Shown here: piece by piece, positions 1 to 64,000 of the stretch
How positions within the stretch are numbered: the stretch's first letter is position 1
How the letters are laid out: the number at the start of each line of letters is the position of its first letter
Source of the DNA: Candidatus Amesbacteria bacterium GW2011_GWB1_47_19
GTDB taxonomy: Bacteria; Patescibacteriota; Microgenomatia; CAZETR01; Amesbacteraceae
Assembly: GCA_001002325.1 (NCBI GenBank)
Contig: LCNZ01000007.1
Span: 26,763 to 90,762, forward strand
DNA: 64,000 nt
Reading direction: 5' to 3'
Translations under genes and position numbers: made by a program
Notes under the pieces: model-generated
Databases searched by the model: none
The model's input: the letters and a program-made list of their open reading frames with translations, nothing else
What the model was told of the DNA's origin: nothing

Positions 1-1
1 T

Positions 2-631
2 GAGACGGCAAAGCTGAGAGTGTTCGGTACCGGGGTGGAGGAGGAGTCGATAGCAGTGTATGACACCCAGATTTCCGATTGGAAGAGGGTGTCGGTAGCC
101 TTTATTGCCGGGGGGGAGAGTGTGACATTGAGCCTGAAGGTGGATAAAATGCAACCCGGAAGTACGGTGTATTGGGACGGGGTGCAGCTGGAACGGGGCA
201 GTATCCCGACTGCATTTGAAAAAGAGACGGAGACGATGATAAGCCAGCCGGTGCGTAACCAGGCAAATGTGCAAATGGTATTGTACGTTTTGGCCCAACA
301 TAAAAAGTATGTGCCGGGATTCGGGACGGAATTTGCGGGAAATGTGCAGCCGAAGGTGATAGAGAAATGGGCATATGACGATGAAGGGGAACCATGGATG
401 AAAGCATCCAAAAAGACGTATCTGACCAAACTGACCCGGTATATGTCCGTGAATGAAATGACGGATGACCTGGTGATCCGGGAGGCTGACGACAACAGTC
501 CGGTGGGTGAAAGCGGGACGACTTTGGACAGCACGGTAAAAATAGGATTGGTGCTGGGGGTGCCATTACTGGCGGAAGCGCTGATTGTCGGATACGTCTG
601 GTATAGTTATAAGAGAAAGGGCCGGAAATAA
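2..631 (+). CDS. Hypothetical surface protein, 5'-partial, C-terminal TM anchor, possible carbohydrate-binding-like domain
   Basis: ORF is open to the window start; the first in-frame start is GTG at 20. C-terminal hydrophobic helix followed by KRKGRK. 'VYWDGVQLE' resembles a CBM-like motif. Confidence 0.4.
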   Translation, partial: ETAKLRVFGTGVEEESIAVYDTQISDWKRVSVAFIAGGESVTLSLKVDKMQPGSTVYWDGVQLERGSIPTAFEKETETMISQPVRNQANVQMVLYVLAQHKKYVPGFGTEFAGNVQPKVIEKWAYDDEGEPWMKASKKTYLTKLTRYMSVNEMTDDLVIREADDNSPVGESGTTLDSTVKIGLVLGVPLLAEALIVGYVWYSYKRKGRK

Positions 632-1212
632 TGGAGTCGATAATTTTTACGGTTGTGATACTGGCGCTGCTGGGCGGGCTGATATATTTGGTGTTTGTCC
701 ATCCTAAGGGAGGCCGGGATGCTTATTTTTATATTGTGGCATTTATCACACTGGCCATATTGTTTTGGGCGGTGACGGATCTGGTACGGGTAGTGTGGGA
801 AATGAAATGGGGGGTGTCCGGTTACTCCTCCGGTTATACATACCCATATCGGGGAGACCAGGGCCTGAGAAGAATTTCGATGCGGCTGTCGACTTTTCTG
901 GTGACGTTTCCGATATGGGCTTTCCACTGGTTTAAAGCCAGCCTGAAACCGGCGGAAAAAATAGACTGGCTGAGCCGGAAGACTTATGCGCTGGTGGTAC
1001 TGGTGCTGACAGCTTTTCTGGTACTGGGTTGCGGGACGGGGCTGGTATACCGGGGAATGAATGCCCTGCTGGGAGTGGAGGCTGCCAATGATAATGTGAT
1101 GGCTTTTCTGGTCCCGTATTCTCTGGCGGGACTGGGAGTGTGGGCGATGCATTATATGGCGTGGAGAGAAGCAAACGGAAAGATTGAAGCCGGGATAACA
1201 GGCAAAGAGTAA
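631..1212 (+). CDS. Polytopic membrane protein, hypothetical
   Basis: 193 aa ORF with several hydrophobic helices; start overlaps the upstream stop. Confidence 0.45.
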   Translation: MESIIFTVVILALLGGLIYLVFVHPKGGRDAYFYIVAFITLAILFWAVTDLVRVVWEMKWGVSGYSSGYTYPYRGDQGLRRISMRLSTFLVTFPIWAFHWFKASLKPAEKIDWLSRKTYALVVLVLTAFLVLGCGTGLVYRGMNALLGVEAANDNVMAFLVPYSLAGLGVWAMHYMAWREANGKIEAGITGKE

Positions 1213-1219
1213 CAGGTCT

Positions 1220-2026
1220 ATGAATCTGATTCAGGTATTGGTGCTGGCGGCGGTGGAAGGGGTGACGGAGTTTTTGCCGGTATCGTCGACCGGTCACTTG
1301 ATTTTGGCGGTGAACGCGGCGGGAATAATGCAATCGGAATTTGTGAAGAGCTTTGAGATTGCCATCCAGCTGGGAGCGATTAGCGCCGTAGTGGTCTTGT
1401 ATTGGCGAAAAATAACGACGGATATGGAGGTATTGAAGAGAGTGGCGGCGGCATTTGTGCCGACGGGAATAGCGGGAATATTGGCGTACCGGTTTGTAAA
1501 ATCTTATTTGCTGGGGAATGCGGGAGTAACAATAGCGGCGCTTTTGATAGGAGGAGCGGGGTTGATAGTATATGAAAAATTCAAAATTCAAAATACTGGC
1601 AAAGCCAGCGCTGCGCGAGCAAAATTCAAATTAAATTCAAATTACAAAATTCAAAACTTGGATTATTGGAAGTGTATAGGGATCGGATTGATGCAGGCGG
1701 TGGCGATGGTGCCGGGAGTGAGCCGGGCGCTGATGACCATCATCGGGGGGGAGGCGATGGGACTGTCGCGCAGGGAAGCGGTGGAGTTTTCGTTTATGCT
1801 GGCTATTCCGACGATGGCGGCGGCTACAGGATGGGATCTGGTGAGAAGTGGGTGGGGGTTTTCCGGCGGGCAGTGGGGACTGCTGGCGGCGGGGTTTTTG
1901 GCGGCGGCGGTAACGGCGGCTGTGACCGTCAAGTGGCTGGTGGCCTGGGTGAAGCAGCAGCACAATCTGGAGATATTCGGATGGTACAGGATAGCGCTGG
2001 CAGGCGGGTGGTGGCTATTTGCCTAA
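1220..2026 (+). CDS. uppP: Undecaprenyl-diphosphatase (UppP/BacA) with in-frame repeat insertion
   Basis: N-terminal 'VEGVTEFLPVSSTGHL' and 'PGVSR' motifs are typical of UppP. A ~25 aa insertion (KFKIQN...) is encoded by the AAATTCAAA repeat. Confidence 0.85.
   Translation: MNLIQVLVLAAVEGVTEFLPVSSTGHLILAVNAAGIMQSEFVKSFEIAIQLGAISAVVVLYWRKITTDMEVLKRVAAAFVPTGIAGILAYRFVKSYLLGNAGVTIAALLIGGAGLIVYEKFKIQNTGKASAARAKFKLNSNYKIQNLDYWKCIGIGLMQAVAMVPGVSRALMTIIGGEAMGLSRREAVEFSFMLAIPTMAAATGWDLVRSGWGFSGGQWGLLAAGFLAAAVTAAVTVKWLVAWVKQQHNLEIFGWYRIALAGGWWLFA
1575..1658. repeat. In-frame AAATTCAAA-type heptad repeat element with GC-rich core (gccagcgctgcgcgagc) inside uppP
   Basis: The sequence aaaattcaaaattcaaaat...gccagcgctgcgcgagc...aaaattcaaattaaattcaaattacaaaattcaaaa is visible directly. 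Confidence 0.8.
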
Positions 2027-2189
2027 CGCTTCGCGGAAAAGAGAACCGATGAAGCGGGCTGTATTGAAGAGGGTGTGGAGCAGGACCTGGACAATGCGGC
2101 CGGCGACATGGGGTAAATTCCGGGAGACGGAGATTTTGATCTTTTCTGACGTAGAGTTTTGGTAATCTGTGGAGTCCATGCGGATGCGG

Positions 2190-2570
2190 TCAGGGCAGGG
2201 TCCGGCTAATCTGGACCGTACCTCCGGTGCGGAGAGTGAAGGTGGCCTGGAGGATGAAGTTTTTGGGACTGACGTCATATACACATTTACCGGAAGAGCA
2301 GGTACCTAGAATCTGGCGGCGGGTGGAACGGGTAGTGCGGCGTTTGGTAAAGAACCCGCCTTCGAAACCCTTGGTAACGGATGCAGCAGTGTCGTAAGTC
2401 AGGGCATAGTTTACTTTGGAAACAGTGGTGAGGCCGGTAAATGCTACATAAATGTAGTGACGGTTGCCCGAAACTGAGAGGGAAATATTGGGGGGGGAGG
2501 CGGCGGAAACGGGGAAAGAAGTTGTGAATAGTAACAGAAAAAGGGAGCACAGGGATACCAGAAGCTTCAT
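2190..2570 (-). CDS. Small secreted protein, hypothetical
   Basis: N-terminal signal peptide MKLLVSLCSLFLLLFTTSFPVSAAS; 126 aa. Confidence 0.5.
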   Translation of the reverse strand: MKLLVSLCSLFLLLFTTSFPVSAASPPNISLSVSGNRHYIYVAFTGLTTVSKVNYALTYDTAASVTKGFEGGFFTKRRTTRSTRRQILGTCSSGKCVYDVSPKNFILQATFTLRTGGTVQISRTLP

Positions 2571-2597
2571 GGATCAAGTTTAGCATATAATTACCAT

Positions 2598-3200
2598 ATG
2601 AAGCCAAGGTGGCGGCAAGCGGTTTTGGGGATTCTGCTGATTGCGGGGATGGTGTTCACAGTATGGGATTACAGGGATTGGAAATGGGAAGAGACACGGA
2701 AGTACGGGCACGGGTATGAAGACCAGCTGGCACCGGCGGTAGCCCTGACCAGGACGTATCAGAATGACCTGGTGCGGGTGAGACTGAAGTATCCGGAAGA
2801 ATGGGAAATAAATGAAATTTCAAATTCTGCCTTGACATTTGAGGAGATGGTGAAGGAGGGGGGAAGGGTGGTGGTGGCACAGTGGCCGGGAAAAATGACC
2901 TTGAGTATAGAAAAAACAACCCGGGGGCTGCCGGATATCGCGGATGAGGAAGTGCGGTTATTGAATAAGGCGGGAGTAAATTTGAGCAAGGAAAGGGAAT
3001 ATATCAGCACCCAGGAGACGAATATGACGGTGTTGACCTGGGAGAAACCAAATGCTGTCCGGCAGCAGGAAGTGATTCAGAGAGGGCTGGCAGAAAAGAA
3101 GGGCAGACTGGCGGTGGCGGAAGCCAAAGTTTCCCAGGCAGACTGGCTGAAATGGGGAAAAACATTTTGGGAAATATACCGCAGTATCATAATTTTCTGA
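2598..3200 (+). CDS. Membrane-anchored hypothetical protein
   Basis: N-terminal TM helix (ILLIAGMVFTVW); 200 aa ORF. Confidence 0.45.
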   Translation: MKPRWRQAVLGILLIAGMVFTVWDYRDWKWEETRKYGHGYEDQLAPAVALTRTYQNDLVRVRLKYPEEWEINEISNSALTFEEMVKEGGRVVVAQWPGKMTLSIEKTTRGLPDIADEEVRLLNKAGVNLSKEREYISTQETNMTVLTWEKPNAVRQQEVIQRGLAEKKGRLAVAEAKVSQADWLKWGKTFWEIYRSIIIF

Positions 3201-3239
3201 GGCTTGTCAGGAAGATCGGTGATTTGTTAATATGCCCTC

Positions 3240-3740
3240 GTGGGTAAGAATATAGTGATAATCGGGGTGATATTGGCCGTCGGTCTGGCGTTGGTGGGAG
3301 GAGGAGTATGGTGGCTGCAGAGAAAAGAATCCGGAGCACCGGGGACGGGGGAAGTAATGAGGGGGCCGGAAATCGTGACTCCGGCGGATGAGTTTGAGCC
3401 GGCAGCGACGCCGGAGTTGTCACCGGTTCCGACGCAAGCCACAGAGATACAGGGAGGGGCGGTGAATATCAAGAAGTTTACAGTTGAGGGGAGCAATTAT
3501 AAATTTTCACCGGCGACGATCAAAGTGAAAAAAGGTGACACGGTACAGCTGACGTTTAAGAGTATGGATGCGATTCACGACTGGAGTTTGGATGTATTTG
3601 ATGCGGCGACAAACCAGATCGGGGAGGGAGAAGAGGAGGAAATTGAGTTTGTGGCGGAAAAAGCAGGTACATTTGAATTTTACTGCTCGGTGGGGAACCA
3701 CAGGCAGATGGGGATGAAGGGGAAGTTTATAGTGGAATGA
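3240..3740 (+). CDS. Cupredoxin (type-1 blue copper) domain protein, membrane-anchored
   Basis: GTG start and N-terminal TM helix. The C-terminal domain has the T1 copper ligand pattern H...C-x4-H-x2-M (HDW...YCSVGNHRQMGM). Confidence 0.6.
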   Translation: MGKNIVIIGVILAVGLALVGGGVWWLQRKESGAPGTGEVMRGPEIVTPADEFEPAATPELSPVPTQATEIQGGAVNIKKFTVEGSNYKFSPATIKVKKGDTVQLTFKSMDAIHDWSLDVFDAATNQIGEGEEEEIEFVAEKAGTFEFYCSVGNHRQMGMKGKFIVE

Positions 3741-3818
3741 TTCGGGGTGCCCATTTCCATCTGCTCGCGAGTAGTTGTTAATAACTTGCGAAGATCGGAT
3801 GGTAGAGTTAAATTGGAG

Positions 3819-4154
3819 ATGGTGGCTAAAAAAGAAAGAAGCGGGTGGTATTGGTGGGTGATTTTAGCAGGAGTAAATGCGCTGGTGGTAGCGGGGGGAT
3901 GGATTTTCCCAGTTAAATTATTGATATTTTTTCTGACGGAAGTTGCGGTAATAATGATATGGGATAAAAGGAAAGATGATGGATGGTGGTTGTTGATGGC
4001 TGGAATAATTGGGCCGGGCGTAGAAGTGGTTGCCATATGTGGTGGTGCATGGAGTTATTCGGTTCCGTTTGTGTTAGGAGTTCCTATCTGGTTGCCATTA
4101 TTGTGGGGCTTATCTGGACTGTTGGCCAGAAGGATGGTTGAGGGACTAAAGTGA
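3819..4154 (+). CDS. Small integral membrane protein, hypothetical
   Basis: Internal ATG at 3819 (MVAKKERSGWYWWVILAG...); three hydrophobic helices. Confidence 0.4.
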   Translation: MVAKKERSGWYWWVILAGVNALVVAGGWIFPVKLLIFFLTEVAVIMIWDKRKDDGWWLLMAGIIGPGVEVVAICGGAWSYSVPFVLGVPIWLPLLWGLSGLLARRMVEGLK

Positions 4155-4169
4155 TGATAAACTTGATAC

Positions 4170-4811
4170 ATGATAGTGGTGAATTTTAAAACGTATAAAC
4201 AGGCGACGGGGTACAAGGCGACTGAGTTGGCACATATTTGCAGAAAAGTACAGCAGGAGACCAAGGTAAGAATTGTGGCGGCTGTGCAAACGGCGGATTT
4301 GAGAAACTGCGTGGAAACGGGAGCGGAATGCTGGGTGCAGCACGTGGACCCGGCGGACCAGGGGGAAAATACGGGGTGGGTGACGGTGGAAGGGGTGGAG
4401 GAAGCAGGCGCCAGAGGGACACTTTTGAACCATTCGGAACATAAGCTGGATAAAGAAGTGCTGGAAAAAACCATGAAACTGATTGCCGGCATGGCGTTTG
4501 AAGTGTGTACCTGCGCGGCTGACCCGGATGAAGCCAGGTGGGCGGCTGAGCTGGAGCCGAATTATGTAGCTTATGAACCACCGGAACTGATAGGGAGTAC
4601 GGAAAAATCGGTGGCTTCCGAGAAATCGGGGACAATCAAACAAATTGTACTCAGTACTCACTGCCCAATACTGATCGGGGCGGGGATACACAGCCCCGAA
4701 GATGTGAAAGCAGGATTGGAAATGGGAGCCAAGGGAATCCTGTTGGCAACGGATATCGTATTGGCGGAAGATCCGGAGTACCAGCTGCGTCAGCTGGCAA
4801 GGGAGTTTTAA
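4170..4811 (+). CDS. tpiA: Triosephosphate isomerase, archaeal-type
   Basis: 'IVVNFKTYKQATG' and 'GTLLNHSEH' match the short (~215 aa) archaeal TIM rather than bacterial TpiA. Confidence 0.75.
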   Translation: MIVVNFKTYKQATGYKATELAHICRKVQQETKVRIVAAVQTADLRNCVETGAECWVQHVDPADQGENTGWVTVEGVEEAGARGTLLNHSEHKLDKEVLEKTMKLIAGMAFEVCTCAADPDEARWAAELEPNYVAYEPPELIGSTEKSVASEKSGTIKQIVLSTHCPILIGAGIHSPEDVKAGLEMGAKGILLATDIVLAEDPEYQLRQLAREF

Positions 4812-4866
4812 TACAAGACCTGTTTAAAGGGCTTGACTTGTGGGCTGTTTAGAATACAATTTGATT

Positions 4867-5106
4867 GTGACTTTCGTATCTATAAGCCAATTAAAGATAA
4901 ATCCGACTAACGTCATCCGGGCGGCGGTTGATTACCCGGTGGCGGTGGAGAACAGAAATAAGGTGGAGGCGTATCTAATCGGGAAAAAATTGTTTGAACG
5001 GATTGAGGCTTATATTGAGGATTATGTGGATAGCCAGGCCGTAAAATCCACCGATTTTTCCAAGGGCAAAAATTTTGAAGAGGCGGCACAGAAATTGGGT
5101 ATATGA
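4867..5106 (+). CDS. Type II antitoxin, Phd/YefM family
   Basis: 'VSISQLKINPTNVIRAAVDYPVAVENRNKVEAYLI' resembles Phd/YefM. GTG at 4867 is the likely start (the ORF is open from 4840). Overlaps the downstream toxin by 4 nt. Confidence 0.6.
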   Translation: MTFVSISQLKINPTNVIRAAVDYPVAVENRNKVEAYLIGKKLFERIEAYIEDYVDSQAVKSTDFSKGKNFEEAAQKLGI

Positions 5107-5369
5107 AAGTGATCATATCTCCCAGGGCGGAAAGGCAGTTGGGAAAATTGCCTAAGATGAAGCAGATAATAGTCGGGACAAAAATAAGATCGGTAGGGGG
5201 GTCAGGAAAGGTCTCCGGTGAAGAACTATTAAGAGGATATAAAAATATTTATAGGGTAAGGATGGGTGATTACAGGATGATATATAGACGGAATATTGAA
5301 GGAATATACATTATATTAATCGGCCATAGAAGGGATATTTATAAGTTGTTGGACAGATGGTTGGGGTAG
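5103..5369 (+). CDS. Type II toxin, RelE/ParE family
   Basis: 88 aa; C-terminal 'YRVRMGDYRMIYRRNIEGIYIILIGHRRDIY' is the RelE/ParE signature. Confidence 0.7.
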   Translation: MKVIISPRAERQLGKLPKMKQIIVGTKIRSVGGSGKVSGEELLRGYKNIYRVRMGDYRMIYRRNIEGIYIILIGHRRDIYKLLDRWLG

Positions 5370-5399
5370 GCTTAATGAGGGGTATATTGTATACTTCGG

Positions 5400-6101
5400 A
5401 TGATGGATAAAAAGACCGTGTTTATTACGGGGGCGAGCAGGGGAATAGGTGCGGCGACGGCTAAGAAATTTTTGGCAGAAGGGTGGCAGGTGGCGGGATT
5501 TTATGTAAATAATCGGGTGGAGGACGGGGAGAACATTAAGTATTACCAGGCGGATGTGTCTGATGAAAGAAGCATTAAAGAGGCTTTCGGGAAAGCCTTT
5601 TTGGATTATAAAAGAGTGGACTGCCTGGTAAACTGTGCCGGCGTGCTGGAGGATAAATACCTGGATGAATATAACAAAGCACTGATGCAGAAAGTGATGG
5701 ATGTCAATGAAGTCGGGGTGTACCTGTGTACCAAAGAAGTAATCGGAAAAATGGAAGAGGGGGCGATAGTGACTATCAGCTCGACAGCCGGGCAGGTTGG
5801 CAGTTCCGATCCGATTTATGCGGCGACAAAAGCGGCGGTGGTGGCGTTTTCCAAAAGTATGGCGGTGATGCTGGCGCCGAAAGTCCGGGTGAACTGCGTA
5901 GCTCCCGGCCTGGCGGATACCGACATGGGAAGATTCGGATGGAGCCAGGGGGAATTTCAGAAAAGGGCGGAGATGATCCCTCTTCGAAAAATTGCCTCGC
6001 CCCAGGATATTGCCAACGGGATTTATTTTCTGGCCAGTGACCAGGCGGCACATATTACCGGAGCCTGCCTGGATATTAACGGAGGATATGTACTTCGATG
6101 A
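5400..6101 (+). CDS. Short-chain dehydrogenase/reductase (FabG-like)
   Basis: 'TGASRGIGAATAKKF' Rossmann motif and SDR catalytic region (YAATKAAV). Confidence 0.8.
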   Translation: MMDKKTVFITGASRGIGAATAKKFLAEGWQVAGFYVNNRVEDGENIKYYQADVSDERSIKEAFGKAFLDYKRVDCLVNCAGVLEDKYLDEYNKALMQKVMDVNEVGVYLCTKEVIGKMEEGAIVTISSTAGQVGSSDPIYAATKAAVVAFSKSMAVMLAPKVRVNCVAPGLADTDMGRFGWSQGEFQKRAEMIPLRKIASPQDIANGIYFLASDQAAHITGACLDINGGYVLR

Positions 6102-6559
6102 TTTATATAGGGGCGGATCACCGGGGATGGGAATTGAAGGCTAAAATCAACAGGTGGCTGAAGGGCAGGGGATATGAGTTTGAAGATCTCGGGGCATATG
6201 AATACAACACGTGGGATGACTTTGCGGATTATGCCATTGATACCGCCCAGAGAGTGACAGCAGGGGGTGAAAAAAACCGGGGAATTCTGGTCTGCGGCAG
6301 CGGGATAGGAATGTGTATTGCCGCCAATAAAGTTAGGGGAATCCGGGCGGGCTTGGGATTTGCGCCGGATCAGGTCCATGCGGCGAGGAAGGATGATAAT
6401 ATCAATATCCTGGTTTTGGCTTCAGACAATACGGATGAACTGGCGGCGCTGGAGCTGGCGGAGAAATTCCTGGAAACGGAATTTGTGGAGTCGGACAATT
6501 ATTTGAGGAGGATTGAAAAGATTTCCAGGTATGAAGGACAACCTGCCGTGGGTAAATAA
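6098..6559 (+). CDS. rpiB: Ribose-5-phosphate isomerase B
   Basis: 'GILVCGSGIGMCIAANK' RpiB/LacAB motif; 153 aa. Confidence 0.8.
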   Translation: MIYIGADHRGWELKAKINRWLKGRGYEFEDLGAYEYNTWDDFADYAIDTAQRVTAGGEKNRGILVCGSGIGMCIAANKVRGIRAGLGFAPDQVHAARKDDNINILVLASDNTDELAALELAEKFLETEFVESDNYLRRIEKISRYEGQPAVGK

Positions 6560-7430
6560 AGCTGAGCTGACCGGGAAAAAAGTGCTGGTAAGAGGAGATC
6601 TGGATGTGGATGATGCGGATAACCCGAGAGCCAATTCAGTAAGACAGATGATTGTTTTTCTGAGACAGAAAGGAGCGGATAAAATAAAGGTAATAGGTCA
6701 CAGTGAGACGAGAGTTCCCCTGATAAACATGTTGAGAAACGAATATGTGGGGGTGGAATTTGACGACAAATTGAGAGATAACGGGGGAGAAAAGCTGAAT
6801 GATGAAAGTTTTGCCAAGAGTTTGGCCGAGGGATGGGAGGTGTATGTCAATGAAGCTTTTGCCACATCCCACCGGCGGCATGCTTCGATTTCGGCCCTGC
6901 CGCAGGTGATGCGCCGGGACGGGAAGGAAGTATATCTGGGTCTGAGGTTTGAGAAAGAAGTAGAAATGCTGTCCGGTATCTGGGAAAAAGCCGGCAGACG
7001 GATACTGGTGATAGGGGGAGTCAAAGTGAGTGACAAGGAGAAGTTTGCCCGGGATTTTAAAGATAAATTTGCCGCAGTGCTGACGGGAGGGATGATCTCC
7101 GGGGTTAAACTGCGCCCGGACGGGCTGGATATCAGCGATGAGGTGATTGCCGGATATGTTCAAGAAATTGCGACAGCGGAAGTGATATTAGCAGCGGGGG
7201 TGATGGGTAAATATGAAGATCCGGGGGCGGAAAAGGGGACGAAAGCCATATTGGAAGCAATAGCCGGAAACCAAAAAGCATATAAGGTTGCCGGGGGGGG
7301 AGATATTGAGATGGCGATATCCAAATACGGATTGACGGATAAATTCAATTGGATTTCGGTAGGGGGGGGAGCCATGCTGGAGTATCTGGGGACGGGAACT
7401 CTGCCCGGGATAGAGGCAGTTTTGAAATAG
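6513..7430 (+). CDS. pgk: Phosphoglycerate kinase (short form)
   Basis: N-terminal 'KKVLVRGDLDV' and C-terminal 'GGGDIEMAISKYGL...ISVGGGAMLEYLGTGTLPGIEAV' match PGK. Only ~300 aa; the start may be 6531. Confidence 0.65.
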   Translation: MKRFPGMKDNLPWVNKAELTGKKVLVRGDLDVDDADNPRANSVRQMIVFLRQKGADKIKVIGHSETRVPLINMLRNEYVGVEFDDKLRDNGGEKLNDESFAKSLAEGWEVYVNEAFATSHRRHASISALPQVMRRDGKEVYLGLRFEKEVEMLSGIWEKAGRRILVIGGVKVSDKEKFARDFKDKFAAVLTGGMISGVKLRPDGLDISDEVIAGYVQEIATAEVILAAGVMGKYEDPGAEKGTKAILEAIAGNQKAYKVAGGGDIEMAISKYGLTDKFNWISVGGGAMLEYLGTGTLPGIEAVLK

Positions 7431-7453
7431 ATACGATGGTGTATATTTAATGT

Positions 7454-8524
7454 ATGGTAAAAGTGGCTGTTAACGGTTTCGGGAGGATCGGGAGACTGGC
7501 TTTAAGGATAGGGTTACTGAAGCATCATAACGAAATGGAATTTGCGGCGATCAATACTTCCGGGTCCATGGAGGTTGAGGGATGGGCGCATCTGGTAATG
7601 CAGGATACGACGTACAGGAGGTTTGAGATAGAGATAGAGATAGAGAAAATGAGATTGGTCAAAGAAACGACAGATGAAGATCCGCTGATCGGGTATCTGG
7701 TGGTGCCGAGCATGAATTTGAGGATACCGGTACTGGCACAGAAAGATCCGGAGAAGCTGCCCTGGGGTAAATACGGGGTGGAGGTGGTGATGGAGTGTAC
7801 CGGGAAGTTTACGGATGAGGATGGGGCGATGAAACACGCCAAGGCCGGAGCAAAAAAAGTGATCATTTCGGCGCCCAGCAAGGGGGGAAACGTGGGGACG
7901 TATGTGATGGGGGTAAATGAAGTAAACGGGAATGTAAAAGCAATTTCCAATGCATCTTGTACGACAAATTGCGTGACGCCAGTGGCGGCGGTGATGCATG
8001 CCAAGTTCGGTATCGCCAAGGCGATGATGACGACGGTGCATGCATATACCGACGACCAGGTGCTTCAGGACGGATCGCATAAAGATCTGCGCCGAGCCAG
8101 GGCAGCAGCGGTTAACATAGTGCCGACTTCCACGGGAGCGGCAATTGCCACAACCGAAGTGATACCTGAATTGAAGGGTCTATTTGACGGGATTTCTCTG
8201 CGGGTACCAGTGGTGACGGGATCAATTTCCGACTTTGTGTTTGTGACAAAAAGAAACGTTACCCGGGAGGAAATAAACGAGGCATTCAAGGAGGCGACGC
8301 AAAATTCCCAATATAAAGGGATTTTGGGGATGTCCGGAACAGACGGAGTGCCGGAACACTTGGTGAGCAGTGACATTATCGGCGGTAGTTACAGTGCAAT
8401 TATTGATCCTGAATTTACCCAGGTGATAGACGGGAATCTGGTGAAAGTACTGGCATGGTATGACAATGAGTGGGGGTATGCCAACCGGCTGGTGGAACAA
8501 ACGATAAGACTGGGCAGTGAATGA
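7454..8524 (+). CDS. gap: Glyceraldehyde-3-phosphate dehydrogenase with in-frame EIEIEIE insertion
   Basis: 'VAVNGFGRIGR', 'SNASCTTNC' (catalytic Cys) and 'WYDNEWGY'. A (GAGATA)n tract encodes EIEIEIE after 'YRRF'. Confidence 0.9.
   Translation: MVKVAVNGFGRIGRLALRIGLLKHHNEMEFAAINTSGSMEVEGWAHLVMQDTTYRRFEIEIEIEKMRLVKETTDEDPLIGYLVVPSMNLRIPVLAQKDPEKLPWGKYGVEVVMECTGKFTDEDGAMKHAKAGAKKVIISAPSKGGNVGTYVMGVNEVNGNVKAISNASCTTNCVTPVAAVMHAKFGIAKAMMTTVHAYTDDQVLQDGSHKDLRRARAAAVNIVPTSTGAAIATTEVIPELKGLFDGISLRVPVVTGSISDFVFVTKRNVTREEINEAFKEATQNSQYKGILGMSGTDGVPEHLVSSDIIGGSYSAIIDPEFTQVIDGNLVKVLAWYDNEWGYANRLVEQTIRLGSE
7625..7645. repeat. (GAGATA)n microsatellite, in frame in gap (encodes EIEIEIE)
   Basis: gagatagagatagagatagag. 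Confidence 0.8.
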
Positions 8525-8985
8525 TTATGGACGGACACAGGACTGACTATTCACAGATAACCGAGAATATTATTATCGGATCGGATTTGTGTCCCGGACC
8601 GGGTTGCCCGGTGCACTCCGAGGAGTTTAAAAACCTGGGAGTTTGTGCGGAAGTGAACCTGGAAATTGAACGTAATGAAAAACCGACGCCGGGAATTGAT
8701 GTGTATTTATGGCTGCCGACCGAAGATAAACAGGCTCCCAACCCTGACCAGCTGGCGATAGGCACGGCGGCAATCAATGAAATGGTTAAGACTAATAAGA
8801 CTATCTATGTGCATTGCCGCAACGGACACGGCAGAAGTCCGACCATGGTGGCGGCATACCTGATCCGGTACAGAAATATGGGTGTTTCGGAGGCGATAGC
8901 TTTAATTAAACAGAAACGCCCTGAAATTCACCCGGAAGAGGTACAGATTAAGGCGCTGGAGGAATTTTATAAAACATGCGCGTAG
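8521..8985 (+). CDS. Dual-specificity protein phosphatase
   Basis: Active-site motif 'VHCRNGHGRSPT' (HCxxGxxRS). Confidence 0.7.
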   Translation: MIMDGHRTDYSQITENIIIGSDLCPGPGCPVHSEEFKNLGVCAEVNLEIERNEKPTPGIDVYLWLPTEDKQAPNPDQLAIGTAAINEMVKTNKTIYVHCRNGHGRSPTMVAAYLIRYRNMGVSEAIALIKQKRPEIHPEEVQIKALEEFYKTCA

Positions 8986-9572
8986 TCCCGGCTATATTGA
9001 CAGATGATCCGCAGAAGCTGGAAGAGCTGCTGATTGAGACAGAAAAAAGCGGGCGCTTTGAGAGGGTGCAGATTGATTTTGTTGACGGTGAGTATACGAC
9101 GAATAAGAGTGTAGGAGTGGAAGACCTGCCCGCCAGCAGGCAGGGAGTAAGAGGATGGGGGTTAAAACTTGATGCGCATTTGATGGTGATACAGAAGAAT
9201 GTACAGTCGTATTTTGAAGCTGCAAAGCAGGCAGGTTTTGAAAGAATAATTGTGCAGATGGAAAGTGTTTCCCGGCCGGAAGACTATACGGCGCTGGCTT
9301 TGGATATACATTCACCGGTGGAAGCGATTGAACCCTATATTGAGAAATTGGAATATGTGGTGGTGATGGGAATCGAGCCGGGGTTCGGAGGACAAAAGTT
9401 TGATCCGAAAACGATGGAGAAGATTAAGAGGCTAGACAGTTTGAGAGAACAGTCAAAGTTTAAGTTCAGGATTTGCGTGGACGGGGGAGTGCAAAAAGAG
9501 CATCTGGCGGATTTGGAGAAAGCGGGAGCGGATGAAGCGGCGGTGGGAGTAAAGAGGGTGCTGGGATGGTAA
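8976..9572 (+). CDS. rpe: Ribulose-phosphate 3-epimerase
   Basis: 'DFVDGEY', 'DAHLMV' and 'GIEPGFGGQKF' match the Rpe fold. Confidence 0.75.
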   Translation: MRVVPAILTDDPQKLEELLIETEKSGRFERVQIDFVDGEYTTNKSVGVEDLPASRQGVRGWGLKLDAHLMVIQKNVQSYFEAAKQAGFERIIVQMESVSRPEDYTALALDIHSPVEAIEPYIEKLEYVVVMGIEPGFGGQKFDPKTMEKIKRLDSLREQSKFKFRICVDGGVQKEHLADLEKAGADEAAVGVKRVLGW

Positions 9573-9586
9573 GATAAATAAAGGCT

Positions 9587-10213
9587 ATGGCAAAGATAAA
9601 AATCGCGGAAAAAATCATCAGGACGGTGGTGTGTCTGGGATATGCCGACGCCAAACCGGATGAAGAGCTGTACCATCAGGCTTTCGCGGTGGGAAAAGCC
9701 CTGGCTACTGCCGGGTATATGGTAGCCAACGGCGGGGGTCCGGGAGTGATGCGGGCGACTACGGAGGGAGCCAAGGAAGCAGGCGGAAGAGTGGTGGGGG
9801 TGACATTTTATCCGAAAGACGTGGAAAACTTTGAAGGCCGGGATGAGCATAATCCGATTGACGAGGAAATTAAGACAAAAAACTATCTGGAGAGAACCCT
9901 GAAACTGCTGGATGTTGGTCAGGCGTACCTGATTTTCAAAGGAGGGACGGGAACGATTTCGGAGTTCGGAATGGCGTGGGGTTTGGCCCGGCTGTATTTC
10001 GGGCATCATAAACCATTGATTTTATACGGGAAGTTCTGGGAGAAAATTATGGCCGCTTTCATGTCCAATATGCGGATGCGGCCGGAGGAGTTTCAGGTAT
10101 ACCGGGTGGTGGACAGCCCGGAGGAAGTGATTGTTTCACTGGAACTTTTTGAGCTGATGCTGCGACACGAGAAACATAAATCCAGCCCGGCGGAAAAACC
10201 GTTTGAAATATAA
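9587..10213 (+). CDS. LOG-family (TIGR00730) Rossmann-fold nucleotide-binding protein
   Basis: 'VANGGGPGVMRATTEGA' and 'GGTGTISEF' motifs. Confidence 0.7.
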   Translation: MAKIKIAEKIIRTVVCLGYADAKPDEELYHQAFAVGKALATAGYMVANGGGPGVMRATTEGAKEAGGRVVGVTFYPKDVENFEGRDEHNPIDEEIKTKNYLERTLKLLDVGQAYLIFKGGTGTISEFGMAWGLARLYFGHHKPLILYGKFWEKIMAAFMSNMRMRPEEFQVYRVVDSPEEVIVSLELFELMLRHEKHKSSPAEKPFEI

Positions 10214-10370
10214 TATGCAGACTTTGATCACACTTTTCTTGGCACCGATAATTGCCTGCAGTTTGTCGATCTCGTTGTCCGGTTCGGGCATTATCTGCAT
10301 ACTCGCCCCGCCAAAAACGAAGATTGTTTTAATTTAAATTTGGGCGGGGCTGCGTAAACTGCCCGAAAAG

Positions 10371-11252
10371 GTGATCCAAAGCCTGCAAAATATGTTTCTC
10401 ACGGGTGAGCAAATAAAAAATTTAGAATTAAAAGCGAATGAAATCCGGAAGGATATTATTAACATGTTGCTGGCGGCAGGCAGCGGGCATTCGGCCGGGC
10501 CGCTGGGGATGGCGGATGTGTTTTCCGCACTGTATTTTTCCGGGGTACTGAATTGGGAGCCTGCAGATCCATGGAAAGCAGATAGAGATAGAGTTATCCT
10601 GTCTAACGGTCATATCTGCCCGGTGTGGTACGCGACGCTGGCGCATACGGGAGCTTTTTCGCACCAACAACTGGTGACTTTGAGAAAACTGGGAAGTCCA
10701 TTGCAAGGGCATCCGCATTACCGGGAGCTGCCGGGAGTGGAAAATACCGGCGGACCGCTGGGGCAGGGATTGTCGCAGGCGATAGGGCAGGCAATGGCGG
10801 CAAAAATGGACGGGGCCGGTTGGCGGGTGTATTGCCTGATGAGTGACGCGGAAATGCAGGAGGGACAAACGTGGGAGGCGGTGATGTTTGCCGGGAAAAA
10901 CAACCTTTTCAACCTGACGGCGATTGTAGACCGGAATAATATCCAGATTGACGGATATACAGAAGAGGTGATGCCGCTGGAACCGTTGGCGGATAAATGG
11001 AGGGCATTTAACTGGACGGTTTTGGAGGTGGACGGGCATAATATCAGGGAAATAACCGACGCAATCGAGAAGGCTAAAACCATCCGGGAAAATCCGACGG
11101 TGATAATTGCACATACGATTCCCGGCAAGGGAGTGGAGTTTATGGAAGGGGATTTTACCTGGCACGGCAAGCCGCCGAAACCGGAAGAGGGAGTAGTAGC
11201 AATAAAACAACTGCGGACACTGTGGGGGAGAATCAAATCCGAGCAGGAATGA
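10371..11252 (+). CDS. Transketolase, N-terminal subunit (split tkt)
   Basis: TPP-binding region 'GHSAGPLGMADV...LSNGH'; 293 aa. Confidence 0.85.
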   Translation: MIQSLQNMFLTGEQIKNLELKANEIRKDIINMLLAAGSGHSAGPLGMADVFSALYFSGVLNWEPADPWKADRDRVILSNGHICPVWYATLAHTGAFSHQQLVTLRKLGSPLQGHPHYRELPGVENTGGPLGQGLSQAIGQAMAAKMDGAGWRVYCLMSDAEMQEGQTWEAVMFAGKNNLFNLTAIVDRNNIQIDGYTEEVMPLEPLADKWRAFNWTVLEVDGHNIREITDAIEKAKTIRENPTVIIAHTIPGKGVEFMEGDFTWHGKPPKPEEGVVAIKQLRTLWGRIKSEQE

Positions 11253-11259
11253 GACTTGT

Positions 11260-12780
11260 TTATCGAGCGAGATTGAGGGGAAGGGTGGTTTCCGGAGGGC
11301 AACCGGTTTTGAGGGTGTAGAGGGTGACGGATTCTTCCGAGCCGTAAGGATTGACGAAGTCCTTGACCGGGGTGAGGAAGCGATTGAAACCGGCCTGATA
11401 ATGGTTTTGACCCAGATAATAAACAGGAATGTCAGAACTCAGGCATTCAGCCTGATCGGGAATCGGCGGGAAAAGCTGGCTGTCCAGGTAGCCGGTTTTG
11501 ATCAGAGGGTCGCGGCGGAAGTAGGCGAAAAGAGCGCTGGGAGGATTGCCGGGATTTAAAAAACTGCCGACGAAAACTTGTTGGTTGGGCGGGGGAAGGG
11601 TTTTGACATATTCCAGAGCCTCCCGGGTGGGATAGCCGGTGAAGCTGCAGCAGATATAAACTTCGATGGCCGAGTTTCTGGTAAACCTGGCCAGAGATTT
11701 AAAATAGGCAGGGGGATTGGTCATTTGGAAAAAAATCATGACTGCTGGCAGCAATAAACCGACTGAGAGAACCGGAAAGCGGGATAGTGCCAGGCCGGAA
11801 TAAACGGGGATGAGAATAAGAAAGGGAGAGAGGTAGCGGGGGGAGACAGTACGGACGGACAGGATTTCCAGAAGCAATGGGGAAAGTAACAGTAACAGTA
11901 AAAGTGAATAGTGACGGGATCGACTTATTAAAGACAACAAAACTCCTAATAAAGCCAGGATGAATATAGTTGGGGAGAGCTGGAAGAAGGCGATATCTAG
12001 ATTAGCGATTAAATTTTGGCCCCATTTAAAAAGGGGAAAGCGGAGCATTTCGGAAACTGACAAGGAATATTGACTGTTGGTGGATAAAAATGAAATCCAG
12101 AATTTAGACTGGAAAAGCAGAGGAAAAAGAAGAATGAGGGTGGTTATTAACAGATAAATTGCAAGAGTAAGACGCCATGCCTTGCGGGGGGAGTTAATCG
12201 TTGCCAGCAAATAGTAAATCGTAATAGGGACGATGAATAATAAAGCAGAGGTTTTGATCCAAAAACCAAAGGCGAATAAGGCGCCCAAAGCGACAGTGTA
12301 TTTGAAATGGGAGGCGGCTATCAGACGCAGTAAAAAATATATTGACCAGATGCCCATGGCGGTAACGGCGGATTCAAACAATGCCTGACGGTCGTAAAAG
12401 AAAAAGAGGGGGGACATGAGATATGAGAGAGCAGAAAAGTGGGCGGCGCGTCTGTTAAAAACCAGAAGCGAAACATAGTAGACACCCAAAAGGGCCGCCA
12501 AACCGGTAAATACTGATATAAGACGGCCGGCAATCAGGGGATCGGGGATGATAGTTTCGGCCAGTCCGTAAATCCAGATGTATAACGGCTGTTTGGCGTC
12601 GTAAAGGGAGTGCCAAGGGACACCCAAATGGATAGCCCGCCAGCCCCAGTCCAGATAACTGGCTTCGTCGTTAAAAATCGGGAGAAGAGTAAGATTGATA
12701 ATGCGAGTGATAGTGAATAGTAATAGTATTGGGATTAGGGGGTGTTTTTTAACCTGAGCCGGGAGCATATAATCAATCAT
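11260..12780 (-). CDS. GT39/ArnT-like integral membrane glycosyltransferase (PMT family)
   Basis: 506 aa with more than 10 TM helices. N-terminal 'INLTLLPIFNDEASYLDWGW' is typical of ArnT/PMT-family transferases. Confidence 0.6.
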   Translation of the reverse strand: MIDYMLPAQVKKHPLIPILLLFTITRIINLTLLPIFNDEASYLDWGWRAIHLGVPWHSLYDAKQPLYIWIYGLAETIIPDPLIAGRLISVFTGLAALLGVYYVSLLVFNRRAAHFSALSYLMSPLFFFYDRQALFESAVTAMGIWSIYFLLRLIAASHFKYTVALGALFAFGFWIKTSALLFIVPITIYYLLATINSPRKAWRLTLAIYLLITTLILLFPLLFQSKFWISFLSTNSQYSLSVSEMLRFPLFKWGQNLIANLDIAFFQLSPTIFILALLGVLLSLISRSRHYSLLLLLLLSPLLLEILSVRTVSPRYLSPFLILIPVYSGLALSRFPVLSVGLLLPAVMIFFQMTNPPAYFKSLARFTRNSAIEVYICCSFTGYPTREALEYVKTLPPPNQQVFVGSFLNPGNPPSALFAYFRRDPLIKTGYLDSQLFPPIPDQAECLSSDIPVYYLGQNHYQAGFNRFLTPVKDFVNPYGSEESVTLYTLKTGCPPETTLPLNLAR

Positions 12781-13818
12781 ATGCCGAAGGGAGTTTTAAA
12801 TCCAAAAGTATTTGAGAAAGATTTGGAGAAGAAAGCTACAAGAGACGGATATGGGCGGGGTTTGATGGAATTGGGGGAGATGAATGAAAAAGTGGTGGTG
12901 CTGACTGGAGATTTGAAGGAGAGTACGCGGGCGGAGGAATTTTTTAAGAAGTATCCGGAAAGAAGCATTGAGTGCGGGGTGGCAGAGCAAAATATGACGG
13001 GAATTGCGGCGGGATTGGCGGCGGCGGGAAAAATTCCGTTTGTGTCTTCGTATGCGGTGTTTTCCCCGGGCAGGGCTTGGGATCAGGTACGCGTTTCGGT
13101 CTGTTATTCCAACCTCAATGTAAAAATCTCCGGAGCACATACCGGGGTATCGGTGGGGCCGGACGGAGCGACGCACCAGGCGTTGGAAGATATTGCCATC
13201 ATGCGGGTACTGCCCAATATGACGGTGGTGGTACCGTGTGATGAGATTGAAACCCGGAAAATGACGCTGGCTGCGGCGTCCTGTCCCGGGCCGGTGTATT
13301 TCCGGTTTGCGAGAGAAAAAACAGCGGTGATTACTACGGAAGAAATGCCATTTGAAATGGGGAGGGCGGAGGTGTATTGGGATTCTGATAATTTTCAATT
13401 TTCAATTTTCAATTTTCAATCAATTTCAAAATTTTCAAATCTCAAAAACCAAATCGCAATAATTGGTTGCGGTCCGTTACTTTATGATTGTTTGGTCGCG
13501 GCGAAGGAACTTCATGGGGAGGGGATAGGGACGATGGTGATCAATAACCATACGGTGAAACCAATGGATGAAAAAACGATTATTGAGGCGGTGGAAAAAT
13601 GCGGGGCGGTGGTGACCGTGGAGGAACATCAGGTGAGCGGGGGGATGGGGTCGGCGGTGGCGGAAGTGCTGGCACGGAATTTACCGACTCCGATGGAATT
13701 TGTAGGGATGCCCGATAAATTCGGGGAATCGGGGGAACCGGGGGAACTGCTGAAAAAATACGGAATGGATGTCGCCTCTATAAAAATGGCCATTAAGAGA
13801 GTATTAGCGAGAAAGTAA
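12781..13818 (+). CDS. Transketolase, C-terminal subunit with in-frame repeat insertion
   Basis: 'KATRDGYGRGLMELGE' and 'VGPDGATHQALEDIAIMR' match TktC. The insertion 'NFQFSIFNFQSISKF' is encoded by an AATTTTC tandem. Confidence 0.85.
   Translation: MPKGVLNPKVFEKDLEKKATRDGYGRGLMELGEMNEKVVVLTGDLKESTRAEEFFKKYPERSIECGVAEQNMTGIAAGLAAAGKIPFVSSYAVFSPGRAWDQVRVSVCYSNLNVKISGAHTGVSVGPDGATHQALEDIAIMRVLPNMTVVVPCDEIETRKMTLAAASCPGPVYFRFAREKTAVITTEEMPFEMGRAEVYWDSDNFQFSIFNFQSISKFSNLKNQIAIIGCGPLLYDCLVAAKELHGEGIGTMVINNHTVKPMDEKTIIEAVEKCGAVVTVEEHQVSGGMGSAVAEVLARNLPTPMEFVGMPDKFGESGEPGELLKKYGMDVASIKMAIKRVLARK
13389..13452. repeat. In-frame AATTTTC tandem repeat element inside the transketolase C-terminal gene
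   Basis: aattttcaattttcaattttcaattttcaatcaatttcaaaattttcaaatctcaaaaaccaaatcgcaataattgg. Confidence 0.8.
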
Positions 13819-13859
13819 GGGGCTTGACAGTAAGTAAGGAATATAATATATTGTAAGAT

Positions 13860-14126
13860 ATGACAGGGTTAGTAACGTTATCCTCTAAAAATCAATTCAC
13901 TTTGCCGGTAGGGATTGTGAGAGAATTGGGCTTGAAGAAAGGCAGTCGGTTATGGACCAAGGTGGACGGGGACACTATAACTATAAAGAAAGCGGGGGAT
14001 ACCTGGGATTCTCTTCAGGGATCTTTAAAAGATACCTCACTGACGAAAGGAAAGTCAGTTTTGGAGATTATTGAGTTAGCCGGAAAAATAGAGAGCAAAA
14101 GATTAGCTAAAAAATATGGGGTATAA
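13860..14126 (+). CDS. AbrB/MazE/SpoVT-family antitoxin
   Basis: SpoVT-AbrB swapped-hairpin signature 'KNQFTLPVGIVRELGLKKGSRL'. Confidence 0.6.
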   Translation: MTGLVTLSSKNQFTLPVGIVRELGLKKGSRLWTKVDGDTITIKKAGDTWDSLQGSLKDTSLTKGKSVLEIIELAGKIESKRLAKKYGV

Positions 14127-14505
14127 ATTCATAGATACTAACGTTTTTATAGAAATATTTGCCAGGAAGGGAATCAATTCTGAAAAATCAATAAAGTTAT
14201 TAAAAGAAAATCGGGATTTGATGACTACGAGTTTGGTGATATCTGAAATTGAATGGGTATTGAGGAGTGCATATCTTCTGGACAGACAAGTTATATCAAA
14301 ATATATCGGCAGTGTTTTGTCATCTGATATTATTATAGAAAATAAAAAAACTTTGATAAATACATTGAACTTTTATGGGGCTAATTTAGCGGATTGGGCT
14401 GATTGTTTAAATATGTTTGGCTTAAAGGAAAAGAATATATCCACGGTTTATTCTTATGATAGGGGATTGAACATATATAAATGGATAAAACGAAGGGAGC
14501 CATAA
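14116..14505 (+). CDS. PIN-domain toxin (VapC-like)
   Basis: 'FIDTNVFIE' N-terminal PIN motif. Overlaps the upstream antitoxin by 11 nt. Confidence 0.6.
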   Translation: MGYKFIDTNVFIEIFARKGINSEKSIKLLKENRDLMTTSLVISEIEWVLRSAYLLDRQVISKYIGSVLSSDIIIENKKTLINTLNFYGANLADWADCLNMFGLKEKNISTVYSYDRGLNIYKWIKRREP

Positions 14506-14515
14506 TCAGGACAGG

Positions 14516-15436
14516 TTATTTGAGTTTATTGATACAATCCAAGTAGTCGGGGGTTTGGGTCCAGCCGCATATACCGTTGGTTTGTTTCTCGCACACAGAG
14601 TGTTTAAGGCAGTTGTACTCTTCTTTGAAAATGCAAATAGAAATGGCAGGTTCGGTACCGGTATCCTGGCAAATTTCACCACTGCAGCCCCCGGTGATGC
14701 AATCCCGTCCACCGGGGGGTTCGGCTTCCTGCGCGGTATCTGATAATTTAATAGTGGAGAGGATTTGGTCGTATAAAGAAAATACTCCGGGATCATCGCT
14801 GTAATATTCAAAAATGTAAAATTTACCGTTATATTGCGTTATATATTTGACGGGTCCGCCCCAAGTATCAGGTTCGGTAGCCAGAAAAACCATATCCCGG
14901 CCATTGCCATAGATGACTTTGAGAGCAGGCTGGCCGTCCAGGGTGGCAGGGGTGATGGAAGTGATATCCTTATCATCGGCCAACTCTATCTGTTGGTAGT
15001 CTGAAAGGTTTTTGACAGGGTCTTTTCCCATGTAATATTGCTGCAGTTTTTTTCTGTCCGTAATTGTCAAATATAATCCACTTAAAGAAAATCCGCCAAC
15101 TGATTTTTCGTGAAAGGAGATTTGATGAGGAAGGGTGGTGCCGGGATCGGATTCTTCCCAGTCGAAATAGTTAGGGGGGATTTTGAGTTCAAAACCAAAA
15201 GCTTCGCTGTTGTATATTTTCCAGTCAGATGAAGGGGCACCTTTCTTTGCTGATTGCTGCGGAGGTGAATTATGCCGATAAAAAAGAATAATAAAGGCGG
15301 AAATAAAAATAGTATAAATGAGCAGGTAAGAAAAGAATTTCTTGGGAACGGGCATAGTTTGAGTATATAATAAGCCGAGAGATTGGTGGTGATAGATAAT
15401 GGCGGTTAAAAAGAGCAACAAAGAAACAAGTGACAA
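14516..15436 (-). CDS. Membrane-anchored extracellular protein with C-terminal Cys-rich domain, hypothetical
   Basis: N-terminal TM helix and a C-terminal cluster of 8 or more Cys (CITGGCSGEIC...CGWTQTPDYLDC). Confidence 0.45.
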   Translation of the reverse strand: MSLVSLLLFLTAIIYHHQSLGLLYTQTMPVPKKFFSYLLIYTIFISAFIILFYRHNSPPQQSAKKGAPSSDWKIYNSEAFGFELKIPPNYFDWEESDPGTTLPHQISFHEKSVGGFSLSGLYLTITDRKKLQQYYMGKDPVKNLSDYQQIELADDKDITSITPATLDGQPALKVIYGNGRDMVFLATEPDTWGGPVKYITQYNGKFYIFEYYSDDPGVFSLYDQILSTIKLSDTAQEAEPPGGRDCITGGCSGEICQDTGTEPAISICIFKEEYNCLKHSVCEKQTNGICGWTQTPDYLDCINKLK

Positions 15437-15644
15437 AATGGCAGAGGTTAAGTGGCCGAAAAAGTCTGAAAAATGGATGAATCTGGGATGGTCGCTCCTT
15501 CTATTGGGAGGACTGGCACATATGCTCCCGGAGCAGATGGCGCCGCTTTTGAAATGGTCGCTGTACGGAATTTCTCTGCAAATGGCGGTGGGAGTGCTGT
15601 CCGTAATCGTGGCGCTGTACTATTTGCTGGGTGAGGAGGAATAA
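15399..15644 (+). CDS. Small membrane protein (MAVKKS... family), paralog of 27600..27830
   Basis: 81 aa with one or two TM helices; N-terminus is similar to the ORF at 27600. Confidence 0.35.
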   Translation: MAVKKSNKETSDKMAEVKWPKKSEKWMNLGWSLLLLGGLAHMLPEQMAPLLKWSLYGISLQMAVGVLSVIVALYYLLGEEE

Positions 15645-15806
15645 CTGTTTTTGTGGCGCATTCGGGGTAAGCGACTGCAGGTGCTCACCTCCCTCTCGTC
15701 CGCTAAGCGGACTCCGCGGACCCGTTGCGCTCCTGTTCGCATACCCCTGCATGCGCAATAAAGGGGACATCTCCATCTGCTCGTTGGGTTGATATAATGC
15801 GGCATT

Positions 15807-16523
15807 ATGGGACAGATTGAAGAATTGCGCAGGGCCATAAATAAAAACGGCTGGCGGGGTATAGGTATGGATATAGATCATACGATTTGCGACTCCGGAC
15901 CTGTTTGGGACGTTCCGATGCAACAGTTATGTGAGAAAGTCGCCCGGGAATGCGGGGTATCCGATGAGGAAATATGGAGACAATGGAGGAACATGAACGA
16001 CGCTATGTACTTGACTACCGGTGGGGTACACCCACGCAAGTATCACCTGATGGCCAGTAAGATAGCTCATGATTACAATTTGGACCCAGGACAGACAAGA
16101 CAGTGGGCAGGAGAAATGAGACGGAAGATATATACGGCAGTTCCTGATTTATATCCCGGAACCCGAGAAACTATAGCTACTCTTAAAGAAGCCGGATTGC
16201 AGCAGGTGTTTGTGACACACGCTCCTCCCGGTCTAAATAAGTTAAGAATGAAGACTTGGGGATTTGAGAATACGCGAGTTTTTTCGGAATCGACTTTAAG
16301 AAAAAAGGATTATCGGGTTTGGGCGCAGGTTATTAGTAGTCTAAATATATTTCCATGGGAGATGGTAGCAGTGGGTGATAGTTGGCCTGGGGATATGCAG
16401 GCGGCTCGCGATGCAGGAATAGAAGCCAGGGTTTGGGTAAAACCGAAATGGGAGATATTGAGGGGGGATTATGCGGGAGAGAAGGTGCCGACTATTGAAC
16501 AAATGTCTACTTTTGGCCTATGA
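15807..16523 (+). CDS. HAD-superfamily hydrolase
   Basis: Motif I 'GMDIDHTI' (DxDxT) and motif IV 'VAVGDSWPGDMQAARDAG'. Confidence 0.6.
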   Translation: MGQIEELRRAINKNGWRGIGMDIDHTICDSGPVWDVPMQQLCEKVARECGVSDEEIWRQWRNMNDAMYLTTGGVHPRKYHLMASKIAHDYNLDPGQTRQWAGEMRRKIYTAVPDLYPGTRETIATLKEAGLQQVFVTHAPPGLNKLRMKTWGFENTRVFSESTLRKKDYRVWAQVISSLNIFPWEMVAVGDSWPGDMQAARDAGIEARVWVKPKWEILRGDYAGEKVPTIEQMSTFGL

Positions 16524-17247
16524 CCAGGGGATGGAGCACGGGCCGACGGATTTCAGTGATGAAAATGTTGATCCGGCGGCAATAGAGAAGATTGCTAAAG
16601 ACGCGGGGGTGTTTACGGGGATAGTATTTCAGGCGGGAATAGCGGAAAAGTACCGGAGTGATCAGCTACCACCCCTGGTGGTGAAACTGAACGGGAAGAC
16701 GGGGTTTCATAAGAAGGAGGAGCCGGTTTCACTGCAGTTGTGCAGTGTGGAAAGGGCGATGGAGTTGGGGGCGACGGCGGTGGGATATACGATTTATGTG
16801 GGGAGCGAGCATGAGGAAGAAATGATGAAGGAATTCGGGAAAATAGTGGAGGAAGCACATGAGAAAGATTTGCCGGTGGTGGCCTGGATGTACCCGCGGG
16901 GTAAACATATTGAGGAGATAGAGAAGAGAGATAGGGATAGAGGAGATAAAAAAGAAATGAATGAAACTATTGCATATGCGGCGAGACTAGGACTGGAGCT
17001 GGGGGCGGATATGGTGAAACTACCGTTTACGGGAGATACCCAAAGTTTTTCCTGGGTGGTAAAGTCTGCCGGAAAAACGCGAGTGGTGGTACAGGGGGGA
17101 GGGAAGAAAGAGGAGGGAGAGTTTCTGGAGGAAGTAAGACAGATAATGGACAGCGGGGCGGCGGGAATGGCGGTGGGGAGGAATGTATGGCAACATCCGG
17201 ATCCGGTGGGGATTGCCAAGAAAGTAGCACAAATAATTTGGGGATGA
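16471..17247 (+). CDS. Fructose-bisphosphate aldolase class I, archaeal DhnA-type
   Basis: 'LLLAYDQGMEHGP' (DHG motif), 'VKLPFTGD' and 'AGMAVGRNVWQ'. Contains a degenerate (GAGATA)-like acidic insertion 'IEEIEKRDRDRGDKK'. Confidence 0.65.
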   Translation: MRERRCRLLNKCLLLAYDQGMEHGPTDFSDENVDPAAIEKIAKDAGVFTGIVFQAGIAEKYRSDQLPPLVVKLNGKTGFHKKEEPVSLQLCSVERAMELGATAVGYTIYVGSEHEEEMMKEFGKIVEEAHEKDLPVVAWMYPRGKHIEEIEKRDRDRGDKKEMNETIAYAARLGLELGADMVKLPFTGDTQSFSWVVKSAGKTRVVVQGGGKKEEGEFLEEVRQIMDSGAAGMAVGRNVWQHPDPVGIAKKVAQIIWG

Positions 17248-17324
17248 CGGGGCTCGGCGTCCGGCTGCGATGCTATTTGCTGGGATACCTGTGCGCCGGA
17301 TTACCAAGATGTTATAAATAATAT

Positions 17325-18311
17325 ATGAAGTATGATGCCATTTCATTAGGGCCGGTGAGGATGGATGTGTTTGTGCAACTGCCGGAAGATGAAGTGACGG
17401 AAATGTGCAGTCTGGACCGGAAACGGTGCATGATAGAGTTGGGGTTTGGGGAAAAAATTGCGGTTAACGGAGTGGAGTTCGCCATTGGCGGGAACGCCGG
17501 GAATTTTGCTGTAGGATTGGCGCGGCTGGGCAGGAAAACCGCACTATTGGGGGCGGTGGGGGACGGATGGACGGATAAGCGGGCGGTGGAAATTTTAGCG
17601 GGCGAGGGAGTGGAGATCAAATATGTGCAGGAGAAACCCGGGCAGATGGGATTCGGGGTGGTGATCGGCTATCTGGGGGAGAGGACAATATTGTCGTATT
17701 ATTCACACTCGGTAAATGAATGGCCGGAGGATCCGGAACTGGATGCGGAGTGGGTGTATATAACCTCGATGGGTAAAGGATATGAACCGTTTTACCAAAA
17801 GGCTGTGGAATGGGCTAAAGTTCACAATGCCAGAATCGGTTTTAATCCCGGGACCAGGCAGATTAAAGCCGGATTGGAACCGTTGCGATATGTATATGCG
17901 GCAACGGAAGTGCTGTTTGTAAATAAGGAAGAGGCGGCAGAAGTACTGGGGATGCAGGACCAGGCGACGGAGGTCAAGGAATTATTGAAGAGACTTCATG
18001 AAACCGGGCCGAAGGTAGTGATAATAACCGACGGTATGGGCGGATCTTTTGCGTATGACGGAAATAAATTTTTGCATACGCCGATTGTGGAGGCACCGGT
18101 GGTGGAGAGAACCGGAGCGGGGGATGCATTCGGGTCGGGATTTTTGGCGGCGCATATGCAGGGGAAACCGATTGCAGAGGCGATGAAATGGGGGACGGTA
18201 AATTCGGCGTCCGTTCTGGGATTCGTCGGGCCACAGGCGGGTCTTTTGAATCCGGAAAAACTGGGAGAGTGGCTGGAAAAGAATAGAGACATAACGGTAA
18301 CGGAGATTTAG
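17325..18311 (+). CDS. PfkB-family carbohydrate kinase (ribokinase/phosphofructokinase-like)
   Basis: 'GGNAGNFAVGLARLG' and 'GAGDAFGSGFLAA' PfkB signatures. Confidence 0.75.
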   Translation: MKYDAISLGPVRMDVFVQLPEDEVTEMCSLDRKRCMIELGFGEKIAVNGVEFAIGGNAGNFAVGLARLGRKTALLGAVGDGWTDKRAVEILAGEGVEIKYVQEKPGQMGFGVVIGYLGERTILSYYSHSVNEWPEDPELDAEWVYITSMGKGYEPFYQKAVEWAKVHNARIGFNPGTRQIKAGLEPLRYVYAATEVLFVNKEEAAEVLGMQDQATEVKELLKRLHETGPKVVIITDGMGGSFAYDGNKFLHTPIVEAPVVERTGAGDAFGSGFLAAHMQGKPIAEAMKWGTVNSASVLGFVGPQAGLLNPEKLGEWLEKNRDITVTEI

Positions 18312-18315
18312 TTGA

Positions 18316-18341
18316 CATCATAGCATTACGATGCTATGATG
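18316..18341. promoter_or_regulatory. Perfect 11-bp-arm palindrome (catcatagcat-tacg-atgctatgatg) next to a TTGACA; putative TA operator/promoter
   Basis: Inverted repeat lies directly upstream of the GTG start of the antitoxin at 18346; the -35-like TTGACA is at 18312. Confidence 0.4.
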
Positions 18342-18345
18342 CAGT

Positions 18346-18597
18346 GTGGACACGATAAGGACGACGATCACCTTACCCGCGGATATCCATGCGGAATGGA
18401 GATGGGAAGCGTTAAAAAAAAGAATAAGCTTAGGGGAGGTGATTTTAGAAAAAACCGGGGTAAAGAGATCTAATAAGTTGCCTTTGGAAAAAAGATTAAA
18501 GAGGGATTATGCCATATTTGATAGAGTATCCAGGAGCGGGGTAAAATTGGATGCTGCAAGGGCAGTTAGAGAAGAAAGGGATAGAGATAATGCTTAA
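18346..18597 (+). CDS. Putative antitoxin (VapB-like)
   Basis: 83 aa basic/acidic small protein immediately upstream of a PIN toxin and overlapping it. Confidence 0.45.
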   Translation: MDTIRTTITLPADIHAEWRWEALKKRISLGEVILEKTGVKRSNKLPLEKRLKRDYAIFDRVSRSGVKLDAARAVREERDRDNA

Positions 18598-19018
18598 GGT
18601 TGTAGTGGATACAAGTGTGGTGCTGAAATGGATTCCCGGGAAGGGTGAAGAACAAGTCGGGGAAGCACGCCAGTTGTACAAATGGATTGTGGACAGAAAG
18701 ATTGAGGCTTGGGCTCCTACTTTTATGTTGGTTGAAGCTTTAAATATCCTGATTAAGAAGAGAAAGGTGGAAAATAAAGATGCAATTGGGGGGATGAAAA
18801 TATTAATGAAGGCGGGAATACGGTTTGAAGATTTTAACACCACAACTATATCAGAAATTGGAAAATTGATGCGAGAGTGGGATGTTTCGGCGTATGATGC
18901 TCTCTTTTTGGAGCAGGCGGGAAGGTTGGGATGTAAGGTGATAACTTATGATGAGAAGTTACTGACGAATAAGAATATGGCAACAAGAATTAAGGATGTG
19001 TTGGTAATGGAGAATTGA
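18590..19018 (+). CDS. PIN-domain toxin VapC
   Basis: 'KVVVDTSVVLKW' and 'SAYDALFLEQA' PIN motifs; ATG at 18590. Confidence 0.65.
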   Translation: MLKVVVDTSVVLKWIPGKGEEQVGEARQLYKWIVDRKIEAWAPTFMLVEALNILIKKRKVENKDAIGGMKILMKAGIRFEDFNTTTISEIGKLMREWDVSAYDALFLEQAGRLGCKVITYDEKLLTNKNMATRIKDVLVMEN

Positions 19019-19072
19019 GAGAAGAGGGGTAAAAGGAACTGGTAATGAGAGAGCCAGGTCTGGTACACTGGG

Positions 19073-20047
19073 ATGGTGGCAAGGATTTTTGTGACCAGGA
19101 TGATTCCGTTTTGGGAAGAAGTGAGCAAACCGCTGGTTGATGCCGGACACGAGGTGGTGATGTATCCGAATCATAAACCGATTACCAGAGAAGAGATAGA
19201 GATAGAGATAGAGAAGGGATACGACGGATTATTAACACTGTTGACGGATAAAATTGATGAGGGGTTGCTGGTGCATGACAAGAGCGGGCAACTAAAGGTA
19301 ATTGCCAACTATGCGGTGGGCTATGACAATATAGACATAGAGGCGTGCAAAAAGCACAACATTAAAGTGGCCAATACCCCCTGTGACGAGGTAAATGAGA
19401 GCGTGGCGGAATTTACCTGGAGCCTGATGCTGGCGCTGACGCGGAGACTGCCCGAGGCGGGGGAGTTTATGCGAAATGCGGCCTACCGGGGGTGGGATCC
19501 GGATATATTTGTGGGGCGGGATATGATGGGAAAAACACTGGGAATCGCAGGCATGGGAAGAATCGGAGGGATGGTGGCCAGGAGAGCTGAAGGATTCGGG
19601 ATGAGGATTGAGTATTACAACAGAAAACCGGTAGAAGGGGTCAATTACGAATATAAAGCCAGACTGGAAGAGTTGCTGGCCCAGTCTGATTTTGTGAGCC
19701 TGCATGTACCATTGACAGCTGAAACCAGGCACTTAATTAATAAAACTAATCTGCATCTATTTAAAAAAACCGCGGTTTTGGTAAACACCGCCCGGGGACC
19801 GGTAGTGGATGAGGTGGAAGTGGGTGAAGCGCTGAGGGCGGGAATGATTGCCGGATACGGGGCGGATGTGTTTGAGAATGAGCCGGACCCGCATCCGGAA
19901 CTGCTGCTGATGGAGAATGTCCTGTTGACCCCTCATATTGCTTCGGCTACGGAGGGGGCAAGGAAAAAAATGGGGGAATTGGCAGTGTTGAACCTGACGG
20001 AGGGACTGGCAGGGAAAGAAATGCCGAATCTAGTAAGAGGATTATAA
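19073..20047 (+). CDS. D-isomer-specific 2-hydroxyacid dehydrogenase (glycerate/hydroxypyruvate reductase-like) with EIEIEIE insertion
   Basis: NAD-binding 'GIAGMGRIGG' and a catalytic-region R...E...H layout. Confidence 0.8.
   Translation: MVARIFVTRMIPFWEEVSKPLVDAGHEVVMYPNHKPITREEIEIEIEKGYDGLLTLLTDKIDEGLLVHDKSGQLKVIANYAVGYDNIDIEACKKHNIKVANTPCDEVNESVAEFTWSLMLALTRRLPEAGEFMRNAAYRGWDPDIFVGRDMMGKTLGIAGMGRIGGMVARRAEGFGMRIEYYNRKPVEGVNYEYKARLEELLAQSDFVSLHVPLTAETRHLINKTNLHLFKKTAVLVNTARGPVVDEVEVGEALRAGMIAGYGADVFENEPDPHPELLLMENVLLTPHIASATEGARKKMGELAVLNLTEGLAGKEMPNLVRGL
19193..19213. repeat. (GAGATA)n in frame (EIEIEIE)
   Basis: gagatagagatagagatagag. Confidence 0.8.
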
Positions 20048-20051
20048 TTGG

Positions 20052-20981
20052 ATGGTGGAAAAGGTTAAGCCGGAGAAAAAGAGGGGGGCCAGGAGCCAGG
20101 AAAAGAAGAAACCGGATGTAAACCGGAAAATGATCGGTTGGGCATTTGCAATTACAGGTATTGTCAGCCTGGGAATGTGGATGGCGGGAGGAGGGGTCAG
20201 GAGAAGTAAAGTGGCCGGATGGGGAGAGGCACTCGAGACTAATGAAATACCGCAGGCCATAGTTACATTAGAGAGGGATTCAGATATCACCGCGAGCCTG
20301 CAAAGGACAGTGGGGGGACTGGCGGGGGAGTATGCCGTGTGGGTTTACCGGTTAAACAGCGGGGAAGTGTACGGAATAAACGAAGATACTCAGATGCCGG
20401 CGGCGTCGATTATGAAAGTTCCGATTATGGCGGCAGTGCTTAAGCAAGTTGAAAACGGAAATTTGGAATTGGAGGACGGATACGTGCGGATGCTGGAGGA
20501 TATGGGGAAGAATTCAGATAATACCGCGCCGGTAATACTGACGCAGGCTATAGGACAGGAAAAAGTAAAGGAATCGGTGCTGGATTTGGGCATGACTGCC
20601 AGCTCATTTGAGGAAAATACCACCACCGCAGCGGATGTGGGCAGGATGTGGGTCAAACTGTATAAGGGAGAGTATTTACGGGAGGAATACTGGCAGAAGA
20701 TGGAGAGTTGGCTGACAGACAGTATTTATGAAGACAGAATACCCGCCGGATTGCCGGTCCGGGACGGGGTGAAAGTAATTCACAAAGTGGGGACCGGTGC
20801 GGGAGTGTGGGCGGACGGGGGAGTGATAGAGTGTAAGAGTGTAAGAGTAGAAGAGTGCAAGTTTGACCCGTTTGTTTTGGTGGTATTGAATAAAGAAACA
20901 AAAAGAGATGAGGCGTTATCTGCCGTGCCGGAGTTGGTAAGAAAGATTTGGGCGTATGAGACAAATGCCCCTGAGGATTGA
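20052..20981 (+). CDS. Class A beta-lactamase-related serine hydrolase, membrane-anchored
   Basis: N-terminal TM helix and an 'ASIMK' SxxK motif. Contains an in-frame AGTGTAAGAGT repeat (ECKSVRVEECKF). Confidence 0.5.
   Translation: MVEKVKPEKKRGARSQEKKKPDVNRKMIGWAFAITGIVSLGMWMAGGGVRRSKVAGWGEALETNEIPQAIVTLERDSDITASLQRTVGGLAGEYAVWVYRLNSGEVYGINEDTQMPAASIMKVPIMAAVLKQVENGNLELEDGYVRMLEDMGKNSDNTAPVILTQAIGQEKVKESVLDLGMTASSFEENTTTAADVGRMWVKLYKGEYLREEYWQKMESWLTDSIYEDRIPAGLPVRDGVKVIHKVGTGAGVWADGGVIECKSVRVEECKFDPFVLVVLNKETKRDEALSAVPELVRKIWAYETNAPED
20829..20860. repeat. AGTGTAAGAGT-family tandem repeat, in frame
   Basis: gagtgtaagagtgtaagagtagaagagtgcaag. Confidence 0.6.
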
Positions 20982-20993
20982 TATAATTCGGGA

Positions 20994-21818
20994 ATGAACG
21001 GACATACGCCGTTTTTTTCGGTGGTGATACCCACCCTTAACGAGGAGAAATATTTGCCGCGGCTCCTCCGGGATTTGGATAGGCAGATAGATAAGGATTT
21101 TGAAGCGTTTGTGGTCGACGGCAGGTCTGAGGACAAAACAGTAGAGAAAGCTAAAAAATATGAGGGGGTTTTGCCGTATCTGGAAATTATGATATCGGAC
21201 ATCAGGAATGTCGGAGCACAAAGAAACAAAGCAGCTAAAGCAGCCAGGGGGAAATTTCTGGTGTTTCTGGATGCGGATGCTCAGATACCGGCAAATTTTT
21301 TGAGCCAAATACATAATTATCTGATCGAAGAGGATCCGAAATGCCGGTTTTTGACGACCTGGGTAAAAGCGGATTCAGAGAGCAGTTCGGAAAAGACCGT
21401 GACGATGTTTATTAATATGCTTTTGGAAATGGCCAAATCCATGGAGAAACCTACGGTATTGGGTTTTAATATGGTGGTTTTGAGGAAAGATTTTGAAAAA
21501 GTAAAAGGATTTAATGAGAAGATTAAAATTGCCGAAGATTTTGACCTGACAAAAAGGCTAACGGATATAGGAGCATCATGGCACTTATTGAAATCTCCCA
21601 GACTGGTCATGTCTCTGAGACGGTTGAGAAGAGAGGGAACACTGGAAAGTGTCAGAAAACTGGTGGTGGGAGTATCCAAGTTTTTACTGGAAGGGCCGAT
21701 AACACAGGAGATATTTGATTATCCGATGGGGGGAAAGGTGGTTGATACGCGCAGCAAGCGAAGGCAGAAGCTGAAAAAAACATTTGAGAAGTATAAGAAA
21801 CTTCTGGACCAGTTTTGA
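20994..21818 (+). CDS. Family 2 glycosyltransferase
   Basis: 'FSVVIPTLNEEKYL' and 'FVVDGRSEDKT' GT2 motifs. Confidence 0.75.
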   Translation: MNGHTPFFSVVIPTLNEEKYLPRLLRDLDRQIDKDFEAFVVDGRSEDKTVEKAKKYEGVLPYLEIMISDIRNVGAQRNKAAKAARGKFLVFLDADAQIPANFLSQIHNYLIEEDPKCRFLTTWVKADSESSSEKTVTMFINMLLEMAKSMEKPTVLGFNMVVLRKDFEKVKGFNEKIKIAEDFDLTKRLTDIGASWHLLKSPRLVMSLRRLRREGTLESVRKLVVGVSKFLLEGPITQEIFDYPMGGKVVDTRSKRRQKLKKTFEKYKKLLDQF

Positions 21819-21824
21819 TACGCG

Positions 21825-22536
21825 TTACCGGACGTCGGGGAGAATGCTGTTTGGTTTTTTTCGGATATAAATGTCGATAAAACTGCGGACATAGGCGAAA
21901 AGGCCCACAGCCAGCCCCCGGCGGAAGCGGCGGCCGGAGAAAACGACCCGGATACGGGGAGTGAATTTGATTTTGGCGATACGGGAGACGCGAAGACTCA
22001 AGTCCACGTCTTCCAGGCTGTTGAGACGGGGATTGAAACCGCCGGATCGGAGATAAATATCCCGGCGAATGGCGAAGTTGAAACCGTTGAGCCAGTAATG
22101 GCCGGCAGCAAGACGCCAGCAGATCATCACAGTAGGCTGGAAGAGACTGAGAACGAGATTCTGACCCGGCCGGAGATCGGTCACCCGGCAAGGTCCGGTG
22201 GCGGCGGAAAAATGCCCGTTATCAAGAGTCCGAATCAGATTGTCGACCCAATCGGGGGGGACGACCGTATCGGCATCGGTCGAGAGGATGGTGTCGCCGG
22301 AAGCGGCGGCGAAACCCGTCCGCCTGGCCGGGCTGCGGCCTTTGGTGCTTTCCGGGATAATTCTCAGACGGAGTTTTTTGGCAAATTTTTTAGCCTGGCG
22401 GACAGTGCCGTCGGTGGAAGCGTTGTCGACAACAATAACCTCGAAGGGCAGGGAAGTGGCTTGCTCACATAGGGATTGCAGACACAAAGGCAAAGTGTGT
22501 TCTTCATTGTATGCCGGAATTACGACTGAAATCATA
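21825..22536 (-). CDS. Family 2 glycosyltransferase
   Basis: 'MISVVIPAYNEEHTL' and 'VIVVDNASTDGT'; internal ATG at 22536 chosen as start. Confidence 0.7.
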
Positions 22537-22563
22537 ATCTGATTATAATAAAATAAAGATGAT

Positions 22564-22830
22564 ATGACATTAAACAGACCGAAAGTGAGCGGAAACGACT
22601 GGCTGGACGCGGTGTTTGTAATGCTAGCGGTTCTGGCAATTTTGCACGCTCCGATGATACTTTTGGACACGCTGATGAAGAGGGATATCAGTCTGGTAAA
22701 TATGTTCGGGATCGTAGGCTGGCAAACGATATGGCCCGGGGTTAACAAGGGTGGGCTGTCTCTGGGGATATCATGGGCAGCTCTTTTGGGGCTGTACCTG
22801 GTAATTTATCGCTGGATGAAGCAGCGTTAG
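22564..22830 (+). CDS. Small membrane protein, hypothetical
   Basis: 88 aa with two TM helices. Confidence 0.35.
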   Translation: MTLNRPKVSGNDWLDAVFVMLAVLAILHAPMILLDTLMKRDISLVNMFGIVGWQTIWPGVNKGGLSLGISWAALLGLYLVIYRWMKQR

Positions 22831-22940
22831 AAGAGAGGCCGGCTGAAGAATTTGACCAGAAGAAGGATAGTACCGACAGCGGAGAGGGCGGAAATGAGAA
22901 TGAGTGTATTTCTGAACGGGGATTTCATGGTGTATTTATT

Positions 22941-25148
22941 TTACCTTTTCCTGGGTTTTTTTCGAGCGGGCGGCTCTTTGGGGGTCTGCGGGGGAGGTGA
23001 CGGGGGGGCGGGGGTGCTGATTTGAACAGAGACGCCGGTGAGAATCCGGTGATCGGGGGGAACGGGGGTGGGTGTTTTGATACCGGAAATGGAGATGTCG
23101 GTGCAGGTTTGTTTGGGTTCGGTCCCCGAGAGGAAATATTCCCATCTGCCGCCGCAGGCTGAGCAAGCCCGCTGGCCGGTAACGGGACAAATCTGAAGCT
23201 TTACCAGATTATCCGGGGGAGAGAAACCGGCAGAAGGGTGATCGGCCAGAATCAGGTCCATTATGCTGCGCCAGATGGGTGAGGCTCCGGTGACTCCAGA
23301 AGCGACATAGCTCATGGGAGTGTTGTCGTTGTTGCCGACCCAGACTGCAACCAGGCGATCGGGAGAAAAACCTATGGTCCAGTTGTCGCGAAGATTGTTG
23401 GTAGTGCCGGTTTTGACTGCAACCTGCTGGCCGGGAATATTCAGTTGGGACCGGGAGCCGAAAGTGGGGGTCCGGGCGGCGTTGTCTGAAAGAATGTCGG
23501 AAATAAGAAAGGCAATGCGGGGATCGAGAACGGGTTCGGGCTCGTAGTCGAATTTTTCCAGCAGACGGCCGCGGGAATCACGGACGGAAAGGATGGGATG
23601 AAGGCTGACTTTCCGGCCGTTATTGGCCAAAACTCCGTAAACAACAGCGAGATCCTGCATGGTAACGTCACCACCTCCCAGCGTCAGCGACAGCCCGTAA
23701 CGGGAAGGGTCGTTCCAGGTGGTAATACCCATTTTTTGGCCCAGGCTGACCATCTCGCTAACCCCGTTGGCGGCCAGAAGTTTAACGGCCGGAACATTGT
23801 ACGAGGAAGCCAGAGCAGTGCGCAGGGAAATCCGGCCATGGAAGCGGCGGTCGTAATTGACGGGTGAATAGGGCTCCTGACCCGGAATCCGGTAAGTTAT
23901 GGGAGAATCGTCAATAGGGCTGGCAGGAGTGAAATTCCGGGAAAAAGCGAGAGCATAATTGACTGGTTTGATAGCCGATCCGGGCTGGCGGACGGATTTG
24001 GTGACGTTTACCTGGCCGTCCCGGGCGAAATCGAAATAATCGTGCGAGCCTACCATGGCCAGAATCTCTCCGGTGTTGGGATTGGTGACCAGGGCGGCCC
24101 CGTTTTCGATATGCAGATAAGTGATTCTGGCTACCTCCTGTGCGACGATATTTTGAGCCTGTTCCTGAAGAGATAAATCCAATGAGGTGATGACGTCTAA
24201 TCCACCCTGTTCCACAAGGGCAGAACCGTATTTTTGGGCTAAGAGGTCTTTGATGTACATGACAAAATGGGGGGCTTTTATGTCCGAGCGGGGGGGCATT
24301 AGGGTGAGCTGAGCTGAAGCCGAAGCCTCGGCCTGTTCCCAGGAGATGAAACCGGCGGAAACCATGTGCCGGAGGACTTCCTGCTGGCGGGTCAGAGCCA
24401 GCTCGGGGTGGGCGCCGAACGGAGAATAAGAGGTGGGGGATGCCGGCAGCCCGGCTAAAAACGCCGCTTCGGGGAGCCCGAGTGCGGAAGAAGGCTTACC
24501 GAAATATGTTTGGGCGGCCTCTTCGATGCCGTAAGTGGCACCGCCGAAACCGACCCGGTTCAGATACATTTCCAATATCTGATCCTTGGAGTAAAGATGC
24601 TCGACGGCGATTGACAGAGTCAGCTCGCGAAGTTTGCGGCGGAGAGTGCGTTCCGGAGAGAGCAGGGCGGTTTTGACAAGCTGCTGGGTGATGGTGGAAC
24701 CACCCTGGATGGACAGAGAACAAGACAAGCGGCTAAGAGCACATTTCAGGTTGTTTAAAGTGAGATTTTTTACCACGGAGCGGAAAATAGCCTGGAGTGA
24801 GAAGCCGGAATGATAATAAAAATCCTTGTCTTCGATGGCTAGTATGGCTTGTTTGATATGTGGTGACAGATCGTCTAATTTAACCAGGGTCCGGTTCTGA
24901 CCGGAATAGATTTTGTATAATTCCACGCCGTTTCTGTCCCGGATGTGGGTGGTCAGGGGTAGGGGGGCCCGGGAGAGGGATGAGGGGGAAGGCAGACCGC
25001 GAAGAATAAAAATGTAAAAAAGTGAAAAAAGACCGGCGGAAAAGAGTATAAGGAGGATGAGGAAGAGACGGAGGCGCCTGAAAGAAAGAAGTGAGAGCAG
25101 ACGAACGTAAGGGAAAAGAAACTTGAGAAATGATTTGAGAGATAACAT
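22941..25148 (-). CDS. Class A penicillin-binding protein (PBP1; transglycosylase/transpeptidase)
   Basis: GT51 motif 'QGGSTITQQLVK'; transpeptidase 'SAIKP' and 'KTGTT'; N-terminal TM helix. Confidence 0.9.
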   Translation of the reverse strand: MLSLKSFLKFLFPYVRLLSLLSFRRLRLFLILLILFSAGLFSLFYIFILRGLPSPSSLSRAPLPLTTHIRDRNGVELYKIYSGQNRTLVKLDDLSPHIKQAILAIEDKDFYYHSGFSLQAIFRSVVKNLTLNNLKCALSRLSCSLSIQGGSTITQQLVKTALLSPERTLRRKLRELTLSIAVEHLYSKDQILEMYLNRVGFGGATYGIEEAAQTYFGKPSSALGLPEAAFLAGLPASPTSYSPFGAHPELALTRQQEVLRHMVSAGFISWEQAEASASAQLTLMPPRSDIKAPHFVMYIKDLLAQKYGSALVEQGGLDVITSLDLSLQEQAQNIVAQEVARITYLHIENGAALVTNPNTGEILAMVGSHDYFDFARDGQVNVTKSVRQPGSAIKPVNYALAFSRNFTPASPIDDSPITYRIPGQEPYSPVNYDRRFHGRISLRTALASSYNVPAVKLLAANGVSEMVSLGQKMGITTWNDPSRYGLSLTLGGGDVTMQDLAVVYGVLANNGRKVSLHPILSVRDSRGRLLEKFDYEPEPVLDPRIAFLISDILSDNAARTPTFGSRSQLNIPGQQVAVKTGTTNNLRDNWTIGFSPDRLVAVWVGNNDNTPMSYVASGVTGASPIWRSIMDLILADHPSAGFSPPDNLVKLQICPVTGQRACSACGGRWEYFLSGTEPKQTCTDISISGIKTPTPVPPDHRILTGVSVQISTPAPPSPPPQTPKEPPARKKPRKR

Positions 25149-25247
25149 TTACATCATAGGCAGGGTAGGTTAATTTTAAAGGGCAGGGAAACCGGTTTGA
25201 TTATATGAAGTATTACCAATTGGGGGCAATACCAAAAATCCTGAGTT

Positions 25248-27557
25248 TTATTGTTTAATAGCTTTTCCGGAAGAGTCGAGGCGGATGACGTCCGGGCCGC
25301 CATAACCACCGGAGCAGTCCAGACAAAGGGCGGTACCCAGGGCGTCAAACAGGACGGCATGATTTTGGGGTTCAATGTTTTGGGGTTCTTCGGCGATCTG
25401 TCTGGCGGTAGCCGGGGCCTGGGTGGATTTATAAATTGAGATGTCCCGGCGGTTTTGGCCGGGGTCCGGAGGAGGGAAGGTACCTTTGAGGAAATACTCA
25501 TAGCGGGGAGAACAGTCAGCCGGTGGCGACTCGGGAGTCCGGTAACCGGAGAGACTGCAGACGGTGGTGCCGGTTACGTCTGCCGGCTGGGGGGGCCAGT
25601 GCTGGGAGTAGTCGGTTAAAGCCCGGGACATGATTTTGTTCCAGATGGGTGAGGCGCCGGTAACCCCAGAAGCGATGTAACTCATGGCGGTATTGTCGTT
25701 GTTACCGACCCAGACGGCAACTTCGATGTCAGGGGTGAAACCGACTGTCCAGTTGTCGCGTTTTTCGTTGGTAGTACCGGTTTTGACCGAAACTTCGGGA
25801 TGGTTTTTTATATTGAGGTATGAGGAAGAGCCGAAGGTAGCCGAACGGGCGCCGTTGTCGTAGAGAATGTGAGAAATGATGAAAGCGGCACCGGAGGAAA
25901 TTACCCGGGTGTTGGGGGGTGATATCTTGACATACGATTTGTGATTGTAGCGAAATGAATTCAAGAGGTTGGTTTTTACTGAGTCTTCGTCTGATAGTTC
26001 GGTTGACGGAACCTGCTCCAGAACCGTGCCGGCCCGGTCCATGACCTTCAGGATGGGGTTTAGGTCTACCCGGGTGCCGGCATTGGCCAGCACACCGTAG
26101 GCGACAGCCAGATCGAGCATGGTGACCTCTCCACCTCCCAGAGCCAGTGAAGGACCAAAAGCCTGGGGGTCTTTGTAGGAAGTAATGCCAAAGGCGGATG
26201 AAGTGGCGACAAAATCCGTGAGACCGGTTAATGTAAGGGCTTTGACGGCGGGAATATTGAAAGAGTTGGCCAGAGCAAAACGAACCTGGGTGGGACCATG
26301 GAATTGGCCGTCGTAGTTGTCGGGACAATAGGGCTTTTGGTTGGCCTGGGAGAAACAAGTGGGCTTGTCGGCCAAAAGTGATGCGGCGGTAAATATTTTG
26401 TGGTCCAATCCCAGGGCATAATGGATGGGTTTGATAGAGGAACCCGGCTGACGGCTGGCAAGAACGACGTTAACATTGCCGTCGATTTGGGTGTCAAAAT
26501 AATCTTTGGAGCCGACCATAGCCAGGATTTCGCCGGTCTTGGGGTGGGTAACCAGAGCCGCACCGTTTGAAACCTTTTCTTTTTTGAGTTTGGCGACTTC
26601 GGAGGCGACTGCGGATTGGGCGAAATCCTGAAGTTCCAGATCCAGGGTGGTGATAACCGTCAAACCATCCTGTTCCACCCGGTCCAGGCCGTATTTTTGA
26701 ATCAGCATATCTTTGACCCAGAGAGAAAAATGGGGGGCATTGAGTGATTCCTGGCGGGAGTAGAGGAGTTCCTGACCTAAGGCCCCGTCATATTCTTGCT
26801 GACTGATGAATTTGTTGTCCAGCATCTGTGACAACACGTGACGCTGGCGGTCTTTGGCACGTTGGGGGGCGGAACCGAAAGGGGAATAATATGAGGGAGC
26901 CTGAGGCAGGCCGGCCAACAGGGCAGATTCGGCCAGAGTCAGTTCGGAAGCGGATTTACCGAAATAAGTCCGGGCGGCACTTTCCAGGCCGTAGGCCGTG
27001 CCACCGTATGGTACCTGGTTGAGATAAAATTCCAGAATCTCATTTTTTGAATAGATAATTTCCACGGCTAAACTGAGCACAAATTCCCGGGCCTTGCGAC
27101 GCAAAGTCCGGTCATCCGAGAGAAGAGCTTTTTTGACCAATTGTTGGGTGATGGTGGAGCCGCCCTGGAGTTTTTGACGGAAGAAAGTGTTTTTTACTGC
27201 CCGTAAAATCCCGCGCAGGGAAAAACCGGAGTGTTTGTAAAAATCCTTGTCTTCAGCGGATAAATGGGCAGCGATGACATATTTGGGCAGAGAGTCCAGT
27301 TTGATGGGCGTGCGGCGCTGGTCTGCAAAAATTTCGTAGATAAGCTGTCCATGACGGTCCAGAAGTTTGGTGGAAGCAGGCGACGGGTGGGAGGATAGGC
27401 GGGTGGGGTTGGGTAACCCCCAGAAAATGTAGAGTGTAAGAGCAAAAAAGCTGGTGAGAAGGAATAAAACCGGAAGTTTCCAATTCCTGAGACGGGGGTG
27501 ATGGATGACTTTTTTTGATCGTGACGGGGACCGCCGGTGTTTACCCTTTTTCTTCAT
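25248..27557 (-). CDS. Class A penicillin-binding protein (second paralog)
   Basis: 'QGGSTITQQLVKK', 'SSIKP' and 'KTGTT'; N-terminal TM helix. Confidence 0.9.
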   Translation of the reverse strand: MKKKGKHRRSPSRSKKVIHHPRLRNWKLPVLFLLTSFFALTLYIFWGLPNPTRLSSHPSPASTKLLDRHGQLIYEIFADQRRTPIKLDSLPKYVIAAHLSAEDKDFYKHSGFSLRGILRAVKNTFFRQKLQGGSTITQQLVKKALLSDDRTLRRKAREFVLSLAVEIIYSKNEILEFYLNQVPYGGTAYGLESAARTYFGKSASELTLAESALLAGLPQAPSYYSPFGSAPQRAKDRQRHVLSQMLDNKFISQQEYDGALGQELLYSRQESLNAPHFSLWVKDMLIQKYGLDRVEQDGLTVITTLDLELQDFAQSAVASEVAKLKKEKVSNGAALVTHPKTGEILAMVGSKDYFDTQIDGNVNVVLASRQPGSSIKPIHYALGLDHKIFTAASLLADKPTCFSQANQKPYCPDNYDGQFHGPTQVRFALANSFNIPAVKALTLTGLTDFVATSSAFGITSYKDPQAFGPSLALGGGEVTMLDLAVAYGVLANAGTRVDLNPILKVMDRAGTVLEQVPSTELSDEDSVKTNLLNSFRYNHKSYVKISPPNTRVISSGAAFIISHILYDNGARSATFGSSSYLNIKNHPEVSVKTGTTNEKRDNWTVGFTPDIEVAVWVGNNDNTAMSYIASGVTGASPIWNKIMSRALTDYSQHWPPQPADVTGTTVCSLSGYRTPESPPADCSPRYEYFLKGTFPPPDPGQNRRDISIYKSTQAPATARQIAEEPQNIEPQNHAVLFDALGTALCLDCSGGYGGPDVIRLDSSGKAIKQ

Positions 27558-27599
27558 GGGTTGAATTATAACCGGAGTGGAGTTATATTAATAATTGTC

Positions 27600-27830
27600 A
27601 TGGCAGTGAAAAAGAGCAAAAAAGTAAGTTTTCCTCAGGCAGAAGTGAAACAGGACACCAAAGTACCGAAGTGGCATATGGAGGAAATGGGGGAGGGCGG
27701 AGAACCATTGGATCCGCAGGAAGAAAAACTGCTGGACTGGATTCTCAAGGCGGTGGTATTTTTTGTGCTGGGCTGGCTGGGCCTGTCGGTACTTCTGGTA
27801 ATCGGGGGCTATTTCCATTTGTGGGGTTGA
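27600..27830 (+). CDS. Small membrane protein (MAVKKS... family)
   Basis: The start 'MAVKKSKKVSFPQAEVK' is paralogous to 15399..15644; C-terminal TM helix. Confidence 0.35.
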   Translation: MAVKKSKKVSFPQAEVKQDTKVPKWHMEEMGEGGEPLDPQEEKLLDWILKAVVFFVLGWLGLSVLLVIGGYFHLWG

Positions 27831-27854
27831 CAACATACGACATACAATTGAAAG

Positions 27855-28103
27855 ATGATCAGGACTCAAGTGTATTTACCAGAAGATGTGCACCGGGACT
27901 TGAAGTTGTTGGCCAAGACTGAAGGGGTGAATTTTTCCACTTTGGTACGGCAAGGAGCAGAAGAAATTATAAAAAAGAAAAAGATCAGGAAGAAGGACTG
28001 GAGGAAATTAGTCGGGGTAATAAAAGGCGGCTCCAGAGATGTATCTTCCAAGATCGACTATTATTTGTACGGAGAAGGCAATCCCAAATGGGCAGGGCGG
28101 TAA
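27855..28103 (+). CDS. Ribbon-helix-helix (CopG-like) antitoxin
   Basis: 'TQVYLPEDVHRDLKLLAKTEGVNFSTLVRQGAEE' matches the RHH fold. Confidence 0.55.
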   Translation: MIRTQVYLPEDVHRDLKLLAKTEGVNFSTLVRQGAEEIIKKKKIRKKDWRKLVGVIKGGSRDVSSKIDYYLYGEGNPKWAGR

Positions 28104-28336
28104 TAGACGCAAATGTCCTGGTAGGGTTGGTGAGAGATAAAGACGCATTGGCGGTGGCTAAAGTGTTTTATGACGGATACCAGGATCTGATAGATATAGA
28201 GATAAAGCTGGAGGAGAAACTGGAGAGACTGGCCTGGAAAATTTTTTTGAAACAGACGAAAAAAGGGACATCATTTGTGGATTGTGCCAACCTGGCGATG
28301 ATGGAAATGTATAAGTTGGATGGGGTAGTGACATAA
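28088..28336 (+). CDS. PIN-domain toxin (VapC, short)
   Basis: 'AVIDANVLVGLV' and 'SFVDCANLAMME'; overlaps the antitoxin. Confidence 0.55.
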   Translation: MGRAVIDANVLVGLVRDKDALAVAKVFYDGYQDLIDIEIKLEEKLERLAWKIFLKQTKKGTSFVDCANLAMMEMYKLDGVVT

Positions 28337-28344
28337 TGTAGAAT

Positions 28345-28833
28345 ATGATGGTGGGAAAAGATTATGAGAATTCCGACTGGTGGAAGTCTGCGGATAATCT
28401 GGTACGGGAACTGATGGCAGAGGCCTATATATTGCTGGAAAGGGAAACGAAGTCTCCGGACGGATTACATGATTATTCGTTTGTGGTGTTTCCGGCGGCT
28501 AAAGCGTATGAAGGTTTTTTGAAAAGAATTTTTTTGGATTTGGGACTGATCGGGAAGTTGCAATATTACGGCGAGCACTTCCGGATCGGCAGAGCCTTGT
28601 CTCCCAGTCTGCCCAAAAGATACCGCTCGGGATGGGTATTCGGAAAGCTGGTCGGGGTATGCGGAGGGGATGAGCTGCCCCTGAAAATGTGGGGAGTATG
28701 GAAAAAAGCCAGGAACAGAATTTTTCACTTTTTTCCCGATCACCGGGAATTTATTAACCTAAATGAAGCTGGAATATTAGTGAACGAAATTGCACAGATA
28801 ATGGATGAGACGCTGGCGGGATGTAAGAGATAG
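28345..28833 (+). CDS. Hypothetical protein with a possible HEPN-like Rx4H motif
   Basis: 162 aa; 'ARNRIFHF' fits R-x4-H; located immediately after a TA pair. Confidence 0.25.
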   Translation: MMVGKDYENSDWWKSADNLVRELMAEAYILLERETKSPDGLHDYSFVVFPAAKAYEGFLKRIFLDLGLIGKLQYYGEHFRIGRALSPSLPKRYRSGWVFGKLVGVCGGDELPLKMWGVWKKARNRIFHFFPDHREFINLNEAGILVNEIAQIMDETLAGCKR

Positions 28834-28911
28834 ATATTCGGGTAATGTTCGTATTCAGATATGCCAAACTTGCCCTTCCTTGACAGCTTGTGGCATACTT
28901 GATCATGCCCC

Positions 28912-29568
28912 ATGAAAAGCTTGCTTATTGGAGAGAGTCCGGCCGGAAGTGAAAGCTCATTCTTTAGGAAGACGTGGGGGACATGGAAAACGGCAGCTGC
29001 GGTGAGTTCGGCGGCGGTGGTGTTCGGGGTAGCTATTCTGGTACTGTCTATTCTGGCGGCAATCAGTCCTTTGAAGGTGTTTCCCCAGACAGATCCGGCG
29101 ACTGAATCCGCTGCTACTGTGCAGATCGAGTACTATTTGCCCTATCCGGGTGTATTACCCGACAGCCCGCTGTACAAATTAAAGATGGTGCGGGACAGAG
29201 TGAAATTATGGATTACCAGAGATGCAACAAAGAGAACTGATCTGGAGCTGTTGTACGCCGATAAGAGGATAAATGCCGCTTTGGCCCTGGCTGACGGGGG
29301 TAAGGAAACGTTGGCAGTAAGTACGGCGACAAAGGCGGAGAAGTATCTGGAGCAAGCAGTGAACCGGGTGTTGGAACAGAATGGGCAGGGAAAAGATGTG
29401 AAGAGCCAGATGATGAAGCTGGAAAAAGCGGCAGCCAAACATGAGGAGCTGTTGAAAAACATCTCTGTCAAGACTTCGGGGCCGGTAAAAGAAGTGGCAG
29501 ATATAACTGCTACGCAGACCCGGATGCTGATGGAGAAATTGGGGCAGGCAATTCTGGAAGCTGAATGA
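28912..29568 (+). CDS. Membrane-anchored hypothetical protein
   Basis: TM helix near the N-terminus followed by a helical soluble domain. Confidence 0.4.
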   Translation: MKSLLIGESPAGSESSFFRKTWGTWKTAAAVSSAAVVFGVAILVLSILAAISPLKVFPQTDPATESAATVQIEYYLPYPGVLPDSPLYKLKMVRDRVKLWITRDATKRTDLELLYADKRINAALALADGGKETLAVSTATKAEKYLEQAVNRVLEQNGQGKDVKSQMMKLEKAAAKHEELLKNISVKTSGPVKEVADITATQTRMLMEKLGQAILEAE

Positions 29569-29605
29569 GCTGGTGGTTGATAGCTTTTGTATTAGTAGTT
29601 AGTAG

Positions 29606-29634
29606 TTGACGCTAGTTATTTAGTGTCCTAATCT
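29606..29634 (+). promoter_or_regulatory. Sigma70-like promoter (TTGACG-17-TAATCT) upstream of nrdR
   Basis: Hexamers with 17-nt spacing, ~40 nt upstream of the nrdR ATG. Confidence 0.35.
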
Positions 29635-29642
29635 AGTTTGTG

Positions 29643-29658
29643 CCCCTAGATATAGGGG
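29643..29658. promoter_or_regulatory. Putative NrdR box (ccCCTAgATATAGGgg)
   Basis: 16-bp element matching the NrdR-box core CwAtATaTwG, placed between the promoter and the nrdR start. Confidence 0.4.
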
Positions 29659-29671
29659 TTTGAAATTTAAT

Positions 29672-30121
29672 ATGAAGTGTCCGTTTTGTGCTGCCAGCGA
29701 TACATCGGTGCTGGAATCCAGAGTAGCGGATGACGGACAGTCACTGCGTCGTCGGCGCGAATGCGCCAACTGCCAAAAGCGCTTTACCACTTTTGAGCGG
29801 GTGGAGGGGCCGACTATTTTCGTCATTAAAAGAGACGGCAGCCGCCAGCCTTTTGACAGGGACAAAATTGTCCATGGAGTGACCAGGTCTTTTGACAAAC
29901 GACCGGTTTCCATTGACCAGGTTAACCATCTGGCTGACGAAGTGGAACGGGAAGTCAGACGCCGGGAGGTGTCGGAAATGTCCAGTAAAGTTATTGGCAA
30001 AATGGTACTAAAAAGACTAAAAAATATTGACAAAGTTGCCTGGCTGCGGTTTGCCAGTGTGTATCTGGAGTTGTCAGATGTGACGGAATTTGAAAAGTTA
30101 TTGGAAAAAGTCGCTGTCTAA
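29672..30121 (+). CDS. nrdR: Transcriptional repressor NrdR
   Basis: 'MKCPFCAASDTSVLESR...CANCQKRFTTFE' zinc ribbon followed by an ATP-cone. Confidence 0.9.
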   Translation: MKCPFCAASDTSVLESRVADDGQSLRRRRECANCQKRFTTFERVEGPTIFVIKRDGSRQPFDRDKIVHGVTRSFDKRPVSIDQVNHLADEVEREVRRREVSEMSSKVIGKMVLKRLKNIDKVAWLRFASVYLELSDVTEFEKLLEKVAV

Positions 30122-30122
30122 T

Positions 30123-32468
30123 ATGCCCAAACTACAATTGCAGGAGGTAAAAAGAGGGAGAGGCCGGCCGCGAATAAAAACCAACGGCCATCTGCACCGG
30201 GGATTGGTATTACCGGAAAAGATCGTGAAACGGGACGGCAGGGTGATGGATTTTGATCCGGGAAAGATTGAGCTGGCAATAGGGAAATGCTTTAACAGCT
30301 TTGGCAAGCAGCCACAATTGGGGCTGGCGGAACTGACAACATTGGTGATGAATGCCATAGCGGCCAAATACAAACAACCTACCGTGGAGCAGGTCCAGGA
30401 TGTGGTGGAAATTGTATTGCAGGCGACGGGAGAATTTGAGGCGGCCAAGCAGTATATTTTATACAGGGCGGAACATGCCAAATTAAGGGAATCCAGACCG
30501 GTCCCGGATGAAGTGCGGGAGTCATTTCTGCAGTCTGATAAATATTTCCCTTCCCAGCTGCAAAAGTTCCAGTTTTTTGATAAGTATTCACGGTTTAACT
30601 ACGCATTGGGGAGAAGGGAAACCTGGGTGGAAACGGTGGACAGGGCGATGGGATTTTTGAAAGAATTGGCAAAGGACAAGCTGCCGGGGGAAGTTTATGA
30701 AAGAATAAAGAAAGGGGTGTTGGAGATGAAGGCGACACCTTCAATGCGGCTACTGGCCATGGCGGGACCGGCGGCCAGAAGAAACAATATCGCTATATAT
30801 AACTGTTCTTATCTGCCGATAGACAGCGTCGACGCTTTTGTCGAACCGATGATCATCTCCATGAACGGATGCGGGGTCGGTTTTTCGGTGGAAGGCAAGT
30901 ATGTGGAAAATTTACCCAGAGTCAAACGGCAGACAGGAAGCCTGCCGCTGACTTTTGTCATACCGGATACGACTGAGGGGTGGGCGGAGTCGCTGAGATT
31001 GGGATTGTCGCTGTGGTTTGAGGGAGGGGATATCCAGTTTGATTACTCGCAATTAAGGCCGGCAGGGGCAATTCTGAGAATCAAGGGCGGGAGGGCGTCC
31101 GGGCCGGAACCACTGCGGCACATGCTGGATTTTGTGAGGGCTAAAGTACTGGCCAGGCAGGGCAGTTTTTTGCGGTCGATTGACGCTCATGATATTGTCT
31201 GCGAAGTGGGCAACGCGGCAGTATCCGGGGGCATGAGGCGGACGGCGATGATCTCGCTTTTTGACTGGGACGATGAAGAAATGCGCAATTGTAAAAACGG
31301 GGACTTTGAGAAGGAAAATTCACAGCGCTGGAATGCGAATAATTCAATGGTGTGGCCGGACCGGGGAACTACCCAATCGGAACTGGTGGCTCAAATGCTG
31401 GAAATGGTTAACGGCGGCAGGGGGGAGCCGGGAATATTTAACCGTCAGGCAGCAAACAGTATGCGGCCGGCGAGACGGGCGGCGGCGGAGTTCGGTTCAA
31501 ATCCGTGCGGGGAAATACTGTTGAGACCGTATGAGTTTTGTAATTTATCAATAGCTATTGCTAGAAAGGAAGATACTTATGAAAGCCTGAAGGATAAAGT
31601 GGAAATGGCAGCCATTATGGGGACAATCCAATCACTGGCAACACATTTCCCGGGGCTGCGGCCGATCTGGAAGCGGAATTGTGAAGAGGAAAGGTTGTTG
31701 GGAGTGGATATCACCGGTCAGATGGACAGTCCGGCGGCGCAGGACGCGGCGGTGCAGAACCGGCTGAGGCAGGTGGCAGTGGAGACAAACCGGAAAATTG
31801 CGGGGATGCTGGGGATAAACGAGGCGGCGGCGGTGACTTGTGTCAAACCGTCCGGAAATTCGTCACAACTGTTTGACTGCGCGTCGGGACTGCATGCCCG
31901 GTGGTCGCGGTATTATGTACGTAATGTCCGGGTGGGAGCTCATACTCCTATATTCCGGGTAATGAAAGATACCGGGGTGCCAATGGATCCGGAAAACGGC
32001 CAAACCGCGGATAACGCCAATACTTGGGTGGCACATTTTCCGGTGAAATCACCGGACAAGGCCGTGGTCCGCAGCCAGCGGACGGCGATACAACAATGCG
32101 AATACTGGCTGCAGAATAAAACTTACTGGACGGAACACAATCCCAGCGTGACCATAACTTACCATCCGCAGGAAGTGATTGAGCTGATCAAGTGGGTGTG
32201 GGAGCATAAAGACCTGATCGGAGGTATGTCGTTTTTACCTGCGTTTGATGCCCAATATGCCCAAATGCCTTTCCAGGAAATAACCCGGGAGGAGTTTGAA
32301 GAACTGGCGGCGAAATTTCCCAATATAGATTTTTCCAAACTCTACCGGTACGAGGAGGAGGACTATACCAAAGCTGCGCAGGAATTGGCGTGTGTGGCAG
32401 GTTCGTGTGAAATTGAGATAGTGCCGACGGGGGTAGGGACGAAGGTGGAAGTAAAGGGAGTAAGTTAA
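30123..32468 (+). CDS. nrdJ: Ribonucleotide reductase class II (adenosylcobalamin-dependent), with N-terminal ATP-cone
   Basis: ATP-cone 'VVKRDGRVMDFDPGKIELAI'; ~780 aa; 'NPCGEI' active-site region; no radical-SAM or class I motifs. Confidence 0.8.
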   Translation: MPKLQLQEVKRGRGRPRIKTNGHLHRGLVLPEKIVKRDGRVMDFDPGKIELAIGKCFNSFGKQPQLGLAELTTLVMNAIAAKYKQPTVEQVQDVVEIVLQATGEFEAAKQYILYRAEHAKLRESRPVPDEVRESFLQSDKYFPSQLQKFQFFDKYSRFNYALGRRETWVETVDRAMGFLKELAKDKLPGEVYERIKKGVLEMKATPSMRLLAMAGPAARRNNIAIYNCSYLPIDSVDAFVEPMIISMNGCGVGFSVEGKYVENLPRVKRQTGSLPLTFVIPDTTEGWAESLRLGLSLWFEGGDIQFDYSQLRPAGAILRIKGGRASGPEPLRHMLDFVRAKVLARQGSFLRSIDAHDIVCEVGNAAVSGGMRRTAMISLFDWDDEEMRNCKNGDFEKENSQRWNANNSMVWPDRGTTQSELVAQMLEMVNGGRGEPGIFNRQAANSMRPARRAAAEFGSNPCGEILLRPYEFCNLSIAIARKEDTYESLKDKVEMAAIMGTIQSLATHFPGLRPIWKRNCEEERLLGVDITGQMDSPAAQDAAVQNRLRQVAVETNRKIAGMLGINEAAAVTCVKPSGNSSQLFDCASGLHARWSRYYVRNVRVGAHTPIFRVMKDTGVPMDPENGQTADNANTWVAHFPVKSPDKAVVRSQRTAIQQCEYWLQNKTYWTEHNPSVTITYHPQEVIELIKWVWEHKDLIGGMSFLPAFDAQYAQMPFQEITREEFEELAAKFPNIDFSKLYRYEEEDYTKAAQELACVAGSCEIEIVPTGVGTKVEVKGVS

Positions 32469-32470
32469 GG

Positions 32471-32689
32471 ATGATTAATAAGGGGAAATACCGGCATGCG
32501 AAATCGGGTAAATTGTACCAGGTACTGGGAGTGGGTAAGGACAGCGAAACATTGAAAGACGTGGTGGTTTATGAGCCGCTTTACGAATCTAAGGTGAGAT
32601 TTTGGGTTCGTCCGGTGGAAATGTGGGAGGAGGAGGTGGAGATTGGAGGAGAGAAGAAAAAGAGATTTGAGAAGATACCAGACACTTGA
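32471..32689 (+). CDS. DUF1653 domain protein
   Basis: 'YRHAKSGKLYQVLGVGKDSETLKDVVVYEPLY...FWVRPVEMW' matches the DUF1653 pattern. Confidence 0.6.
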   Translation: MINKGKYRHAKSGKLYQVLGVGKDSETLKDVVVYEPLYESKVRFWVRPVEMWEEEVEIGGEKKKRFEKIPDT

Positions 32690-32699
32690 TATAAAGTAA

Positions 32700-33215
32700 T
32701 TAGAGAAGGGGGGAGGTGGATTTGGTGCGGAGGTAGGTGATAGTGTCGGTGAGGATACCGGCTCCCAAAAATTCCGAAGATGCCAGTTCCGAGTGAGAAA
32801 GGTAATTTGTAAAAGCCTGTTGATAACCTTCGTCAGGAAAGGGATAAAGTTGATGTTTGGCCGGTTCTATCCAGATGTATTCCGTACCGGGAATTCCCGG
32901 TGTCAGCTGGCCCTGAGCCAGACAAAGGTAAATAATGCGCACCACCTGGACGGAGCGGTCAACCCAATCCAGAAAAGTAGTGACATTGAGAGGTGCGGAT
33001 ACGGTGGTGATGGTCAATCCGGTTTGGGCCATGATTCTTTCACTAAGACTGCCTCTTAAACCTTCCTGGTGTTCGAGCCTGCCTCCCGGCAGGTCATAAA
33101 GAACAGGTGCGCTTCCGGTCTGGGGGAGACGGGTAATCAATACATGCCACTTGGAGTTGATAATAAATGCTTTTTGGACGACGGAGAAAACAGGCTGCAC
33201 AAGAATATTGTACAA
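32700..33215 (-). CDS. NUDIX-like hydrolase (degenerate Nudix box)
   Basis: 'LPGGRLEHQEGLRGSLSERIMAQTGL' approximates GX5EX7REUXEEXGU. Confidence 0.45.
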   Translation of the reverse strand: MYNILVQPVFSVVQKAFIINSKWHVLITRLPQTGSAPVLYDLPGGRLEHQEGLRGSLSERIMAQTGLTITTVSAPLNVTTFLDWVDRSVQVVRIIYLCLAQGQLTPGIPGTEYIWIEPAKHQLYPFPDEGYQQAFTNYLSHSELASSEFLGAGILTDTITYLRTKSTSPLL

Positions 33216-33249
33216 CGAATATGTTTTTGGAGGGAGTTATAATTTGGCC

Positions 33250-33780
33250 ATGGGCAAGATTTATACAAAAAAGGGAGATAAGGGCAGGACAAAAACTTTC
33301 AGAGGGGAAATGGGTAAAAGCGATGCTTTGGCGGAGGCGTTGGGGAGCATTGATGAGGTGAACAGCTGGATAGGAGTGTGCAGACAACAAATTTTCAATT
33401 ACCAATTTTTAAAAATTGATGCTGCATTGAAGAGGATTCAGGGCAATTTATTGACTATCGGGTCGGGGCTGGCGGGGAGCAAATTGAGAATTGGGAGCGG
33501 AGAAGTGAGAAATCTGGAGAAATTAATCGATAAATTAACGGCGGATTTGCCGAAACTGACGAATTTTATTTATCCGGTAGGAGAGCTGCAGGTGGCAAGG
33601 AGTGTCGCTCGCCGATGCGAGCGACGGATCGTTAGTTATTCGTTATTCATTGATCGTGACAAAAAGAAAGTTGATAAAAAAATATTAGTGTACCTGAACA
33701 GACTATCGGATGCGTTGTTTGTTATGGCAAGGTGGGTAAATTACCAGCGGGGGATAGGAGAAGAAGTCTGGCGGGGGTGA
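33250..33780 (+). CDS. ATP:cob(I)alamin adenosyltransferase, PduO-type
   Basis: 'MGKIYTKKGDKGRT' N-terminus is characteristic of PduO/MMAB-type adenosyltransferases; ~176 aa. Confidence 0.7.
   Translation: MGKIYTKKGDKGRTKTFRGEMGKSDALAEALGSIDEVNSWIGVCRQQIFNYQFLKIDAALKRIQGNLLTIGSGLAGSKLRIGSGEVRNLEKLIDKLTADLPKLTNFIYPVGELQVARSVARRCERRIVSYSLFIDRDKKKVDKKILVYLNRLSDALFVMARWVNYQRGIGEEVWRG
33388..33420. repeat. Short AATTTTC-type repeat fragment, in frame
   Basis: acaaattttcaattaccaatttttaaaaattg. Confidence 0.4.
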
Positions 33781-33996
33781 TGATTCTTTGTGTCGACTAC
33801 CTGTTGAAGAAGATATCTGGCATGCATCAGTGAGGCAGTTGTTCGGGCTTGGATGGCCATGTTGGCCAAATAAACAGCTTGTTTTTCGGACATATCAGGT
33901 GTTGATGCCCGATGTAAATCTAGCAATTGCGCAAATCTATCGAGCTCGCTCCACGGTGTGGGCATAAAATTATTTTGATTTTGGTATGATGACAAT

Positions 33997-34530
33997 ATGA
34001 CGGATACACCAGTTCAGAGTCAAGGGCAAAAAGCATTACAAGATCTGGAGGAATTGACAAAAGACCCGGTGCCGGGACTGGTAGAGGATGTGGAAGAATT
34101 TGAGGAGAAACAGGAAGACTGGCAGGCAATGTACAGTGCCGGGGGTAAATTTAAAGAGCAATTGGAGGAGATAAGTAAGAGTGTAAGAGTGGAAGAGCGG
34201 GAGAGTGTAAGTGCGAGTAAAGAGAAAAAGGTGACCGGACTGGAGGAGATACAAGTCAGTCCGGAGGTGGAAAAAAAGCCTGAATTGGCGGGATATATTG
34301 AGGAAATTGAAAAAGATGCGGAGCTGACCGGGCCGGTTATGGATGACTACACCCAACAGATACTGATGACTTCACCGGCACCGGCCAACCCGACAGTAAC
34401 TCTACCCCTGACGGAGGAGCAATTGAAGGCGGGGTTAACGCGGCAGGTGTGGGACAGCATCAGGTGGTTGGCAGAATGGTGTGTGAGGCAGATAAAAATG
34501 CTGCCCGGCAAAGTAAGATACCGTGGGTAG
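33997..34530 (+). CDS. Acidic hypothetical protein (contains in-frame AGTGTAAGAGT repeat)
   Basis: 177 aa, glutamate-rich; repeat at 34174..34224 encodes SKSVRVEERESVSASKEKK. Confidence 0.4.
   Translation: MTDTPVQSQGQKALQDLEELTKDPVPGLVEDVEEFEEKQEDWQAMYSAGGKFKEQLEEISKSVRVEERESVSASKEKKVTGLEEIQVSPEVEKKPELAGYIEEIEKDAELTGPVMDDYTQQILMTSPAPANPTVTLPLTEEQLKAGLTRQVWDSIRWLAEWCVRQIKMLPGKVRYRG
34174..34224. repeat. AGTGTAAGAGT-family repeat, in frame
   Basis: agtaagagtgtaagagtggaagagcgggagagtgtaagtgcgagtaaagag. Confidence 0.55.
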
Positions 34531-34550
34531 AGGTCTGATATGATGAGAGT

Positions 34551-36899
34551 ATGTTACCGGTGAATCTGACGGGGTTGTTGGTCCAGTTGGGAATTTTGGC
34601 GGCGGTGCTGGGAGCACTTGTTGTGCTGGGGATTTTCGGCGGATATGTGGGGATTGCTTTGTATCGGCACAAAGACCGGGAGGAAAAAAGCCTGCAAATG
34701 GTGGTGCTGCAAGTAGCTGTTCCCCGGGACAATGAAATCAAGATTGATGCCATGGAGCAGATATTTTCGAGCTTGTATTCGATCAAGAAAGGAAAGATGG
34801 GATGGTTCGGACTGCTGACATTTTTGCAGGTTCAGCCGCATATTAGCTTTGAGATAGTAGCGCGCAGGGAAGACATAAAATTTTATATCTCGGTGCCGGA
34901 TAAAATGCGGGATCTGGTGGAAAAACAAATCCACGGCGGTTATCCGGGGGCGGAGATAAAAATAGTGGAAGAGCCGACCATTTTTACCGATGAAGGACGG
35001 GTGGAATATGCCTGGATGGTGCTGCGTAATTCGGCGCATTATCCGATGAAAATATTTAAAGACCTGGCGACAGATCCGATGGCCTCCTTAACTTCGGCGA
35101 TGGCGAAAATGGGGGAAGGGGAGGGAGCGCATATCCAGATTCTGATATTTCCGGCCGAAAACAAATGGAAAGGCAAAGGCCGAGCATGGATCGGCAAGAC
35201 CAAGAAGAACGAGGCCAATCCGGAGAAAGCGTCGTACAAGGTTGATCCCAAAGTAATGGAGGCAGTGGACAATAAGATCAGCAAGGCCGGATTTATGACC
35301 ACCATCCGACTGGTAGTGACATCTGCGGATGCGGGGTCGGCTAAGGCACACATGGCAAATCTGAGAGCGGCTTTTGAACAATTTTCCGGAGACCTGAACG
35401 GATTTAAAAGTAAAAAAATAAGAATGAAAGGTAATTTTATGACGGACTTTATTTACCGTTATCAACCAATGGTGTGGTGGGGCAACTGGACGGTTTTAAA
35501 CAGTGAAGAACTGGCGACGATATATCATTTTCCCAACAAAACAATTGAAACCCCGCATATCCATTGGTTGAATGCCAAACGGGCACCGGCACCGCAGCAG
35601 ATTGCGTCTGAAGGCCTGTATATCGGTAAAAGCGTATTTCGGGGAATTACCCGGCCGGTATTTATTACCGATGAAGACCGGGAAAGGCATATGTATATAG
35701 TAGGCCGAACAGGGACGGGAAAAACGGAGTTTTTGAAGACCATGATTTTGCAGGATATCCAGGCGGGAAGGGGTGTGGCAGTTATTGATCCGCATGATCT
35801 GGCTGAGGATCTTTTAGGGTATATTCCACCGGAAAGGGCGGAGGACGTGATCTTTTTTGAACCATCGGATGAACAGTGGCCGATGGGGTTGAACCTGCTG
35901 GAGACACGCAACGAACAGGAAAGGCATATGGCAACCAACGCGGTAATAGGGATGATGTACAAACTGTATGATCCGCATAAAACCGGAATCATTGGACCGA
36001 GATTTGAACACGCTATCAGGAACGCAATGCTGACAGTGATGGATGCTATTCCCGGCGGGACATTTATCGAAGTGGTGCAGACACTGCAGCGGCCGGAATT
36101 CGTACAGGAAATGCTGCCGAGGGTGAAGGACCCGTTGGTGAGGAGGTATTGGACCGACCAGATAGCCCAAACGTCGGAATTTCATAAATCCGAAGTGCTG
36201 GATTATATCGTGTCCAAATTCGGCCGGTTCGTAACCAATAAAACTATCAGAAATATAATCGGACAGTCGGTGTCGGCGTTTGATTTCCGGAAAGTGATGG
36301 ATGAAGGGAGGATTCTGATCGTCAACCTGTCCAAAGGAAAACTGGGGGAGGAGAACAGCAACTTTCTGGGACTGGTGCTGGTGCCCCGGCTGCTGGCGGC
36401 AGCGATGAGCCGGGCGGATATGCCGGAGGCTTCCAGGCGGCCGTTTTATCTGTATGTGGATGAGTTCCAGAACTTTGCCACGCCGGATTTTGCCACCATT
36501 TTGTCCGAGGCCAGGAAATATAAACTGAATCTGACGGTGGCCAACCAATTTACTTCACAAATGGAGGATGAGGTAAAAAATGCGGTATTCGGCAACGTGG
36601 GAACTTTGATTTCGTTCCGGGTGGGGGTGGGAGACGCCAATTACCTGCAGCATGAATACAGCCCGACGTTTAACGAGGCGGATCTGTTAAATATCGAGAG
36701 ATACAATGTATTTATTAAAACGGTGGTGCATAACGAACCGGTACCGCCGTTTACTATGGATGTGACCAAGGATATTGATAAGGAAAGGAAGATGCGCAAT
36801 TCTCAACTGGCGGAGGCGATTAAAGAGTTGTCCCGGCTGAAATACGGGCGGGATGTGAGAATTGTAGAGGCGGAGATAGGAACCAGGTCGAAATTGTAA
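34551..36899 (+). CDS. VirD4/TraG/TraD-like type IV coupling ATPase (T4SS DNA-binding domain protein)
   Basis: N-terminal TM helix; Walker A 'GRTGTGKTEF'; 'LYVDEFQNFATPDFATILSEARKYKLNLTVANQ' matches the TraG/TraD C-terminal region. Confidence 0.6.
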   Translation: MLPVNLTGLLVQLGILAAVLGALVVLGIFGGYVGIALYRHKDREEKSLQMVVLQVAVPRDNEIKIDAMEQIFSSLYSIKKGKMGWFGLLTFLQVQPHISFEIVARREDIKFYISVPDKMRDLVEKQIHGGYPGAEIKIVEEPTIFTDEGRVEYAWMVLRNSAHYPMKIFKDLATDPMASLTSAMAKMGEGEGAHIQILIFPAENKWKGKGRAWIGKTKKNEANPEKASYKVDPKVMEAVDNKISKAGFMTTIRLVVTSADAGSAKAHMANLRAAFEQFSGDLNGFKSKKIRMKGNFMTDFIYRYQPMVWWGNWTVLNSEELATIYHFPNKTIETPHIHWLNAKRAPAPQQIASEGLYIGKSVFRGITRPVFITDEDRERHMYIVGRTGTGKTEFLKTMILQDIQAGRGVAVIDPHDLAEDLLGYIPPERAEDVIFFEPSDEQWPMGLNLLETRNEQERHMATNAVIGMMYKLYDPHKTGIIGPRFEHAIRNAMLTVMDAIPGGTFIEVVQTLQRPEFVQEMLPRVKDPLVRRYWTDQIAQTSEFHKSEVLDYIVSKFGRFVTNKTIRNIIGQSVSAFDFRKVMDEGRILIVNLSKGKLGEENSNFLGLVLVPRLLAAAMSRADMPEASRRPFYLYVDEFQNFATPDFATILSEARKYKLNLTVANQFTSQMEDEVKNAVFGNVGTLISFRVGVGDANYLQHEYSPTFNEADLLNIERYNVFIKTVVHNEPVPPFTMDVTKDIDKERKMRNSQLAEAIKELSRLKYGRDVRIVEAEIGTRSKL

Positions 36900-36944
36900 T
36901 GTAGCTGGAGAGGGGGTAAGGATAAGTAGTAAAATGCGGGGAAC

Positions 36945-37016
36945 GGATCCGTAGCTCAACGGTAGAGCGGCTGTCTTATACACAGTATGTTGGAGGTTCG
37001 AATCCTCCCGGATCCA
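36945..37016 (+). tRNA. tRNA with anticodon TAT (reads AUA; tRNA-Ile(UAU)-like)
   Basis: Cloverleaf folded by hand: acceptor GGATCCG/CGGATCC, D-arm GCTC-AACGGTA-GAGC, anticodon stem GCTGT/ACAGT with loop CTTATAC, T-arm GGAGG-TTCGAAT-CCTCC. CCA is not encoded. Confidence 0.7.
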
Positions 37017-37144
37017 CAGATGCCGGGAGGCAACATTTGTTGTGCCCGGACCGCTTCAGGATGTTGTAGGTCAATCTTGGCCACAGAAGTTTACATCGGT
37101 TGTAAAATGGGCGGATGGCAGGCGGCAAGTTAGAACGATTAATA

Positions 37145-37405
37145 ATGAATTTGGGGGAAGAGTGTGTGAAGAGAAGTTTAAAATCCAGAGGGCTGGCCGT
37201 AGTAAAAGATGGAAAATGGACGCTGACCGACGACGGCAAATTGACTTTTTATCGGGAGCTGATAGAAGAAGAGGCGTCAAGAAGGAAAGTAGAAGTGACC
37301 GAAATTCCGGACTGGATAGCAGATATATTGGCCAGAAAAGCCGGATTTCAAAATGAACAAGAGGTGGCGAATCTGGTTGCAAGAAAATTGAGAGGGGAGA
37401 AGTGA
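37145..37405 (+). CDS. Small hypothetical protein
   Basis: 86 aa ORF from ATG 37145 (MNLGEECVKRSLK...); no recognisable motif. Confidence 0.25.
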   Translation: MNLGEECVKRSLKSRGLAVVKDGKWTLTDDGKLTFYRELIEEEASRRKVEVTEIPDWIADILARKAGFQNEQEVANLVARKLRGEK

Positions 37406-37418
37406 CAGATGCACCGGC

Positions 37419-38294
37419 TTACAGTTCTAGGAGGCGGGTGGTGGATTCGGTGACGTCGACGGTAATGTGGTCCAGATATTTCTGAGTGGAAGAGAGGCGG
37501 CGATGGCCGACGTGTTTGTGGACTATTTCCGGCTCCACGCCGTGCTTCAACTGGTGGGCGATAAAAGTGTGACGCAGATCATTGATTTTGGCATCTTTGA
37601 CACCGGCTTTGTGGAAATAGCGGCCAATGGCGGTGCGGATGTTTCTGACTAACAGCGGGCGTCCGGTTTTGGTAACAAACAGGTGGGGGTCGACGACTTT
37701 GGGGCGGATGGCCAGGTAATTGGTAACGGCTGAAATAGCCGGGCGGTTGAGAAAAATGTCCCGGGCGGGATTGTTTTCCAGAGACTGGATGTGGACTTCG
37801 GCCTTTTTGAGATCATCCACCCGGAGACTGGCCAGCTCCGATATGCGCATACCCGTTTGGAGGAGCAGCTCAATAATGGTGGAGATACGGATATCCAGAC
37901 GGGCGGCGTCGCGGAGGTTTCTGACTTCGGCGGGGGAAAGGAAGCGCGGAGGTTTGGTGTCGTACTTGGGGTGGATCAGGGGATGGGCGGGATTTTCGGT
38001 GACAATATCCTGATTCTGGAGGAATTTAAAAAAGGTTTTCAGAGAATTGATCTTGCGGCTGACGCTCTTTGGAGTGTAGTTTTTTGAGGCCAGATCCTGA
38101 ATGTAGCCTTCCAGATGTTCGGTACGCACGGTCGTAGCCTGGGTAATGCGATGGCTGTCCAGGTGTTTTCGGAGCTGCTGCAGGTCGCTGCCGTAAGCGG
38201 TGGTGGTAGCCGAGGATCGTTTTTGAGTTCGGAGGTGGGCCAGGAACTTCTCCAGGGCAGTCGTAAAACTTACCGGCTGGGGTAAATCTGTCAT
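37419..38294 (-). CDS. Tyrosine site-specific recombinase (XerC/XerD-like integrase)
   Basis: C-terminal catalytic 'RHTFIAHQLKHG...HVGHRRLSSTQKYLDH' (R..HxxR..Y) and an N-terminal SAM-like domain. Confidence 0.8.
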   Translation of the reverse strand: MTDLPQPVSFTTALEKFLAHLRTQKRSSATTTAYGSDLQQLRKHLDSHRITQATTVRTEHLEGYIQDLASKNYTPKSVSRKINSLKTFFKFLQNQDIVTENPAHPLIHPKYDTKPPRFLSPAEVRNLRDAARLDIRISTIIELLLQTGMRISELASLRVDDLKKAEVHIQSLENNPARDIFLNRPAISAVTNYLAIRPKVVDPHLFVTKTGRPLLVRNIRTAIGRYFHKAGVKDAKINDLRHTFIAHQLKHGVEPEIVHKHVGHRRLSSTQKYLDHITVDVTESTTRLLEL

Positions 38295-38378
38295 ATCTTA
38301 AGTCCCATAGTATGAGACTACAGGTCTATTTTACGCTAAATTAAGCTATTGTAAAGAGGGCTGTGGTAAATTAAGACT

Positions 38379-38753
38379 ATGCGTAAATCCGGGTGGAAAG
38401 GATGGATCCTGATAATTCTGGGTTCGGTGACAGCCGTGAGAACGGGGATGAATGTTTACAGACTGTGGCAGAGAGGGGGGAGAGTGGGTGAAACCAGGCA
38501 ACAGCTGGAGGCGGCGAAGGCGGAGAACCGGAGATTGCAGACGAAGCTGGAGGAGGTGCAGACTGATGAATTCGTCGAAAAGGAAGCCCGTGAGAAACTG
38601 GGGTACGGGAGGGAAGGTGAGACGGTTCTTATTTTGCCAAAACAGGATAATGCTCAGGGGCCAGTCATGCCTGCCGGCAGGCAGGTGCTCAGTACTCAGG
38701 AACCGGAAATTCCCAATTGGAGGAAGTGGTGGAAGCTGTATGTGAGGTTATAG
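38379..38753 (+). CDS. Septum formation initiator FtsB/DivIC-like
   Basis: N-terminal TM helix plus coiled coil (QQLEAAKAENRRLQTKLEEVQ) and 'EKEAREKLGY'. Confidence 0.65.
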   Translation: MRKSGWKGWILIILGSVTAVRTGMNVYRLWQRGGRVGETRQQLEAAKAENRRLQTKLEEVQTDEFVEKEAREKLGYGREGETVLILPKQDNAQGPVMPAGRQVLSTQEPEIPNWRKWWKLYVRL

Positions 38754-38775
38754 GGACTAGGTTCTAGGTATTAGG
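38750..38775. repeat. Intergenic TAGGTTCTAGG-type motif (copy 1)
   Basis: tagggactaggttctaggtattagg directly after the ftsB stop. Confidence 0.4.
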
Positions 38776-38791
38776 CATGGGACGCTGAGCG

Positions 38792-38867
38792 TGGTGGCTA
38801 CGGCTGGATTCGGACCAGCGATCCCTTGTTTATGATACAAGTGCTTTAACCACTAAGCTACGTAGCC
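38792..38867 (-). tRNA. tRNA-Met (anticodon CAT), elongator-type, CCA encoded
   Basis: Reverse complement gives GGCTACG-TA-GCTT-AGTGGTTA-AAGC...anticodon loop ATCATAA...T-arm GCTGG-TCCGAAT-CCAGC-CGTAGCC-A-CCA. The 1:72 position is a G-C pair. Confidence 0.8.
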
Positions 38868-39541
38868 AAGGTTTTTGCGAGACCATGTATCTCGCCGAGG
38901 ATTTTATAATAGATTCTGGCTGGCCGTTTAACTCTAATTGATAATGTGCCGTAGTGATCGTTAAAATTTTCAAAATCTTTTTTAAGTGGGTATTTTTTGA
39001 AGCTGGTTTTGGTAAAACTTTCGAGAGGAATTCCTGTTTGACTTGACCAATATTTTTTTACTATACCCTCTCGAATTTTATGAGTTTCGTTGATACCCAC
39101 ATAGCAAGATAATTCTTGCTTAGGTATTCGATAGCTCGATTTGAGCCAATTTATGTATGATTTTATCATTAGGGGATCAGAGTTGCATAGTTCTATTCTT
39201 CTTGCCTTTTTCGTTCCCTCGGACCAGTAGAGGCAAATCCCTGCGATTTTCCTTTCTTTGATTGACAGCCGACGAAACTCTTTTTCTCCATCATGGTTAT
39301 GTTTATTAATGAGTTCCAGCCTTCTCCTTTTCAAGATGAGGGAGTTCTTAAGACGGGCTTTATTTGATGCGGATATTTGGTCTGATTTGAGTTTATCTAC
39401 TTGCTCGGGTGAAAGAATAATATGTCTTGTCCATAGACTGGCAGTGCTTTTGGCCACATTAAGTGCTTTAGCAATATTTCTCACACTTGTTCCAGAAGTT
39501 CTTAATTTAATAGCCTCTATTCGTAAGGAACTCTTTGACAT
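38858..39541 (-). CDS. Free-standing HTH + LAGLIDADG-like homing-endonuclease-like protein (paralog A)
   Basis: N-terminal HTH (RTSGTSVRNIAKALNVAKSTASLW). C-terminal 'IAGICLYWSEG...CNSDPLMIKSYINWL...VGINETH...GTLSIRV'. The NSDP...I...L block resembles the '[17 protein letters not shown]' block of the FtsH intein endonuclease. Its 3' end overlaps the tRNA-Met by ~10 nt. Confidence 0.55.
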   Translation of the reverse strand: MSKSSLRIEAIKLRTSGTSVRNIAKALNVAKSTASLWTRHIILSPEQVDKLKSDQISASNKARLKNSLILKRRRLELINKHNHDGEKEFRRLSIKERKIAGICLYWSEGTKKARRIELCNSDPLMIKSYINWLKSSYRIPKQELSCYVGINETHKIREGIVKKYWSSQTGIPLESFTKTSFKKYPLKKDFENFNDHYGTLSIRVKRPARIYYKILGEIHGLAKTLAT

Positions 39542-39680
39542 CTATAGATATCATATTATTCGGTTTTTGTTTGGTTTGTCAAGAGTACTTTATTATTTAT
39601 TATTGAGCTACGCAGCCTCGAGAGCATTTTACCAAAAATCCGCTTTTGACTGGATGAGATCAGGACGGTTCTTCTAATAA

Positions 39681-40355
39681 CTAGTTATATTTTACTGCCA
39701 TAATTAGTCCTTTTATTTTCCTTAAAAGATCAGTACTTTTGAGAATCCTAATTCTCAATGTCCCAAAATAATTTTCCGGATGGTCATATGTTTTTTTCCA
39801 GGAGGTCTTTTGAAAAAAAGGTTTATAAAATTGGGTATTGGGGATACTAGTAATTTCCGACCAATACTTTTCGATTTCTTCAACCCGATGACTATGAGAT
39901 TCATTTATTCCGACCCTTAATCTGATTAAGTCTTTGGAAACAGATAGGGAATTGATTAACCATTCAATAATAAAGTTGATCATTTCCGGATCAGAATTGG
40001 CAAATCCGGCCATTTTGTCCTTCTTGAATCCCTCCGCCCAATATAAAGCAGTCCCTGCCAGAAGTTTTTCTCTGGCGCTCAGGTTAATTAGCATGTTTTT
40101 CGCTTCTGATCTGATTAGTTTTTCTTTGGTAAGTCTATACGCTTGTTGTTTTAGAGCATAAGAGAGTCTTCTTCCATAGTACGGATCCCTAGAGTTTTTC
40201 TCTAACTGAGATATTTGTTCAGGAGTGAGCTTAATATCTCTGCACCATAAACTGGCTGTACTGGTAGAGACAGCAAGATCCCGTGCAATTTCTTTGATAC
40301 TTTTCCCTTCGGATCTGAGATGCCTGGCTTCAGTCTTTTGTCTGGTTTTTGCCAT
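39681..40355 (-). CDS. Free-standing HTH + LAGLIDADG-like homing-endonuclease-like protein (paralog B)
   Basis: N-terminal HTH (RSEGKSIKEIARDLAVSTSTASLW); 'LLAGTALYWAEGFKK...ANSDPEMINFIIEWL...VGINESH...GTLRIRI'. Clear paralog of 38858..39541. Confidence 0.55.
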   Translation of the reverse strand: MAKTRQKTEARHLRSEGKSIKEIARDLAVSTSTASLWCRDIKLTPEQISQLEKNSRDPYYGRRLSYALKQQAYRLTKEKLIRSEAKNMLINLSAREKLLAGTALYWAEGFKKDKMAGFANSDPEMINFIIEWLINSLSVSKDLIRLRVGINESHSHRVEEIEKYWSEITSIPNTQFYKPFFQKTSWKKTYDHPENYFGTLRIRILKSTDLLRKIKGLIMAVKYN

Positions 40356-40396
40356 GGTAGAACTAACATACCTATTATCAGATATCGTTTTATTAT

Positions 40397-40425
40397 TGTC
40401 AAACCAGCTTCTGGATGATATGATT
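40397..40425 (+). promoter_or_regulatory. Candidate promoter (TTGTCA-17-TATGAT) for the intron-containing tRNA
   Basis: Hexamers with 17-nt spacing, ~25 nt upstream of the tRNA 5' end. Confidence 0.3.
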
Positions 40426-40448
40426 TGTGAGTTCTTTTATAAGGCGCG

Positions 40449-40711
40449 TGCGGGGTAGTGTAGAGCTGCACGGAAGGCTAGTAGTATGGGCCCCGCCGGT
40501 AGTAATACCGGTGCGCAAACTTGGCTATATCGGTGGACATCCTGAGCTTGTCGAAGGACAATACCGAGGCAACCTCGAAAGAGAGAGTCCGTAGAGACTA
40601 CACGCCAAGCACCCCGACGTTATGTCGGGGTGATGATATAGTCCGACTCCCCGAGTAATCGGGGTCAGAATGCATAATCTTCCAGACCGGGCGCGACTCC
40701 CGGCCCCGCAA
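40449..40711 (+). tRNA. tRNA-Met(CAU) (initiator-like acceptor stem) interrupted by a group I intron in the anticodon loop; exons 40449..40479 and 40673..40711
   Basis: Exon 1 reads TGCGGGG-TA-GTGT-AGAGCT-GCAC-G-GAAGG-CT and ends at U33. Exon 2 reads CATAA-TCTTC-CAGA-CCGGG-CGCGACT-CCCGG-CCCCGCA-A. The spliced anticodon loop is CUCAUAA. The acceptor GCGGGG/CCCCGC-A-A matches E. coli tRNA-fMet. Followed by a T-run. Confidence 0.65.
40480..40672 (+). ncRNA. Group I self-splicing intron (193 nt, no ORF) in the tRNA-Met anticodon loop
   Basis: P1: exon GGCU pairs with IGS GGCC (40489-92) with U·G at the splice site. P10: IGS UAUG pairs with the 3' exon start CAUA. P7 strands AGACUA (40595-600) and UAGUC (40639-43) flank the P8 hairpin CCCCGAC-GUUAU-GUCGGGG. 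P9 is CCCCGA-GUAA-UCGGGG with a GNRA loop. The terminal G is at 40672. The core resembles the Tetrahymena intron (GAUAUAGUCGGACC) and the Azoarcus tRNA-Ile intron (GUAGAGACUAGACGG). Confidence 0.65.
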
Positions 40712-40783
40712 CACATTTTTTGATCTTCTTGTATTTCGTGGTATAGTCAATTTCCGCTTTCCGGCTGCGATATAATTCCGGTA

Positions 40784-41083
40784 ATGACCACTGAAATCAG
40801 GTTAAGAAAACTGACAGACGGGCTTCCACAGGGAACCCCGATAAATATCAGCCCCGATTTGCATCGGTTGCATAGGGAGTTACATCAGGCTGCAATCTCA
40901 GAGGAGAAAACGCCATACTCTCAGGAGGCTTTGGTTATTTACTTTGGTTTGCTTACCCAGGCTGAGAAGCATTTTTTTGCGGAGTGGAGCGGACAGGTGT
41001 TAAGTATAGTGCTGGATATATATTGTGAACACAATCCGCCGGGGGCGATAAAGCATCCGATGAAAGATCTCAGGTTGGGGTAG
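40784..41083 (+). CDS. Hypothetical protein
   Basis: 99 aa ORF; no recognisable motif. Confidence 0.3.
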   Translation: MTTEIRLRKLTDGLPQGTPINISPDLHRLHRELHQAAISEEKTPYSQEALVIYFGLLTQAEKHFFAEWSGQVLSIVLDIYCEHNPPGAIKHPMKDLRLG

Positions 41084-41116
41084 AATCGAAGACTAAACCT
41101 ATAGTATAATGTAAGG

Positions 41117-41968
41117 ATGAATCATCATGAGGGGAGGAGGGCTTTCTTGGCATTAGTAGTAACTTCACCTTTCTGGTGTACCATGTTTTACCTGGGTATT
41201 CGTGGTGTGTTGACTATGGAACCGAAGGAGGACGTGCCGGGAAGTGAGCGATCAGGGATGCAAGAGCCGCCAAATGTGGGCGAAGAGGCCATACCTGTAC
41301 CTGATTTGAAGATGAATATTCCCGACGGGTATAGGGGTGAGAGTATCGGGCCCGGAGTTGAGATGTATAAAAACGGACAGGAGTGGGTGCAAGTCGTGGA
41401 TTTGGAGAAGGCTAAGTTGGTGGTGGTTGATTCTGAAAAAGGATGGAAAAAGCCTGATTGGTTTTGGAGTAAATTTAAGAAAAAGTATAAAGGCAGAGCG
41501 ACCAGTTTGTTCGGAGCTGTCCATTATGCCGAAGGCAGGTTACAATTCGGGCTTCGGGACGGAGAAGAGATTTGGAATAGAGAAATTGACAGTGGGCTAG
41601 CCGGACAGAGAATGCTGTCTATTGAAGGAAACTATGCGAAAGTGGGGGGATATGACAAGGATAAACTGGACGGGGATGAAGGTGTGGTTATCGGAGGTGA
41701 AGGGATAGAGAAATCGAACAGGGAATGGAATAAGCGGCGGGCCAGGACGATTTTGACTGCGGATGAGACGGGACGGAAGTTATTGGTGATGGTTTTTGCC
41801 GGTGCGACCAGAGAAGACGTAATCAAGGTACTGAAAAAATGGGGAATTGCCGAGGCGAACGCCATAAATATCCAGGGAGGAACATTTACGGAATTGAGAG
41901 TAAGGGGGAACGAGCTGCTAGGGTATGGTGAGGACGTGACTTTAATGCTGGGTATAGTAGAAAGATAG
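41117..41968 (+). CDS. Membrane-anchored phosphodiester-glycosidase-like (DUF2233) protein
   Basis: N-terminal TM helix. C-terminal 'LLVMVFAGATREDV...AEANAINIQGGTFTEL' resembles the phosphodiester glycosidase 'AxNLDGGGS' region. Confidence 0.4.
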   Translation: MNHHEGRRAFLALVVTSPFWCTMFYLGIRGVLTMEPKEDVPGSERSGMQEPPNVGEEAIPVPDLKMNIPDGYRGESIGPGVEMYKNGQEWVQVVDLEKAKLVVVDSEKGWKKPDWFWSKFKKKYKGRATSLFGAVHYAEGRLQFGLRDGEEIWNREIDSGLAGQRMLSIEGNYAKVGGYDKDKLDGDEGVVIGGEGIEKSNREWNKRRARTILTADETGRKLLVMVFAGATREDVIKVLKKWGIAEANAINIQGGTFTELRVRGNELLGYGEDVTLMLGIVER

Positions 41969-41971
41969 ATT

Positions 41972-42637
41972 ATGATAGAAGATTTATTGAGAACAGAATC
42001 ACGACTGGTAGGGGCTAAATATCTGAAGAGTTTGGAAAAAAGGAGAGTCGATAGGACTATGGCGGGATTATTTACCATACCGGCAATTGCGGCTTTGGGT
42101 CTTGCTATTCCGGTATGGTTGGAAGATGGACAAAATCCAATGGTGGATGCAGGGGGAATGCGTGAGGGGCGATGGGCGCCTTTGTGGAAAGTGAGGACAA
42201 TGATACCCGGAGCGCAAGAATTGGAGTCTAAAATTACAGGAGGCCGGCCGTTACTTGAAGTAAAGAGTGACTGTGACCCAAGGGTAACCAAGACAGGAAG
42301 AGTAATAAGGAAAACTACCCTGGATGAATTACCCCAAGTATTTGCAGTGTGGGCAGGGAAATGTCATTTTGTAGGGCCACGAGTTCCGGCGATTACCGAA
42401 TGGGAATGGATAATAAAGCATGGCAATACCGGAGTTTATCGGGAATATTTAGAGAAGGTCAGAGACGGATTGGGATTCGGGGCGGTCGGTATGTACATGG
42501 CAATAAACCGGGGGATGCAGGATTTTGAACAGAGGCTGGAATTGGATGTTCTCTATTGGGAAAAGGCCAGTGCAGCTGCAGATTGGAGAATACTGGGGGC
42601 AGCAATGTTGGGAATAATTAAGTCCAGAGGAAAGTAG
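41972..42637 (+). CDS. Sugar transferase (polyprenyl-phosphate glycosyl-1-phosphate transferase, WbaP/WcaJ C-terminal-domain type)
   Basis: 'LWKVRTM', 'DPRVTKTGRVIRKTTLDELPQVFAVWAGKCHFVGPR' Bac_transf motif, and an N-terminal TM helix. Confidence 0.75.
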   Translation: MIEDLLRTESRLVGAKYLKSLEKRRVDRTMAGLFTIPAIAALGLAIPVWLEDGQNPMVDAGGMREGRWAPLWKVRTMIPGAQELESKITGGRPLLEVKSDCDPRVTKTGRVIRKTTLDELPQVFAVWAGKCHFVGPRVPAITEWEWIIKHGNTGVYREYLEKVRDGLGFGAVGMYMAINRGMQDFEQRLELDVLYWEKASAAADWRILGAAMLGIIKSRGK

Positions 42638-42696
42638 AGATGTTTGGTTTTAAAGTGAGTCTAAGAAAGATAAAGGAATAGAGATATAATCGGGGT

Positions 42697-43680
42697 ATGA
42701 AGAAAAGGATATTGGCGGGGATGAGGGCGGTGGCGCGACCGCACCTAGGGAATTACCTAGGAGCGGGGAAGGGTATGGTGCAGCTACAAGAGCGGGCAGA
42801 ATATGAAACTTTTTATATGGTGGCAGACCTGCATACTCTGACAACACCCTATGACAAAGACTATTTGGCCGGATTGACCAAAGATGTAGTGATGGATTAT
42901 CTGGCGATGGGGCTGGATCCGGAGAAATCGGTATTGTTTGTACAATCACATGTTCCGCAGCACACGGAACTGGCTTATTTGTTGTCCACAGTGACTACGG
43001 TAGCCAAGATGTCGCACCTGCCGACTTATAAGGAAAAAATCAAAGAATATCCGCAGCATTCCACTATGGCTTTATTGAATTATCCGGTACTGATGGCGGC
43101 GGATATTTTGATTTATAAAGCCGAGAAGGTACCGGTGGGAGTAGACCAGGAACCGCATCTGGAAATAGCCCGGGAAATTGCCCGGAGAATGAACGCCGAT
43201 TACGGGACGGATTTTCCGGAACCAAAAATGTTCGGAACCAAAGGGGCTTACGTACCATCTCTTTTAGGTGAGGGGAAAATGAGCAAATCGGTGGGAGGAA
43301 GTTATATTGCTCTGACGGATGATTTGCAGATGATAAGCGCAAAACTGGCAAAAGCACCTACTGATGCAGGAGGCCCGGGGGAGGTACCAATAACCGGACC
43401 AGTAGCAAATCTGTTTAAATTCTTGGAGTTGTTTTTGCCCAATAGACTGGAGTATTACGGTGAAGCCTACCGGCAGGGGAAATTGAGATATGCGGAATTA
43501 AAGGAGGAATTGGCGCGGGCGATTTATGGGGAAATCAGGCCGATACAGGAGCGCAGAGAACAGTTCAAGTCCAAGTCTGAGATGGTCGATGAAATAATCC
43601 ATGAAGGGGCGAGAAAGGCCAAAGAGGCGGCTGGGAAGACATTGCAGGAAGTGAAGGAGAAAATGGGATTATTGGTGTAA
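42697..43680 (+). CDS. trpS: Tryptophanyl-tRNA synthetase
   Basis: HIGH-type motif 'RPHLGNYLG', 'KMSKS' (KMSKSVGG), ~327 aa. Confidence 0.8.
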   Translation: MKKRILAGMRAVARPHLGNYLGAGKGMVQLQERAEYETFYMVADLHTLTTPYDKDYLAGLTKDVVMDYLAMGLDPEKSVLFVQSHVPQHTELAYLLSTVTTVAKMSHLPTYKEKIKEYPQHSTMALLNYPVLMAADILIYKAEKVPVGVDQEPHLEIAREIARRMNADYGTDFPEPKMFGTKGAYVPSLLGEGKMSKSVGGSYIALTDDLQMISAKLAKAPTDAGGPGEVPITGPVANLFKFLELFLPNRLEYYGEAYRQGKLRYAELKEELARAIYGEIRPIQERREQFKSKSEMVDEIIHEGARKAKEAAGKTLQEVKEKMGLLV

Positions 43681-43702
43681 GGAAAATTGTTATAATTTCC
43701 AA

Positions 43703-44026
43703 ATGATTACGATTGATGATTTTGCAAAAATTGAAATCAGTGTGGGGTTGGTGGTGGAGGCGATGAATCAGGAAGGCAGTGAGAAATTAATTAAGTTAAC
43801 AGTGGATGTAGGTGAGGAAGTACCGCGAATTATCTTTACTGCGGTGAGGGGGTATGGGTATACGCCGGAAGATTTTGCCGGGAAAAAATTTCTGTTTGTA
43901 ACAAACCTGGAACCGAAAAAAATTATGGATAAGGAGAGCCAGGGGATGATATTGGCGGTAGATTCCGAGGGGAAACCATTGTTTGTCAGCGCAGACAGAC
44001 TGCCGGTTGGAAGTAAAGTAAGGTAG
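43703..44026 (+). CDS. tRNA-binding protein (Trbp111/CsaA/EMAP-like OB fold)
   Basis: 'FAKIEISVGLVVEAMNQEGSEKLIKLTVDVGEE' and 'KKFLFVTNLEPKKIM' match the MetRS C-terminal tRNA-binding domain. Confidence 0.7.
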   Translation: MITIDDFAKIEISVGLVVEAMNQEGSEKLIKLTVDVGEEVPRIIFTAVRGYGYTPEDFAGKKFLFVTNLEPKKIMDKESQGMILAVDSEGKPLFVSADRLPVGSKVR

Positions 44027-44058
44027 TTAGGGATTAGGTTTTAGGTTCTAGTGATTAG
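44024..44058. repeat. Intergenic TAGGTTCTAGG-type motif (copy 2)
   Basis: tagttagggattaggttttaggttctagtgattag directly after the stop of the tRNA-binding protein gene. Confidence 0.4.
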
Positions 44059-44182
44059 AAATTGGGAGACTTAGCGATTTGCCAGCTCGGCTTTCATATG
44101 ATTTGGTGCTTAAGGTTTTTATAAATCATGAGAAATCCGGAAAGTGGCGGGGAGGGTTAATTTAGAGTAAAATCTGGCGGTT

Positions 44183-47100
44183 ATGGCTACACTTCGCCAA
44201 GGTCCTACGGGTGGTACTAAGAAAAAGCTACCAGTGAGAGGTTTTATGCTGCAGCTGAACCTGGATTTCCAGAAACTGTTGTGGTTGCTGGTGGTGATAT
44301 TGATGGGATTGTCACTTTTGGAGCTGTGGAATAGCGGTAAGCAGACCAGCCAGGAAGTTCAACTGTCGCAAGCGCTGTCTGATATCAAAGACGGCAAGGT
44401 GGAGAAAGTGGAGATTTTCTCGGAACGGCTGTCGCTGAAATATAAAGACAGCAAAGACCAGTTTTTTTCCCGTAAGGAACCGGGGGAAAGTTTTACTGAG
44501 ATTCTGGAGAGGGCAAAGATCCCCGCAGAAGCTGTGCAGTATGAGATAAAAGATGAAACTTTCGGCCAGTTGATAGCGGCGGTATTGCCCAGCGTAATCG
44601 GGACGGGGGTGGTGCTGTTGGTTCTGTTGTATATGTTCCGGCAAGCCAGGGGTGCCCAGGATTCGGTATTTTCTTTCGGCCAGAGCCGGGCAAAATTGTT
44701 TGACAAGGGCAAACAAAGCGTGAAATTTTCGGACGTAGCCGGGGTGGACGAAGCCAAGAAAGAACTGGAAGAAGTGGTGGACTTTTTGAAAAGTCCGGGT
44801 AAATACCGGGCAGTAGGGGCCAGGACTCCCAAAGGGGCGCTTTTGGTGGGACCGTCGGGGGTGGGAAAGTGCGTGACCGGTGATACCATAATATGGACCA
44901 ATAAGGGATTGATGGAGATAAAAGAGGTCCCGCGTTACTATTATGTTGATACAAAATCGCATCGGGTTTACGGGGCAGGACTGGCTGGTTTTGATACGGA
45001 CAAGGTGATATCAAAGGATGAATTCGCTTCCCATTGGTACAATTTGGGTGAACAAGCAACCGTTAAAGTACAGTTGGCGCAGGGGTTTGATATAGAAGGG
45101 ACTCCCGAGCATCCGGTAGTAGTAATGGCCGGAGATGGCAAGTTACGATTTAGAAAATTACAGGATGTGAAACTGGGGGATTATGCTGCCCTGCAGTTTG
45201 GCAGAGGTATGTTTGGGAACTTACAAATGGTGGATGCAGACACGGCTTATCTGATGGGACTATTAACGGGAGATGGAAATATGAGTCATGCTAGTAGGGT
45301 GGGGTTGACTAATATTGATCCGGAAATAATCTCGTTTTTTGAAAATTATATAAAGAAGAGATATCCGGAGAATGCGATTACAGTGAGACAGCAGTCCTAT
45401 CTGGTGTCCAGTTGGCAATTTAAACGATCTCTTTATGAGATGGGGATGTCTTATCTGTTATCTTTTGATAAGAGTGTGCCGGTGACGATATTACAGGCAT
45501 CGAGAGGAATTCAGATAATGTTTTTGAGGGGTCTGTTTGATACTGACGCCAGTGTGGAGAAGAGCAGGGCGACGATAGAGTATACAACCGTTAGCGAAAA
45601 AATGGCTAAACAGATACAAATGATGCTATTGAATATGGGGGTGGTAGCCTATTTGAATGTCAAAGGAAAAACTGAAAATGGTTATTATCGGCCTGTTTAT
45701 CGTTTGAACATAACCGGGTCCCCGTTCGTGGAATTCAGCAGGCAAATTGGGTTCGGTTTGGTTAGAAAACAACGACTTTTGGAAAGGCATGTGGAGAAAA
45801 TGGGACGAGTGAATACTAATATTGATGTAATTCCCGGAGTCGGAGGGATGATAGAAGAAGCGTGGAGGTTGATTTCCGCTCGTAAGATGAGCAATGAAAA
45901 ACTATCAAAGACGGTTGATAAAGTGAGGAATAGGAATAGGGTTTCCAGACAAACACTAGAGGATTTTGTGGAGTATTCCAGCCAGACGGGAATGGAGATG
46001 CCTGACCTGGAGTATTTGGGAAATTTGTTGGAAGCTAAGCTGTTTTTTTCAAAAGTAGTAGAAAAAACGGAAAATAAGGGTGTGGTTTATGATTTTACCG
46101 TGCCTCAAACACATAGTTTTTTGGGAAACGGATTTGTAAATCATAATACACTGTTGGCCAGGGCGGTGGCGGGAGAAGCGGGAGTACCGTTTTTTTCAAT
46201 GGCAGGATCGGAGTTTATGGAAATGCTGGTGGGGGTGGGAAGTGCCCGGGTGAGGGATTTGTTTAACACAGCTAAAAAAGCAGCCCCGTCAATTATTTTT
46301 ATTGATGAAATTGACGCTATCGGAAGGCAGCGGGGACACGGGTTGATGGGTGGGCACGATGAAAGGGAACAAACATTGAATCAGATACTGGTGGAGATGG
46401 ACGGATTTACGCCTAATGATAATGTGGTGGTGCTGGCGGCAACAAACAGAGGGGATCTGCTGGATCCTGCACTTTTACGGCCCGGCAGGTTTGACCGGCG
46501 GGTGGTGGTGGATATGCCTGACATTGAAGGACGGAAAGCAATTCTGGCAATTTATGCCCGAAATAAACCAATAGCCGAAGGAGTGGATTGGAGTGCGGTG
46601 GCGAGAAGGACAGTCGGGTTTTCCGGAGCGGATCTGGAAAATATGCTGAATGAAGCGGCGATTGGTGTAGCCCGGGAAAACCACAAGACCATGACGATGC
46701 AGGATATCGAGGAAGCAGCTACGAAAGTAAAGCTGGGTCCGCAAAAGAAGCGGATGCAATCCGAGGAGGACCGGAAAATGACGGCTTACCATGAGGTGGG
46801 ACATGCGATTGTGACGTGGGCCCAACCGGGGATGGATCCGGTGCACAGGATATCGATTGTGTCGCGGGGAATGACATTGGGACATACGCTGGTGCCACCG
46901 TCGACGGACAGGGTACATGAGACTAAAAACCGGCTGTTGTCACAGGTGGCCATGATGCTGGGGGGAAGAGCTGCGGAAGAGATGGTTTTTTCCGAGGTCA
47001 CTACCGGTGCGGCTAATGATATTGATAAAGCCACCAGAGTAGCCCGGGATATGGTGATGGAGTACGGCATGAGCAGTCTGGGACCCGTCAATTACGGACC

Positions 47101-47329
47101 GCAGCAGGATATGGTGGAATGGGGACGGACTTATATTGAGCAGCCGCCTATTTCGCAGGAAATGCAGGCAAAGATTGATACGGAAGTAAAAAGAATCATG
47201 GACGAAGGATATCTGAAGGCGGTTGCCATATTAAAAAAATACCGGAAAAGGCTGGATGCCGTATCGCTGAGACTTCTGGAAATTGAAACTATGGACGGGG
47301 ATGAGTTTGAGAAGATCATGAAGGCGTAA
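44183..47329 (+). CDS. ftsH: ATP-dependent zinc metalloprotease FtsH, interrupted by an in-frame intein in the Walker A P-loop
   Basis: N-terminal TM helices, AAA motifs (GPSGVGK|...|[15 protein letters not shown], '[13 protein letters not shown]'), and the Zn-protease 'HEVGHAIV'. At 1048 aa it is too long because a 426-aa insert sits between GK and T of GxxGxGKT. Confidence 0.9.
44870..46147 (+). mobile_element. Intein (426 aa) with LAGLIDADG homing-endonuclease domain, inserted in the FtsH P-loop
   Basis: Begins with Cys1 (CVTGDTIIW) and contains a TxxH block B (GTPEHPV). The two LAGLIDADG motifs are '[12 protein letters not shown]' and '[12 protein letters not shown]'. The intein ends with ...VYDF...GFVNHN followed by the +1 Thr of the extein (TLLARAV). 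Confidence 0.85.
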
Positions 47330-47338
47330 AATAAGAGG

Positions 47339-48262
47339 ATGAACAAATTGTTACTGGTTGACGGGAATGCGGTGCTGCACCGGGCATATTATGCCCTGCC
47401 GGATTGGAGAAACAGATCCGGGGAGGCGACGGCGGGAGTATACGGATTTTTGTCCATGATTTTGAAAGCGATTGAGGAGCTGAAGCCGACGCATCTGGCA
47501 GTAGTGTTTGACTGCCCGGAACCAACCTTCAGACACACCATGTACGTGGGGTATCAGGTGACGCGGGAGAAGGACAGGCAGGTATCGGAAGATATCTGGG
47601 GACAAGTGGAGAAATTGAAGATCGTATTTGAAAAAATGGGGGTTCCGGTATTTGCCGTACCCAGTTTCGAGGCGGATGACGTGATAGGTACTCTGGCGAA
47701 GCAGTCGACGGACGGAGAAGTAATTATTATTACAGGGGACAGGGATCTGATGCAGTTGGTAAATGAAAAAGTGAAACTATTTATGCCGCAAAAAGGTCTT
47801 TCTGATGCGGTGCTGGTCGACGGCGAAAAAGTCATACAAAGACTGGGAGTGCATCCGAAGCAAGTTGTGGACTACAAGGGGCTGATGGGAGACAGCAGTG
47901 ATAATTATCCGGGAGTGGCGGGTATCGGGCCGAAAACCGCGGCGCACCTGCTGGCGGAGCACGGTTCGCTTAAAGATATTTATAAACAAATCACAAATAC
48001 AAAACCGAATGATACGAAGAAACCGAAGATAGTACCCGCTATCACCGACAAATTGATAAAGGGCTATGATGCGGCGATGCTGTCGAAACAATTGGCGACG
48101 ATCAGAACTGACGTGCCGGTGAGTTGGGAGCCGGAAAAGGCTTCGGTTCCGAGTGAAGAAAAAATACTGGCAGTACTGAAGGAATTGGGGTATAAGAGCT
48201 TAGTAAAACGAATCAACCAGAATGAAGAGATTGATGAAAACCAACAAAAATTGTTTGAGTAG
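47339..48262 (+). CDS. 5'-3' exonuclease (stand-alone Pol I-type FEN domain)
   Basis: 'LLLVDGNAVLHRAYYAL' and 'GDSSDNYPGVAGIGPKTAAHLL' (H3TH). Confidence 0.8.
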   Translation: MNKLLLVDGNAVLHRAYYALPDWRNRSGEATAGVYGFLSMILKAIEELKPTHLAVVFDCPEPTFRHTMYVGYQVTREKDRQVSEDIWGQVEKLKIVFEKMGVPVFAVPSFEADDVIGTLAKQSTDGEVIIITGDRDLMQLVNEKVKLFMPQKGLSDAVLVDGEKVIQRLGVHPKQVVDYKGLMGDSSDNYPGVAGIGPKTAAHLLAEHGSLKDIYKQITNTKPNDTKKPKIVPAITDKLIKGYDAAMLSKQLATIRTDVPVSWEPEKASVPSEEKILAVLKELGYKSLVKRINQNEEIDENQQKLFE

Positions 48263-48268
48263 GAAAAT

Positions 48269-49438
48269 ATGAATGTTGCTTTGGTACATGATTACCTGAA
48301 GGAACCCGGGGGGGCGGAAGCGGTACTGATAGCTTTGAAAGAAATCTGGCCGGAAGCACCGGTCTATACGGCGTATAAGTTTCCCCGTTTTTGGGGAAGA
48401 TATAAAACGATGTTGGACAAATGGGTGATACATGAAAGCTGGGGAAAATATTTACCATTCCTGCCGAAGTTACTGAGCCACTACACCATCCTGTCTCCGC
48501 TGTTTTTTGAGAGTTTTGATTTGACGAAATATGACCTGGTAGTGGTTTCGGCTGCCGGCGGATATTTTCCAAACGCTGTGAAAATCGGGCCGAAGACAAA
48601 GCTGGTGACTTATTGCCATACCCCCCCCCGGTTTCTGTACGGATATGATACGGCGACAAAAGAGCGATTTAAGTGGTATTGGAGACCGGTTTCAGAAATT
48701 GCCAACCATATTTTACGGATGGTGGATTTTAAGCTGGCCCAAAGACCGCATTTGTTTATTGCCAATTCGAAAAATGTCAGAAACAGGATAAGGAAGTTTT
48801 ACAGAAGAGAGGCGGAGGTGGTGTATCCCCCGATTGAAATTCAAAATTCAAAAAATAAAAATCAAATCAAAAACAAGCAAAGCTTGCGCTACGCGAATAA
48901 AAATCAAATATTCAAAAGGGATTATTTTGTGATTGTGTCGAGAATTATCGGATCAAAAAATATCGAACTGGCGGTGGAGGCGGCGAACCAGTTTAAGTTT
49001 AAGTTGAAGATAGCAGGGAGACCAATTGGTAAAGGCGGAGATGAGATTGCTGCTAAAATCCGGGGGAAATATACAGAATACCTGGGGGAGGTAAGCGAGG
49101 ACGGAAAGGCAAATTTATTGGCAGGAGCGAAGGCTTTTCTGGCACTGGAAAAAGATGCAGATTTCGGGATGACAGCAGTGGAGCCTCAGGTTTACGGAAC
49201 ACCGGTGATTGCTTTTCGAAACGGGGGATATCTGGAGGCGGTGGAGAAAAATAAAACGGGAATATTTTTTGATGAACTGACCCCGAAAGGACTGTGGAGT
49301 GCTATCGGCCAGTTTAATAAAATGAAGTGGAATAGAAAGTTAATCCAAAATAATGCAGCCAAATTTTCCAAAGAGAGATTTATCCGGGAAATATTAATCC
49401 AAATTAATAATATAAATAAACATGCCGGAATTGCCTGA
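48269..49438 (+). CDS. Family 4 (GT1-fold) glycosyltransferase with in-frame repeat insertion
   Basis: C-terminal 'E.FG...EA...G.PVIA' GT4 motif region (FGMTAVEPQVYGTPVIAF); insertion 'IQNSKNKNQIKNKQSLRYANKNQIFK'. Confidence 0.7.
   Translation: MNVALVHDYLKEPGGAEAVLIALKEIWPEAPVYTAYKFPRFWGRYKTMLDKWVIHESWGKYLPFLPKLLSHYTILSPLFFESFDLTKYDLVVVSAAGGYFPNAVKIGPKTKLVTYCHTPPRFLYGYDTATKERFKWYWRPVSEIANHILRMVDFKLAQRPHLFIANSKNVRNRIRKFYRREAEVVYPPIEIQNSKNKNQIKNKQSLRYANKNQIFKRDYFVIVSRIIGSKNIELAVEAANQFKFKLKIAGRPIGKGGDEIAAKIRGKYTEYLGEVSEDGKANLLAGAKAFLALEKDADFGMTAVEPQVYGTPVIAFRNGGYLEAVEKNKTGIFFDELTPKGLWSAIGQFNKMKWNRKLIQNNAAKFSKERFIREILIQINNINKHAGIA
48835..48918. repeat. AAATTCAAA-type repeat element with GC hairpin core (gcaaagcttgcgctacgcg), in frame in the GT4 gene
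   Basis: attcaaaattcaaaaaataaaaatcaaatcaaaaacaagcaaagcttgcgctacgcgaataaaaatcaaatattcaaaag. Confidence 0.75.
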
Positions 49439-50306
49439 GATCGAGACGATCAGGATGCAGCTGAGAAAAGTTCTGCCGGGAAAAATAATTAATAAAATAG
49501 AGGTGTTGAAGCCGAAATCGTTTCAGGGAAAGAAGGAGCTGGTAGAGGGGAAGAGAGTGGTGGGGGTGAAGAGATTGGCGAAAGTACTGTTGATAGACCT
49601 CGAAGGTGATATAGATATCGCGATACATTTTAAGATGACGGGACAACTCGTCTGGGTACCGGACGATAATTTTCAACATTTAAAAAAAAGGGTGGTGGGG
49701 GGGCATCCCACAGCCGATTTTGTAGGGACATTGCCGAGTAAGCATACGAGGGTGGTATTGCATATGGATTCCGGGACTTTGTATTTTAACGACCAGAGGA
49801 TTTTCGGGTGGGTGAAGGCGGGGACGAAAGAGGAGATTGCTAATATGAAGTTTTTGAAAGAATTGGGGCCGGAGCCCATGAATATTTCTGAGGAAGAATT
49901 CATTAAACTGATAAGTAAACGGAAAAAGCCGGTAAAGCTGGTGTTGATGGATCAGACAGAGATTTCTGGTGTGGGAAATATTTATGCAAACGATGCCTGC
50001 TGGGAAGCAAAAGTTAACCCCCGGCGGCTGGCAAATTCTTTGACCAGGAGGCAATATCAGGATTTATATCGGGGGGTGATTAAGGTCCTGGAAGAGGGGA
50101 TAAAGTACGGGGGAGCGACAGCGGCGGATGCGAAATATATTGATTTGCACGGCTTGGGCGGTCATTATCAGGAGCATTTCCGGGTGTATGACCGGGAAGG
50201 GGAAGAGTGCAGAAGACCTGCCTGCCGGCAGGCAGGTGGAGGAATAATTCACCGGCTGGCTTTGGGGGGAAGAGGGACCTACTTTTGCCCCAAGTGTCAA
50301 ATATAA
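49422..50306 (+). CDS. fpg: Formamidopyrimidine-DNA glycosylase (Fpg/MutM; Nei family)
   Basis: 'MPELPEIETIR' N-terminal catalytic Pro2, H2TH, and a C-terminal zinc finger C-x2-C...C-x2-C. Confidence 0.8.
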   Translation: MPELPEIETIRMQLRKVLPGKIINKIEVLKPKSFQGKKELVEGKRVVGVKRLAKVLLIDLEGDIDIAIHFKMTGQLVWVPDDNFQHLKKRVVGGHPTADFVGTLPSKHTRVVLHMDSGTLYFNDQRIFGWVKAGTKEEIANMKFLKELGPEPMNISEEEFIKLISKRKKPVKLVLMDQTEISGVGNIYANDACWEAKVNPRRLANSLTRRQYQDLYRGVIKVLEEGIKYGGATAADAKYIDLHGLGGHYQEHFRVYDREGEECRRPACRQAGGGIIHRLALGGRGTYFCPKCQI

Positions 50307-50677
50307 ATACGCTGTATGGGCATAAGTTGAGTAAAATGTGATATGATGTGTTCATGGTAGGGGAAGCAGACCGGGAAACCCAGGGGGGTGCGAGGTTAAA
50401 AACAAGAAGGGATATTGCCATGAAGAGGGGGGGTTTGAGTGTTCTTTGGGGAGATTTGGAAGCTGCACAGACGGGACCGTTCGGGATGGAGAATTAGATG
50501 GTAGAAGTCTTACAAGACTTAAGTCGGTTAGAGATGAAGAAACGGCCGGATATGCGTTTCGTCAAATTGAGAGACTTGTTGATAGGGGAATGGGATGGAG
50601 AAGGGCTGTCCAGGTAGCGGATAGATTGACCGAAAAGCAGTTTCAGGCAAAGCGTGAGTAACGGTTATAATTAGCGG

Positions 50678-51652
50678 GTGATAATTACCCAGACTCCACT
50701 GAGAATCAGTTTTGCCGGAGGGGGGACTGATTTTCCGGATTTTTTCAATAAGCATCGGGGCAGAGTGGTGTCCATGGCGGTAGATAAATATATTTATTGC
50801 GTGGTCAAGGAAAGGTTTGATGATTTGATAGTAGTGGGGTATACCAAACGGGAAGTAGTGGAAAAAGTGGCGGAGATTGGGCATGAACTGGTGCGGGAAG
50901 CAATGCGTAAAACCGGGGTGAAGAAGGGAGTGGAAATCACTTTTTTGTCGGATATTCCTTCGGCCGGATCCGGATTGGGGTCATCGTCGGCAGTGACGGT
51001 GGGAGTGTTGAACGCTTTGTATCAATACCGGGGCAAGGCTGTGGAAGCGGTGAAGTTAGCCGAGGAAGCATGCGAAATAGAAATTGAAATTCTGGGGAAA
51101 CCGGTCGGAGTACAGGACCAGTATATTGCGGCCTTCGGGGGGATAAGATACATGGAGTTTTCCGGGCGGGGAGTGAAAGTGTCGGAAGTGGCCGTAAACG
51201 GAGAAACGAAAGACGATTTGGAAAAACAACTGATGGTATTTTATACGGGCCGAACCAGGCAGGCGGAAGAGGTGCTGGCAGAGCAGAAGGAAAATATTTC
51301 CAAAAAGACCAAGCTGCTAAATCAAATGGTCGATCAGGCAGTGAAAGCTAAAGAGTTTTTGGAGCGGGGGAGGATAGAGGATTTGGGGAAACTGTTGAAT
51401 AAGGGGTGGCAGCTAAAAAAACAGATGGCGAGCAGGATCAGTGACCGGGAGATTGACGACAAGTACCGGGCGGCTGTCAAGGCCGGAGCATGGGGCGGGA
51501 AAATATGCGGTGCCGGCGGGGGAGGATTTTTGATGCTTCTGGTACCCGGTAATCGGCGGGATGCCGTCCGGCGGGCGGTGAACGGATGGCGGGAAGTACC
51601 ATTCGGCCCGGCGATGGACGGAAGCAAAGTGATTTTTAACGTGAGAAGATAG
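50678..51652 (+). CDS. GHMP-family sugar kinase (HddA/heptose-7-phosphate kinase-like)
   Basis: 'TPLRISFAGGGTDFPDFF' N-terminus and 'PSAGSGLGSSSAVTV' GHMP motif 2. Confidence 0.7.
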   Translation: MIITQTPLRISFAGGGTDFPDFFNKHRGRVVSMAVDKYIYCVVKERFDDLIVVGYTKREVVEKVAEIGHELVREAMRKTGVKKGVEITFLSDIPSAGSGLGSSSAVTVGVLNALYQYRGKAVEAVKLAEEACEIEIEILGKPVGVQDQYIAAFGGIRYMEFSGRGVKVSEVAVNGETKDDLEKQLMVFYTGRTRQAEEVLAEQKENISKKTKLLNQMVDQAVKAKEFLERGRIEDLGKLLNKGWQLKKQMASRISDREIDDKYRAAVKAGAWGGKICGAGGGGFLMLLVPGNRRDAVRRAVNGWREVPFGPAMDGSKVIFNVRR

Positions 51653-51661
51653 GACAGGATC

Positions 51662-52711
51662 ATGCGGATACTGCAGGTGATATTGAAGAATTTCAGGAAT
51701 TATAAGGAGGCTGAGTTTGAACCGGAAGTAAAGACGGTGGTATACGGATCAAACGGGAGTGGGAAAAGTAACCTGTTGGAGGCCATCTATCTGGCTGCCA
51801 CAGGGAAAAGCTTCAGAGCGGAGAGAGATGACGAGATGATCAGATACGGGGAGAAATTTTCAATTTTAAATTTTCAATTTTTAAATAATTCTCAAATTTT
51901 CAATTTCCAAATCACCTTAACTGACGGGAGTATAGGGGTGACCAGGAAGAAATTTGAAGTGAACGGGATACCCAAGAGGATGGTGGATTTTGCGGGCAGA
52001 CTGAGGGCGGTGCTTTTCGGACCACAGGATATTGAGCTGGTGACGGGAAACCCAAGCGGGAGGAGACGATATCTGGATTTTGTAATTTTTCAGACAGACA
52101 GGGAATACAGAAGATGCCATTTGTCATATGAAAAGGGCTTACGACAAAGGAATAAACTGCTGGATTTTATCAGGGACGGAGCAGCAGGCAGGAACCAGCT
52201 GTTTTTTTGGGACAAATTGCTGATAAAGAACGGGGAGTACATTACTCAAAAAAGAACCGAATATATTGAATTTTTAAATGGTTTCAAAGAGGCAGGGGGG
52301 CAGAGATACAAAGTGGAATATGACAAAAGCCTGATTTCCCAGGTGAGACTGGAGCAGTATGCCCAAGAGGAGATCGCTGCAGGTAATACACTGGTGGGAC
52401 CACATAGGGATGACTTCGTCATTAAAATTCAAAATGATTGGAAGGATGTGAGTAAATATGGATCCCGGGGGGAGCAGAGGATGGCGGTATTGTGGCTGAA
52501 ACTGGGGGAGTTAAAGTTTTTGTCGGAGGATGTACAGCAACCGGTATTGCTGCTTGATGATATTTTTTCGGAATTGGACCACAAACACAGACGTGAGATA
52601 GAGATAGAGATAGAGAGCCTGGTGGAGAAAGGGGGACAGGTGATCATGACTACTGCCGATGAGCATCTGGTGCCGACCGACGGATGGAATATAATTAAAT
52701 TACCAATTTGA
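51662..52711 (+). CDS. recF: DNA replication/repair protein RecF with two in-frame repeat insertions
   Basis: Walker A 'GSNGSGKSNLLEAIY' and signature 'LLDDIFSELD'. Insertions 'FSILNFQFLNNSQIFNFQ' and 'REIEIEIE'. Confidence 0.85.
   Translation: MRILQVILKNFRNYKEAEFEPEVKTVVYGSNGSGKSNLLEAIYLAATGKSFRAERDDEMIRYGEKFSILNFQFLNNSQIFNFQITLTDGSIGVTRKKFEVNGIPKRMVDFAGRLRAVLFGPQDIELVTGNPSGRRRYLDFVIFQTDREYRRCHLSYEKGLRQRNKLLDFIRDGAAGRNQLFFWDKLLIKNGEYITQKRTEYIEFLNGFKEAGGQRYKVEYDKSLISQVRLEQYAQEEIAAGNTLVGPHRDDFVIKIQNDWKDVSKYGSRGEQRMAVLWLKLGELKFLSEDVQQPVLLLDDIFSELDHKHRREIEIEIESLVEKGGQVIMTTADEHLVPTDGWNIIKLPI
51854..51912. repeat. AATTTTC-type repeat element, in frame in recF
   Basis: aaattttcaattttaaattttcaatttttaaataattctcaaattttcaatttccaaa. 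Confidence 0.75.
52595..52617. repeat. (GAGATA)n in frame in recF (EIEIEIE)
   Basis: gagatagagatagagatagagag. Confidence 0.8.
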
Positions 52712-52737
52712 AATATTAAATTTGAAATCAATTTGCA
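52712..52737. repeat. Intergenic AT-rich repeat of the same family (atttgaaat/ttcaattttcaa)
   Basis: aaatattaaatttgaaatcaatttgcaatgattcaattttcaa spans the recF-nnr spacer. Confidence 0.5.
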
Positions 52738-53601
52738 ATGATTCAATTTTCAACAGATCAATTAAAAGAGTTGTGGCAACCAAAAGTTGATTCATATGGG
52801 GAGGATAACGGACAAGTGACAATTATCGGGGGATCAAGACTGTTTCACGGGGCACCGATTCTGGCCCTGAGAGCGGCATCACGGTTGGCGGACATGGTAT
52901 TTTTTGCCTCACCGGAGCCAACATCGGGGGAAGTGGCGGCGAAGATTAAATCCAAACTCTCAAGTTTTATCTGGGTACCATGGGGGGAAGTTGAAGAGTA
53001 TATCAAGAAATCCGACGCAGTACTTATAGGGCCAGGATTGATGCGCTTTAAGCGGGAAGATTCAAGATTTAAGATTCAGGATTTAAGAAAAAGTTTAGAT
53101 GAAGCAGGAACTTTGACCAGGTCTATAACAAAATATTTGTTACAAAAATTTCCTGAAAAACAGTGGGTGATTGACGGGGGGAGTCTGCAAGTGATGGAGG
53201 CGGAGTGGATACCTAAAAATGCCATTTTGACGCCGAACCGGAAGGAGTATGAATCGCTGTTTAAATTTCAATTTTCAATTTCCAATTTTCAAACATTTGC
53301 CCAAAAATATAAATGCGTTATTGTGTATAAAAACCCTGTGAGTTACGTAACTGATGGGGAGATGACTTATGAAATAACCGGAGGTAATGCTGGTTTGACC
53401 AAAGGGGGGACCGGGGATGTACTTGCGGGAGTGACGGCCGGTTTGGCGGCTAAAAACGTACGGATGTTGGCAGCAGGTGCGGCTATCTGGTTGGTGAAAA
53501 AGACAGCCGATATGTTATTTGAGAAGGTGGGATATGCTTATAACGCGGACATGCTGGCGGAGGAAATTTTTGAGACATACCGGCAGTTTGTGGTAGATTG
53601 A
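52738..53601 (+). CDS. NAD(P)H-hydrate dehydratase (YjeF C-terminal / Nnr family) with in-frame repeat insertion
   Basis: 'GGSRLFHGAPILA' and 'GGTGDVLAGV'; insertion 'FKFQFSISNFQTF'. Confidence 0.7.
   Translation: MIQFSTDQLKELWQPKVDSYGEDNGQVTIIGGSRLFHGAPILALRAASRLADMVFFASPEPTSGEVAAKIKSKLSSFIWVPWGEVEEYIKKSDAVLIGPGLMRFKREDSRFKIQDLRKSLDEAGTLTRSITKYLLQKFPEKQWVIDGGSLQVMEAEWIPKNAILTPNRKEYESLFKFQFSISNFQTFAQKYKCVIVYKNPVSYVTDGEMTYEITGGNAGLTKGGTGDVLAGVTAGLAAKNVRMLAAGAAIWLVKKTADMLFEKVGYAYNADMLAEEIFETYRQFVVD
53272..53302. repeat. AATTTTC-type repeat, in frame
   Basis: taaatttcaattttcaatttccaattttcaa. Confidence 0.75.
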
Positions 53602-53608
53602 TGAAGCT

Positions 53609-54964
53609 ATGGAAAATAAGTATGACGTGGTGATTGTGGGGGCCGGCCCGGCAGGAATGTTTTGCGCTTTTGAATTGGTGAAACTCAATAAAAAGCTGAA
53701 GATCGGCCTTTTAGAAGATGGTCCCAGGCTGGAGGGTAGGAATGGGGGGGATGTAATGTCCGGTTTTGGAGGAGCAGGGACATATTCGGACGGGAAGCTC
53801 CAGTTTACTCCGAAACTATCGCATGAGAGAGTGTTTCACCTGATTGAACCGGAGAAATATCAGGATATCCTGGATTATATTGACGGAATATTTATGAACT
53901 TCGGGGTGGAGGCAGTGTCGTATCCGAGAAATCCTGACGAGGTGAAAATGCTGGTCGAAGAAGCGCAGAAAAGGAATATTGAACTGATTGTACGCCGGGC
54001 AAAACATGTGGGAACCGATAACCTGAGAAAGGTAATCGGGAAGTTTGAGAATCATTTGGAACAGTCAGGGGTGGAGTTGGTGACAGATTGCCGGGTGGAG
54101 GATTTGTGGATTGAGGATGGAAAGCTGATGGGAGTGGAGACTAAAAAAAACGGAAAGATCGGAGCCGGTAAGGTGGTATTGGCACCCGGGAGAATAGGCG
54201 CCAGGTGGCTACAGGAACTGGGGGATAAAAGGGGAATCAAATACCAATACGATATGGTGGAAGTGGGAGTGAGGGTAGAATTTCCGGCGGCGGTGATGCA
54301 GAGGTACGCGGAGGCGTTATATGAGATAGTGCTGAAAATTAGGACAAAAACCTATGACGATGTAATGAGAACTTTTTGTACGTGTCCCAAGGGTTTTGTG
54401 GCGGTTGAGGAATACCAGGGTTACGTATGCGTGAACGGTCATTCATATTCCAGCCATGACTCCGAAAATTCCAACTTTGCATTCGTATGTGAAGTTCACT
54501 TGACTGAACCGGTGGAGAACTCGATTGCTTACGCAGAATCTATAGCCAGACTGGCGTCAACAATCGGAGGAGGGAAACCGTTACTGCAGAGACTGGAAGA
54601 TCTGCGCCGGGGAAGAAGAAGTACCTGGTCGAGGCTGAAGAAATCCATTGTAAGACCTTCCCTGACTGATGTGACACCAGGAGATATTTCCATGGCCTTG
54701 CCTCACCGAATAGTGACCAATATCATTGAGGGGTTGGAGAAGCTGGATGAGGTGATGCCCGGGATAAACTCCGGGTCGACGCTTTTATATGCACCGGAAG
54801 TAAAATTCAGGTCTTCCAAGGTTACAACGAAACCGGATATGCAGACCAGTGTTCCGAATGTGTATGTAGCGGGAGATGCTTCGGGACTATCCGGGACAAT
54901 TACGGGAGCAGCTGCGACAGGGATAATGGCGGCGAGGGGGATTGCTGCAAACATGAAGACTTGA
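53609..54964 (+). CDS. FAD-dependent oxidoreductase (COG2509-like)
   Basis: 'YDVVIVGAGPAGMFCA' FAD-binding Rossmann motif; ~450 aa. Confidence 0.6.
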   Translation: MENKYDVVIVGAGPAGMFCAFELVKLNKKLKIGLLEDGPRLEGRNGGDVMSGFGGAGTYSDGKLQFTPKLSHERVFHLIEPEKYQDILDYIDGIFMNFGVEAVSYPRNPDEVKMLVEEAQKRNIELIVRRAKHVGTDNLRKVIGKFENHLEQSGVELVTDCRVEDLWIEDGKLMGVETKKNGKIGAGKVVLAPGRIGARWLQELGDKRGIKYQYDMVEVGVRVEFPAAVMQRYAEALYEIVLKIRTKTYDDVMRTFCTCPKGFVAVEEYQGYVCVNGHSYSSHDSENSNFAFVCEVHLTEPVENSIAYAESIARLASTIGGGKPLLQRLEDLRRGRRSTWSRLKKSIVRPSLTDVTPGDISMALPHRIVTNIIEGLEKLDEVMPGINSGSTLLYAPEVKFRSSKVTTKPDMQTSVPNVYVAGDASGLSGTITGAAATGIMAARGIAANMKT

Positions 54965-54996
54965 CTTTAACAGAATGTATCCTATAATGTGTGTAA

Positions 54997-55338
54997 ATGG
55001 TGGAGGTTGGTGTAGGAGATAAAGTTAGACAGATTCGTGAAGGAGTTAATCCTGACGAAGTTATTTTTAGAGTTGTACGAATTGGTAGAGAAAATATTGG
55101 TGGCCGAAATATGACCGGGGCGGAATTATTATGTAAAAACAAAAGACCAGGAAATCGTATGCTAATTTTTTGTGAGGGTAAATTAAGTCCGAACGGTGGG
55201 AAGGTCCAATTGCCTGGATATCAGGAAATACAACTAACAGACGGAAAGATGATGACTATTAGGTTGGAACTAGTTGAAGAGGAGGAACGTAGAGGGTTGA
55301 GTGCGTGGGTGAGAGGTCATTTCAGAAGATCGGCTTGA
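54997..55338 (+). CDS. Hypothetical protein
   Basis: 113 aa ORF upstream of the Fic gene; no motif recognised. Confidence 0.25.
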   Translation: MVEVGVGDKVRQIREGVNPDEVIFRVVRIGRENIGGRNMTGAELLCKNKRPGNRMLIFCEGKLSPNGGKVQLPGYQEIQLTDGKMMTIRLELVEEEERRGLSAWVRGHFRRSA

Positions 55339-55390
55339 TATTTACCGCAGAATTACCGTAGAATATCCGCAAAGGTTCGGAATCCGGAAT

Positions 55391-56494
55391 ATGTATATTC
55401 CCAAGTACACTATAACCACCGAAGTTCTAAGGAATATCGGGTTGGTGGAGGCGGCAAAAGAGGTGATTGAGAATGCACCGCTAGTGCCTGCCTGGGAAGC
55501 AAAATTCCGGGATGAGGCATTGCTTAAGGCAGCTCATTACGGTACAGCTTTGGAAGGTAACGACCTGACGATGGGAGAAGCAAAACTGATCGTGGAAAGG
55601 GAGCTGGATACGGTCGGACAGGCGCAGGATGCGGGTGTGGTAGCCAGAGAGCGGGACGTTCAGGAAGTGATTAATTACCGGAAGGTAATGGAGTTTTTGG
55701 ATGCGTGTATGGAAACCGCCAGAGGAGAGGGGTTTGAATATACCAATGATTTACTATTGGAGATTCACCGGTTGGTAGTCAACCGGGTGGTGGCCTCTGA
55801 GCAAGCGGGTAAGTTCAGAGAGACCCAGGTGGTATTGCGGAACAGTATTACAGGTGAGGTAGGGTTTCGTCCTCCGAGCGCCCTGGAAGTGCCGTTTCTG
55901 GCAGACGAGTTTTTCCGCTGGCTAAACAGCAGTTTCGGCCGGAGGGAGCATCCGGTGCTCAGGGCGGGAATAGTCCATTATGTGCTGGCGGCGGTGCATC
56001 CTTTTGTGGAAGGTAACGGACGGACAGCGCGGGCTTTTGCCACCCTGGTACTGTTAAAGGAGGGTTATGAAGTGAAGAAATTTTTTGCGCTGGAAGAATA
56101 TTTTGACAAGCATGCCGAGGAATATTTCGGCAGTCTGATGGAAGTGTCAAACCAGGCCTTGAGACTGGAAGACCGGGATTTGACAGTGTGGCTGGAGACG
56201 TTTACCAGGGCACTGGCTTTGGAATTGTCCCGCATCAAGGACCAGGTGCGGGAGTTGTCGCTGGATATAAAAATAAAACAGAAGATGGGTAAGCAGATTG
56301 CCCTGTCTGAACGGCAGATGAAAATAATGGAGTACCTAAACGCTAATGGTGAAATTACCATGGCGGAGGCCAGGGGAGTGCTGGCCATGGTGTCCGAGGA
56401 TACTATCCTGCGGGATCTGAGAGATCTGATGGATAAACGGGTGGTAACTAAAAAAGGATCTACCAAAGCTGCCAAGTACGTAATTAAAAGATAA
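55391..56494 (+). CDS. Fic/DOC-family protein (AMPylase-like) with C-terminal winged HTH
   Basis: Fic motif 'HPFVEGNGRTARA'; N-terminal inhibitory-helix-like 'TALEGN'. Confidence 0.8.
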   Translation: MYIPKYTITTEVLRNIGLVEAAKEVIENAPLVPAWEAKFRDEALLKAAHYGTALEGNDLTMGEAKLIVERELDTVGQAQDAGVVARERDVQEVINYRKVMEFLDACMETARGEGFEYTNDLLLEIHRLVVNRVVASEQAGKFRETQVVLRNSITGEVGFRPPSALEVPFLADEFFRWLNSSFGRREHPVLRAGIVHYVLAAVHPFVEGNGRTARAFATLVLLKEGYEVKKFFALEEYFDKHAEEYFGSLMEVSNQALRLEDRDLTVWLETFTRALALELSRIKDQVRELSLDIKIKQKMGKQIALSERQMKIMEYLNANGEITMAEARGVLAMVSEDTILRDLRDLMDKRVVTKKGSTKAAKYVIKR

Positions 56495-56692
56495 TTTATG
56501 CTCAGTGTAACGCAAATGCTGTTCATGGGGCTGGCCCTGCCCGCACTTTTCGGCCTGTCACTATTGGGTGAAGGATTGTACCAGATGTCACACTATGAAC
56601 GGGGATGGCTGAACCTGATTTTGGGGAGTCTGTTTCTGGGGGTGGTGGCTTTCGGATATTTTTTCCTGAAGGGAATAGTATAATTTAAATCC

Positions 56693-58399
56693 ATGACATT
56701 TCCGGAGCTGGCAGAGTGTTTGGAGGAATTGGAGAAGACGGGATCAAGATTGGAAATGACCAGGTTGCTGGCGGAATTATACAAAAAGGTAACCCCCTAT
56801 GAAGGAAGGCTGGTGGCATACCTAAGCCAGGGAAGACTAGGACCGGCTTACAACAATCCGAATTTCGGAGTGGCGGACAAAATGATGGTACGGGTACTGG
56901 GACCTGAAGCGGAAAAACTGTTTAAGCAATTGGGGGATTTGGGCATGGTGGCGGAAAAACTCAAAGCTCAAAACCCCAAATCCAAATCAAATTCAAAAAT
57001 CAAAATTCAAAAAGTGTACGGGTTACTAAAGGAAATTGCCGGTGAGGGGGGAGCCGGGAGTCAGGAGAAAAAACTGGAATTGATAAAGATTTTACTGTCG
57101 GATTTAGGCCCGTTGGAAGCAAAATACGCGACGAAAATGATATTGGGGAAATTAAGGTCCGGTTTTTCGGATATGACGGTGTTAGACAGCCTGTCGTGGA
57201 TGGTAACCGGGGATAAATCATTAAGAAAGGAAATTGAAAGGGTTTACAATGTCAGAGCGGACTTGGGAGAGGTAGTGCGGTTGGTGAAAGAGGCGGGGAG
57301 CGGTGAGAAAATCAAGAAGCTAGAGGTTGAACCGGTGTGGGGAACACCCGTGCTTGTAGCCAGAGCGGAGCGGGCTAAAACCATAGCCGAGATTTGGAAG
57401 AGGAATGGGGAAAGTGTTGCCGAACACAAGCTGGACGGATTGAGAATTCAGGCGCATGTTTCCAAATCACAGGTGAAATTATTTTCCAGAGGCCTGGAGG
57501 ATGTGACGGCGATGTATCCGGATATTGCAGAAGGATTACTTAAACAAGTCCATACCACATGCATTTTGGACGGGGAGATGATAGCCCTGGACGGCAGAGG
57601 CAGATACCTGCCGTTTCAGGAGACTGCACAGCGGAAACGCAAGTACGGGATTACGGAAATGATACGGAACGTGCCTCTGAAATATTTTGTTTTTGACTTG
57701 TTGATGGCTAACGGTAAAAGTTTGTTGGAGGAGGCAAATAGTGAGAGGTGGAGCAGGCTTGAGAAAATCATAGGGGTCGGAGGTATTGTTAAATTAATTC
57801 CCCGCAGAGTTGTCAAGTCAGAAGCCGAAATCGGGAAATTTTTTGAGGATTCGCTAAGAGAGGGGACGGAGGGAATAATGGTGAAAAGAGCGGAAGGGAG
57901 ATATCAATCCGGATCCAGGGACTTTAATTGGATAAAGTATAAAAAAAGTTATGATGCGAGCGGGATGGCGGATACCATTGATGCGGTAGTGCTGGGTTAT
58001 GATGCTGGGGAGGGTAAACGTTCCGGTTTTGGAATCGGGGGATTTTTGATAGGGGTAAAAGGGGACGGGTCCGATAAATATTTGACAATCGCAAAAATTG
58101 GAACCGGCCTGAAGGATGACGAGTGGAGAGAGCTGAAGAGACGGTGTGAAGAAATTAAACTTTTGGAAAAACCCGACAATTACGAGGTGGGGAAGCAGAT
58201 GGGATGTGATGTCTGGGTCAGGCCGAAAATCGTGGTGGAAATAAAAGCGGATGAAATAACCAAGTCTCCGATGCACACATCCAAACTGGCCCTGAGATTT
58301 CCCAGACTGGTAAGTTTCAGAGATATGAAAATCGAGGATGCGACCAGCATGAAAGAAATTGAGCGGCTATATAAATTACAAAAAGAAGGAGGTGATTGA
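56693..58399 (+). CDS. ATP-dependent DNA ligase (archaeal/eukaryotic-type) with in-frame repeat insertion
   Basis: 'EHKLDGLRIQAHV' KxDG adenylation motif and an OB domain; insertion 'KAQNPKSKSNSKIKIQK'. Confidence 0.8.
   Translation: MTFPELAECLEELEKTGSRLEMTRLLAELYKKVTPYEGRLVAYLSQGRLGPAYNNPNFGVADKMMVRVLGPEAEKLFKQLGDLGMVAEKLKAQNPKSKSNSKIKIQKVYGLLKEIAGEGGAGSQEKKLELIKILLSDLGPLEAKYATKMILGKLRSGFSDMTVLDSLSWMVTGDKSLRKEIERVYNVRADLGEVVRLVKEAGSGEKIKKLEVEPVWGTPVLVARAERAKTIAEIWKRNGESVAEHKLDGLRIQAHVSKSQVKLFSRGLEDVTAMYPDIAEGLLKQVHTTCILDGEMIALDGRGRYLPFQETAQRKRKYGITEMIRNVPLKYFVFDLLMANGKSLLEEANSERWSRLEKIIGVGGIVKLIPRRVVKSEAEIGKFFEDSLREGTEGIMVKRAEGRYQSGSRDFNWIKYKKSYDASGMADTIDAVVLGYDAGEGKRSGFGIGGFLIGVKGDGSDKYLTIAKIGTGLKDDEWRELKRRCEEIKLLEKPDNYEVGKQMGCDVWVRPKIVVEIKADEITKSPMHTSKLALRFPRLVSFRDMKIEDATSMKEIERLYKLQKEGGD
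56958..57013. repeat. AAATTCAAA-type repeat, in frame in the ligase gene
   Basis: aactcaaagctcaaaaccccaaatccaaatcaaattcaaaaatcaaaattcaaaaa. Confidence 0.7.
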
Positions 58400-58421
58400 G
58401 TTGGCAAAAGGAGTGATTAAT

Positions 58422-58742
58422 ATGGAACCAAACTCCGCTGGAGCTTTGTGTTACGCGCCTTTGATCGGCCCGGTGGCAGCAATAGTATTCCTGCTTTTGG
58501 AGAAGAATCAGGCTGTCAGGTGGCATGCGGTACAGGCATTGCTCCTCACGATCGGGATGATGGTGGCGACCTCCGCCCTGAGGATCACCATTTTTCTGGG
58601 AGTGTTTATTCCCATAGTCTGGCTGGCCGGTCTGATAACGCAGCTGGTGCTGGTGATAAAGACTTATCAGGGGCAAAAAATCAGGTTACCGTATCTGGGG
58701 GAGTGGTCGGACAAATTACTGAAAAAAACTAAGAATGTCTGA
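58422..58742 (+). CDS. Small membrane protein (DUF4870-like)
   Basis: ATG at 58422 with an upstream AAGGAG; 'ALCYAPLIGPVAAIVFLLLEKNQAVRWHAVQAL' and two TM helices. Confidence 0.45.
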   Translation: MEPNSAGALCYAPLIGPVAAIVFLLLEKNQAVRWHAVQALLLTIGMMVATSALRITIFLGVFIPIVWLAGLITQLVLVIKTYQGQKIRLPYLGEWSDKLLKKTKNV

Positions 58743-59352
58743 TCCGGCTGGCATGCAGGAAATCATCCGGCAATACGGGGTGTCGGACAGGCGGGTGTTG
58801 GAAGCAATGGCCGGCGTAGACCGGGCTGAGTTTGCGGGAGAGGAAAATAAATCCAGGGCGTACGAAGATACGGCTTTACCGATAGGGCATGATCAGTGGA
58901 TTTCACAACCCTATACTGTTGCCAGGATGCTGGAGCTATTAATTTTCAATTTTCAATTTTCAATTTTCAATTCAAAAGTGTTGGAGATCGGGACGGGGAG
59001 TGGATGGCAGACTGCCTTGCTGGCGAAACTGTTTAAACGGGTGTATTCCATAGAAATTGTGCCAGAGTTGGCCCGGCTGGCAGAAATGAGAATTGAGAAA
59101 TCAGATCTGAGAAATGTCAAAATAAAAATCGGGGACGGGAAGGAAGGCTGGAAGAAGTACGCGCCGTATGAGGCGATCATTTGCGGGGCGGACGCTGAGG
59201 AAGTACCGGGGGCATGGATGGAGCAATTGGCGGCCGGGGGAAGGATTGTGACACCGGTAAGGGGAGTGATGACCAGGGTTACAAAAATTCGAAATCCCAA
59301 AAACTTCAAAACGGAGAAGTTTGAGAATTACGTATTTGTGCCTCTGGTGTAG
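58735..59352 (+). CDS. pcm: Protein-L-isoaspartate O-methyltransferase with in-frame repeat insertion
   Basis: 'ISQPYTVARMLELL' and 'VLEIGTGSGWQTALLA' SAM motif; insertion 'IFNFQFSIFNS'. Confidence 0.8.
   Translation: MSDPAGMQEIIRQYGVSDRRVLEAMAGVDRAEFAGEENKSRAYEDTALPIGHDQWISQPYTVARMLELLIFNFQFSIFNSKVLEIGTGSGWQTALLAKLFKRVYSIEIVPELARLAEMRIEKSDLRNVKIKIGDGKEGWKKYAPYEAIICGADAEEVPGAWMEQLAAGGRIVTPVRGVMTRVTKIRNPKNFKTEKFENYVFVPLV
58940..58977. repeat. (AATTTTC)x4 tandem, in frame in pcm
   Basis: ttaattttcaattttcaattttcaattttcaattcaaa. Confidence 0.8.
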
Positions 59353-59387
59353 GGGATTGAATATTTTCCGGGTTGTGATACAAATGA

Positions 59388-59630
59388 GTGAAGATGTCAA
59401 GATCTTTGGTTGAAGGAGATAAAATGGCAGCCCGGTTAGAAGCTCAGCAGCAGAGGGCAAGGGATTTGTTCAGAAAATTTGGAGGGGAGGGAGATTTTTA
59501 TGAGGTAGCAGCTATTATTGATGGAGGAAACGGAACTTTAGTACAAAAACAATTAATTAATCGGGTGAGAGAGAAATTACTACCTCCAAGTTTCTTATTG
59601 GCGGCACAGGTGAGGGGAATGCTGCATTAG
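59388..59630 (+). CDS. Hypothetical protein
   Basis: 80 aa ORF between pcm and pth. Confidence 0.25.
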   Translation: MKMSRSLVEGDKMAARLEAQQQRARDLFRKFGGEGDFYEVAAIIDGGNGTLVQKQLINRVREKLLPPSFLLAAQVRGMLH

Positions 59631-59669
59631 GCAGAGGTGCGGGTTAAATTGGGAGTGCGGTAAAATGAT

Positions 59670-60224
59670 ATGGTGAAGATAATATTGGGACTGGGTAATC
59701 CGGGGGTGGAATATGCGGGGACGAGGCATAACTGCGGCGTACTGTTGGTAGACCGAATTTTCAATTTACTATTTCGAGGTCAAGGATCTCGCGCTTCGCG
59801 ATCAATTTTCAATGACGGCTATGGGTGGAGGAGAACCAAGGACATTTTTTTGGCTGAGTTTCCGGATCTGGTACTGGTGAAAACCGCAGGGTTGTTTATG
59901 AATGAATCTGGCAAAATGATTCATGACTTAAAATTCAAGAATTATGATTTCGGGAATCTATTTGTTGCGCACGACGACCTCGATATTAAACTGGGAGAAT
60001 ATAAAATTCAGAAGGGGGTGGGGCCGAAGGAACATAACGGGGTTTTGTCGGTGGAGCAAGCGTTGGGGACAAAGGAGTTTTGGAGAGTCAGAATTGGGAT
60101 AGAAAACCGGCAGCTTGCGGTTGATGGGGAAACATATGTATTACAGAGATTTAGCCCGGAAGAAAAGGAAATAATTGAAAGTATGATCGAGAAAGCCGCC
60201 CGGGAATTGACAGCGGGCCTATAA
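59670..60224 (+). CDS. pth: Peptidyl-tRNA hydrolase with in-frame repeat insertion
   Basis: 'ILGLGNPGVEYAGTRHNCG' matches the Pth N-terminus (catalytic His); insertion 'FNLLFRGQGSRASRSIFN'. Confidence 0.8.
   Translation: MVKIILGLGNPGVEYAGTRHNCGVLLVDRIFNLLFRGQGSRASRSIFNDGYGWRRTKDIFLAEFPDLVLVKTAGLFMNESGKMIHDLKFKNYDFGNLFVAHDDLDIKLGEYKIQKGVGPKEHNGVLSVEQALGTKEFWRVRIGIENRQLAVDGETYVLQRFSPEEKEIIESMIEKAARELTAGL
59756..59815. repeat. AATTTTC-type repeat with GC hairpin core (gatctcgcgcttcgcgatc), in frame in pth
   Basis: gaattttcaatttactatttcgaggtcaaggatctcgcgcttcgcgatcaattttcaatg. Confidence 0.75.
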
Positions 60225-60233
60225 TATCCTTAC

Positions 60234-60557
60234 ATGAAACCGGAAGACAGACAGGAATTGATAGATACAGGCAGACAGTTGTCGATGTGGATTACGCCGG
60301 GGGTGTTGCAGGTTAAGGATCAACCTACGGGGAAAGCGGATTGGTATTGGAATAAAATGGCCTGGAAGACATCGGCAGCCCGGGCGTTAGCGTCTGTTAC
60401 CCTGGCTATCGGTTTTTGGGAATTCGGAGTGTGGAATGAGGGTGCGAACTGGGATCCCAATATTTGGATGAGGGGATTGATCGGAATAGGAATTATTACC
60501 GCAATGGACTTTCTGCTAACGACCGGCAAAGTGCTGGGGGTCCAGCTGAGAAAATAA
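60234..60557 (+). CDS. Membrane protein, hypothetical
   Basis: 107 aa with two TM helices. Confidence 0.35.
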   Translation: MKPEDRQELIDTGRQLSMWITPGVLQVKDQPTGKADWYWNKMAWKTSAARALASVTLAIGFWEFGVWNEGANWDPNIWMRGLIGIGIITAMDFLLTTGKVLGVQLRK

Positions 60558-60584
60558 CTACCAGGAATGAAGTAAAATCGGGGA

Positions 60585-60884
60585 GTGAAGTCACTGAGAC
60601 AAATACTGGATGACAAACAGGCAGAGGAGAAGAATAAGTATATTTCCCGGGAATACCAGGATTACGGGTACCGGCTGGCGATGGAACTCGGAGATGAAAA
60701 ACATAAAGCCCTATACATAAAACTGGCTAAAGAAACGGACAGGGCAATATTGGAGTCGGCCAGAAGATATGCCATTGATAGTAATGCAGATAATAAGGGA
60801 GCGCTATTCATGTGGAGGCTGAATAACCTGAGAATAAAAGCGGCTTTGACAAGGCGGCAGAATTTGGGGCATACTAAGGAGTAA
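60585..60884 (+). CDS. Hypothetical protein
   Basis: 99 aa ORF. Confidence 0.3.
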   Translation: MKSLRQILDDKQAEEKNKYISREYQDYGYRLAMELGDEKHKALYIKLAKETDRAILESARRYAIDSNADNKGALFMWRLNNLRIKAALTRRQNLGHTKE

Positions 60885-61438
60885 TGAAGGTCAAGTGGGG
60901 AGAGTGGGGTTACAGGGTTTTTCCGGTGGTGATTCTGCTGTTGCTCCGGGTTTTGCTGGATTTGGGGAAGATCGGGGGATGGGGTTTTTGGCTGGGAAAC
61001 GTGCTGCTGGCTGCTGGCTGGATAATCGGGTGGATGATGGCGGAAGGCGACCACCTGATGTACGCACTGGTTTGCGATCCCAGCAGCCCGACCTGCAGTA
61101 TGGTTCGGACATACATGTCCAAAGGACAATGGCGGATGGCATGGAAAACTCTGGAGGCTACGAAAGCAGAGAGAACAAAGCTGCCGATACGAAATATGCT
61201 GTCGGTGTTGGTGGTGACGGGTGTGGGCCTGTGGGTGATAACGTCCAGTGGCAGTTTTTTGGGTTCCGGAGTCGTATTGGGTTTGTGTACCCGATTGCTT
61301 TTGGATTTGTGGAAAGAAACCGATTATAGGAAATGGTACTGGGTGTTTGCCAGGGAATTTTCGAAGACGGAGCATCGGGGATTGACGGCGGCAGTGGCGG
61401 CGGCAGTGGCGGTACAATTTCTGATGGTGTTAAGATAA
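60884..61438 (+). CDS. Integral membrane protein, hypothetical
   Basis: 184 aa with 4-5 TM helices. Confidence 0.4.
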   Translation: MKVKWGEWGYRVFPVVILLLLRVLLDLGKIGGWGFWLGNVLLAAGWIIGWMMAEGDHLMYALVCDPSSPTCSMVRTYMSKGQWRMAWKTLEATKAERTKLPIRNMLSVLVVTGVGLWVITSSGSFLGSGVVLGLCTRLLLDLWKETDYRKWYWVFAREFSKTEHRGLTAAVAAAVAVQFLMVLR

Positions 61439-61445
61439 TGCGATC

Positions 61446-62201
61446 ATGAGTTTGCTGGGGTTGATTTTGTTCTGGTCTTTTATAGGAAGTGTAGCCAGTT
61501 TTTTGGGTGCTCTGGTGCTGGTGGAAAGAAAGCGTCCGTTTACTCATGCCCAGACACTTTTGATAATTTCATTTGCCGCAGGGGTTTTGCTGGCGACGGT
61601 GTTTTTTGATCTGCTACCGGAAGCAGCGGCATATACCGGGGGAGTGGTCTGGGGCGGGGTGCTGGGAGGAATAATATTCCTGTTCCTGTCGGAAAAGAGT
61701 TTGTTGTGGTTCCACCACCATGAGGAAGAATATGAAGGAGGGGAAGAAACTCCCTGGCTGATTACAGTGGGGGATACAATACATAATTTTATTGACGGGG
61801 TAGTGATAGCCGCGGCATTTATGGTGGCAGTTCCGGTGGGAATTGTGACTTCCCTGGCGGTGGCCGCCCATGAAATACCTCATGAGATTGCGGATTTCGG
61901 GTTGCTGTTGTCCAAGGGGTGGAGTAAGAGAAAAACCATTCTGCTGAATATTGCGAGTGCGGCGTCATCTCTGGTCGGGGCACTGCTGTTGTTTACGTTG
62001 GGGAGCCGGGTGGAAGGGTGGCTGCCGCACCTGCTGTCCTTTTCGGGGGGAATGTTTATTTATTTGGCGTGTTCGGATCTGATTCCGGAATTGCATCATT
62101 GCCATGGGGAAGATTGTGATTTGAAAAAAAACTGGTGGCAAATACCGGCTTTTCTGGGAGGAATATTGGTTGTTTGGACATTGGTTAAGATATTGGAATA
62201 G
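61446..62201 (+). CDS. ZIP-family metal (Zn/Fe) transporter
   Basis: 'HEIPHEIADFGLL' ZIP signature, multiple TM helices, and an 'HHHEEEYEGGE' metal-binding loop. Confidence 0.75.
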   Translation: MSLLGLILFWSFIGSVASFLGALVLVERKRPFTHAQTLLIISFAAGVLLATVFFDLLPEAAAYTGGVVWGGVLGGIIFLFLSEKSLLWFHHHEEEYEGGEETPWLITVGDTIHNFIDGVVIAAAFMVAVPVGIVTSLAVAAHEIPHEIADFGLLLSKGWSKRKTILLNIASAASSLVGALLLFTLGSRVEGWLPHLLSFSGGMFIYLACSDLIPELHHCHGEDCDLKKNWWQIPAFLGGILVVWTLVKILE

Positions 62202-62243
62202 TCATTGATTGCCTCAGCCGGGGTATGTTATACATATCATGCA

Positions 62244-62564
62244 ATGGCGGTGGTACATTTGACAAAAGCGGATTTTGGAGAGAAGACGAAGGGCGGAATG
62301 GCGATGGTGGATTTTTGGGCGGAATGGTGCGGACCATGCAAGATGGCAGCACCGGTGATCGAAGAACTGTCAAAAGAATATGAGGGTAAAGTGATGGTGG
62401 CCAAGGTGGATGTAGACGCAGAGCCGGATCTGGCCGGAAAATTCGGGGTGATGAGTATACCGACGGTGGTGTTACTCAGAGACGGGAAAGAAATCGCCAG
62501 GCAAGTGGGGTTTGCGGGGAAGCCGGGTTATGTGCAGCTTTTACAAAAAGCTGAAGCTGCGTAA
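62244..62564 (+). CDS. trxA: Thioredoxin
   Basis: 'WAEWCGPCK' active site; ~107 aa from ATG 62244. Confidence 0.85.
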   Translation: MAVVHLTKADFGEKTKGGMAMVDFWAEWCGPCKMAAPVIEELSKEYEGKVMVAKVDVDAEPDLAGKFGVMSIPTVVLLRDGKEIARQVGFAGKPGYVQLLQKAEAA

Positions 62565-62566
62565 TC

Positions 62567-63577
62567 TTGAATATGGACAATCTATTTGATGTGATTGTTG
62601 TAGGGAGCGGGCCGGCGGGACTGACGGCGGCGATTTATACATCCCGGGCTGATCTGAAGACGAAGGTGGTAGCCGGAAGCAAGTGGGGAGGACAATTGAT
62701 GCTGACAACCATGGTGGAAAATTATCCGGGATTTCCTGACGGAGTAATGGGACCGGAATTGATGGAGAGAATGCGCAAGCAGGCGGAAAGATTCGGTACA
62801 GTATTTGCGGACAAAGATGTGACAACTGTCGAGACCGGGGAAAAATTCTCCGTAAACATGGGGGGCGAAAAAGTTGAAGGGCGGTCGCTGCTGATTGCTA
62901 CGGGGGCGTTGACCAGGTGGATAGGAGTACCGGGTGAGGAAAAACTGATCGGGCGGGGAGTATCCACCTGTGCTCCGTGCGATGCGGCCTTTTTTAAAGG
63001 CAGAAAAGTGGCAGTAGTCGGAGGGGGAGACGCAGCGATGGAAGAAGCGCTGGTACTGACCAAGTTTGCCGAGGAAATTACCATAATCCACAGGAGAGAC
63101 GAGTTTAAAGCCAGTAAAATCATGCAGGACAGGGTACTAAACCACTTAAAAATTAGCGTGATGTGGAATACCGAGGTGGTCGAAGTATTGGGTGAAAGTA
63201 AAGTTGAGGGAGTGAGGCTGAAATCTCAAATTCCAAATCCCAAATCTCAAACAAATAAAAATTTTCAAAATCCGAAAAAGATCTCTGAGACAGCTTCGGA
63301 AATGGTGTGGGAAATGCAGGTTGACGGGGTGTTTGTAGCCATCGGGCATGCACCGGCATCGGAATTGTTCAAGGGGAAAGCGGAAACGGATGAAAAAGGG
63401 TTTATTTTAAGGGGTAAAAATGAAACTTACCGGACGATGACGAATATCCCGGGAGTGTTTGTGGCCGGGGATGTGCATGACGGAGTGTACAAGCAGGCGG
63501 TTACCGCCGCCGGGTACGGGTGTGAAGCAGCATTGGAAATTGAAAAGTGGTTGGAGGAGAAAGCTGTCACGGGTTGA
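62567..63577 (+). CDS. trxB: Thioredoxin-disulfide reductase with in-frame repeat insertion
   Basis: 'DVIVVGSGPAGLTAAIY', redox 'CAPCD' (CAxC) and NADPH-binding 'VVGGGDAAMEEA'; insertion 'SQIPNPKSQTNKNFQNPKKISETA'. Confidence 0.85.
   Translation: MNMDNLFDVIVVGSGPAGLTAAIYTSRADLKTKVVAGSKWGGQLMLTTMVENYPGFPDGVMGPELMERMRKQAERFGTVFADKDVTTVETGEKFSVNMGGEKVEGRSLLIATGALTRWIGVPGEEKLIGRGVSTCAPCDAAFFKGRKVAVVGGGDAAMEEALVLTKFAEEITIIHRRDEFKASKIMQDRVLNHLKISVMWNTEVVEVLGESKVEGVRLKSQIPNPKSQTNKNFQNPKKISETASEMVWEMQVDGVFVAIGHAPASELFKGKAETDEKGFILRGKNETYRTMTNIPGVFVAGDVHDGVYKQAVTAAGYGCEAALEIEKWLEEKAVTG
63215..63300. repeat. AAATTCAAA/TTTTCAA-type repeat element, in frame in trxB
   Basis: aaatctcaaattccaaatcccaaatctcaaacaaataaaaattttcaaaatccgaaaaagatctctgagacagcttcgga. 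Confidence 0.7.
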
Positions 63578-63611
63578 ATGAGGGGAGGTGTTTGTGTTAT
63601 AAAAAGTGGCT

Positions 63612-64000
63612 ATGGCGACGAGAAGAATTGTCAGAAAAGCGATGGAGTCTGAAGCGGAGCCGGTGATTCGAACACCGGTGATGCTGCAGAAAAGCTTTTG
63701 GGATAAGACCGGGCCTGTGCTGATGGTGGTGATGGTGGTAATGGCATTTGCACTGGGATCTTTGTGGAGTAAGGTCAAGTATCTGGAGAAAGGGGCGACG
63801 GGAAATACCACAGCCAATCAACCGCAGGTTCAACCACCTCCACCTCCGCAGGTTGAAATAACTTTGGATCAGGTTAAAAGCCTGTTTAAAGAGGGAAACA
63901 TCGTTTTCGGAGACAGCAGTAAGAAGGTGTTGTTTGTGGAAATTTCCGATCCCAGCTGTCCCTACTGTCACGCGGCCGGGGGTGTGAATACGGAAATATA
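63612..64000 (+). CDS. DsbA-like thiol:disulfide oxidoreductase (thioredoxin fold), 3'-partial
   Basis: ORF open to the window end; N-terminal TM helix and Pro-rich linker, then 'VLFVEISDPSCPYCH' with a CPYC active site. Confidence 0.55.
   Translation, partial: MATRRIVRKAMESEAEPVIRTPVMLQKSFWDKTGPVLMVVMVVMAFALGSLWSKVKYLEKGATGNTTANQPQVQPPPPPQVEITLDQVKSLFKEGNIVFGDSSKKVLFVEISDPSCPYCHAAGGVNTEI

Follow-up and report, generated by a model that had tools for sequence, protein, structure and literature searches.

Tandem A/T-rich heptanucleotide tracts lie in frame within conserved genes of a Candidatus Amesbacteria genome

Heptad tracts in the Amesbacteria window

The window, the whole 64,000-nt stretch of Candidatus Amesbacteria DNA analysed here, has a G-rich forward strand and carries tracts of A/T-rich 7-nt units in uppP, the transketolase C-terminal subunit gene (tkt-C), a GT4 glycosyltransferase gene, recF, nnr, an ATP-dependent DNA ligase gene, pcm, pth and trxB (Table 1). 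These tracts are DNA-level repeats that stand in frame within conserved genes. Host gene identities are backed by Pfam, every host ORF continues through its tract, and the frames on both sides run into conserved domains. The tract peptides are presumably translated.

A sequence-only reading had listed copies in these nine genes, a weaker one in a PduO-type adenosyltransferase gene and another in the recF/nnr spacer, all keeping the reading frame and encoding FQFSIFNF-like or KFKIQN-like peptides. Each listed copy is real, the frames are kept, and the peptides are as described, with KSQIPNPKSQ as a further type. The list was nevertheless incomplete, since it missed two nnr tracts, pcm sites 2 and 3 and an exonuclease insert. 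This last insert is not a heptad array and ends in a 9-nt AAACCGAAG repeat; it is possibly related to the heptad tracts. The spacer copy proved to be of the opposite type, with AATTTGA units. The recF stop codon (TGA, 52709-52711) comes from this copy, which extends into the start codon of nnr (52738).

The tracts exceed chance expectation by far. On the forward strand, 11 G-free runs of at least 30 nt were seen against 0.35 expected from codon shuffles, and seven of at least 40 nt against 0.01. Period-7 arrays number nine in the window compared with 0.1 in shuffles, and period 7 outnumbers every other period. Across 157 kb of G-skewed Amesbacteria loci, 36 period-7 arrays were counted, together with 15 of period 6 and at most 6 of any other period; 35 kb scanned from weakly skewed relatives contained zero period-7 arrays. 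Copy lengths in the window span 19 to 85 nt, and heptad units recur at unrelated loci of the one genome. The order of unit types inside arrays varies by locus (tkt, trxB, ligase), which indicates the lack of a fixed element architecture.

Table 1. Repeat tracts and their parts in the window
Feature	Position	Strand	Remarks
uppP, whole tract	1575-1659	+	left arm, GC core, right arm
uppP, left arm	1575-1595	+	(AAAATTC)x2.7; encodes EKFKIQN
uppP, GC core	1596-1620	+	CTGGC-AAA-GCCAG then CGC-TGC-GCG then AGC
uppP, right arm	1621-1659	+	AAATTC / AAAATTC units
tkt-C	13388-13455	+	(AATTTTC)x4.4 then AAATCTC-type units
PduO-type adenosyltransferase	33384-33417	+	weak or decayed copy; G-free over 34 nt
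5'-3' exonuclease	47976-48029	+	A-rich insert, +10 aa; absent from L125
GT4, whole tract	48837-48917	+	arms plus GC core
GT4, left arm	48837-48873	+	AAATTCA / AAAATC units
GT4, GC core	48874-48897	+	CAAGC-AAA-GCTTG then CGC-TAC-GCG
GT4, right arm	48898-48917	+	
recF	51854-51922	+	AATTTTC / AATTTTA units; overlays native beta-hairpin
recF end, spacer, nnr start	52688-52763	+	G-type AATTTGA units then ATTCAATTTTCAA
nnr, short tract	52945-52963	+	peptide KIKSKLSS; +5 aa vs L001, L003
nnr, second site	53057-53088	+	(AAGATTC / AAGATTT)x4.6; +11 aa insertion
nnr, main tract	53260-53298	+	AAATTTC / AATTTTC
ATP-dependent DNA ligase	56956-57013	+	AAAACYC / AAATC / AAAATTC units
pcm, site 1	58936-58977	+	(AATTTTC)x4.6
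pcm, site 2	59082-59116	+	weak heptad AGAAATG / AGAATTG; not an insertion
pcm, site 3	59292-59312	+	decayed AAATCCC-type tract
pth, whole tract	59757-59813	+	arms plus GC core; insertions +13 and +5 aa
pth, left arm	59757-59774	+	overlays end of helix 1
pth, GC core	59775-59803	+	CGAGGTC-AAG-GATCTCG then CGC-TTC-GCG
pth, right arm	59804-59813	+	
trxB	63221-63273	+	AAATCTC / AAATTCC / AAATCCC units then AAAATTTTC
trxB, rest of insertion	63274-63316	+	degenerate core-like piece GATCTCTGAGACAGCTTCGG; weakly similar to pth core

Insertion and replacement in host proteins

The tracts occupy a beta-hairpin (recF), loops and linkers. The proposal that all of them add peptides where orthologs have short loops holds for one set of sites. 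Lineage-specific insertions were found in uppP (+10 to 13 aa, with a loop about 13 aa longer than in E. coli UppP), GT4 (+17 aa relative to the sister lineage L125), pth and the nnr second site. The trxB insertion (63221-63316) measures 20-26 aa and is absent in the relatives L001 and L003, in L125 and in solved TrxR structures. The split transketolase 6YAJ lacks residues matching 213-236 of tkt-C, which marks a linker insertion of about 20 aa.

The proposal fails at recF, the ligase and pcm sites 1 and 2, where structural and ortholog alignments indicate that the tracts take the place of an equally long native beta-hairpin or loop. Aligned to RecF 5Z69, the recF tract has only about 3 extra residues, and L125 has ordinary sequence of similar length there. 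The ligase tract involves zero net insertion relative to Sulfolobus ligase 2HIV and +6 aa relative to L125. At pcm site 1, which an AF2 model places in the loop joining a helix to beta-strand 1, the length equals that of the L125 loop and exceeds that of Proteobacteria by 7 aa. Tract-free L125 carries ordinary sequence at recF, ligase and pcm, an outcome that the sequence-only reading had itself named as grounds for refutation.

Turnover at orthologous sites

Orthologous sites bear arrays in species at only 55-60% protein identity, with differing units and registers (AATTTTC, AAGATTC, AAATTTG and CAAAAGT among the site-specific units). In five species, pcm site 1 keeps 12-13 codons (36-39 nt) and reads AATTTTC, decayed AATTTTC, AAGATTC, AAATTTG or CAAAAGT. 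Array orientation also varies at one site, being C-type in one species and G-type in another. G-type arrays bear the exact substitution that removes a TGA codon, namely ATT CGA in L001 and ATT AGA in L003, where pcm site 2 reads (AAATTTG)x4 with the in-frame TGA changed to AGA. At pcm site 3, the tracts of L135 and L136 are 13-14 aa longer. The unit of the nnr second site and its peptide SRFKIQDLR recur at the pcm site of L136. Unit types are lineage-specific and common to several loci, much like dialects. Repeats that turn over in place account for this pattern better than transposition does.

Shared tracts show higher conservation than the codons on either side, also at third positions (pcm, 89% vs 70%; recF, 89% vs 65%; nnr, 86% vs 70%). 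Plain neutral decay is therefore insufficient, and homogenisation or selection is needed. No tracts were found at the compared loci of L125. The tracts are restricted to one strongly G/C-skewed Amesbacteria subclade, although the same heptads also occur in other phyla.

The GC double-hairpin core

Some arrays are interrupted by a GC core, a double hairpin of 24-29 nt present in 3 of about 15 window copies. All three GC-rich palindromes quoted in the sequence-only reading were recovered inside tracts, in pth, GT4 and uppP. The core forms a second, separate component, conserved as nucleic acid. The uppP site of L137 also has a core, which matches that of the window at 24 of 25 positions and is read in a different frame; the two uppP genes are 61% identical. 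The near-identical 25-nt core recurs across genes and genomes and, depending on frame, reads GKASAARA, WQSQRFAS or LAEPALRE, so that all three frames are used. Two compensatory pairs separate stem 1 of the GT4 core from that of the uppP core. The nnr and recF sites either have the core or lack it, as an exact block of 24 nt; in L001 and L003, arms plus this block stand at the exact position of the nnr main tract.

In stem 1, 91.7% of cells are paired, three pairs have changes in both partners, and none of 500 shuffles attains the covariation score, although the test is weak because it uses six copies and a structure derived from them. A 17-nt core search with up to 4 mismatches over about 220 kb of related DNA gave 5 matches, 4 of them flanked by heptad arms, a total not above that of shuffled sequence. 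An Rfam search gave no match.

Reading-frame constraints and occurrence in other phyla

Successive copies of a 7-nt unit fall in each of the three phases, and hence the array gives the same 7-aa repeat in any phase. Of the 128 heptad classes with six A/T, 42 are stop-free, and 33 of these carry C. Every unit of the form A(n)T(m)C is open, and every A(n)T(m)G unit is closed. An A/T-rich unit thus remains open only if the base standing between the T run and the A run is C and not G, which leads to the G-free AATTTTC, AAAATTC and AAATTTC forms.

The same heptads form perfect 21-34-nt arrays in Nostocales, Bacteroidota, Acidobacteriota and several CPR groups, rarely exceeding 34 nt (about 5 units). 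Of 129 perfect cross-phylum arrays, 49 are placed in sense frames that stay open for at least 150 codons, among them those of PfkB and IcmF and those of TatD, GluRS, LeuRS and UvrA, which hold perfect arrays of about 4.5 units in frame. In-frame heptad arrays are not special to this genome, nor to CPR.

Origin of the tracts

The best explanation, to which we assign a roughly even chance of being correct, is that the tracts are heptanucleotide microsatellite-type arrays of A(n)T(m)C units, shaped by repeat dynamics plus an ORF filter. Arrays would be born, homogenised and sometimes replaced through DNA-level repeat dynamics. Replication slippage or transient misalignment inside an array would be the generating process, conversion between arrays at different loci a probable further step, and no transposase would move them. 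Selection would act as a filter, with survivors adding a multiple of 3 nt without a stop codon and lying where the protein has a loop, linker or beta-hairpin able to accommodate an amphipathic peptide.

Several observations support this microsatellite-type origin. Period 7 dominates all repeat periods, units differ at one site and carry stop-removing substitutions, only C-bearing A(n)T(m) heptads stay open, and the arrays have no fixed architecture. Native structure is overlaid at unchanged length in recF, pcm and ligase, and the same heptads stand in frame across phyla. Other non-triplet repeats behave alike, including an in-frame 8-mer x3 (24 nt) in L136 pth and GAGATA and AGAGTGTA arrays, each present at two or more loci of the window. 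Heptameric repeats were reported in 2007 as over-represented in bacteria, and low-complexity regions of prokaryotic genes arise via short-repeat dynamics (PMC10120016). Other observations count against it. Slippage by one 7-nt unit would shift the frame of an essential gene, which makes stepwise in-place growth hard to picture, and no length variation was found at three tracts among independently assembled strains at least 99% identical. Identical units at unrelated loci of one genome, the high conservation of shared tracts and the near-identity of the GC core, which simple slippage does not explain, also stand against it.

An unlikely alternative is a mobile non-autonomous element resembling Rickettsia palindromic elements (RPEs) or MITEs, composed of AT arm, GC hairpin core and AT arm and surviving only in frame, with arms-only copies decayed or partly excised. 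It would account for insertions that only the window lineage has in trxB, pth, GT4 and the nnr second site, for units shared by many loci, and for a core that is present or absent as an exact block and read in varying frames. The pth site presents a graded series, with nothing in L001, L003 and L125, arms alone in L136 and arms plus core in the window. However, the RPE resemblance first proposed is not supported, since defining traits of RPEs or MITEs are lacking: the tracts form no overall palindrome, share neither a set length nor a full-length consensus, and have arms in direct orientation, with no terminal inverted repeats found. No target-site duplication is convincing, as the ATTTTCAAT repeat flanking the pth core belongs to the heptad sequence. 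Variable length and unit order, the scarcity of the core, 17-nt matches no more numerous than in shuffled sequence and arrays at orthologous sites of distant species further oppose mobility, and at 24 nt a mobile unit would fall below the size of every known MITE or REP. The neighbourhood has no transposase; the sole recombinase (37419-38294) belongs to a tRNA-linked island. What stands of the proposed mobile repeat is the in-frame, DNA-level nature of the tracts and several true insertions.

Rather improbable is a role for the arrays, the core or both as functional nucleic-acid signals under selection, comparable to DNA uptake sequences and sited where proteins tolerate them. Candidates would be a nucleoid, segregation or uptake protein site, or an RNA element. 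The excess conservation of tracts, the core shared between genomes in different frames, the stem 1 covariation and the dialect-like units agree with it. Homogenisation by conversion accounts equally well for the conservation, though, and the covariation rests on the six copies that defined the structure. Unit, register and length all vary, L125 has no tracts, Rfam gave no match, and C-type and G-type arrays at the same site make an RNA or single-strand signal, for example a Rho rut site, less likely.

Selection on the peptides themselves (amphipathic FxIxN-type strands, hydrophilic KxKIQN loops), with DNA periodicity as a by-product, appears very improbable. The hairpin, loop and linker positions would suit it, pcm site 1 retains its alternation of hydrophobic and polar residues in relatives, and about 60 Microgenomates homologs have FxIxN- or KxKIQN-type peptides filling the UppP loop. 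Yet perfect 31-32-nt DNA repeats and conserved third positions are impossible from protein selection alone, the same peptide families occur in unrelated folds and a membrane protein, and one DNA core is read in three frames. AF2 confidence also falls in tracts (UppP pLDDT 71 and 52 in the element region vs >90 elsewhere). Finally, assembly or sequencing artefacts from collapsed low-complexity reads have a negligible probability: all sequences are metagenome-assembled and nothing else was found in favour, whereas the Pcm, RecF and ligase proteins are identical, tracts included, in NCBI, ENA, JGI and Logan assemblies (up to 17 contigs), frames extend into conserved domains on either side, related tracts occupy the same sites in related species, and isolate and complete genomes of other phyla contain the same arrays.

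Relation to known repeat systems

The literature searched contained no earlier CPR report, in agreement with the sequence-only reading. RPEs (Ogata et al. 2000 and 2002, as summarised in PMC10969869) are likewise selfish-looking DNA in frame in many unrelated metabolic genes of a reduced genome, with inserts compatible with the host fold. They are palindromic, about 100-150 bp long, and form defined families with a full-length consensus and a conserved peptide; the Amesbacteria tracts are direct tandem heptads of 19-85 nt, without fixed consensus and partly replacements. PARCEL (palindromic amphipathic repeat coding elements; PMC2996958) is also repeat DNA coding amphipathic peptide repeats in distant lineages. 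It is described as a palindromic repeat within coding sequence by which repeat proteins of Mollicutes and other microbes gain surface variability, a description that does not include 7-nt arrays in housekeeping enzymes and sets it apart. The GC core alone resembles REP/BIME sequences with RAYT transposases (PMC3733652) as a short, dispersed, strand-specific GC-rich imperfect palindrome with a covarying stem. It differs in its 24-29-nt size, intragenic position, low copy number and lack of a GTAG or CGTC tag, and no RAYT gene was seen.

Phase-variable contingency loci of Haemophilus, Neisseria and others (PMC2651432, PMC8262952) also place non-triplet units inside ORFs. There, unit-number changes switch surface or restriction-modification genes on and off, whereas the Amesbacteria hosts are housekeeping genes with fixed unit number among near-identical strains. 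Low-complexity regions (PMC10120016) and coding simple repeats (PMC3315296) share slippage-driven growth within genes, tolerated where structure allows, but their units are 1-6 nt and suppressed mid-protein, and no genome-wide recurring 7-nt family is described. Bacterial heptameric simple sequence repeats, such as the STRR heptamers of heterocystous cyanobacteria and GGGAATC / GGGGAYT of Xanthomonas and Nostoc (PMC4692102), are similarly tandem 7-nt units dispersed over many loci. They occupy the same loci in related species with differing sequence and length, and polymerase slippage has been proposed for them. The GGGAATC preference for about four units parallels the short cross-phylum arrays. 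These known families lie mostly between genes and are under-represented within coding sequence, and some are rich in G and fold into G-quadruplexes; the Amesbacteria arrays, by contrast, are A/T-rich, G-free on the coding strand and in frame in the middle of housekeeping genes.

Heptad arrays in the coding sequences of the window

Housekeeping genes in the window contain dense, in-frame arrays of 7-nt repeats. Every tract that the sequence-only reading had reported was found in its place, and its gene names agree with Pfam, which identifies the hosts as UppP/BacA, a split transketolase C-terminal subunit, a PduO-type adenosyltransferase, a GT4 glycosyltransferase, RecF, an NAD(P)HX dehydratase (nnr), an ATP-dependent DNA ligase, Pcm, Pth, and TrxB. 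The reading frame is kept as claimed, with all host ORFs continuing through their tracts. The copies listed are real, but the list was incomplete: two to three extra copies occur in nnr and two in pcm, and the 5'-3' exonuclease gene carries a further A-rich insert. The copy described as intergenic between recF and nnr exists, but its units are of the opposite type (AATTTGA), and it contains the recF stop codon and extends into the nnr start.

The tracts measure 19-85 nt and are built from the units AATTTTC, AAAATTC, AAATTTC, and AAATCYC, encoding peptides such as IFNFQFSIFNSK and FKIQNTGK. Unit types follow a different order in each of the transketolase, trxB, and ligase genes. G-free runs of at least 30 nt number 11 against 0.35 in codon shuffles, and those of at least 40 nt number seven against 0.01. 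Nine period-7 arrays were detected (0.1 in shuffles), and seven is the commonest repeat period, a dominance that is odd in coding DNA because seven is no multiple of three. Array density is approximately one per 5-7 kb, about one in 5-6 housekeeping genes of the window carries an array, and units vary within this one genome. The plus strand, which carries most genes, is strongly purine-loaded (G 31.5%, C 16.9%), with a GC skew of about 0.3 throughout. Hexamer and octamer arrays also occur (see table); the GAGATA copy in recF encodes EIEIEIE and adds three residues relative to the syntenic Amesbacteria loci L001 and L003.

Coordinates of repeat arrays and other features in the window and in other loci
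Locus	Positions	Strand	Feature	Details
Window	13390		Heptad array	Up to 4.6 perfect head-to-tail units (TRF and own scan)
Window	58941		Heptad array	Up to 4.6 perfect head-to-tail units (TRF and own scan)
Window	7625-7646		Hexamer array	(GAGATA)x3.7
Window	19187-19221		Hexamer array	(GAGATA)x3.7
Window	52595-52616		Hexamer array	(GAGATA)x3.7
Window	20821-20856; 34175-34205		Octamer array	One repeat (AGAGTGTA / GTAAGAGT, ~4 units) at two unrelated loci
Window	36945-41100		Region of low GC (0.42), AT skew reversed	Also contains tRNA-Ile(TAT) and genes for an HTH protein and a family-less protein, both on (-)
Window	37419-38294	-	Tyrosine recombinase	Within 36945-41100
Window	38792-38867	-	tRNA-Met	Within 36945-41100
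Window	40447-40665	+	Group I intron	Within 36945-41100; Rfam match, 71 bits (gathering score 50), full-length model; no called gene there
Window	44183-47329	+	FtsH gene, 1048 aa	Intein with LAGLIDADG homing endonuclease in AAA domain; Intein_splicing and LAGLIDADG_3 domains, residues ~279-655
L136 (related locus)	2610-2640		Octamer array in pth	In frame, AACCAGTT / TACCGGTT x3 (24 nt), where the window has a 5-aa insert
L112 (Saccharibacteria)	1-6461		Seven period-7 arrays	Within 7.8 kb, mostly outside long ORFs
L138 (related Amesbacteria genome)	11793-12140; 14258-14608; 18430-18792		Three 23S_rRNA_IVP-family genes	Four-helix-bundle proteins, interspersed among glycolysis and pentose-phosphate genes
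L002	17219-18542		GIY-YIG and LAGLIDADG genes	

The window also holds features of other kinds. The region at 36945-41100 looks like an integrated element, and a tRNA-Ile with a UAU anticodon, as found there, is uncommon. For the group I intron in this region, the intron mode of ARAGORN returned no host tRNA; its 3' flank (GACCGGGCGCGACTCCCGGCCCCGCAACA) resembles a T-arm followed by an acceptor end.

Insertions and overlays in the host proteins

To call insertions, we set the host proteins against solved structures, database homologs, and three syntenic Amesbacteria loci (L001, L003, and the tract-free L125). The proposal that tracts are inserted where orthologs have short loops holds for UppP (+13 aa in a loop, relative to E. 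coli UppP), transketolase (~20 aa in an inter-domain linker), TrxB (+20 to 26 aa), Pth (+13 and +5 aa), GT4 (+17 aa), and the second nnr site (+11 aa), but fails for RecF, the ligase, and pcm. The exonuclease insert (+10 aa) is likewise a true insertion. The RecF tract overlays a beta-hairpin of RecF 5Z69 with only ~3 extra residues, and the ligase tract is an overlay with no net insertion in a linker that is longer in the Sulfolobus ligase. The first pcm site cannot be called an insertion, since L125 has a segment of equal length and ordinary sequence (GIEGWPVSKLKQYK) there; the second is native sequence. Related genomes differ in having or lacking the tract in trxB, pth, and GT4 and at the second nnr site. 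At recF and pcm no such difference was seen, every G-skewed relative having an occupied site.

AlphaFold models of Pcm (pLDDT 91.8) and UppP (pLDDT 92.4) keep their folds, and AF2 confidence is reduced in the tracts only. It dips to 83 in the Pcm tract loop, between helix 59-70 and strand 81-85, and to 71 and 52 within residues 121-140 of UppP.

The same permissive loops hold different in-frame inserts in other CPR homologs, namely P0027, P0037, and P0056 for Pcm, P0166, P0173, P0179, P0181, and P0193 for UppP, and GT4 of L003. These inserts (SPLLIQERGKGRG, SPHPYPLPKEREL, NQALRDSSAAVGMT, PPSPPLNLRGE) resemble translated GC-rich palindromic repeats. The CPR genomes concerned thus seem to harbor in-frame repeat DNA of a second class.

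Orthologous sites in related genomes

Heptad arrays occupy the same sites in relatives whose proteins are only 55-70% identical; they often differ from those of the window, and both sequence and length vary at orthologous loci. A metagenome scan with RecF yielded 10 loci, all at or below 64% identity, with no intermediate-distance relatives among them. The first pcm site spans 12-13 codons in all five species, with differing contents: (AATTTTC)4.6 in the window, a decayed version of it in L135, (AAGATTC)3-4 in L136, (AAATTTG)4 in L001, and (CAAAAGT/G)4 in L003. The window has the L136 unit at its second nnr site. G-containing arrays would meet TGA every third unit; at that point, L001 reads ATT CGA and L003, at the second pcm site, ATT AGA.

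The pth gene displays a graded series. Neither L001, L003, nor L125 has an element, L136 has heptad arms only, (ARTATTC)4, and the window has arms plus a GC-rich core. The octamer in L136 pth has another non-triplet period and obeys the same three-unit rule.

Tracts that share a unit are more conserved than the rest of their gene, third positions included. Between the window and L135, the pcm tract is 89% identical against 70% for the remainder (third positions, 83% against 53%); the corresponding values are 89% against 65% in recF and 86% against 70% in nnr. Tracts are therefore held near a common unit or replaced wholesale, rather than undergoing simple decay.

The GC-rich core

A GC-rich core of 24-29 nt interrupts three of the approximately 15 window copies (uppP, GT4, and pth). 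Its plan comprises a 5-7-bp stem with an A-rich triloop, then CGC-NNN-GCG, then A, with a mini-hairpin of 13-19 nt inside the core. Stem 1 varies between CTGGC/GCCAG, CAAGC/GCTTG, CGAGGTC/GATCTCG, and, in L001 recF, CGATC/GATCG, and all variants are paired. Across six copies, 91.7% of cells are paired with three two-sided pair changes, and the covariation score exceeds that of every shuffle, the structure having been derived from those same six copies. Retention of the hairpin by compensatory change is suggestive only. The GT4 core was recognized from its flanks and structure alone.

The uppP core is identical at 24 of 25 positions to the same-site core of the related locus L137, in genes that are 61% identical, and the frames differ (GKASAARA vs WQSQRFAS). 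A near-identical core in L003 nnr is read as LAEPALRE. A core is present as an exact 24-nt block in nnr of L001 and L003, and another in recF of L001, where the window array is uninterrupted. Conservation in any frame points to a constraint at the nucleic acid level or to recent spread. Copies of the core are rare: matches to 17 nt of it (up to four mismatches) were found at five places in ~220 kb of related DNA, four of them with heptad arms, a count no higher than in shuffled sequence; within the window, the count with mismatches was not above chance either. For the core, only co-occurrence with heptad arms is meaningful.

Viral contigs held no core match, Rfam has no family for tracts or core, and three-frame core translations used as a synthetic protein query returned nothing at E up to 10. 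GC islands between AT-rich flanks were no more frequent than in shuffled sequence, and folding whole elements revealed no significant structure beyond two mini-hairpins (z from -2.0 to +0.5). REP/RAYT systems are marked by a GTAG or CGTC tag beside the palindrome and by many intergenic copies, whereas the core starts with CTGGC, CAAGC, or CGAGG, has no such tag, and is intragenic. Comparison with the known sigma-54 promoter consensus also failed, the GT4 copy having no TGGCA.

Open frames and the origin of the arrays

Translation passes through a tandem 7-mer in each of the three phases in turn, so TAA, TAG, or TGA anywhere in the cyclic unit closes the frame. Among heptad classes with six A/T positions, 42 of 128 are open, and 33 of these carry C. 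All A(n)T(m)C forms are open and all A(n)T(m)G forms closed, and no such A(n)T(m)C arrays were found on the antisense strand. The open-frame rule explains why the tracts look G-free, why their orientation is biased, and why stops have been repaired in arrays of the G type; no strand-specific function is needed.

The mechanism we favor, at roughly even chances of being correct, is microsatellite-type dynamics combined with a selective filter. Five findings would follow from slippage or transient misalignment inside arrays combined with conversion from one array to another: period 7 dominates, 6- and 8-nt arrays occur alongside, units switch at constant length, neighboring native codons are overwritten, and tract nucleotides are better conserved than the flanks. 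Three weak points remain: single-unit slips are frameshifts, close strains display no polymorphism, and the GC core has to be accommodated. No copy-number polymorphism occurred at the Pcm, RecF, and ligase tracts of cluster members at least 90% identical, a small sample; members differ solely in called start codon or scattered point substitutions. Like heptanucleotide simple sequence repeats, the arrays have head-to-tail 7-nt units, three or more at a time, and are over-represented relative to composition; unlike polymorphic repeats, they are invariant between the few close strains sampled. Heptameric repeats are reported to be over-represented in bacteria, mostly in intergenic DNA, and one studied family prefers four units (PMC4692102). 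Low-complexity regions are also known to come from short-repeat dynamics (PMC10120016).

A more novel but unlikely proposal is that arrays and the 25-nt GC double hairpin are parts of one frame-agnostic coding DNA element of a new class, spread or renewed without a transposase, by template switching or inter-array conversion, and selected at the nucleotide level. If so, the episymbiotic CPR bacteria might use it as a lineage-specific self or uptake signal or as a site for protein binding, and a period of 7 nt would be adaptive in letting the same signal fit any codon phase of any gene.

Alternative explanations and known systems

A mobile element of RPE or MITE type would explain the lineage-specific insertions and the shared core, and we regard it as unlikely. 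The likeness to Rickettsia palindromic elements suggested earlier is sound insofar as tracts lie in frame in unrelated conserved genes, are fold-compatible, and at several sites are lineage-specific. RPEs, the classic in-frame selfish DNA, are nevertheless palindromic, ~150 bp long, and united by family consensus sequences (PMC10969869), whereas the arms here are direct repeats in the same orientation, with no terminal inverted repeats, overall palindrome, full-length consensus, or defined length. A possible target-site duplication (ATTTTCAAT) flanks the pth core but belongs to the heptad arm, and trxB, GT4, and the second nnr site showed none. Nothing suitable as an autonomous element or transposase lies within the 64-kb window, whose one tyrosine recombinase sits in the tRNA-linked island.

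A functional DNA or RNA signal has a still smaller chance of being the explanation. Third-position conservation and the frame-independent core fit such a signal, but orientation is not conserved and a sister lineage is tract-free. A Rho rut site or other RNA signal was rejected, as orientation differs between orthologous sites. So was a CodY half-site (AATTTTC), given that CodY is a Firmicutes regulator with a palindromic box. Uptake sequences (USS/DUS) consist of one fixed 9-12-mer in hundreds to thousands of orientation-biased copies per genome; here, heptad units vary within one genome at the density of one array per 5-7 kb.

Protein-level selection alone, that is, retention of the encoded peptides for their own sake, would leave the conservation of third positions aside and is very improbable. 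Programmed frameshifting or translational bypass is needless, as all copies are in frame and stop-free. In phase-variable contingency loci, a change in unit number switches the frame of a gene with an adaptive on/off state; the hosts here, by contrast, are housekeeping genes, all in frame and with no strain variation.

An assembly artefact, the refutation foreseen by the sequence-only reading, can be dismissed almost with certainty, since the Pcm, RecF, and ligase proteins, tracts included, are identical across NCBI, ENA, JGI, and Logan assemblies (up to 17 contigs) and match entries from bins RIFOXYB1_FULL_47_13, GW2011_GWB1_47_19, and GWA1_44_24. These exact protein matches assign the window to Candidatus Amesbacteria (Microgenomates, CPR). 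De Bruijn-graph collapse as the cause of the ~31-nt array length was likewise discarded, because different assemblers give identical arrays.

Distribution across genomes

In 157 kb of G-skewed Amesbacteria loci, 36 period-7 arrays were counted, far above any other period, against none in 35 kb from weakly skewed relatives of similar protein distance. The window (1-64000), L001, L003, L137, and L138 have G ~0.32, C ~0.16, and a GC skew of 0.2-0.39 per 2-kb bin; L125, L131, and L132, at similar protein distance, have G 0.24, C 0.19, and no heptad arrays. Strand skew and heptad arrays go together. The UppP loop is full of heptad-type peptides (FKILNPKIQTN, SQIPNLKSQTNLKSQISNL, FSIFNFQ) in ~60 homologs from Microgenomates and other CPR bacteria.

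When 185,579 species genomes were scanned for (AAWWTTC)3, at least 120 loci were returned, to be read qualitatively across phyla. The matches listed include Nostocales, Bacteroidota, Acidobacteriota, several CPR groups, and others, and none from Amesbacteria. Nearly all listed arrays are perfect and homogeneous (AAAATTC, AATTTTC, or AAATTTC), and, with detection corrected for, all lengths between 21 and 34 nt are about equally common, with a sharp fall from 35 nt onward. Of 129 arrays among the same matches, 49 fall within open sense frames of 150 codons or more, and no such antisense frame contains one; Pfam confirmed in-frame copies in TatD, GluRS, LeuRS, UvrA, PfkB, and IcmF. The building blocks are therefore not special to this genome; what is special is array density inside housekeeping genes.

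Listed loci with one array contain a mean of ~2.9 heptad arrays per 8 kb. One array of the Saccharibacteria locus L112 (AATTTTG / AATTTCG) displays the same T-to-C change that removes TGA. Listed Nostocales copies have common flanks (AAATCAATTC ... AAAATTAAAGAAC), which suggests a defined repeat family in that order.

Implications

Microsatellites themselves are known; what is new here is the dense occurrence of in-frame heptanucleotide microsatellites in CPR-lineage housekeeping genes, accompanied by a conserved mini-hairpin. We found no literature on heptad arrays in CPR genes, and given incomplete coverage this is absence of evidence only. On the practical side, alignments and ortholog calls are distorted where tracts occur, and units specific to a lineage could be used to mark strains. 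The GC core, kept in sequence whatever the frame, is a small and concrete starting point in looking for a minimal mobile unit or for a new function at the level of DNA or RNA.

One would not expect a non-triplet microsatellite to survive in the interior of an essential gene. Here the arrays keep their protein positions over deep divergence, and their sequence changes again and again. They thus provide a natural system in which repeat dynamics and purifying selection jointly make and keep protein insertions, and in which to ask why bacteria favor period 7 and how much sequence novelty the reduced proteomes of CPR bacteria tolerate.

Follow-up and report, generated by a model that had tools for sequence, protein, structure and literature searches.

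Why should three unrelated enzymes of one bacterium carry the same 21-nt hexanucleotide repeat in the same reading frame? The question was raised by a 64-kb stretch of DNA (hereafter the window, i.e., the whole stretch analyzed) from an uncultivated Candidatus Amesbacteria bacterium, a groundwater CPR bacterium with a reduced genome. The tract GAGATAGAGATAGAGATAGAG, 3.5 units of GAGATA, occurred in exactly three copies, in gap, a 2-hydroxyacid dehydrogenase gene and recF, and all three were in frame to give EIEIEIE, as the first-pass annotation had stated (Table 1). No further copy was found in the window when up to two mismatches were allowed, and TRF returned GAGATA arrays identical to those of the exact search. 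Each tract was a perfect head-to-tail hexamer repeat that extended to 3.67–3.83 units with in-phase flanking bases, which places it among microsatellites. The gap and dehydrogenase products matched solved proteins at E = 1e-88 and E = 1e-75 (PDB 2dbq), respectively. The perfect repeats of period 4–12 in the window comprised a singleton and two families that recur; the second family was represented in recF by the 27-nt AAATTTTCAATTTTAAATTTTCAATTT, identical in the window and in the related locus L215, while another relative (L217) had ordinary codons at this position. The literature searched contained no account of the GAGATA tract or of repeats within Amesbacteria genes.

Table 1. Repeat tracts, the genes that carry them and further stretches considered in the window.
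Feature	Position	Strand	Reading or assignment
gap, type I glyceraldehyde-3-phosphate dehydrogenase	7454..8524	+	TIGR01534, 370.6 bits (NCBIfam), above cutoff
(GAGATA)3GAG in gap	7625..7645	+	EIEIEIE, residues 58–64
AGATAGAGATAGAG in transketolase N-half	10580..10593	+	DRDR
Degenerate GA-rich, GAGATA-like repeat IEEIEKRDRDRGDKK in class I (DhnA/FbaB-type) aldolase	16912..16956	+	EEIEKRDRDRGDKKE
D-2-hydroxyacid dehydrogenase, glyoxylate reductase family (GyaR-like)	19073..20047	+	NF009714, 303.6 bits (NCBIfam), under the equivalog cutoff and hence named at family level only
(GAGATA)3GAG in dehydrogenase	19193..19213	+	EIEIEIE, residues 41–47
Native EIEIEI in GHMP kinase (internal control)	51074..51091	+	GAA ATA GAA ATT GAA ATT
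recF	51662..52711	+	TIGR00611, 280.3 bits (NCBIfam), cutoff 172 exceeded
(GAGATA)3GAG in recF	52595..52615	+	EIEIEIE, residues 312–318

One hundred dinucleotide-preserving shuffles of the window gave no match to the 21-mer, and no copy was present in the negative control, 824 kb of unrelated metagenome DNA made up of loci gathered with a GAPDH alignment (79 of the 80 were unrelated GAPDHs). From the codon usage of the window, where GAG supplied 44% of Glu codons and ATA 31% of Ile codons, the probability of the tract given the peptide EIEIEIE was ∼1.1e-3 per site, and the number of such peptides expected in the 19,135 window codons was ∼1e-4. On the grounds of shuffles, control DNA and per-site probability, the tract is over-frequent relative to composition. 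Codon-pair bias was rejected as the cause, with GAGATA encoding 16 of the 109 Glu-Ile pairs outside the tracts (∼15%) and ATAGAG 14 of the 86 Ile-Glu pairs. The native EIEIEI of the GHMP kinase was written with other codons and its DNA was not a perfect repeat, so that an EI peptide repeat alone need not mean GAGATA codons. Chance and codon bias are thus unable to account for three in-frame 21-mers.

The first-pass annotation had further taken the three perfect tracts for insertions, which comparison with solved structures and ∼120 orthologs per gene did not bear out. At each of the three sites the homologs natively possessed an acidic/aliphatic E-h-E-x-E-h-E segment of equal length, and no extra residues were detected in the window proteins relative to the PDB homologs or to the orthologs, apart from at most one in the dehydrogenase compared with 2dbq. 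In GAPDH the tract aligned on a native strand of solved enzymes (‘NADISYDE’/‘PGEVAYDD’), gap-free at the tract, and Amesbacteria orthologs had EIEIESE or EIEVKAE (FEIEIESEK / FEIEVKAEK) with length unchanged. Dehydrogenase orthologs followed the pattern E-[LIM]-E-x-E-[LIV]-E-K (e.g., REELEAELEK), and others had ELELELE and EMEMEIE. In RecF, where the tract lay directly C-terminal of the Walker B/D-loop LLLDDIFSELD, it aligned gap-free over ‘KKYILKKLE’ of PDB 5z69, and orthologs had EIExEIE, the nearest ones EIEMEIE, EIEIEID, EIEREIE, and EIETEIE. AF2 did not predict disorder at the dehydrogenase and GAPDH tracts; the dehydrogenase model had a helix at residues 39–47 that covered the tract with pLDDT >90, and the GAPDH tract was modeled as partly strand (strand at residues 62–65; mean pLDDT 75 for residues 51–60 and 95 for 61–70). 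The perfect tracts appear to be a slippage-prone rewrite of segments that the proteins already possessed.

The aldolase differed in this respect. Its degenerate, GAGATA-like stretch, also reported by the first-pass annotation, was recovered and left an 11-residue gap against PDB 1ojx, the window protein being 10 residues longer than its ortholog in the related locus L216; the hexamer was read there in two frames, GAG ATA as EI and AGA GAT as RD. Among the four stretches, the aldolase one is the only true insertion, of 10–11 residues. A fourth candidate member, the 14-nt AGATAGAGATAGAG at 10580, was rejected since it codes for native DRDR in the transketolase, whose L216 ortholog has EDRDKVILSNGH in its place.

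Unexpectedly, the identical 21-mer was also present in the GyaR dehydrogenase of four other Amesbacteria species (L007–L010) at 67–81% amino-acid identity. All seven tract codons were identical in the five species; outside the tract, the five shared only 19 of 150 invariant-residue codons (0 of 11 for Glu, 1 of 5 for Ile), and nucleotide conservation ended at the tract borders. In recF, the five invariant tract codons were all identical in three species, against a background of 29%, and the genes of two other species (L215 and L217) each shared 20 of 21 nt with GAGATAGAGATAGAGATAGAG, with the L215 tract a single base away from a perfect GAGATA repeat. GAGATA was the unit of all perfect EI tracts encountered, namely those of gap, of the dehydrogenase in the five species, of a second dehydrogenase site in L010, and of a YqeY-like gene in L045, a further Amesbacteria locus among the matches listed in a scan of contig collections. 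Intermediate and decayed states were found in gap of relatives (GAGATAGAGATA GAA AGC GAG; GAGATAGAGATAGAG AGT GAA) and in one dehydrogenase ortholog (GAA CTG GAG ACG GAG GTA GAG), and the interrupted or 2-unit versions in gap of L213 and L214 and in recF of L217 still had GAG and ATA codons. In a neighbor-joining tree, the five dehydrogenases with a perfect tract were interspersed with ELExELE relatives, implying that the same 21-mer either arose at least three times or outlasted saturated synonymous divergence. Among 376 proteins collected for the three families, no EI run exceeded seven residues, while (GAGATA)n arrays of other taxa, from many phyla, ranged from 3 to 147 units among the matches listed. 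In the 64 kb and ∼80 kb of related loci, a small sample, the tract was not seen in non-coding DNA, on the other strand or in another frame. The tract was judged not to belong to a known RNA family or to form an RNA structure, as Rfam gave no match there and it was unpaired in predicted folds (z 0.07 to 0.63). Judged by eye, it seems to fall outside the consensus of Hfq (ARN)n sites and of DnaA-trio-like repeats.

The description of a genuine hexanucleotide microsatellite shared by three unrelated enzymes holds, and at the level of contigs the tract varied between near-identical strains by whole units. Contig L211, which matched the window over 20.9 kb without a mismatch, lacked one 6-nt unit in the dehydrogenase tract and L212 (14.2 kb, 4 mismatches) lacked one GAGATA unit in the gap tract, both with the reading frame intact; the only other indel in the 35 kb compared was a shared one of 88 nt at window position 16501. 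Variants in unit number amounted to 2 of ∼67 contig records, a ratio biased as a rate estimate because L211 and L212 were picked as variant-bearing, and the polymorphism is contig-level evidence from two assembled contigs of one study. No allele with an additional unit was seen among the contigs compared. A contingency-locus-like role, as first proposed, does not fit these alleles: a 6-nt unit never shifts the frame, there are just 3.5 units, and both short alleles are in frame and full length, which excludes on/off switching by repeat number. The carriers, GAPDH, 2-hydroxyacid dehydrogenase and RecF, are housekeeping proteins; none belongs to the surface, host-interaction or restriction-modification classes.

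As observed, the tract is perfect, non-random and in frame, sits at a native position, varies among strains in whole units and is conserved across species at its synonymous sites. It is probable that such tracts are short coding microsatellites born in place. In the account that we favor, and consider likely, slippage homogenizes native period-6 quasi-repeats, and selection on protein length caps them at 3.5 units. The starting point would be the several Amesbacteria proteins that natively have alternating Glu/aliphatic E-h-E-x-E-h-E segments, the DNA of which would already be a period-6 quasi-repeat, (GAGNNN)3GAG. A slip or misalignment of one unit during replication, whether a unit is gained, lost or copied by misalign-and-realign, could spread one unit across its neighbors, making the repeat perfect and keeping it so, i.e., concerted evolution within the array. 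As the unit is two codons, each slippage product stays in frame and adds or removes one Glu-Ile pair. The native segment is ordered, as a helix in the dehydrogenase and in part as a strand in GAPDH, and selection on it would then fix the array at seven residues, so that shorter alleles arise yet stay rare. Slippage as the homogenizing force and length selection as the cap are both inferred; the seven-residue maximum, set beside the 3–147 units elsewhere and the ordered AF2 segments, makes the cap fit a protein constraint, and the intermediate and decayed states match the prediction of a birth-and-decay cycle. Also in favor of this account are the equal-length native segments, the one-unit alleles, the confinement of codon identity to the repeat, and the lack of a nucleic-acid signal in Rfam and in predicted folds. 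The slippage account leaves the constancy of the GAGATA unit unexplained, though GAGATA writes ∼15% of Glu-Ile pairs. Three or more origins, or else survival of saturation, are a heavy demand on slippage over just 3.5 units and count against it, as does the retention of GAG and ATA in the interrupted or 2-unit recF (L217) and gap (L213, L214) tracts, though slippage should be weak there; the reliance of the polymorphism on two contigs and the absence of an allele with an added unit weigh against it as well.

Several other explanations were weighed against homogenization by slippage. The 21-mer might be a nucleic-acid element within genes that is kept by purifying selection on its nucleotides, for example a site bound as DNA or RNA or some other sequence-specific signal, to which slippage is incidental. 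Synonymous sites of the tract are fully conserved in the dehydrogenase of five species and almost fully in RecF, which speaks for it, although homogenization by slippage predicts synonymous conservation beyond that of the flanks likewise; so do the like unit and 21-nt length in four or more unrelated genes, one of them the YqeY-like gene of another species, the choice of a Glu-Ile codon pair that is not favored, and the phylogenetic scatter of perfect-tract lineages. Yet every copy is in one reading frame at a native E-h-E-x-E-h-E position, its place in the gene differs from one copy to the next (codons 41, 58, and 312), non-coding DNA and the non-coding strand had no copy in the sequence covered, the majority of orthologs do without the tract, and one-unit-shorter alleles are found; with no Rfam match, no predicted structure and no known candidate binding factor, this reading is unlikely. 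Quite improbable is that ectopic templated repair, short-patch gene conversion or a lineage-specific directed process keeps dispersed copies identical, and we give as little credit to the form in which a directed process overwrites short native segments with a few preferred units (GAGATA, AATTTTC). The recurrence of one unit in unrelated genes and species would suit it, as would the like behavior of the second family, with recF AAATTTTCAATTTTAAATTTTCAATTT the same in the window and L215 and not in L217, and the confinement of perfect period 4–12 repeats in the window to two recurring families and a singleton. Against this, 21 nt of identity with unrelated flanks gives homologous recombination little to act on, the window revealed neither a template locus nor a dedicated enzyme, and slippage within the array suffices for perfection and for alleles differing by one unit.

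The proposal of the first-pass annotation, that three enzymes each received an in-frame (GAGATA)n insert as a contingency-locus-like device, is very doubtful. An identical tract in three genes, a degenerate aldolase version that is truly inserted, and polymorphism in unit number would all agree with a cassette, but the lack of added residues relative to structures and to ∼120 orthologs each refutes it for the three perfect tracts, frame switching is impossible with a 6-nt unit, and the genes are housekeeping ones. Least credible of all is coincidence (codon bias plus convergence at the protein level) or an artefact of assembly or sequencing: a purine-rich coding strand and the abundance of Glu and Ile would favor coincidence, but the 21-mer given the peptide (∼1e-3 per site) and the peptide itself (∼1e-4 per window) are both improbable and the 824 kb of control DNA contained none, which refutes it. 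An assembly artefact was rejected because the exact window proteins recur across many independent assemblies (NCBI, ENA, JGI, and Logan), and the tract is much shorter than an assembler k-mer or a read. A broader reading, to which we assign a small but real chance, is that in Amesbacteria short native coding segments are time and again overwritten and held as preferred units by a lineage-specific, sequence-directed process beyond ordinary slippage. Observed so far are GAGATA, always over 21 nt, and heptamers of the AATTTTC type, and the cause may lie in functional DNA or RNA elements common to many housekeeping genes, or in directed templating or conversion.

Coding microsatellites of bacteria are usually viewed as short-lived accidents or as on/off switches of surface genes. 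The present case departs from that view, as core enzymes of a CPR bacterium with a reduced genome carry, in segments that are ordered, a perfect 21-nt hexamer repeat that varies in unit steps among strains, yet is identical in nucleotides across species that are synonymously randomized. If slippage with length selection is the true account, it would be a clean natural case of concerted evolution in a very short coding array; if the constant unit and length are instead due to function or to a directed process, they would point to a sequence-specific mechanism new to CPR bacteria. It also cautions that ‘insertions’ called on sequence evidence only may turn out to be native segments, and that perfect repeats can imitate purifying selection in dN/dS or synonymous-constraint scans.

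Among known systems, bacterial simple sequence repeats (SSRs) are usually short-lived and locus-specific. The tract resembles the in-frame SSRs/VNTRs (tri- and hexanucleotide, slipped-strand mispairing) in being a perfect 6-nt tandem repeat, in changing by whole units between close strains, and in a unit that is a multiple of three and so preserves the frame. It differs from them in lying in core enzymes within ordered native secondary structure, in having just 3.5 units with a hard cap and one unit recurring in unrelated genes, and in DNA that is identical between species with otherwise saturated synonymous sites. With contingency loci (phase-variable SSRs of Haemophilus, Neisseria, and Campylobacter) it shares a hypermutable intragenic repeat with natural repeat-number alleles, but it is very short, resides in housekeeping rather than surface or restriction-modification genes, and has no frameshift or promoter-spacing effect, hence no on/off switch. 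Cryptic simplicity (Tautz, Trick and Dover) is reportedly scrambled simple sequence in coding DNA made by slippage; the aldolase stretch GAG GAG ATA GAG AAG AGA GAT AGG GAT AGA GGA GAT, scrambled, GAGATA-like and residue-adding, is of this type, whereas the three main tracts are perfect and without added length. The amino-acid tandem repeats (aaTRs) of Borg elements are perfect nucleotide repeats in ORFs with unit lengths divisible by three, vary within populations, and occur as similar repeats in functionally related proteins (PMC9879509). The Amesbacteria repeats share these traits. However, Borg aaTRs are recent additions absent from homologs that form intrinsically disordered regions, and homologous proteins use different nucleotide units (PMC9879509), while the Amesbacteria tract fills a segment that is native and ordered, brings no additional residues, and keeps its nucleotide unit constant between genes and species.

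An exact copy of the 21-nt tract GAGATAGAGATAGAGATAGAG, (GAGATA)3GAG or 3.5 hexamer units, was present in each of three unrelated enzymes, and exact matches and translations agreed with the first-pass annotation that it is read in frame as EIEIEIE. The dehydrogenase could be assigned to family level only, because its NCBIfam score lay under the equivalog cutoff. The window held these three exact copies only, all on the + strand, with no extra copies at two or fewer mismatches, and TRF recovered the identical three arrays.

Coordinates of repeats, genes and other features in the window
Feature	Position	Strand	Details
GAGATAGAGATAGAGATAGAG tract in gap	7625-7645	+	residues 58-64, EIEIEIE
GAGATAGAGATAGAGATAGAG tract in D-2-hydroxyacid dehydrogenase gene	19193-19213	+	residues 41-47, EIEIEIE
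GAGATAGAGATAGAGATAGAG tract in recF	52595-52615	+	residues 312-318, EIEIEIE
Type I GAPDH gene	7454-8524		ORF; NCBIfam TIGR01534, above cutoff
D-2-hydroxyacid dehydrogenase gene, glyoxylate reductase family	19073-20047		ORF; NCBIfam, below equivalog cutoff
RecF gene	51662-52711		ORF; NCBIfam TIGR00611, above cutoff
Native EIEIEI in adjoining GHMP kinase	51074-51091		GAA ATA GAA ATT GAA ATT
GAPDH clade-specific insertion KMRLVKETTDEDPLIGY	7646-7700		residues about 65-82
HAD hydrolase	15807-16523
Aldolase	16471-17247
HAD hydrolase/aldolase junction	16501
Aldolase degenerate stretch	16912-16956		GAG GAG ATA GAG AAG AGA GAT AGG GAT AGA GGA GAT ...
AATTTTC-type heptamers	13390-13420, 58941-58972, 51855-51912, 53260-53292, 53057-53088, 56956-57013, 1576-1655
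tRNA-Ile	36945-37017		anticodon UAU
Group I intron (Rfam)	40447-40665		region about 40449-40720
Toxin-antitoxin pairs	about 4840-5370, 13860-14505		PhdYeFM/ParE-like, MazE/PIN-like

Chance and codon bias were ruled out as the source of the three copies by codon probabilities and peptide expectation. Codon counts over the window's 68 long ORFs put GAG at 44% of Glu codons and ATA at 31% of Ile codons, so that the probability of GAGATAGAGATAGAGATAGAG given EIEIEIE was ~1.1e-3 per site, while the number of EIEIEIE peptides expected in the window was ~1e-4. Four heptapeptides in the window fitted ExExExE, and the tract supplied three of them. GAGATA accounted for 16 of the 109 Glu-Ile codon pairs outside the tracts, the native EIEIEI of the GHMP kinase used GAA with ATA and ATT, and 100 dinucleotide-preserving shuffles yielded no GAGATAGAGATAGAGATAGAG. 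A tRNA-Ile (UAU) encoded in the window decodes AUA directly, so the AUA codons, three per tract, are not rare here, which fits the 31% share of ATA. The window had a very strong, even GC skew, between +0.23 and +0.38, with AT skew positive for the most part, and 54 of the 68 long ORFs lay on the + strand; the coding strand is thus heavily purine-loaded.

The tract is real sequence and no assembly quirk, since residue-for-residue identical GAPDH, dehydrogenase and RecF proteins occurred in many independent assemblies of Candidatus Amesbacteria (CPR, Microgenomates), including GCA_003488165.1, GW2011_GWB1_47_19, GW2011_GWA1_44_24 and RIFOXYB1_FULL_47_13, and also in ENA, JGI and Logan contigs. 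Six loci matched the window at 99.99–100% identity over 5–7 kb.

The tracts had at first been read as insertions, a reading contradicted by equal-length native segments in the orthologs (~120 Amesbacteria-level orthologs per gene), with which solved structures agree. At the tract site, GAPDH orthologs carried FEIEIESEK or FEIEVKAEK, dehydrogenase orthologs R-E-E-L-E-A/K-E-L-E-K, and RecF orthologs EIEMEIE, EIEIEID, EIEREIE or EIETEIE, all of equal length. Against solved structures, the GAPDH tract aligned to the native strand following a conserved ‘RF’ (‘NADISYDE’, ‘PGEVAYDD’), the surplus of 14–16 residues in this protein falling after the tract; the dehydrogenase exceeded Pyrococcus glyoxylate reductase by no more than one residue at the tract (‘reeieieiekgyd’ vs. 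‘re-illkkvkevd’), and the RecF alignment was gap-free (‘hkhrreieieie’ vs. ‘dnrkkyilkkle’). AlphaFold2 models predicted that the tract occupies ordered structure, in a helix (residues 39–47, pLDDT >90) of the dehydrogenase and a strand (residues 62–65) of GAPDH, with block-mean pLDDT of 75 for residues 51–60 and 95 for residues 61–70. The clade-specific GAPDH insertion KMRLVKETTDEDPLIGY, of 14–16 residues directly after the tract, is likewise predicted to be ordered; among Amesbacteria orthologs it was either complete, shortened by 7 residues or missing.

Insertion was borne out for the degenerate GAGATA-like stretch in the aldolase gene, which added 11 residues relative to PDB 1ojx and 10 relative to a close ortholog. 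At position 16501, the window lacked 88 nt carried by two near-identical loci, L211 and L212, a segment holding the final HAD hydrolase codons, a spacer and the aldolase start codon. Without it, the HAD hydrolase and aldolase ORFs overlap and the aldolase N-terminus differs; this could be a true deletion allele or an assembly difference.

Comparison across species revealed synonymous conservation confined to the tract. The dehydrogenases of four other Amesbacteria species (L007–L010; 67–81% amino-acid identity) carried the exact 21-mer at the same site, and in the five-way codon alignment all seven tract codons were identical, compared with 19 of 150 invariant-residue codons outside the tract (Glu 0/11, Ile 1/5), conservation ending at the tract edges. 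Pairwise identical-codon fractions of 0.40–0.51 indicate that synonymous sites are close to saturation in these genes. In recF, two relatives at ~66–67% identity each retained 20 of the 21 nt (ATA to ATG in L217; last GAG to GAC in L215), and all five invariant tract codons were identical in the three species, against a background of 29%. Relatives of gap carried GAGATAGAGATA GAA AGC GAG or GAGATAGAGATAGAG AGT GAA at the tract site, and one dehydrogenase ortholog was wholly decayed (GAA CTG GAG ACG GAG GTA GAG). In a neighbour-joining tree of the dehydrogenases built with the tract region masked, the five perfect-tract species were dispersed among ELExELE relatives, so that the 21-mer either arose at least three times or survived divergence to saturation in these species and disappeared from most lineages. 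The full 21-mer was also found in an unrelated YqeY/GatB-like protein of another Amesbacteria species (L045, 3242–3262; TREEIEIEIEK), where it is flanked by T-R-E and K as in the dehydrogenase, and a second dehydrogenase site in L010 (2505–2522) read (ATAGAG)3, or IEIEIE.

The tracts behave like microsatellites, undergoing whole-unit deletions on near-identical backgrounds. A search of 90%-identity protein clusters recovered two short alleles, EIEIE in GAPDH (P0123) and EIEIE in the dehydrogenase (P0130). L211, without a mismatch to the window over 20.9 kb, lacked one unit (AGAGAT) of the dehydrogenase tract, and L212, with 4 mismatches over 14.2 kb, lacked one unit (GAGATA) of the gap tract; the sole further indel was the 88-nt segment, and both short alleles kept the reading frame. 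Short alleles were rare among contig records: one each was found in the 19 records for gap and the 29 for the dehydrogenase, and none in the 19 for recF. No allele with an additional unit was seen in these three genes. The earlier likening of the tracts to contingency loci does not hold, because a 6-nt unit never shifts the frame and all three genes have housekeeping roles.

Apart from the three GAGATA tracts, the only perfect repeats of period 4–12 in the window were a pair of AATTTTC heptamer arrays and a single AGTAAC array. Across ~146 kb of Amesbacteria DNA, a set partly ascertained for the tract, 24 perfect hexamer repeats reached 14 nt or more; 13 had GAGATA as their unit and every other unit was a singleton, and 824 kb of unrelated metagenome DNA contained no GAGATA tracts. 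No EI run exceeded seven residues in 376 proteins of the GAPDH, dehydrogenase and RecF families, whereas (GAGATA)n in other phyla ranged from 3 to 147 units among the matches listed. The Amesbacteria tracts are thus length-capped, consistent with their occupying an ordered native segment.

The tracts probably reflect in-place homogenisation by slippage, with length held by selection on the protein. Native E-h-E-x-E-h-E segments form period-6 quasi-repeats in DNA, (GAGNNN)3GAG, in which one-unit misalignment could duplicate, delete or copy units, making the array perfect and keeping it so, while selection on protein length would hold it at 3.5 units. Such misalignment would explain why conservation is confined exactly to the repeat and why ±1-unit alleles segregate. 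The data themselves show that the tracts are non-random, sit at native positions, vary by whole units and are conserved at synonymous sites; slippage as the homogenising force and selection as the limit on length are inferred. The peptides ELELELE and EMEMEIE in some dehydrogenase orthologs hint that other units are also able to spread. Slippage does not explain why the unit is always GAGATA, a minority Glu-Ile codon pair, or why GAG and ATA codons are kept even in interrupted or two-unit versions.

The unit identity would be accounted for if dispersed tracts converted one another, ectopically or by templating, but this appears very unlikely. That the tract is a selected DNA or RNA motif is quite unlikely, given that all copies share a single frame at natively similar peptide positions, that their within-gene positions are inconsistent, that most orthologs lack the tract and that shorter alleles exist; searches of Rfam families and RNA structure prediction at the tracts likewise found nothing. 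We regard it as fairly unlikely that the choice of GAGATA and the constant length stem from a function or from some directed process; were that so, the finding would be of greater interest.

A second repeat family consisted of AATTTTC-type AT-rich heptamers, in frame within housekeeping genes (transketolase C-half, PCMT, recF, NAD(P)HX dehydratase, ATP-dependent DNA ligase and UppP/BacA) and encoding NFQFSIFNFQ-like peptides. The transketolase stretch was a 16-residue insertion relative to the L216 ortholog. In recF, the 27-nt AAATTTTCAATTTTAAATTTTCAATTT was the same in the window and L215 (67% amino-acid identity); L217 had ordinary codons. The window also contained a group I intron whose flanks resemble a tRNA gene; with 40479 spliced to 40673, ARAGORN called a tRNA with anticodon CAT, the exact splice site being uncertain. 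Toxin-antitoxin pairs, called from precomputed Pfam labels of identical loci, lay among glycolysis and pentose-phosphate genes.

Coding SSRs that undergo slipped-strand mispairing in frame are the closest known kind to the GAGATA tracts. Contingency loci differ, the tracts having no frame switch, a housekeeping setting and only 3.5 units. Borg aaTRs, which are recent additions that homologs lack, create disordered regions and have differing nucleotide units in homologous proteins (PMC9879509), differ from the tracts in recency, disorder and unit variety. The searches made found no literature description of a GAGATA coding repeat. The tracts are classified as in-frame coding SSRs, a known kind; new here is a short coding microsatellite of capped length, recurring in different genes and preserved between species.

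Follow-up and report, generated by a model that had tools for sequence, protein, structure and literature searches.

tRNA-Ile(UAU) as the probable AUA decoder of Candidatus Amesbacteria in place of tRNA-Ile2(CAU) and TilS

A 64-kb stretch of DNA from Candidatus Amesbacteria, analysed at its full length and referred to here as the window, carries a tRNA gene with the anticodon UAU. We interpret it as a genuine, vertically inherited tRNA-Ile(UAU) that decodes AUA, and that has replaced the combination of tRNA-Ile2(CAU) and TilS across Microgenomatia; to this reading we assign a probability of roughly 0.78. The tRNA is very probably the only AUA decoder in this genome, and for Microgenomatia as a whole the replacement is suggested by the tRNA counts of complete genomes. 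TilS, which makes the lysidine used for AUA decoding, is usually presented as an essential and nearly universal enzyme of bacteria, and AUA/AUG is the sole purine-ending codon pair of the standard code that is split between two amino acids.

The initial annotation had proposed a tRNA with a UAU anticodon at this position, and had read its anticodon loop as CTTATAC from a fold made by hand. Our analysis agrees with it on both points and places the gene as follows:

36945..37016, + strand: tRNA-Ile(UAU), 72 nt through discriminator A73, identified by ARAGORN, Rfam, folding and covariation

ARAGORN called a tRNA-Ile with anticodon tat at 36945..37017 (+), and the Rfam model RF00005 matched 36945..37016 over its full length (74.6 bits, E 1.7e-14). 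The first half of the sequence reads GGAUCCG UA GCUC AACGGUA GAGC G GCUGU CUUAUAC ACAGU and the second half AUGUU GGAGG UUCGAAU CCUCC CGGAUCC A. It forms a cloverleaf with a 7-bp acceptor stem, a 4-bp D stem whose loop contains GG, a 5-bp anticodon stem that closes the loop CUUAUAC (U34 A35 U36, A37, C38), a 5-nt variable loop, a T arm with UUCGAAU and the discriminator A73; CCA is absent from the gene. This cloverleaf was the minimum-free-energy fold (-27.8 kcal/mol, z = -3.6), and none of 200 shuffled sequences equalled it. The Ile-type features of the tRNA include A73, A37, U12-A23 and A3-U70, so that the pair 3-70 is not C-G. Across seven orthologues A73 and A37 were invariant, and position 38 varied, with C in three (the window, L052 and L055) and A in four; A38 is an Ile identity element in E. 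coli (E. coli identity work cited in PMC3575796), and C38 in the window tRNA is a point against the Ile reading. The match to Ile features is only indicative, because the rules applied (PMC1635315 and the E. coli identity work) are those of E. coli. Confirmed as a gene, the tRNA has, from its sequence, the appearance of a canonical and functional tRNA-Ile.

The window is a piece of the cellular chromosome of Candidatus Amesbacteria (Microgenomatia, CPR). Its cellular genes include two class A penicillin-binding proteins, GAPDH, transketolase, a class II ribonucleotide reductase (RNR) and TrpRS, as well as FtsH, Fpg, RecF, an ATP-dependent DNA ligase and thioredoxin reductase. Given this gene content and the lack of any megablast match between the window and phage records, the possibility that the window is a phage or an island was rejected. 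Proteins identical to those of the window are present in Rifle aquifer (groundwater) assemblies, including NCBI GCA_001773795.1, and the nearest GTDB species representatives are Microgenomates/Patescibacteria, with a TrpRS identity of 56-61%. An additional ARAGORN call, a "tRNA-Asp" at 29843..29926 (-), was discarded as a false positive; it has no Rfam match even at E<=1 and lies antisense within the ORF 29660..30121, which by synteny occupies the nrdR position upstream of the RNR gene. The protein-coding genes that surround the tRNA are the following:

34551..36899, + strand: DUF8128 / FtsK-TraG-like P-loop ATPase, 782 aa (Pfam; PHROG 5156; PF26449 in L001 and relatives)
37419..38294, - strand: Xer-type tyrosine recombinase, 291 aa (Pfam PF00589, Phage_integrase, and PF02899, SAM-like N domain)
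38379..38753, + strand: DivIC/FtsB-like septation protein, 124 aa (PF04977 in L001 and all relatives), kept beside Xer

The DUF8128/FtsK-like gene and the recombinase gene (xer), which starts about 400 nt downstream of the tRNA, served as the upstream and downstream synteny anchors. The recombinase had 4380 homologues at E<=1e-30; the best 120 were 59-100% identical to it, and several of these are named XerD or XerC by their sources. It is 100% identical to an NCBI protein from "Candidatus Amesbacteria bacterium RIFOXYB1_FULL_47_...", and it keeps the same neighbours in ten related loci. The initial annotation had stressed the proximity of the tRNA to a recombinase. A tyrosine recombinase does lie about 400 nt away, but the emphasis is misleading, since this is a conserved chromosomal Xer-type gene; its retained synteny means that the adjacency is no sign of a mobile element.

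To follow the tRNA in related genomes, GTDB relatives were found via TrpRS, and only one of them (L010, a Patescibacteria MAG) kept tRNAs within 10 kb; eight further contigs (L052-L059) were taken by their Xer orthologues, which are 62-72% identical to that of the window. In L010 the order is DUF8128 ATPase, tRNA(UAU), xer, divIC, tRNA-Met, initiator-like tRNA and trpS. We observed a tRNA(UAU) in the slot between the DUF8128/FtsK-like gene and xer in seven of the nine genomes that are readable there, the window included. In the other two, L053 and L058, the slot holds a tRNA-Glu(UUC) instead, and the L059 contig stops before the slot. The comparison of the seven tRNA(UAU) genes (window, L010, L052, L054, L055, L056 and L057) showed that all 147 stem cells pair and that 12 of the 21 stem pairs have changed on both sides in a compensatory manner, a result that none of 500 shuffles matched; register shifts of the alignment came nowhere near the pairing score of the true one. 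In the anticodon loop, bases one to six (CUUAUA) are the same in all seven, and the identity of the concatenated neighbour proteins among these loci goes down to 55% (window vs L010). From these comparisons we conclude that the tRNA(UAU) gene is under purifying selection and that its vertical inheritance predates the split from L010. It is part of a conserved cluster of tRNAs for AUR codons, in which tRNA-Ile(UAU) is followed by xer, divIC, a tRNA-Met(CAU) and an initiator-like tRNA(CAU). The slot can change its content and the AUA decoder can sit elsewhere, because the two genomes with a tRNA-Glu(UUC) in the slot still use AUA.

The region upstream of the tRNA contains one further feature:

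36906..36935, + strand: promoter-like site (TGGAGA, 18-nt spacer, TAAAAT), which stops 9 nt 5' of tRNA-Ile(UAU)

This site scored 9 of 12 consensus matches in a consensus scan, a score that is weak alone. When the upstream flanks of L052, L053, L054, L056, L057 and L058 were compared by eye with that of the window, a (G)TAAAAT(T) box was seen within 50 nt 5' of the slot tRNA in all seven loci. We infer that 36906..36935 is a candidate promoter.

The codon that this tRNA is presumed to read is heavily used. In 25 confident genes of the window AUA occurs 192 times, that is, 17.3 times per 1000 codons, and it makes up 29% of the Ile codons. To learn its meaning, the window proteins were aligned in a codon-aware manner with the DNA of the relatives, and the residue opposite each codon was tallied, skipping the relatives' own ATA. 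Opposite the AUA codons of the window the relatives had I in 37-38%, V in 20-28%, L in 6-10% and M in 2-9% of cases; AUU and AUC gave a similar profile, whereas that of AUG differed (M 37-52%). In all eight genomes tested, including those with a variant tRNA body (described below) and those with a tRNA-Glu in the slot, AUA stood mainly opposite Ile and Val, and Glu was outside the six commonest residues. A meaning of Met or Glu was thus rejected by the alignment with relatives; judging from these profiles, AUA is in use and stands for Ile.

Evidence about the canonical system was sought both locally and class-wide. No tRNA-Ile2(CAU) was found within the 64-kb window, where both CAU tRNAs are of the Met/fMet type. 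When E. coli TilS was used as a tblastn query, a weak and local test, the window and 27 loci of relatives (about 20 kb) gave only matches with E>1, the best of which (L024) falls in an ORF that is UvrC-like by eye. For the class as a whole we used Table S2 of PMC13011429, which lists tRNA counts per amino acid (not per anticodon) obtained with ARAGORN in 95 complete Patescibacteria genomes; because ARAGORN assigns names from the anticodon, every CAU tRNA falls in its "Met" column. According to our own reading of this table, at least two Ile together with at most two Met tRNAs are present in 12 of 12 Microgenomatia and 7 of 7 Dojkabacteria, and also in Doudnabacteria, WWE3, UBA1384, about two thirds of Paceibacteria and half of ABY1. 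The reciprocal counts occur in Saccharimonadia, where all 36 genomes have at least three Met and most have a single Ile, and a single Ile with at least three Met is found in 7 of 7 JAEDAM01, in Kazan-3B-28 and in three of five Gracilibacteria. Since the initiator and the elongator need both of the CAU tRNAs of a Microgenomatia genome, these counts leave no room for an Ile2. They fit the pattern predicted if tRNA-Ile2(CAU) was replaced by tRNA-Ile(UAU). A duplicated GAU gene could in principle account for the second Ile tRNA, and an Ile2 gene split by an intron would escape ARAGORN; the group I intron search of tRNA genes in PMC13011429 lists no Patescibacteria Ile2. That most bacteria lack a UAU tRNA, as the initial annotation stated, is true in general, but within Patescibacteria several classes appear from the Table S2 counts to be of the UAU type. 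UAU, tilS and lysidine are not mentioned in PMC13011429, and our literature search found no paper linking tilS or lysidine with CPR or Patescibacteria; this type of AUA decoding has apparently not been remarked on in the phylum before.

The two CAU tRNAs of the window are encoded by one intact gene and by one that is split by a group I intron:

38792..38867, - strand: elongator-type tRNA-Met(CAU) (ARAGORN; Rfam 69.8 bits), CCA encoded
40449..40479, + strand: 5' exon of an initiator-like tRNA(CAU), positions 1-33 (UGCGGGG UA GUGU AGAGCU GCAC G GAAGG CU)
40480..40672, + strand: group I intron, 193 nt, no ORF (Rfam RF00028, 71 bits, E 5e-16)
40673..40711, + strand: 3' exon of the initiator-like tRNA(CAU), positions 34-73 (CAUAA UCUUC CAGA CCGGG CGCGACU CCCGG CCCCGCA A)

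Because the intron interrupts the gene, the second tRNA is missed by standard tRNA finders. Its 5' half closes with ...GGAAGGCU and its 3' half opens with CAUAAUCUUCC...; when 40480-40672 was excised in silico, ARAGORN called a 71-nt tRNA(cat). The intron coordinates given by Rfam (about 40447-40665) swallow the 5' exon, and the boundaries were set instead by the intron-less orthologues of L010, L052, L055, L056, L057 and L058, which equal the spliced product. By eye, the pairings P1 (GGCU/GGCC, with U.G at the splice site) and P10 (CAUA/UAUG), together with the terminal G, fit group I rules. The acceptor of the split tRNA, UGCGGGG/CCCCGCA followed by A73 (G2-C71, C3-G70, G4-C69), is invariant in eight genomes, and it equals the acceptor of E. 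coli tRNA-fMet except for U1-A72 in place of C1xA72. The insertion lies between tRNA positions 33 and 34, which is a known group I intron site of tRNA-fMet and the one used in tRNA-fMet(CAU) of cyanobacteria (PMC13011429). The same site and the body UGCGGGG...CCCCGCAA are found in the "Met(CAT)" tRNAs of two complete Microgenomatia genomes (PMC13011429, Table S3), and therefore a split tRNA of this kind has already been described.

The identity of both tRNAs was assessed with the rules for CAU tRNAs of Silva et al. 2006 (PMC1635315), in which C3-G70 marks Met and fMet, G3, A3, C70 or U70 marks Ile2, C4-G69 and C5-G68 are frequent in Ile2, and A11-U24 and G12-C23 are fMet marks. The intact tRNA has the acceptor GGCUACG, with C3-G70, U4-A69, A5-U68, C11-G24 and A73, and the T-loop UCCGAAU; C3, G70 and A73 are invariant in its ten orthologues. 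With CAU, A73 and C3-G70, and with neither C4-G69/C5-G68 nor A11-U24, it is assigned by these positions as the elongator Met. In the D stem of the split tRNA G12-C23 is present and 11-24 is U-A, not A-U. Its anticodon stem (GAAGG/UCUUC) does not contain the three consecutive G-C pairs of initiators (29-41, 30-40, 31-39), as only 30-40 is G-C, 29-41 being A-U and 31-39 G.U; for this reason we term it initiator-like and not a proven initiator. Both tRNAs carry C3-G70, which argues against Ile2. The initial annotation had counted two CAU tRNAs in the window and had given them the elongator and initiator roles; this assignment holds, since the discriminating positions favour Met or an initiator-like identity and neither tRNA resembles tRNA-Ile2(CAU).

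By analogy with the work on Mycoplasma mobile (PMC3575796), U34 of tRNA-Ile(UAU) would pair with the third-position A of AUA, and the conversion of C34 to lysidine would then be unneeded. A37 would be available for t6A. IleRS, for which the window holds no gene, would have to accept U34, and misreading of AUG would have to be kept low by the body of the tRNA, by the ribosome or by a modification of U34; such restraint has been shown experimentally only for M. mobile (PMC3575796).

Other explanations of the gene were weighed against this one. Redundant decoding, in which tilS and a tRNA-Ile2(CAU) are kept elsewhere in the genome and LAU and UAU tRNAs share the reading of AUA, is unlikely in view of the ARAGORN counts for the 12 complete Microgenomatia genomes (PMC13011429), each with no more than two CAU tRNAs and two or more tRNAs with an Ile anticodon, of the systematic intron search in the same work, which lists no split Ile2 in Patescibacteria, and, as a weak test, of the tblastn search that found no TilS-like sequence in the window or the 27 relative loci. 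Double systems nevertheless exist in Lactobacillus casei, Cyanothece PCC 7424 and Ferrimonas balearica (PMC3575796), and a metagenome contig (L033) that carries a tRNA(UAU) beside an Ile2-like tRNA(CAU) indicates that a mixed state occurs in nature. The window is also, at 64 kb, a small part of the genome, and AUA is still used in L053 and L058, which have no UAU gene in the slot.

We consider it very improbable that the tRNA is the cargo or the integration target of a mobile element equipped with the recombinase and the FtsK/TraG-like ATPase. This idea draws on the position of the two genes, one about 400 nt downstream and the other directly upstream, on the fact that both gene types are common on integrative elements, and on the region at 38-40 kb, which has a lower GC content (0.42) and genes on the opposite strand. 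Around the tRNA itself, however, GC and GC skew are those of the window at large, a search of the window for an att-like copy of the 3' end of the tRNA found none, and there was no megablast match to phages. The recombinase has thousands of Xer-like homologues, some of them named XerD or XerC, and the order DUF8128, tRNA, xer, divIC, tRNA-Met is kept in relatives as distant as L010, with 55% identity of the neighbour proteins. A tRNA-linked integrative element is therefore not what we see, given the synteny kept in ten loci, the lack of a repeat and a composition that does not deviate; with the recombinase in the conserved backbone, we reject this explanation. A function other than Ile, through reassignment of AUA or charging by another synthetase, seems to us hardly credible. 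AUA means Met in many mitochondria. Here it stood opposite Met in 6-17% of cases, somewhat above AUU or AUC (1-4%), but far below the AUG profile, and a small Met excess is expected from single-step ATA/ATG mutation; in eight genomes AUA was mainly opposite Ile or Val. Three of the orthologues (L054, L056 and L057) are tRNA-Glu-like, and L053 and L058 have a tRNA-Glu(UUC) in the slot, which would speak for another function; the tRNA of the window, in contrast, has an ordinary Ile-like body with A73.

The preferred reading, a tRNA-Ile(UAU) in place of tRNA-Ile2(CAU) and TilS, corresponds to a known but uncommon type of AUA decoding, that of M. mobile, which appears to be the usual state in this CPR branch. 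As in M. mobile tRNA-Ile2(UAU) (Taniguchi et al. 2013, PMC3575796), a tRNA-Ile with a TAT anticodon occurs in a reduced genome in which AUA means Ile, and no tRNA-Ile2(CAU) was detected nearby in the Amesbacteria window. In M. mobile U34 is unmodified, a Trp-to-Arg change lets IleRS accept it, the ribosome helps to reject AUG, and tilS is absent (PMC3575796). The trait of M. mobile is a recent change in one genus, whereas that of Amesbacteria is clade-wide and probably extends to whole classes. A lineage trait is also seen in Bifidobacterium and Neorickettsia, tilS-less bacteria in which a UAU tRNA replaces Ile2(CAU); there it is linked to a horizontally acquired IleRS of the eukaryote type, which is perhaps their solution for U34 (PMC3575796). 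The tRNA-Ile3(UAU) of Nanoarchaeum equitans and Korarchaeum cryptofilum (PMC8450103) is similar in belonging to ultra-small or deeply branching uncultured organisms, but these are archaea, and the enzyme lost along with the use of UAU is TiaS (agmatidine), not TilS (PMC8450103). L. casei, Cyanothece PCC 7424 and F. balearica share the UAU Ile tRNA but keep the tilS system (PMC3575796); the class-level counts of Microgenomatia argue against retention of the canonical system as in L. casei. In the Bacillus subtilis tilS suppressor, a G34-to-U change in tRNA-Ile1 shows that one anticodon change can take over AUA (PMC3919564; Fabret et al. 2011); that tRNA is a laboratory mutant derived from tRNA-Ile1(GAU), whereas the Amesbacteria tRNA(UAU) may derive from Ile1, Ile2 or another tRNA.

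For tilS-less bacteria with a tRNA-Ile(UAU), nine species were listed in 2013 (PMC3575796), and the tRNAscan-SE 2.0 survey of 2021 found the tRNA in 17 bacterial genomes and two archaea, along with 371 distinct TAT-anticodon Ile tRNA genes in metagenomes (PMC8450103). There is a hint that UAU decoding is the rule for whole classes. If so, it would be standard in Microgenomatia, Dojkabacteria, WWE3, UBA1384, Doudnabacteria and much of Paceibacteria and ABY1, and TilS would be missing from a sizeable share of bacterial diversity; the known distribution, the 17 genomes of the 2021 survey, would be greatly widened. In annotating such genomes there would be no Ile2 type to seek among the CAU tRNAs, and TilS would fail in them as a universal bacterial marker or drug target. 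Each independent lineage with plain UAU is a natural experiment on how IleRS, the ribosome and the tRNA body cope with AUG misreading. For the window alone, the result is a sound annotation and involves no new mechanism.

The tRNA(UAU) genes occur with two different bodies. Form A, the ordinary Ile-like body, is found in the window, L010, L052 and L055. Form B (L054, L056 and L057) keeps the acceptor and T stems of form A, except for the T stem of L057, and its D-arm, 4-nt variable loop and T-loop resemble those of the slot tRNA-Glu(UUC) of L053 and L058; its distinguishing positions are U8 C9, U11-A24, Y13-G22 and the 4-nt variable loop. In a tree of the neighbour proteins form A is basal, and the genomes with form B and with tRNA-Glu cluster together. 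These patterns suggest that the gene may have passed from form A to form B and then to tRNA-Glu(UUC), by a change of identity or by gene conversion in place; if true, the Amesbacteria slot would provide a natural example of how a tRNA gene switches identity in place. That UAU decoding is standard in several CPR classes and that the slot gene was also remoulded in this order within Amesbacteria is, as a joint proposal, tentative, and we rate its chances at somewhat below even.

On the short and unrelated metagenome contig L033, the tRNA(UAU) and the Ile2-like tRNA(CAU) lie in tandem and share the same acceptor stem and D-arm, an arrangement that may represent an intermediate state. A pattern scan of metagenomes for similar tRNA(UAU) genes returned 19 contigs, nearly all of them tRNA arrays and none a close relative, which we take as a sign that tRNA(UAU) genes are widespread.

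Among the related contigs carrying Xer orthologues, five differ from the window in the tRNA gene found where the window has its tRNA-Ile(UAU). Two of these carry tRNA-Glu(UUC) at that slot, and the other three a UAU tRNA with tRNA-Glu-like parts:

L053, 11084-11158 (-): tRNA-Glu(UUC)
L058, 5084-5158 (-): tRNA-Glu(UUC)
L054, 10992-11063: UAU tRNA with tRNA-Glu-like parts
L056, 11240-11311: UAU tRNA with tRNA-Glu-like parts
L057, 11146-11219: UAU tRNA with tRNA-Glu-like parts

The two tRNA-Glu(UUC) genes are identical to each other. In the three UAU genes, the tRNA-Glu-like parts are the D-arm, the variable loop, and the T-loop. In L054 and L056 these are joined to an acceptor and T-stem of the ordinary type, which is the body type of the window's UAU tRNA. 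An upstream TAAAAT box is common to all these slots, UAU and tRNA-Glu(UUC) alike, and alignments place AUA codons opposite Ile in all five contigs (L053, L054, L056, L057, and L058), regardless of the tRNA found in the slot. This variation may mean that a tRNA gene changed its identity at this locus, or it may stem from gene conversion.

Similar UAU tRNAs were also found by a pattern scan of metagenome contigs. One of these contigs (L033, 1.2 kb) encodes a tRNA(UAU) and a tRNA(CAU), at 713-785 (-) and 993-1066 (-), 200 nt apart, which share the acceptor stem (GGACCC) and have an identical D-arm; A3, C4, and C5 in the CAU gene are Ile2-like. The pair looks like duplicates differing at C34/U34 and resembles the mixed state predicted for an evolutionary intermediate. 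In the remaining contigs (L034-L051), the UAU tRNA is mostly the first gene of a dense tRNA array (e.g., 3772-11159 in L037, and those of L043, L048, and L050) that includes Ile(UAU), Val(GAC), Leu(GAG), Val(UAC), Phe, Gly, and others; the GC content of these contigs is 36-44%. In L047, ARAGORN called a "tRNA-Tyr(ata)" directly after the UAU tRNA.

The initiator-like and elongator tRNA genes of the window and its relatives, including the more distant L010 (a Patescibacteria MAG with a similar gene order), are located as follows:

Window, 40449-40711: initiator-like tRNA(CAU), with a group I intron of 193 nt, without an ORF, inserted between positions 33 and 34
L052, 8777-8849; L055, 697-767; L056, 198-268; L057, 3746-3818; L058, 1285-1355: initiator-like tRNA
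Window, 38792-38867 (-); L010, 9741-9817; L053, 9229-9302; L055, 938-1010; L056, 9208-9281: elongator tRNA-Met

Because the intron splits the gene at 40449-40711, standard tRNA finders overlook it. The spread of the intron is sporadic, since it is carried by three loci (the window, L053, and L054) and is missing from the orthologues of six (L010, L052, L055, L056, L057, and L058). The same split tRNA has already been recorded for two complete Microgenomatia genomes (PMC13011429, Table S3).

The Amesbacteria initiator-like tRNA has a U1-A72 pair, only one of the three hallmark G-C pairs of the anticodon stem, a D-loop (AGAGCU) without GG, and a T-loop (CGCGACU) without U54-U55. In L010, both loops differ from these (ACGGCU and UUCAACU, respectively), and therefore the D-loop and the T-loop seem to have changed jointly. 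Regarding the elongator tRNA-Met, several genomes of the clade, but not all, show a T-loop UCCGA.. with C at position 55, the usual pseudouridine site.

The interval between tRNA-Met and trpS (window 38858-40355 and 40784-42637) differs between relatives. In the window it contains two minus-strand ORFs in a lower-GC patch (0.42), one of them weakly matching HTH_23, and additionally three genes, including one for a sugar transferase; the tRNAs of L010 are directly followed by trpS. The window FtsH (44183-47329) owes its length of 1048 aa to an intein that includes a LAGLIDADG endonuclease domain (roughly residues 229-655); its orthologues in L010 and L053 have 632 aa and no intein.

An 84 nt "tRNA-Asp(gtc)" called by ARAGORN at 29843-29926 (-) was rejected as a false positive: it has no Rfam match and lies antisense within ORF 29660-30121, which by synteny occupies the place of nrdR, upstream of the RNR gene. 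GC skew stays strongly positive across the whole window (1-64000), ranging from +0.17 to +0.39 when calculated over 2-kb windows, and AT skew, too, is positive for the most part; given that the majority of genes are on the plus strand, the coding strands are markedly purine-rich.
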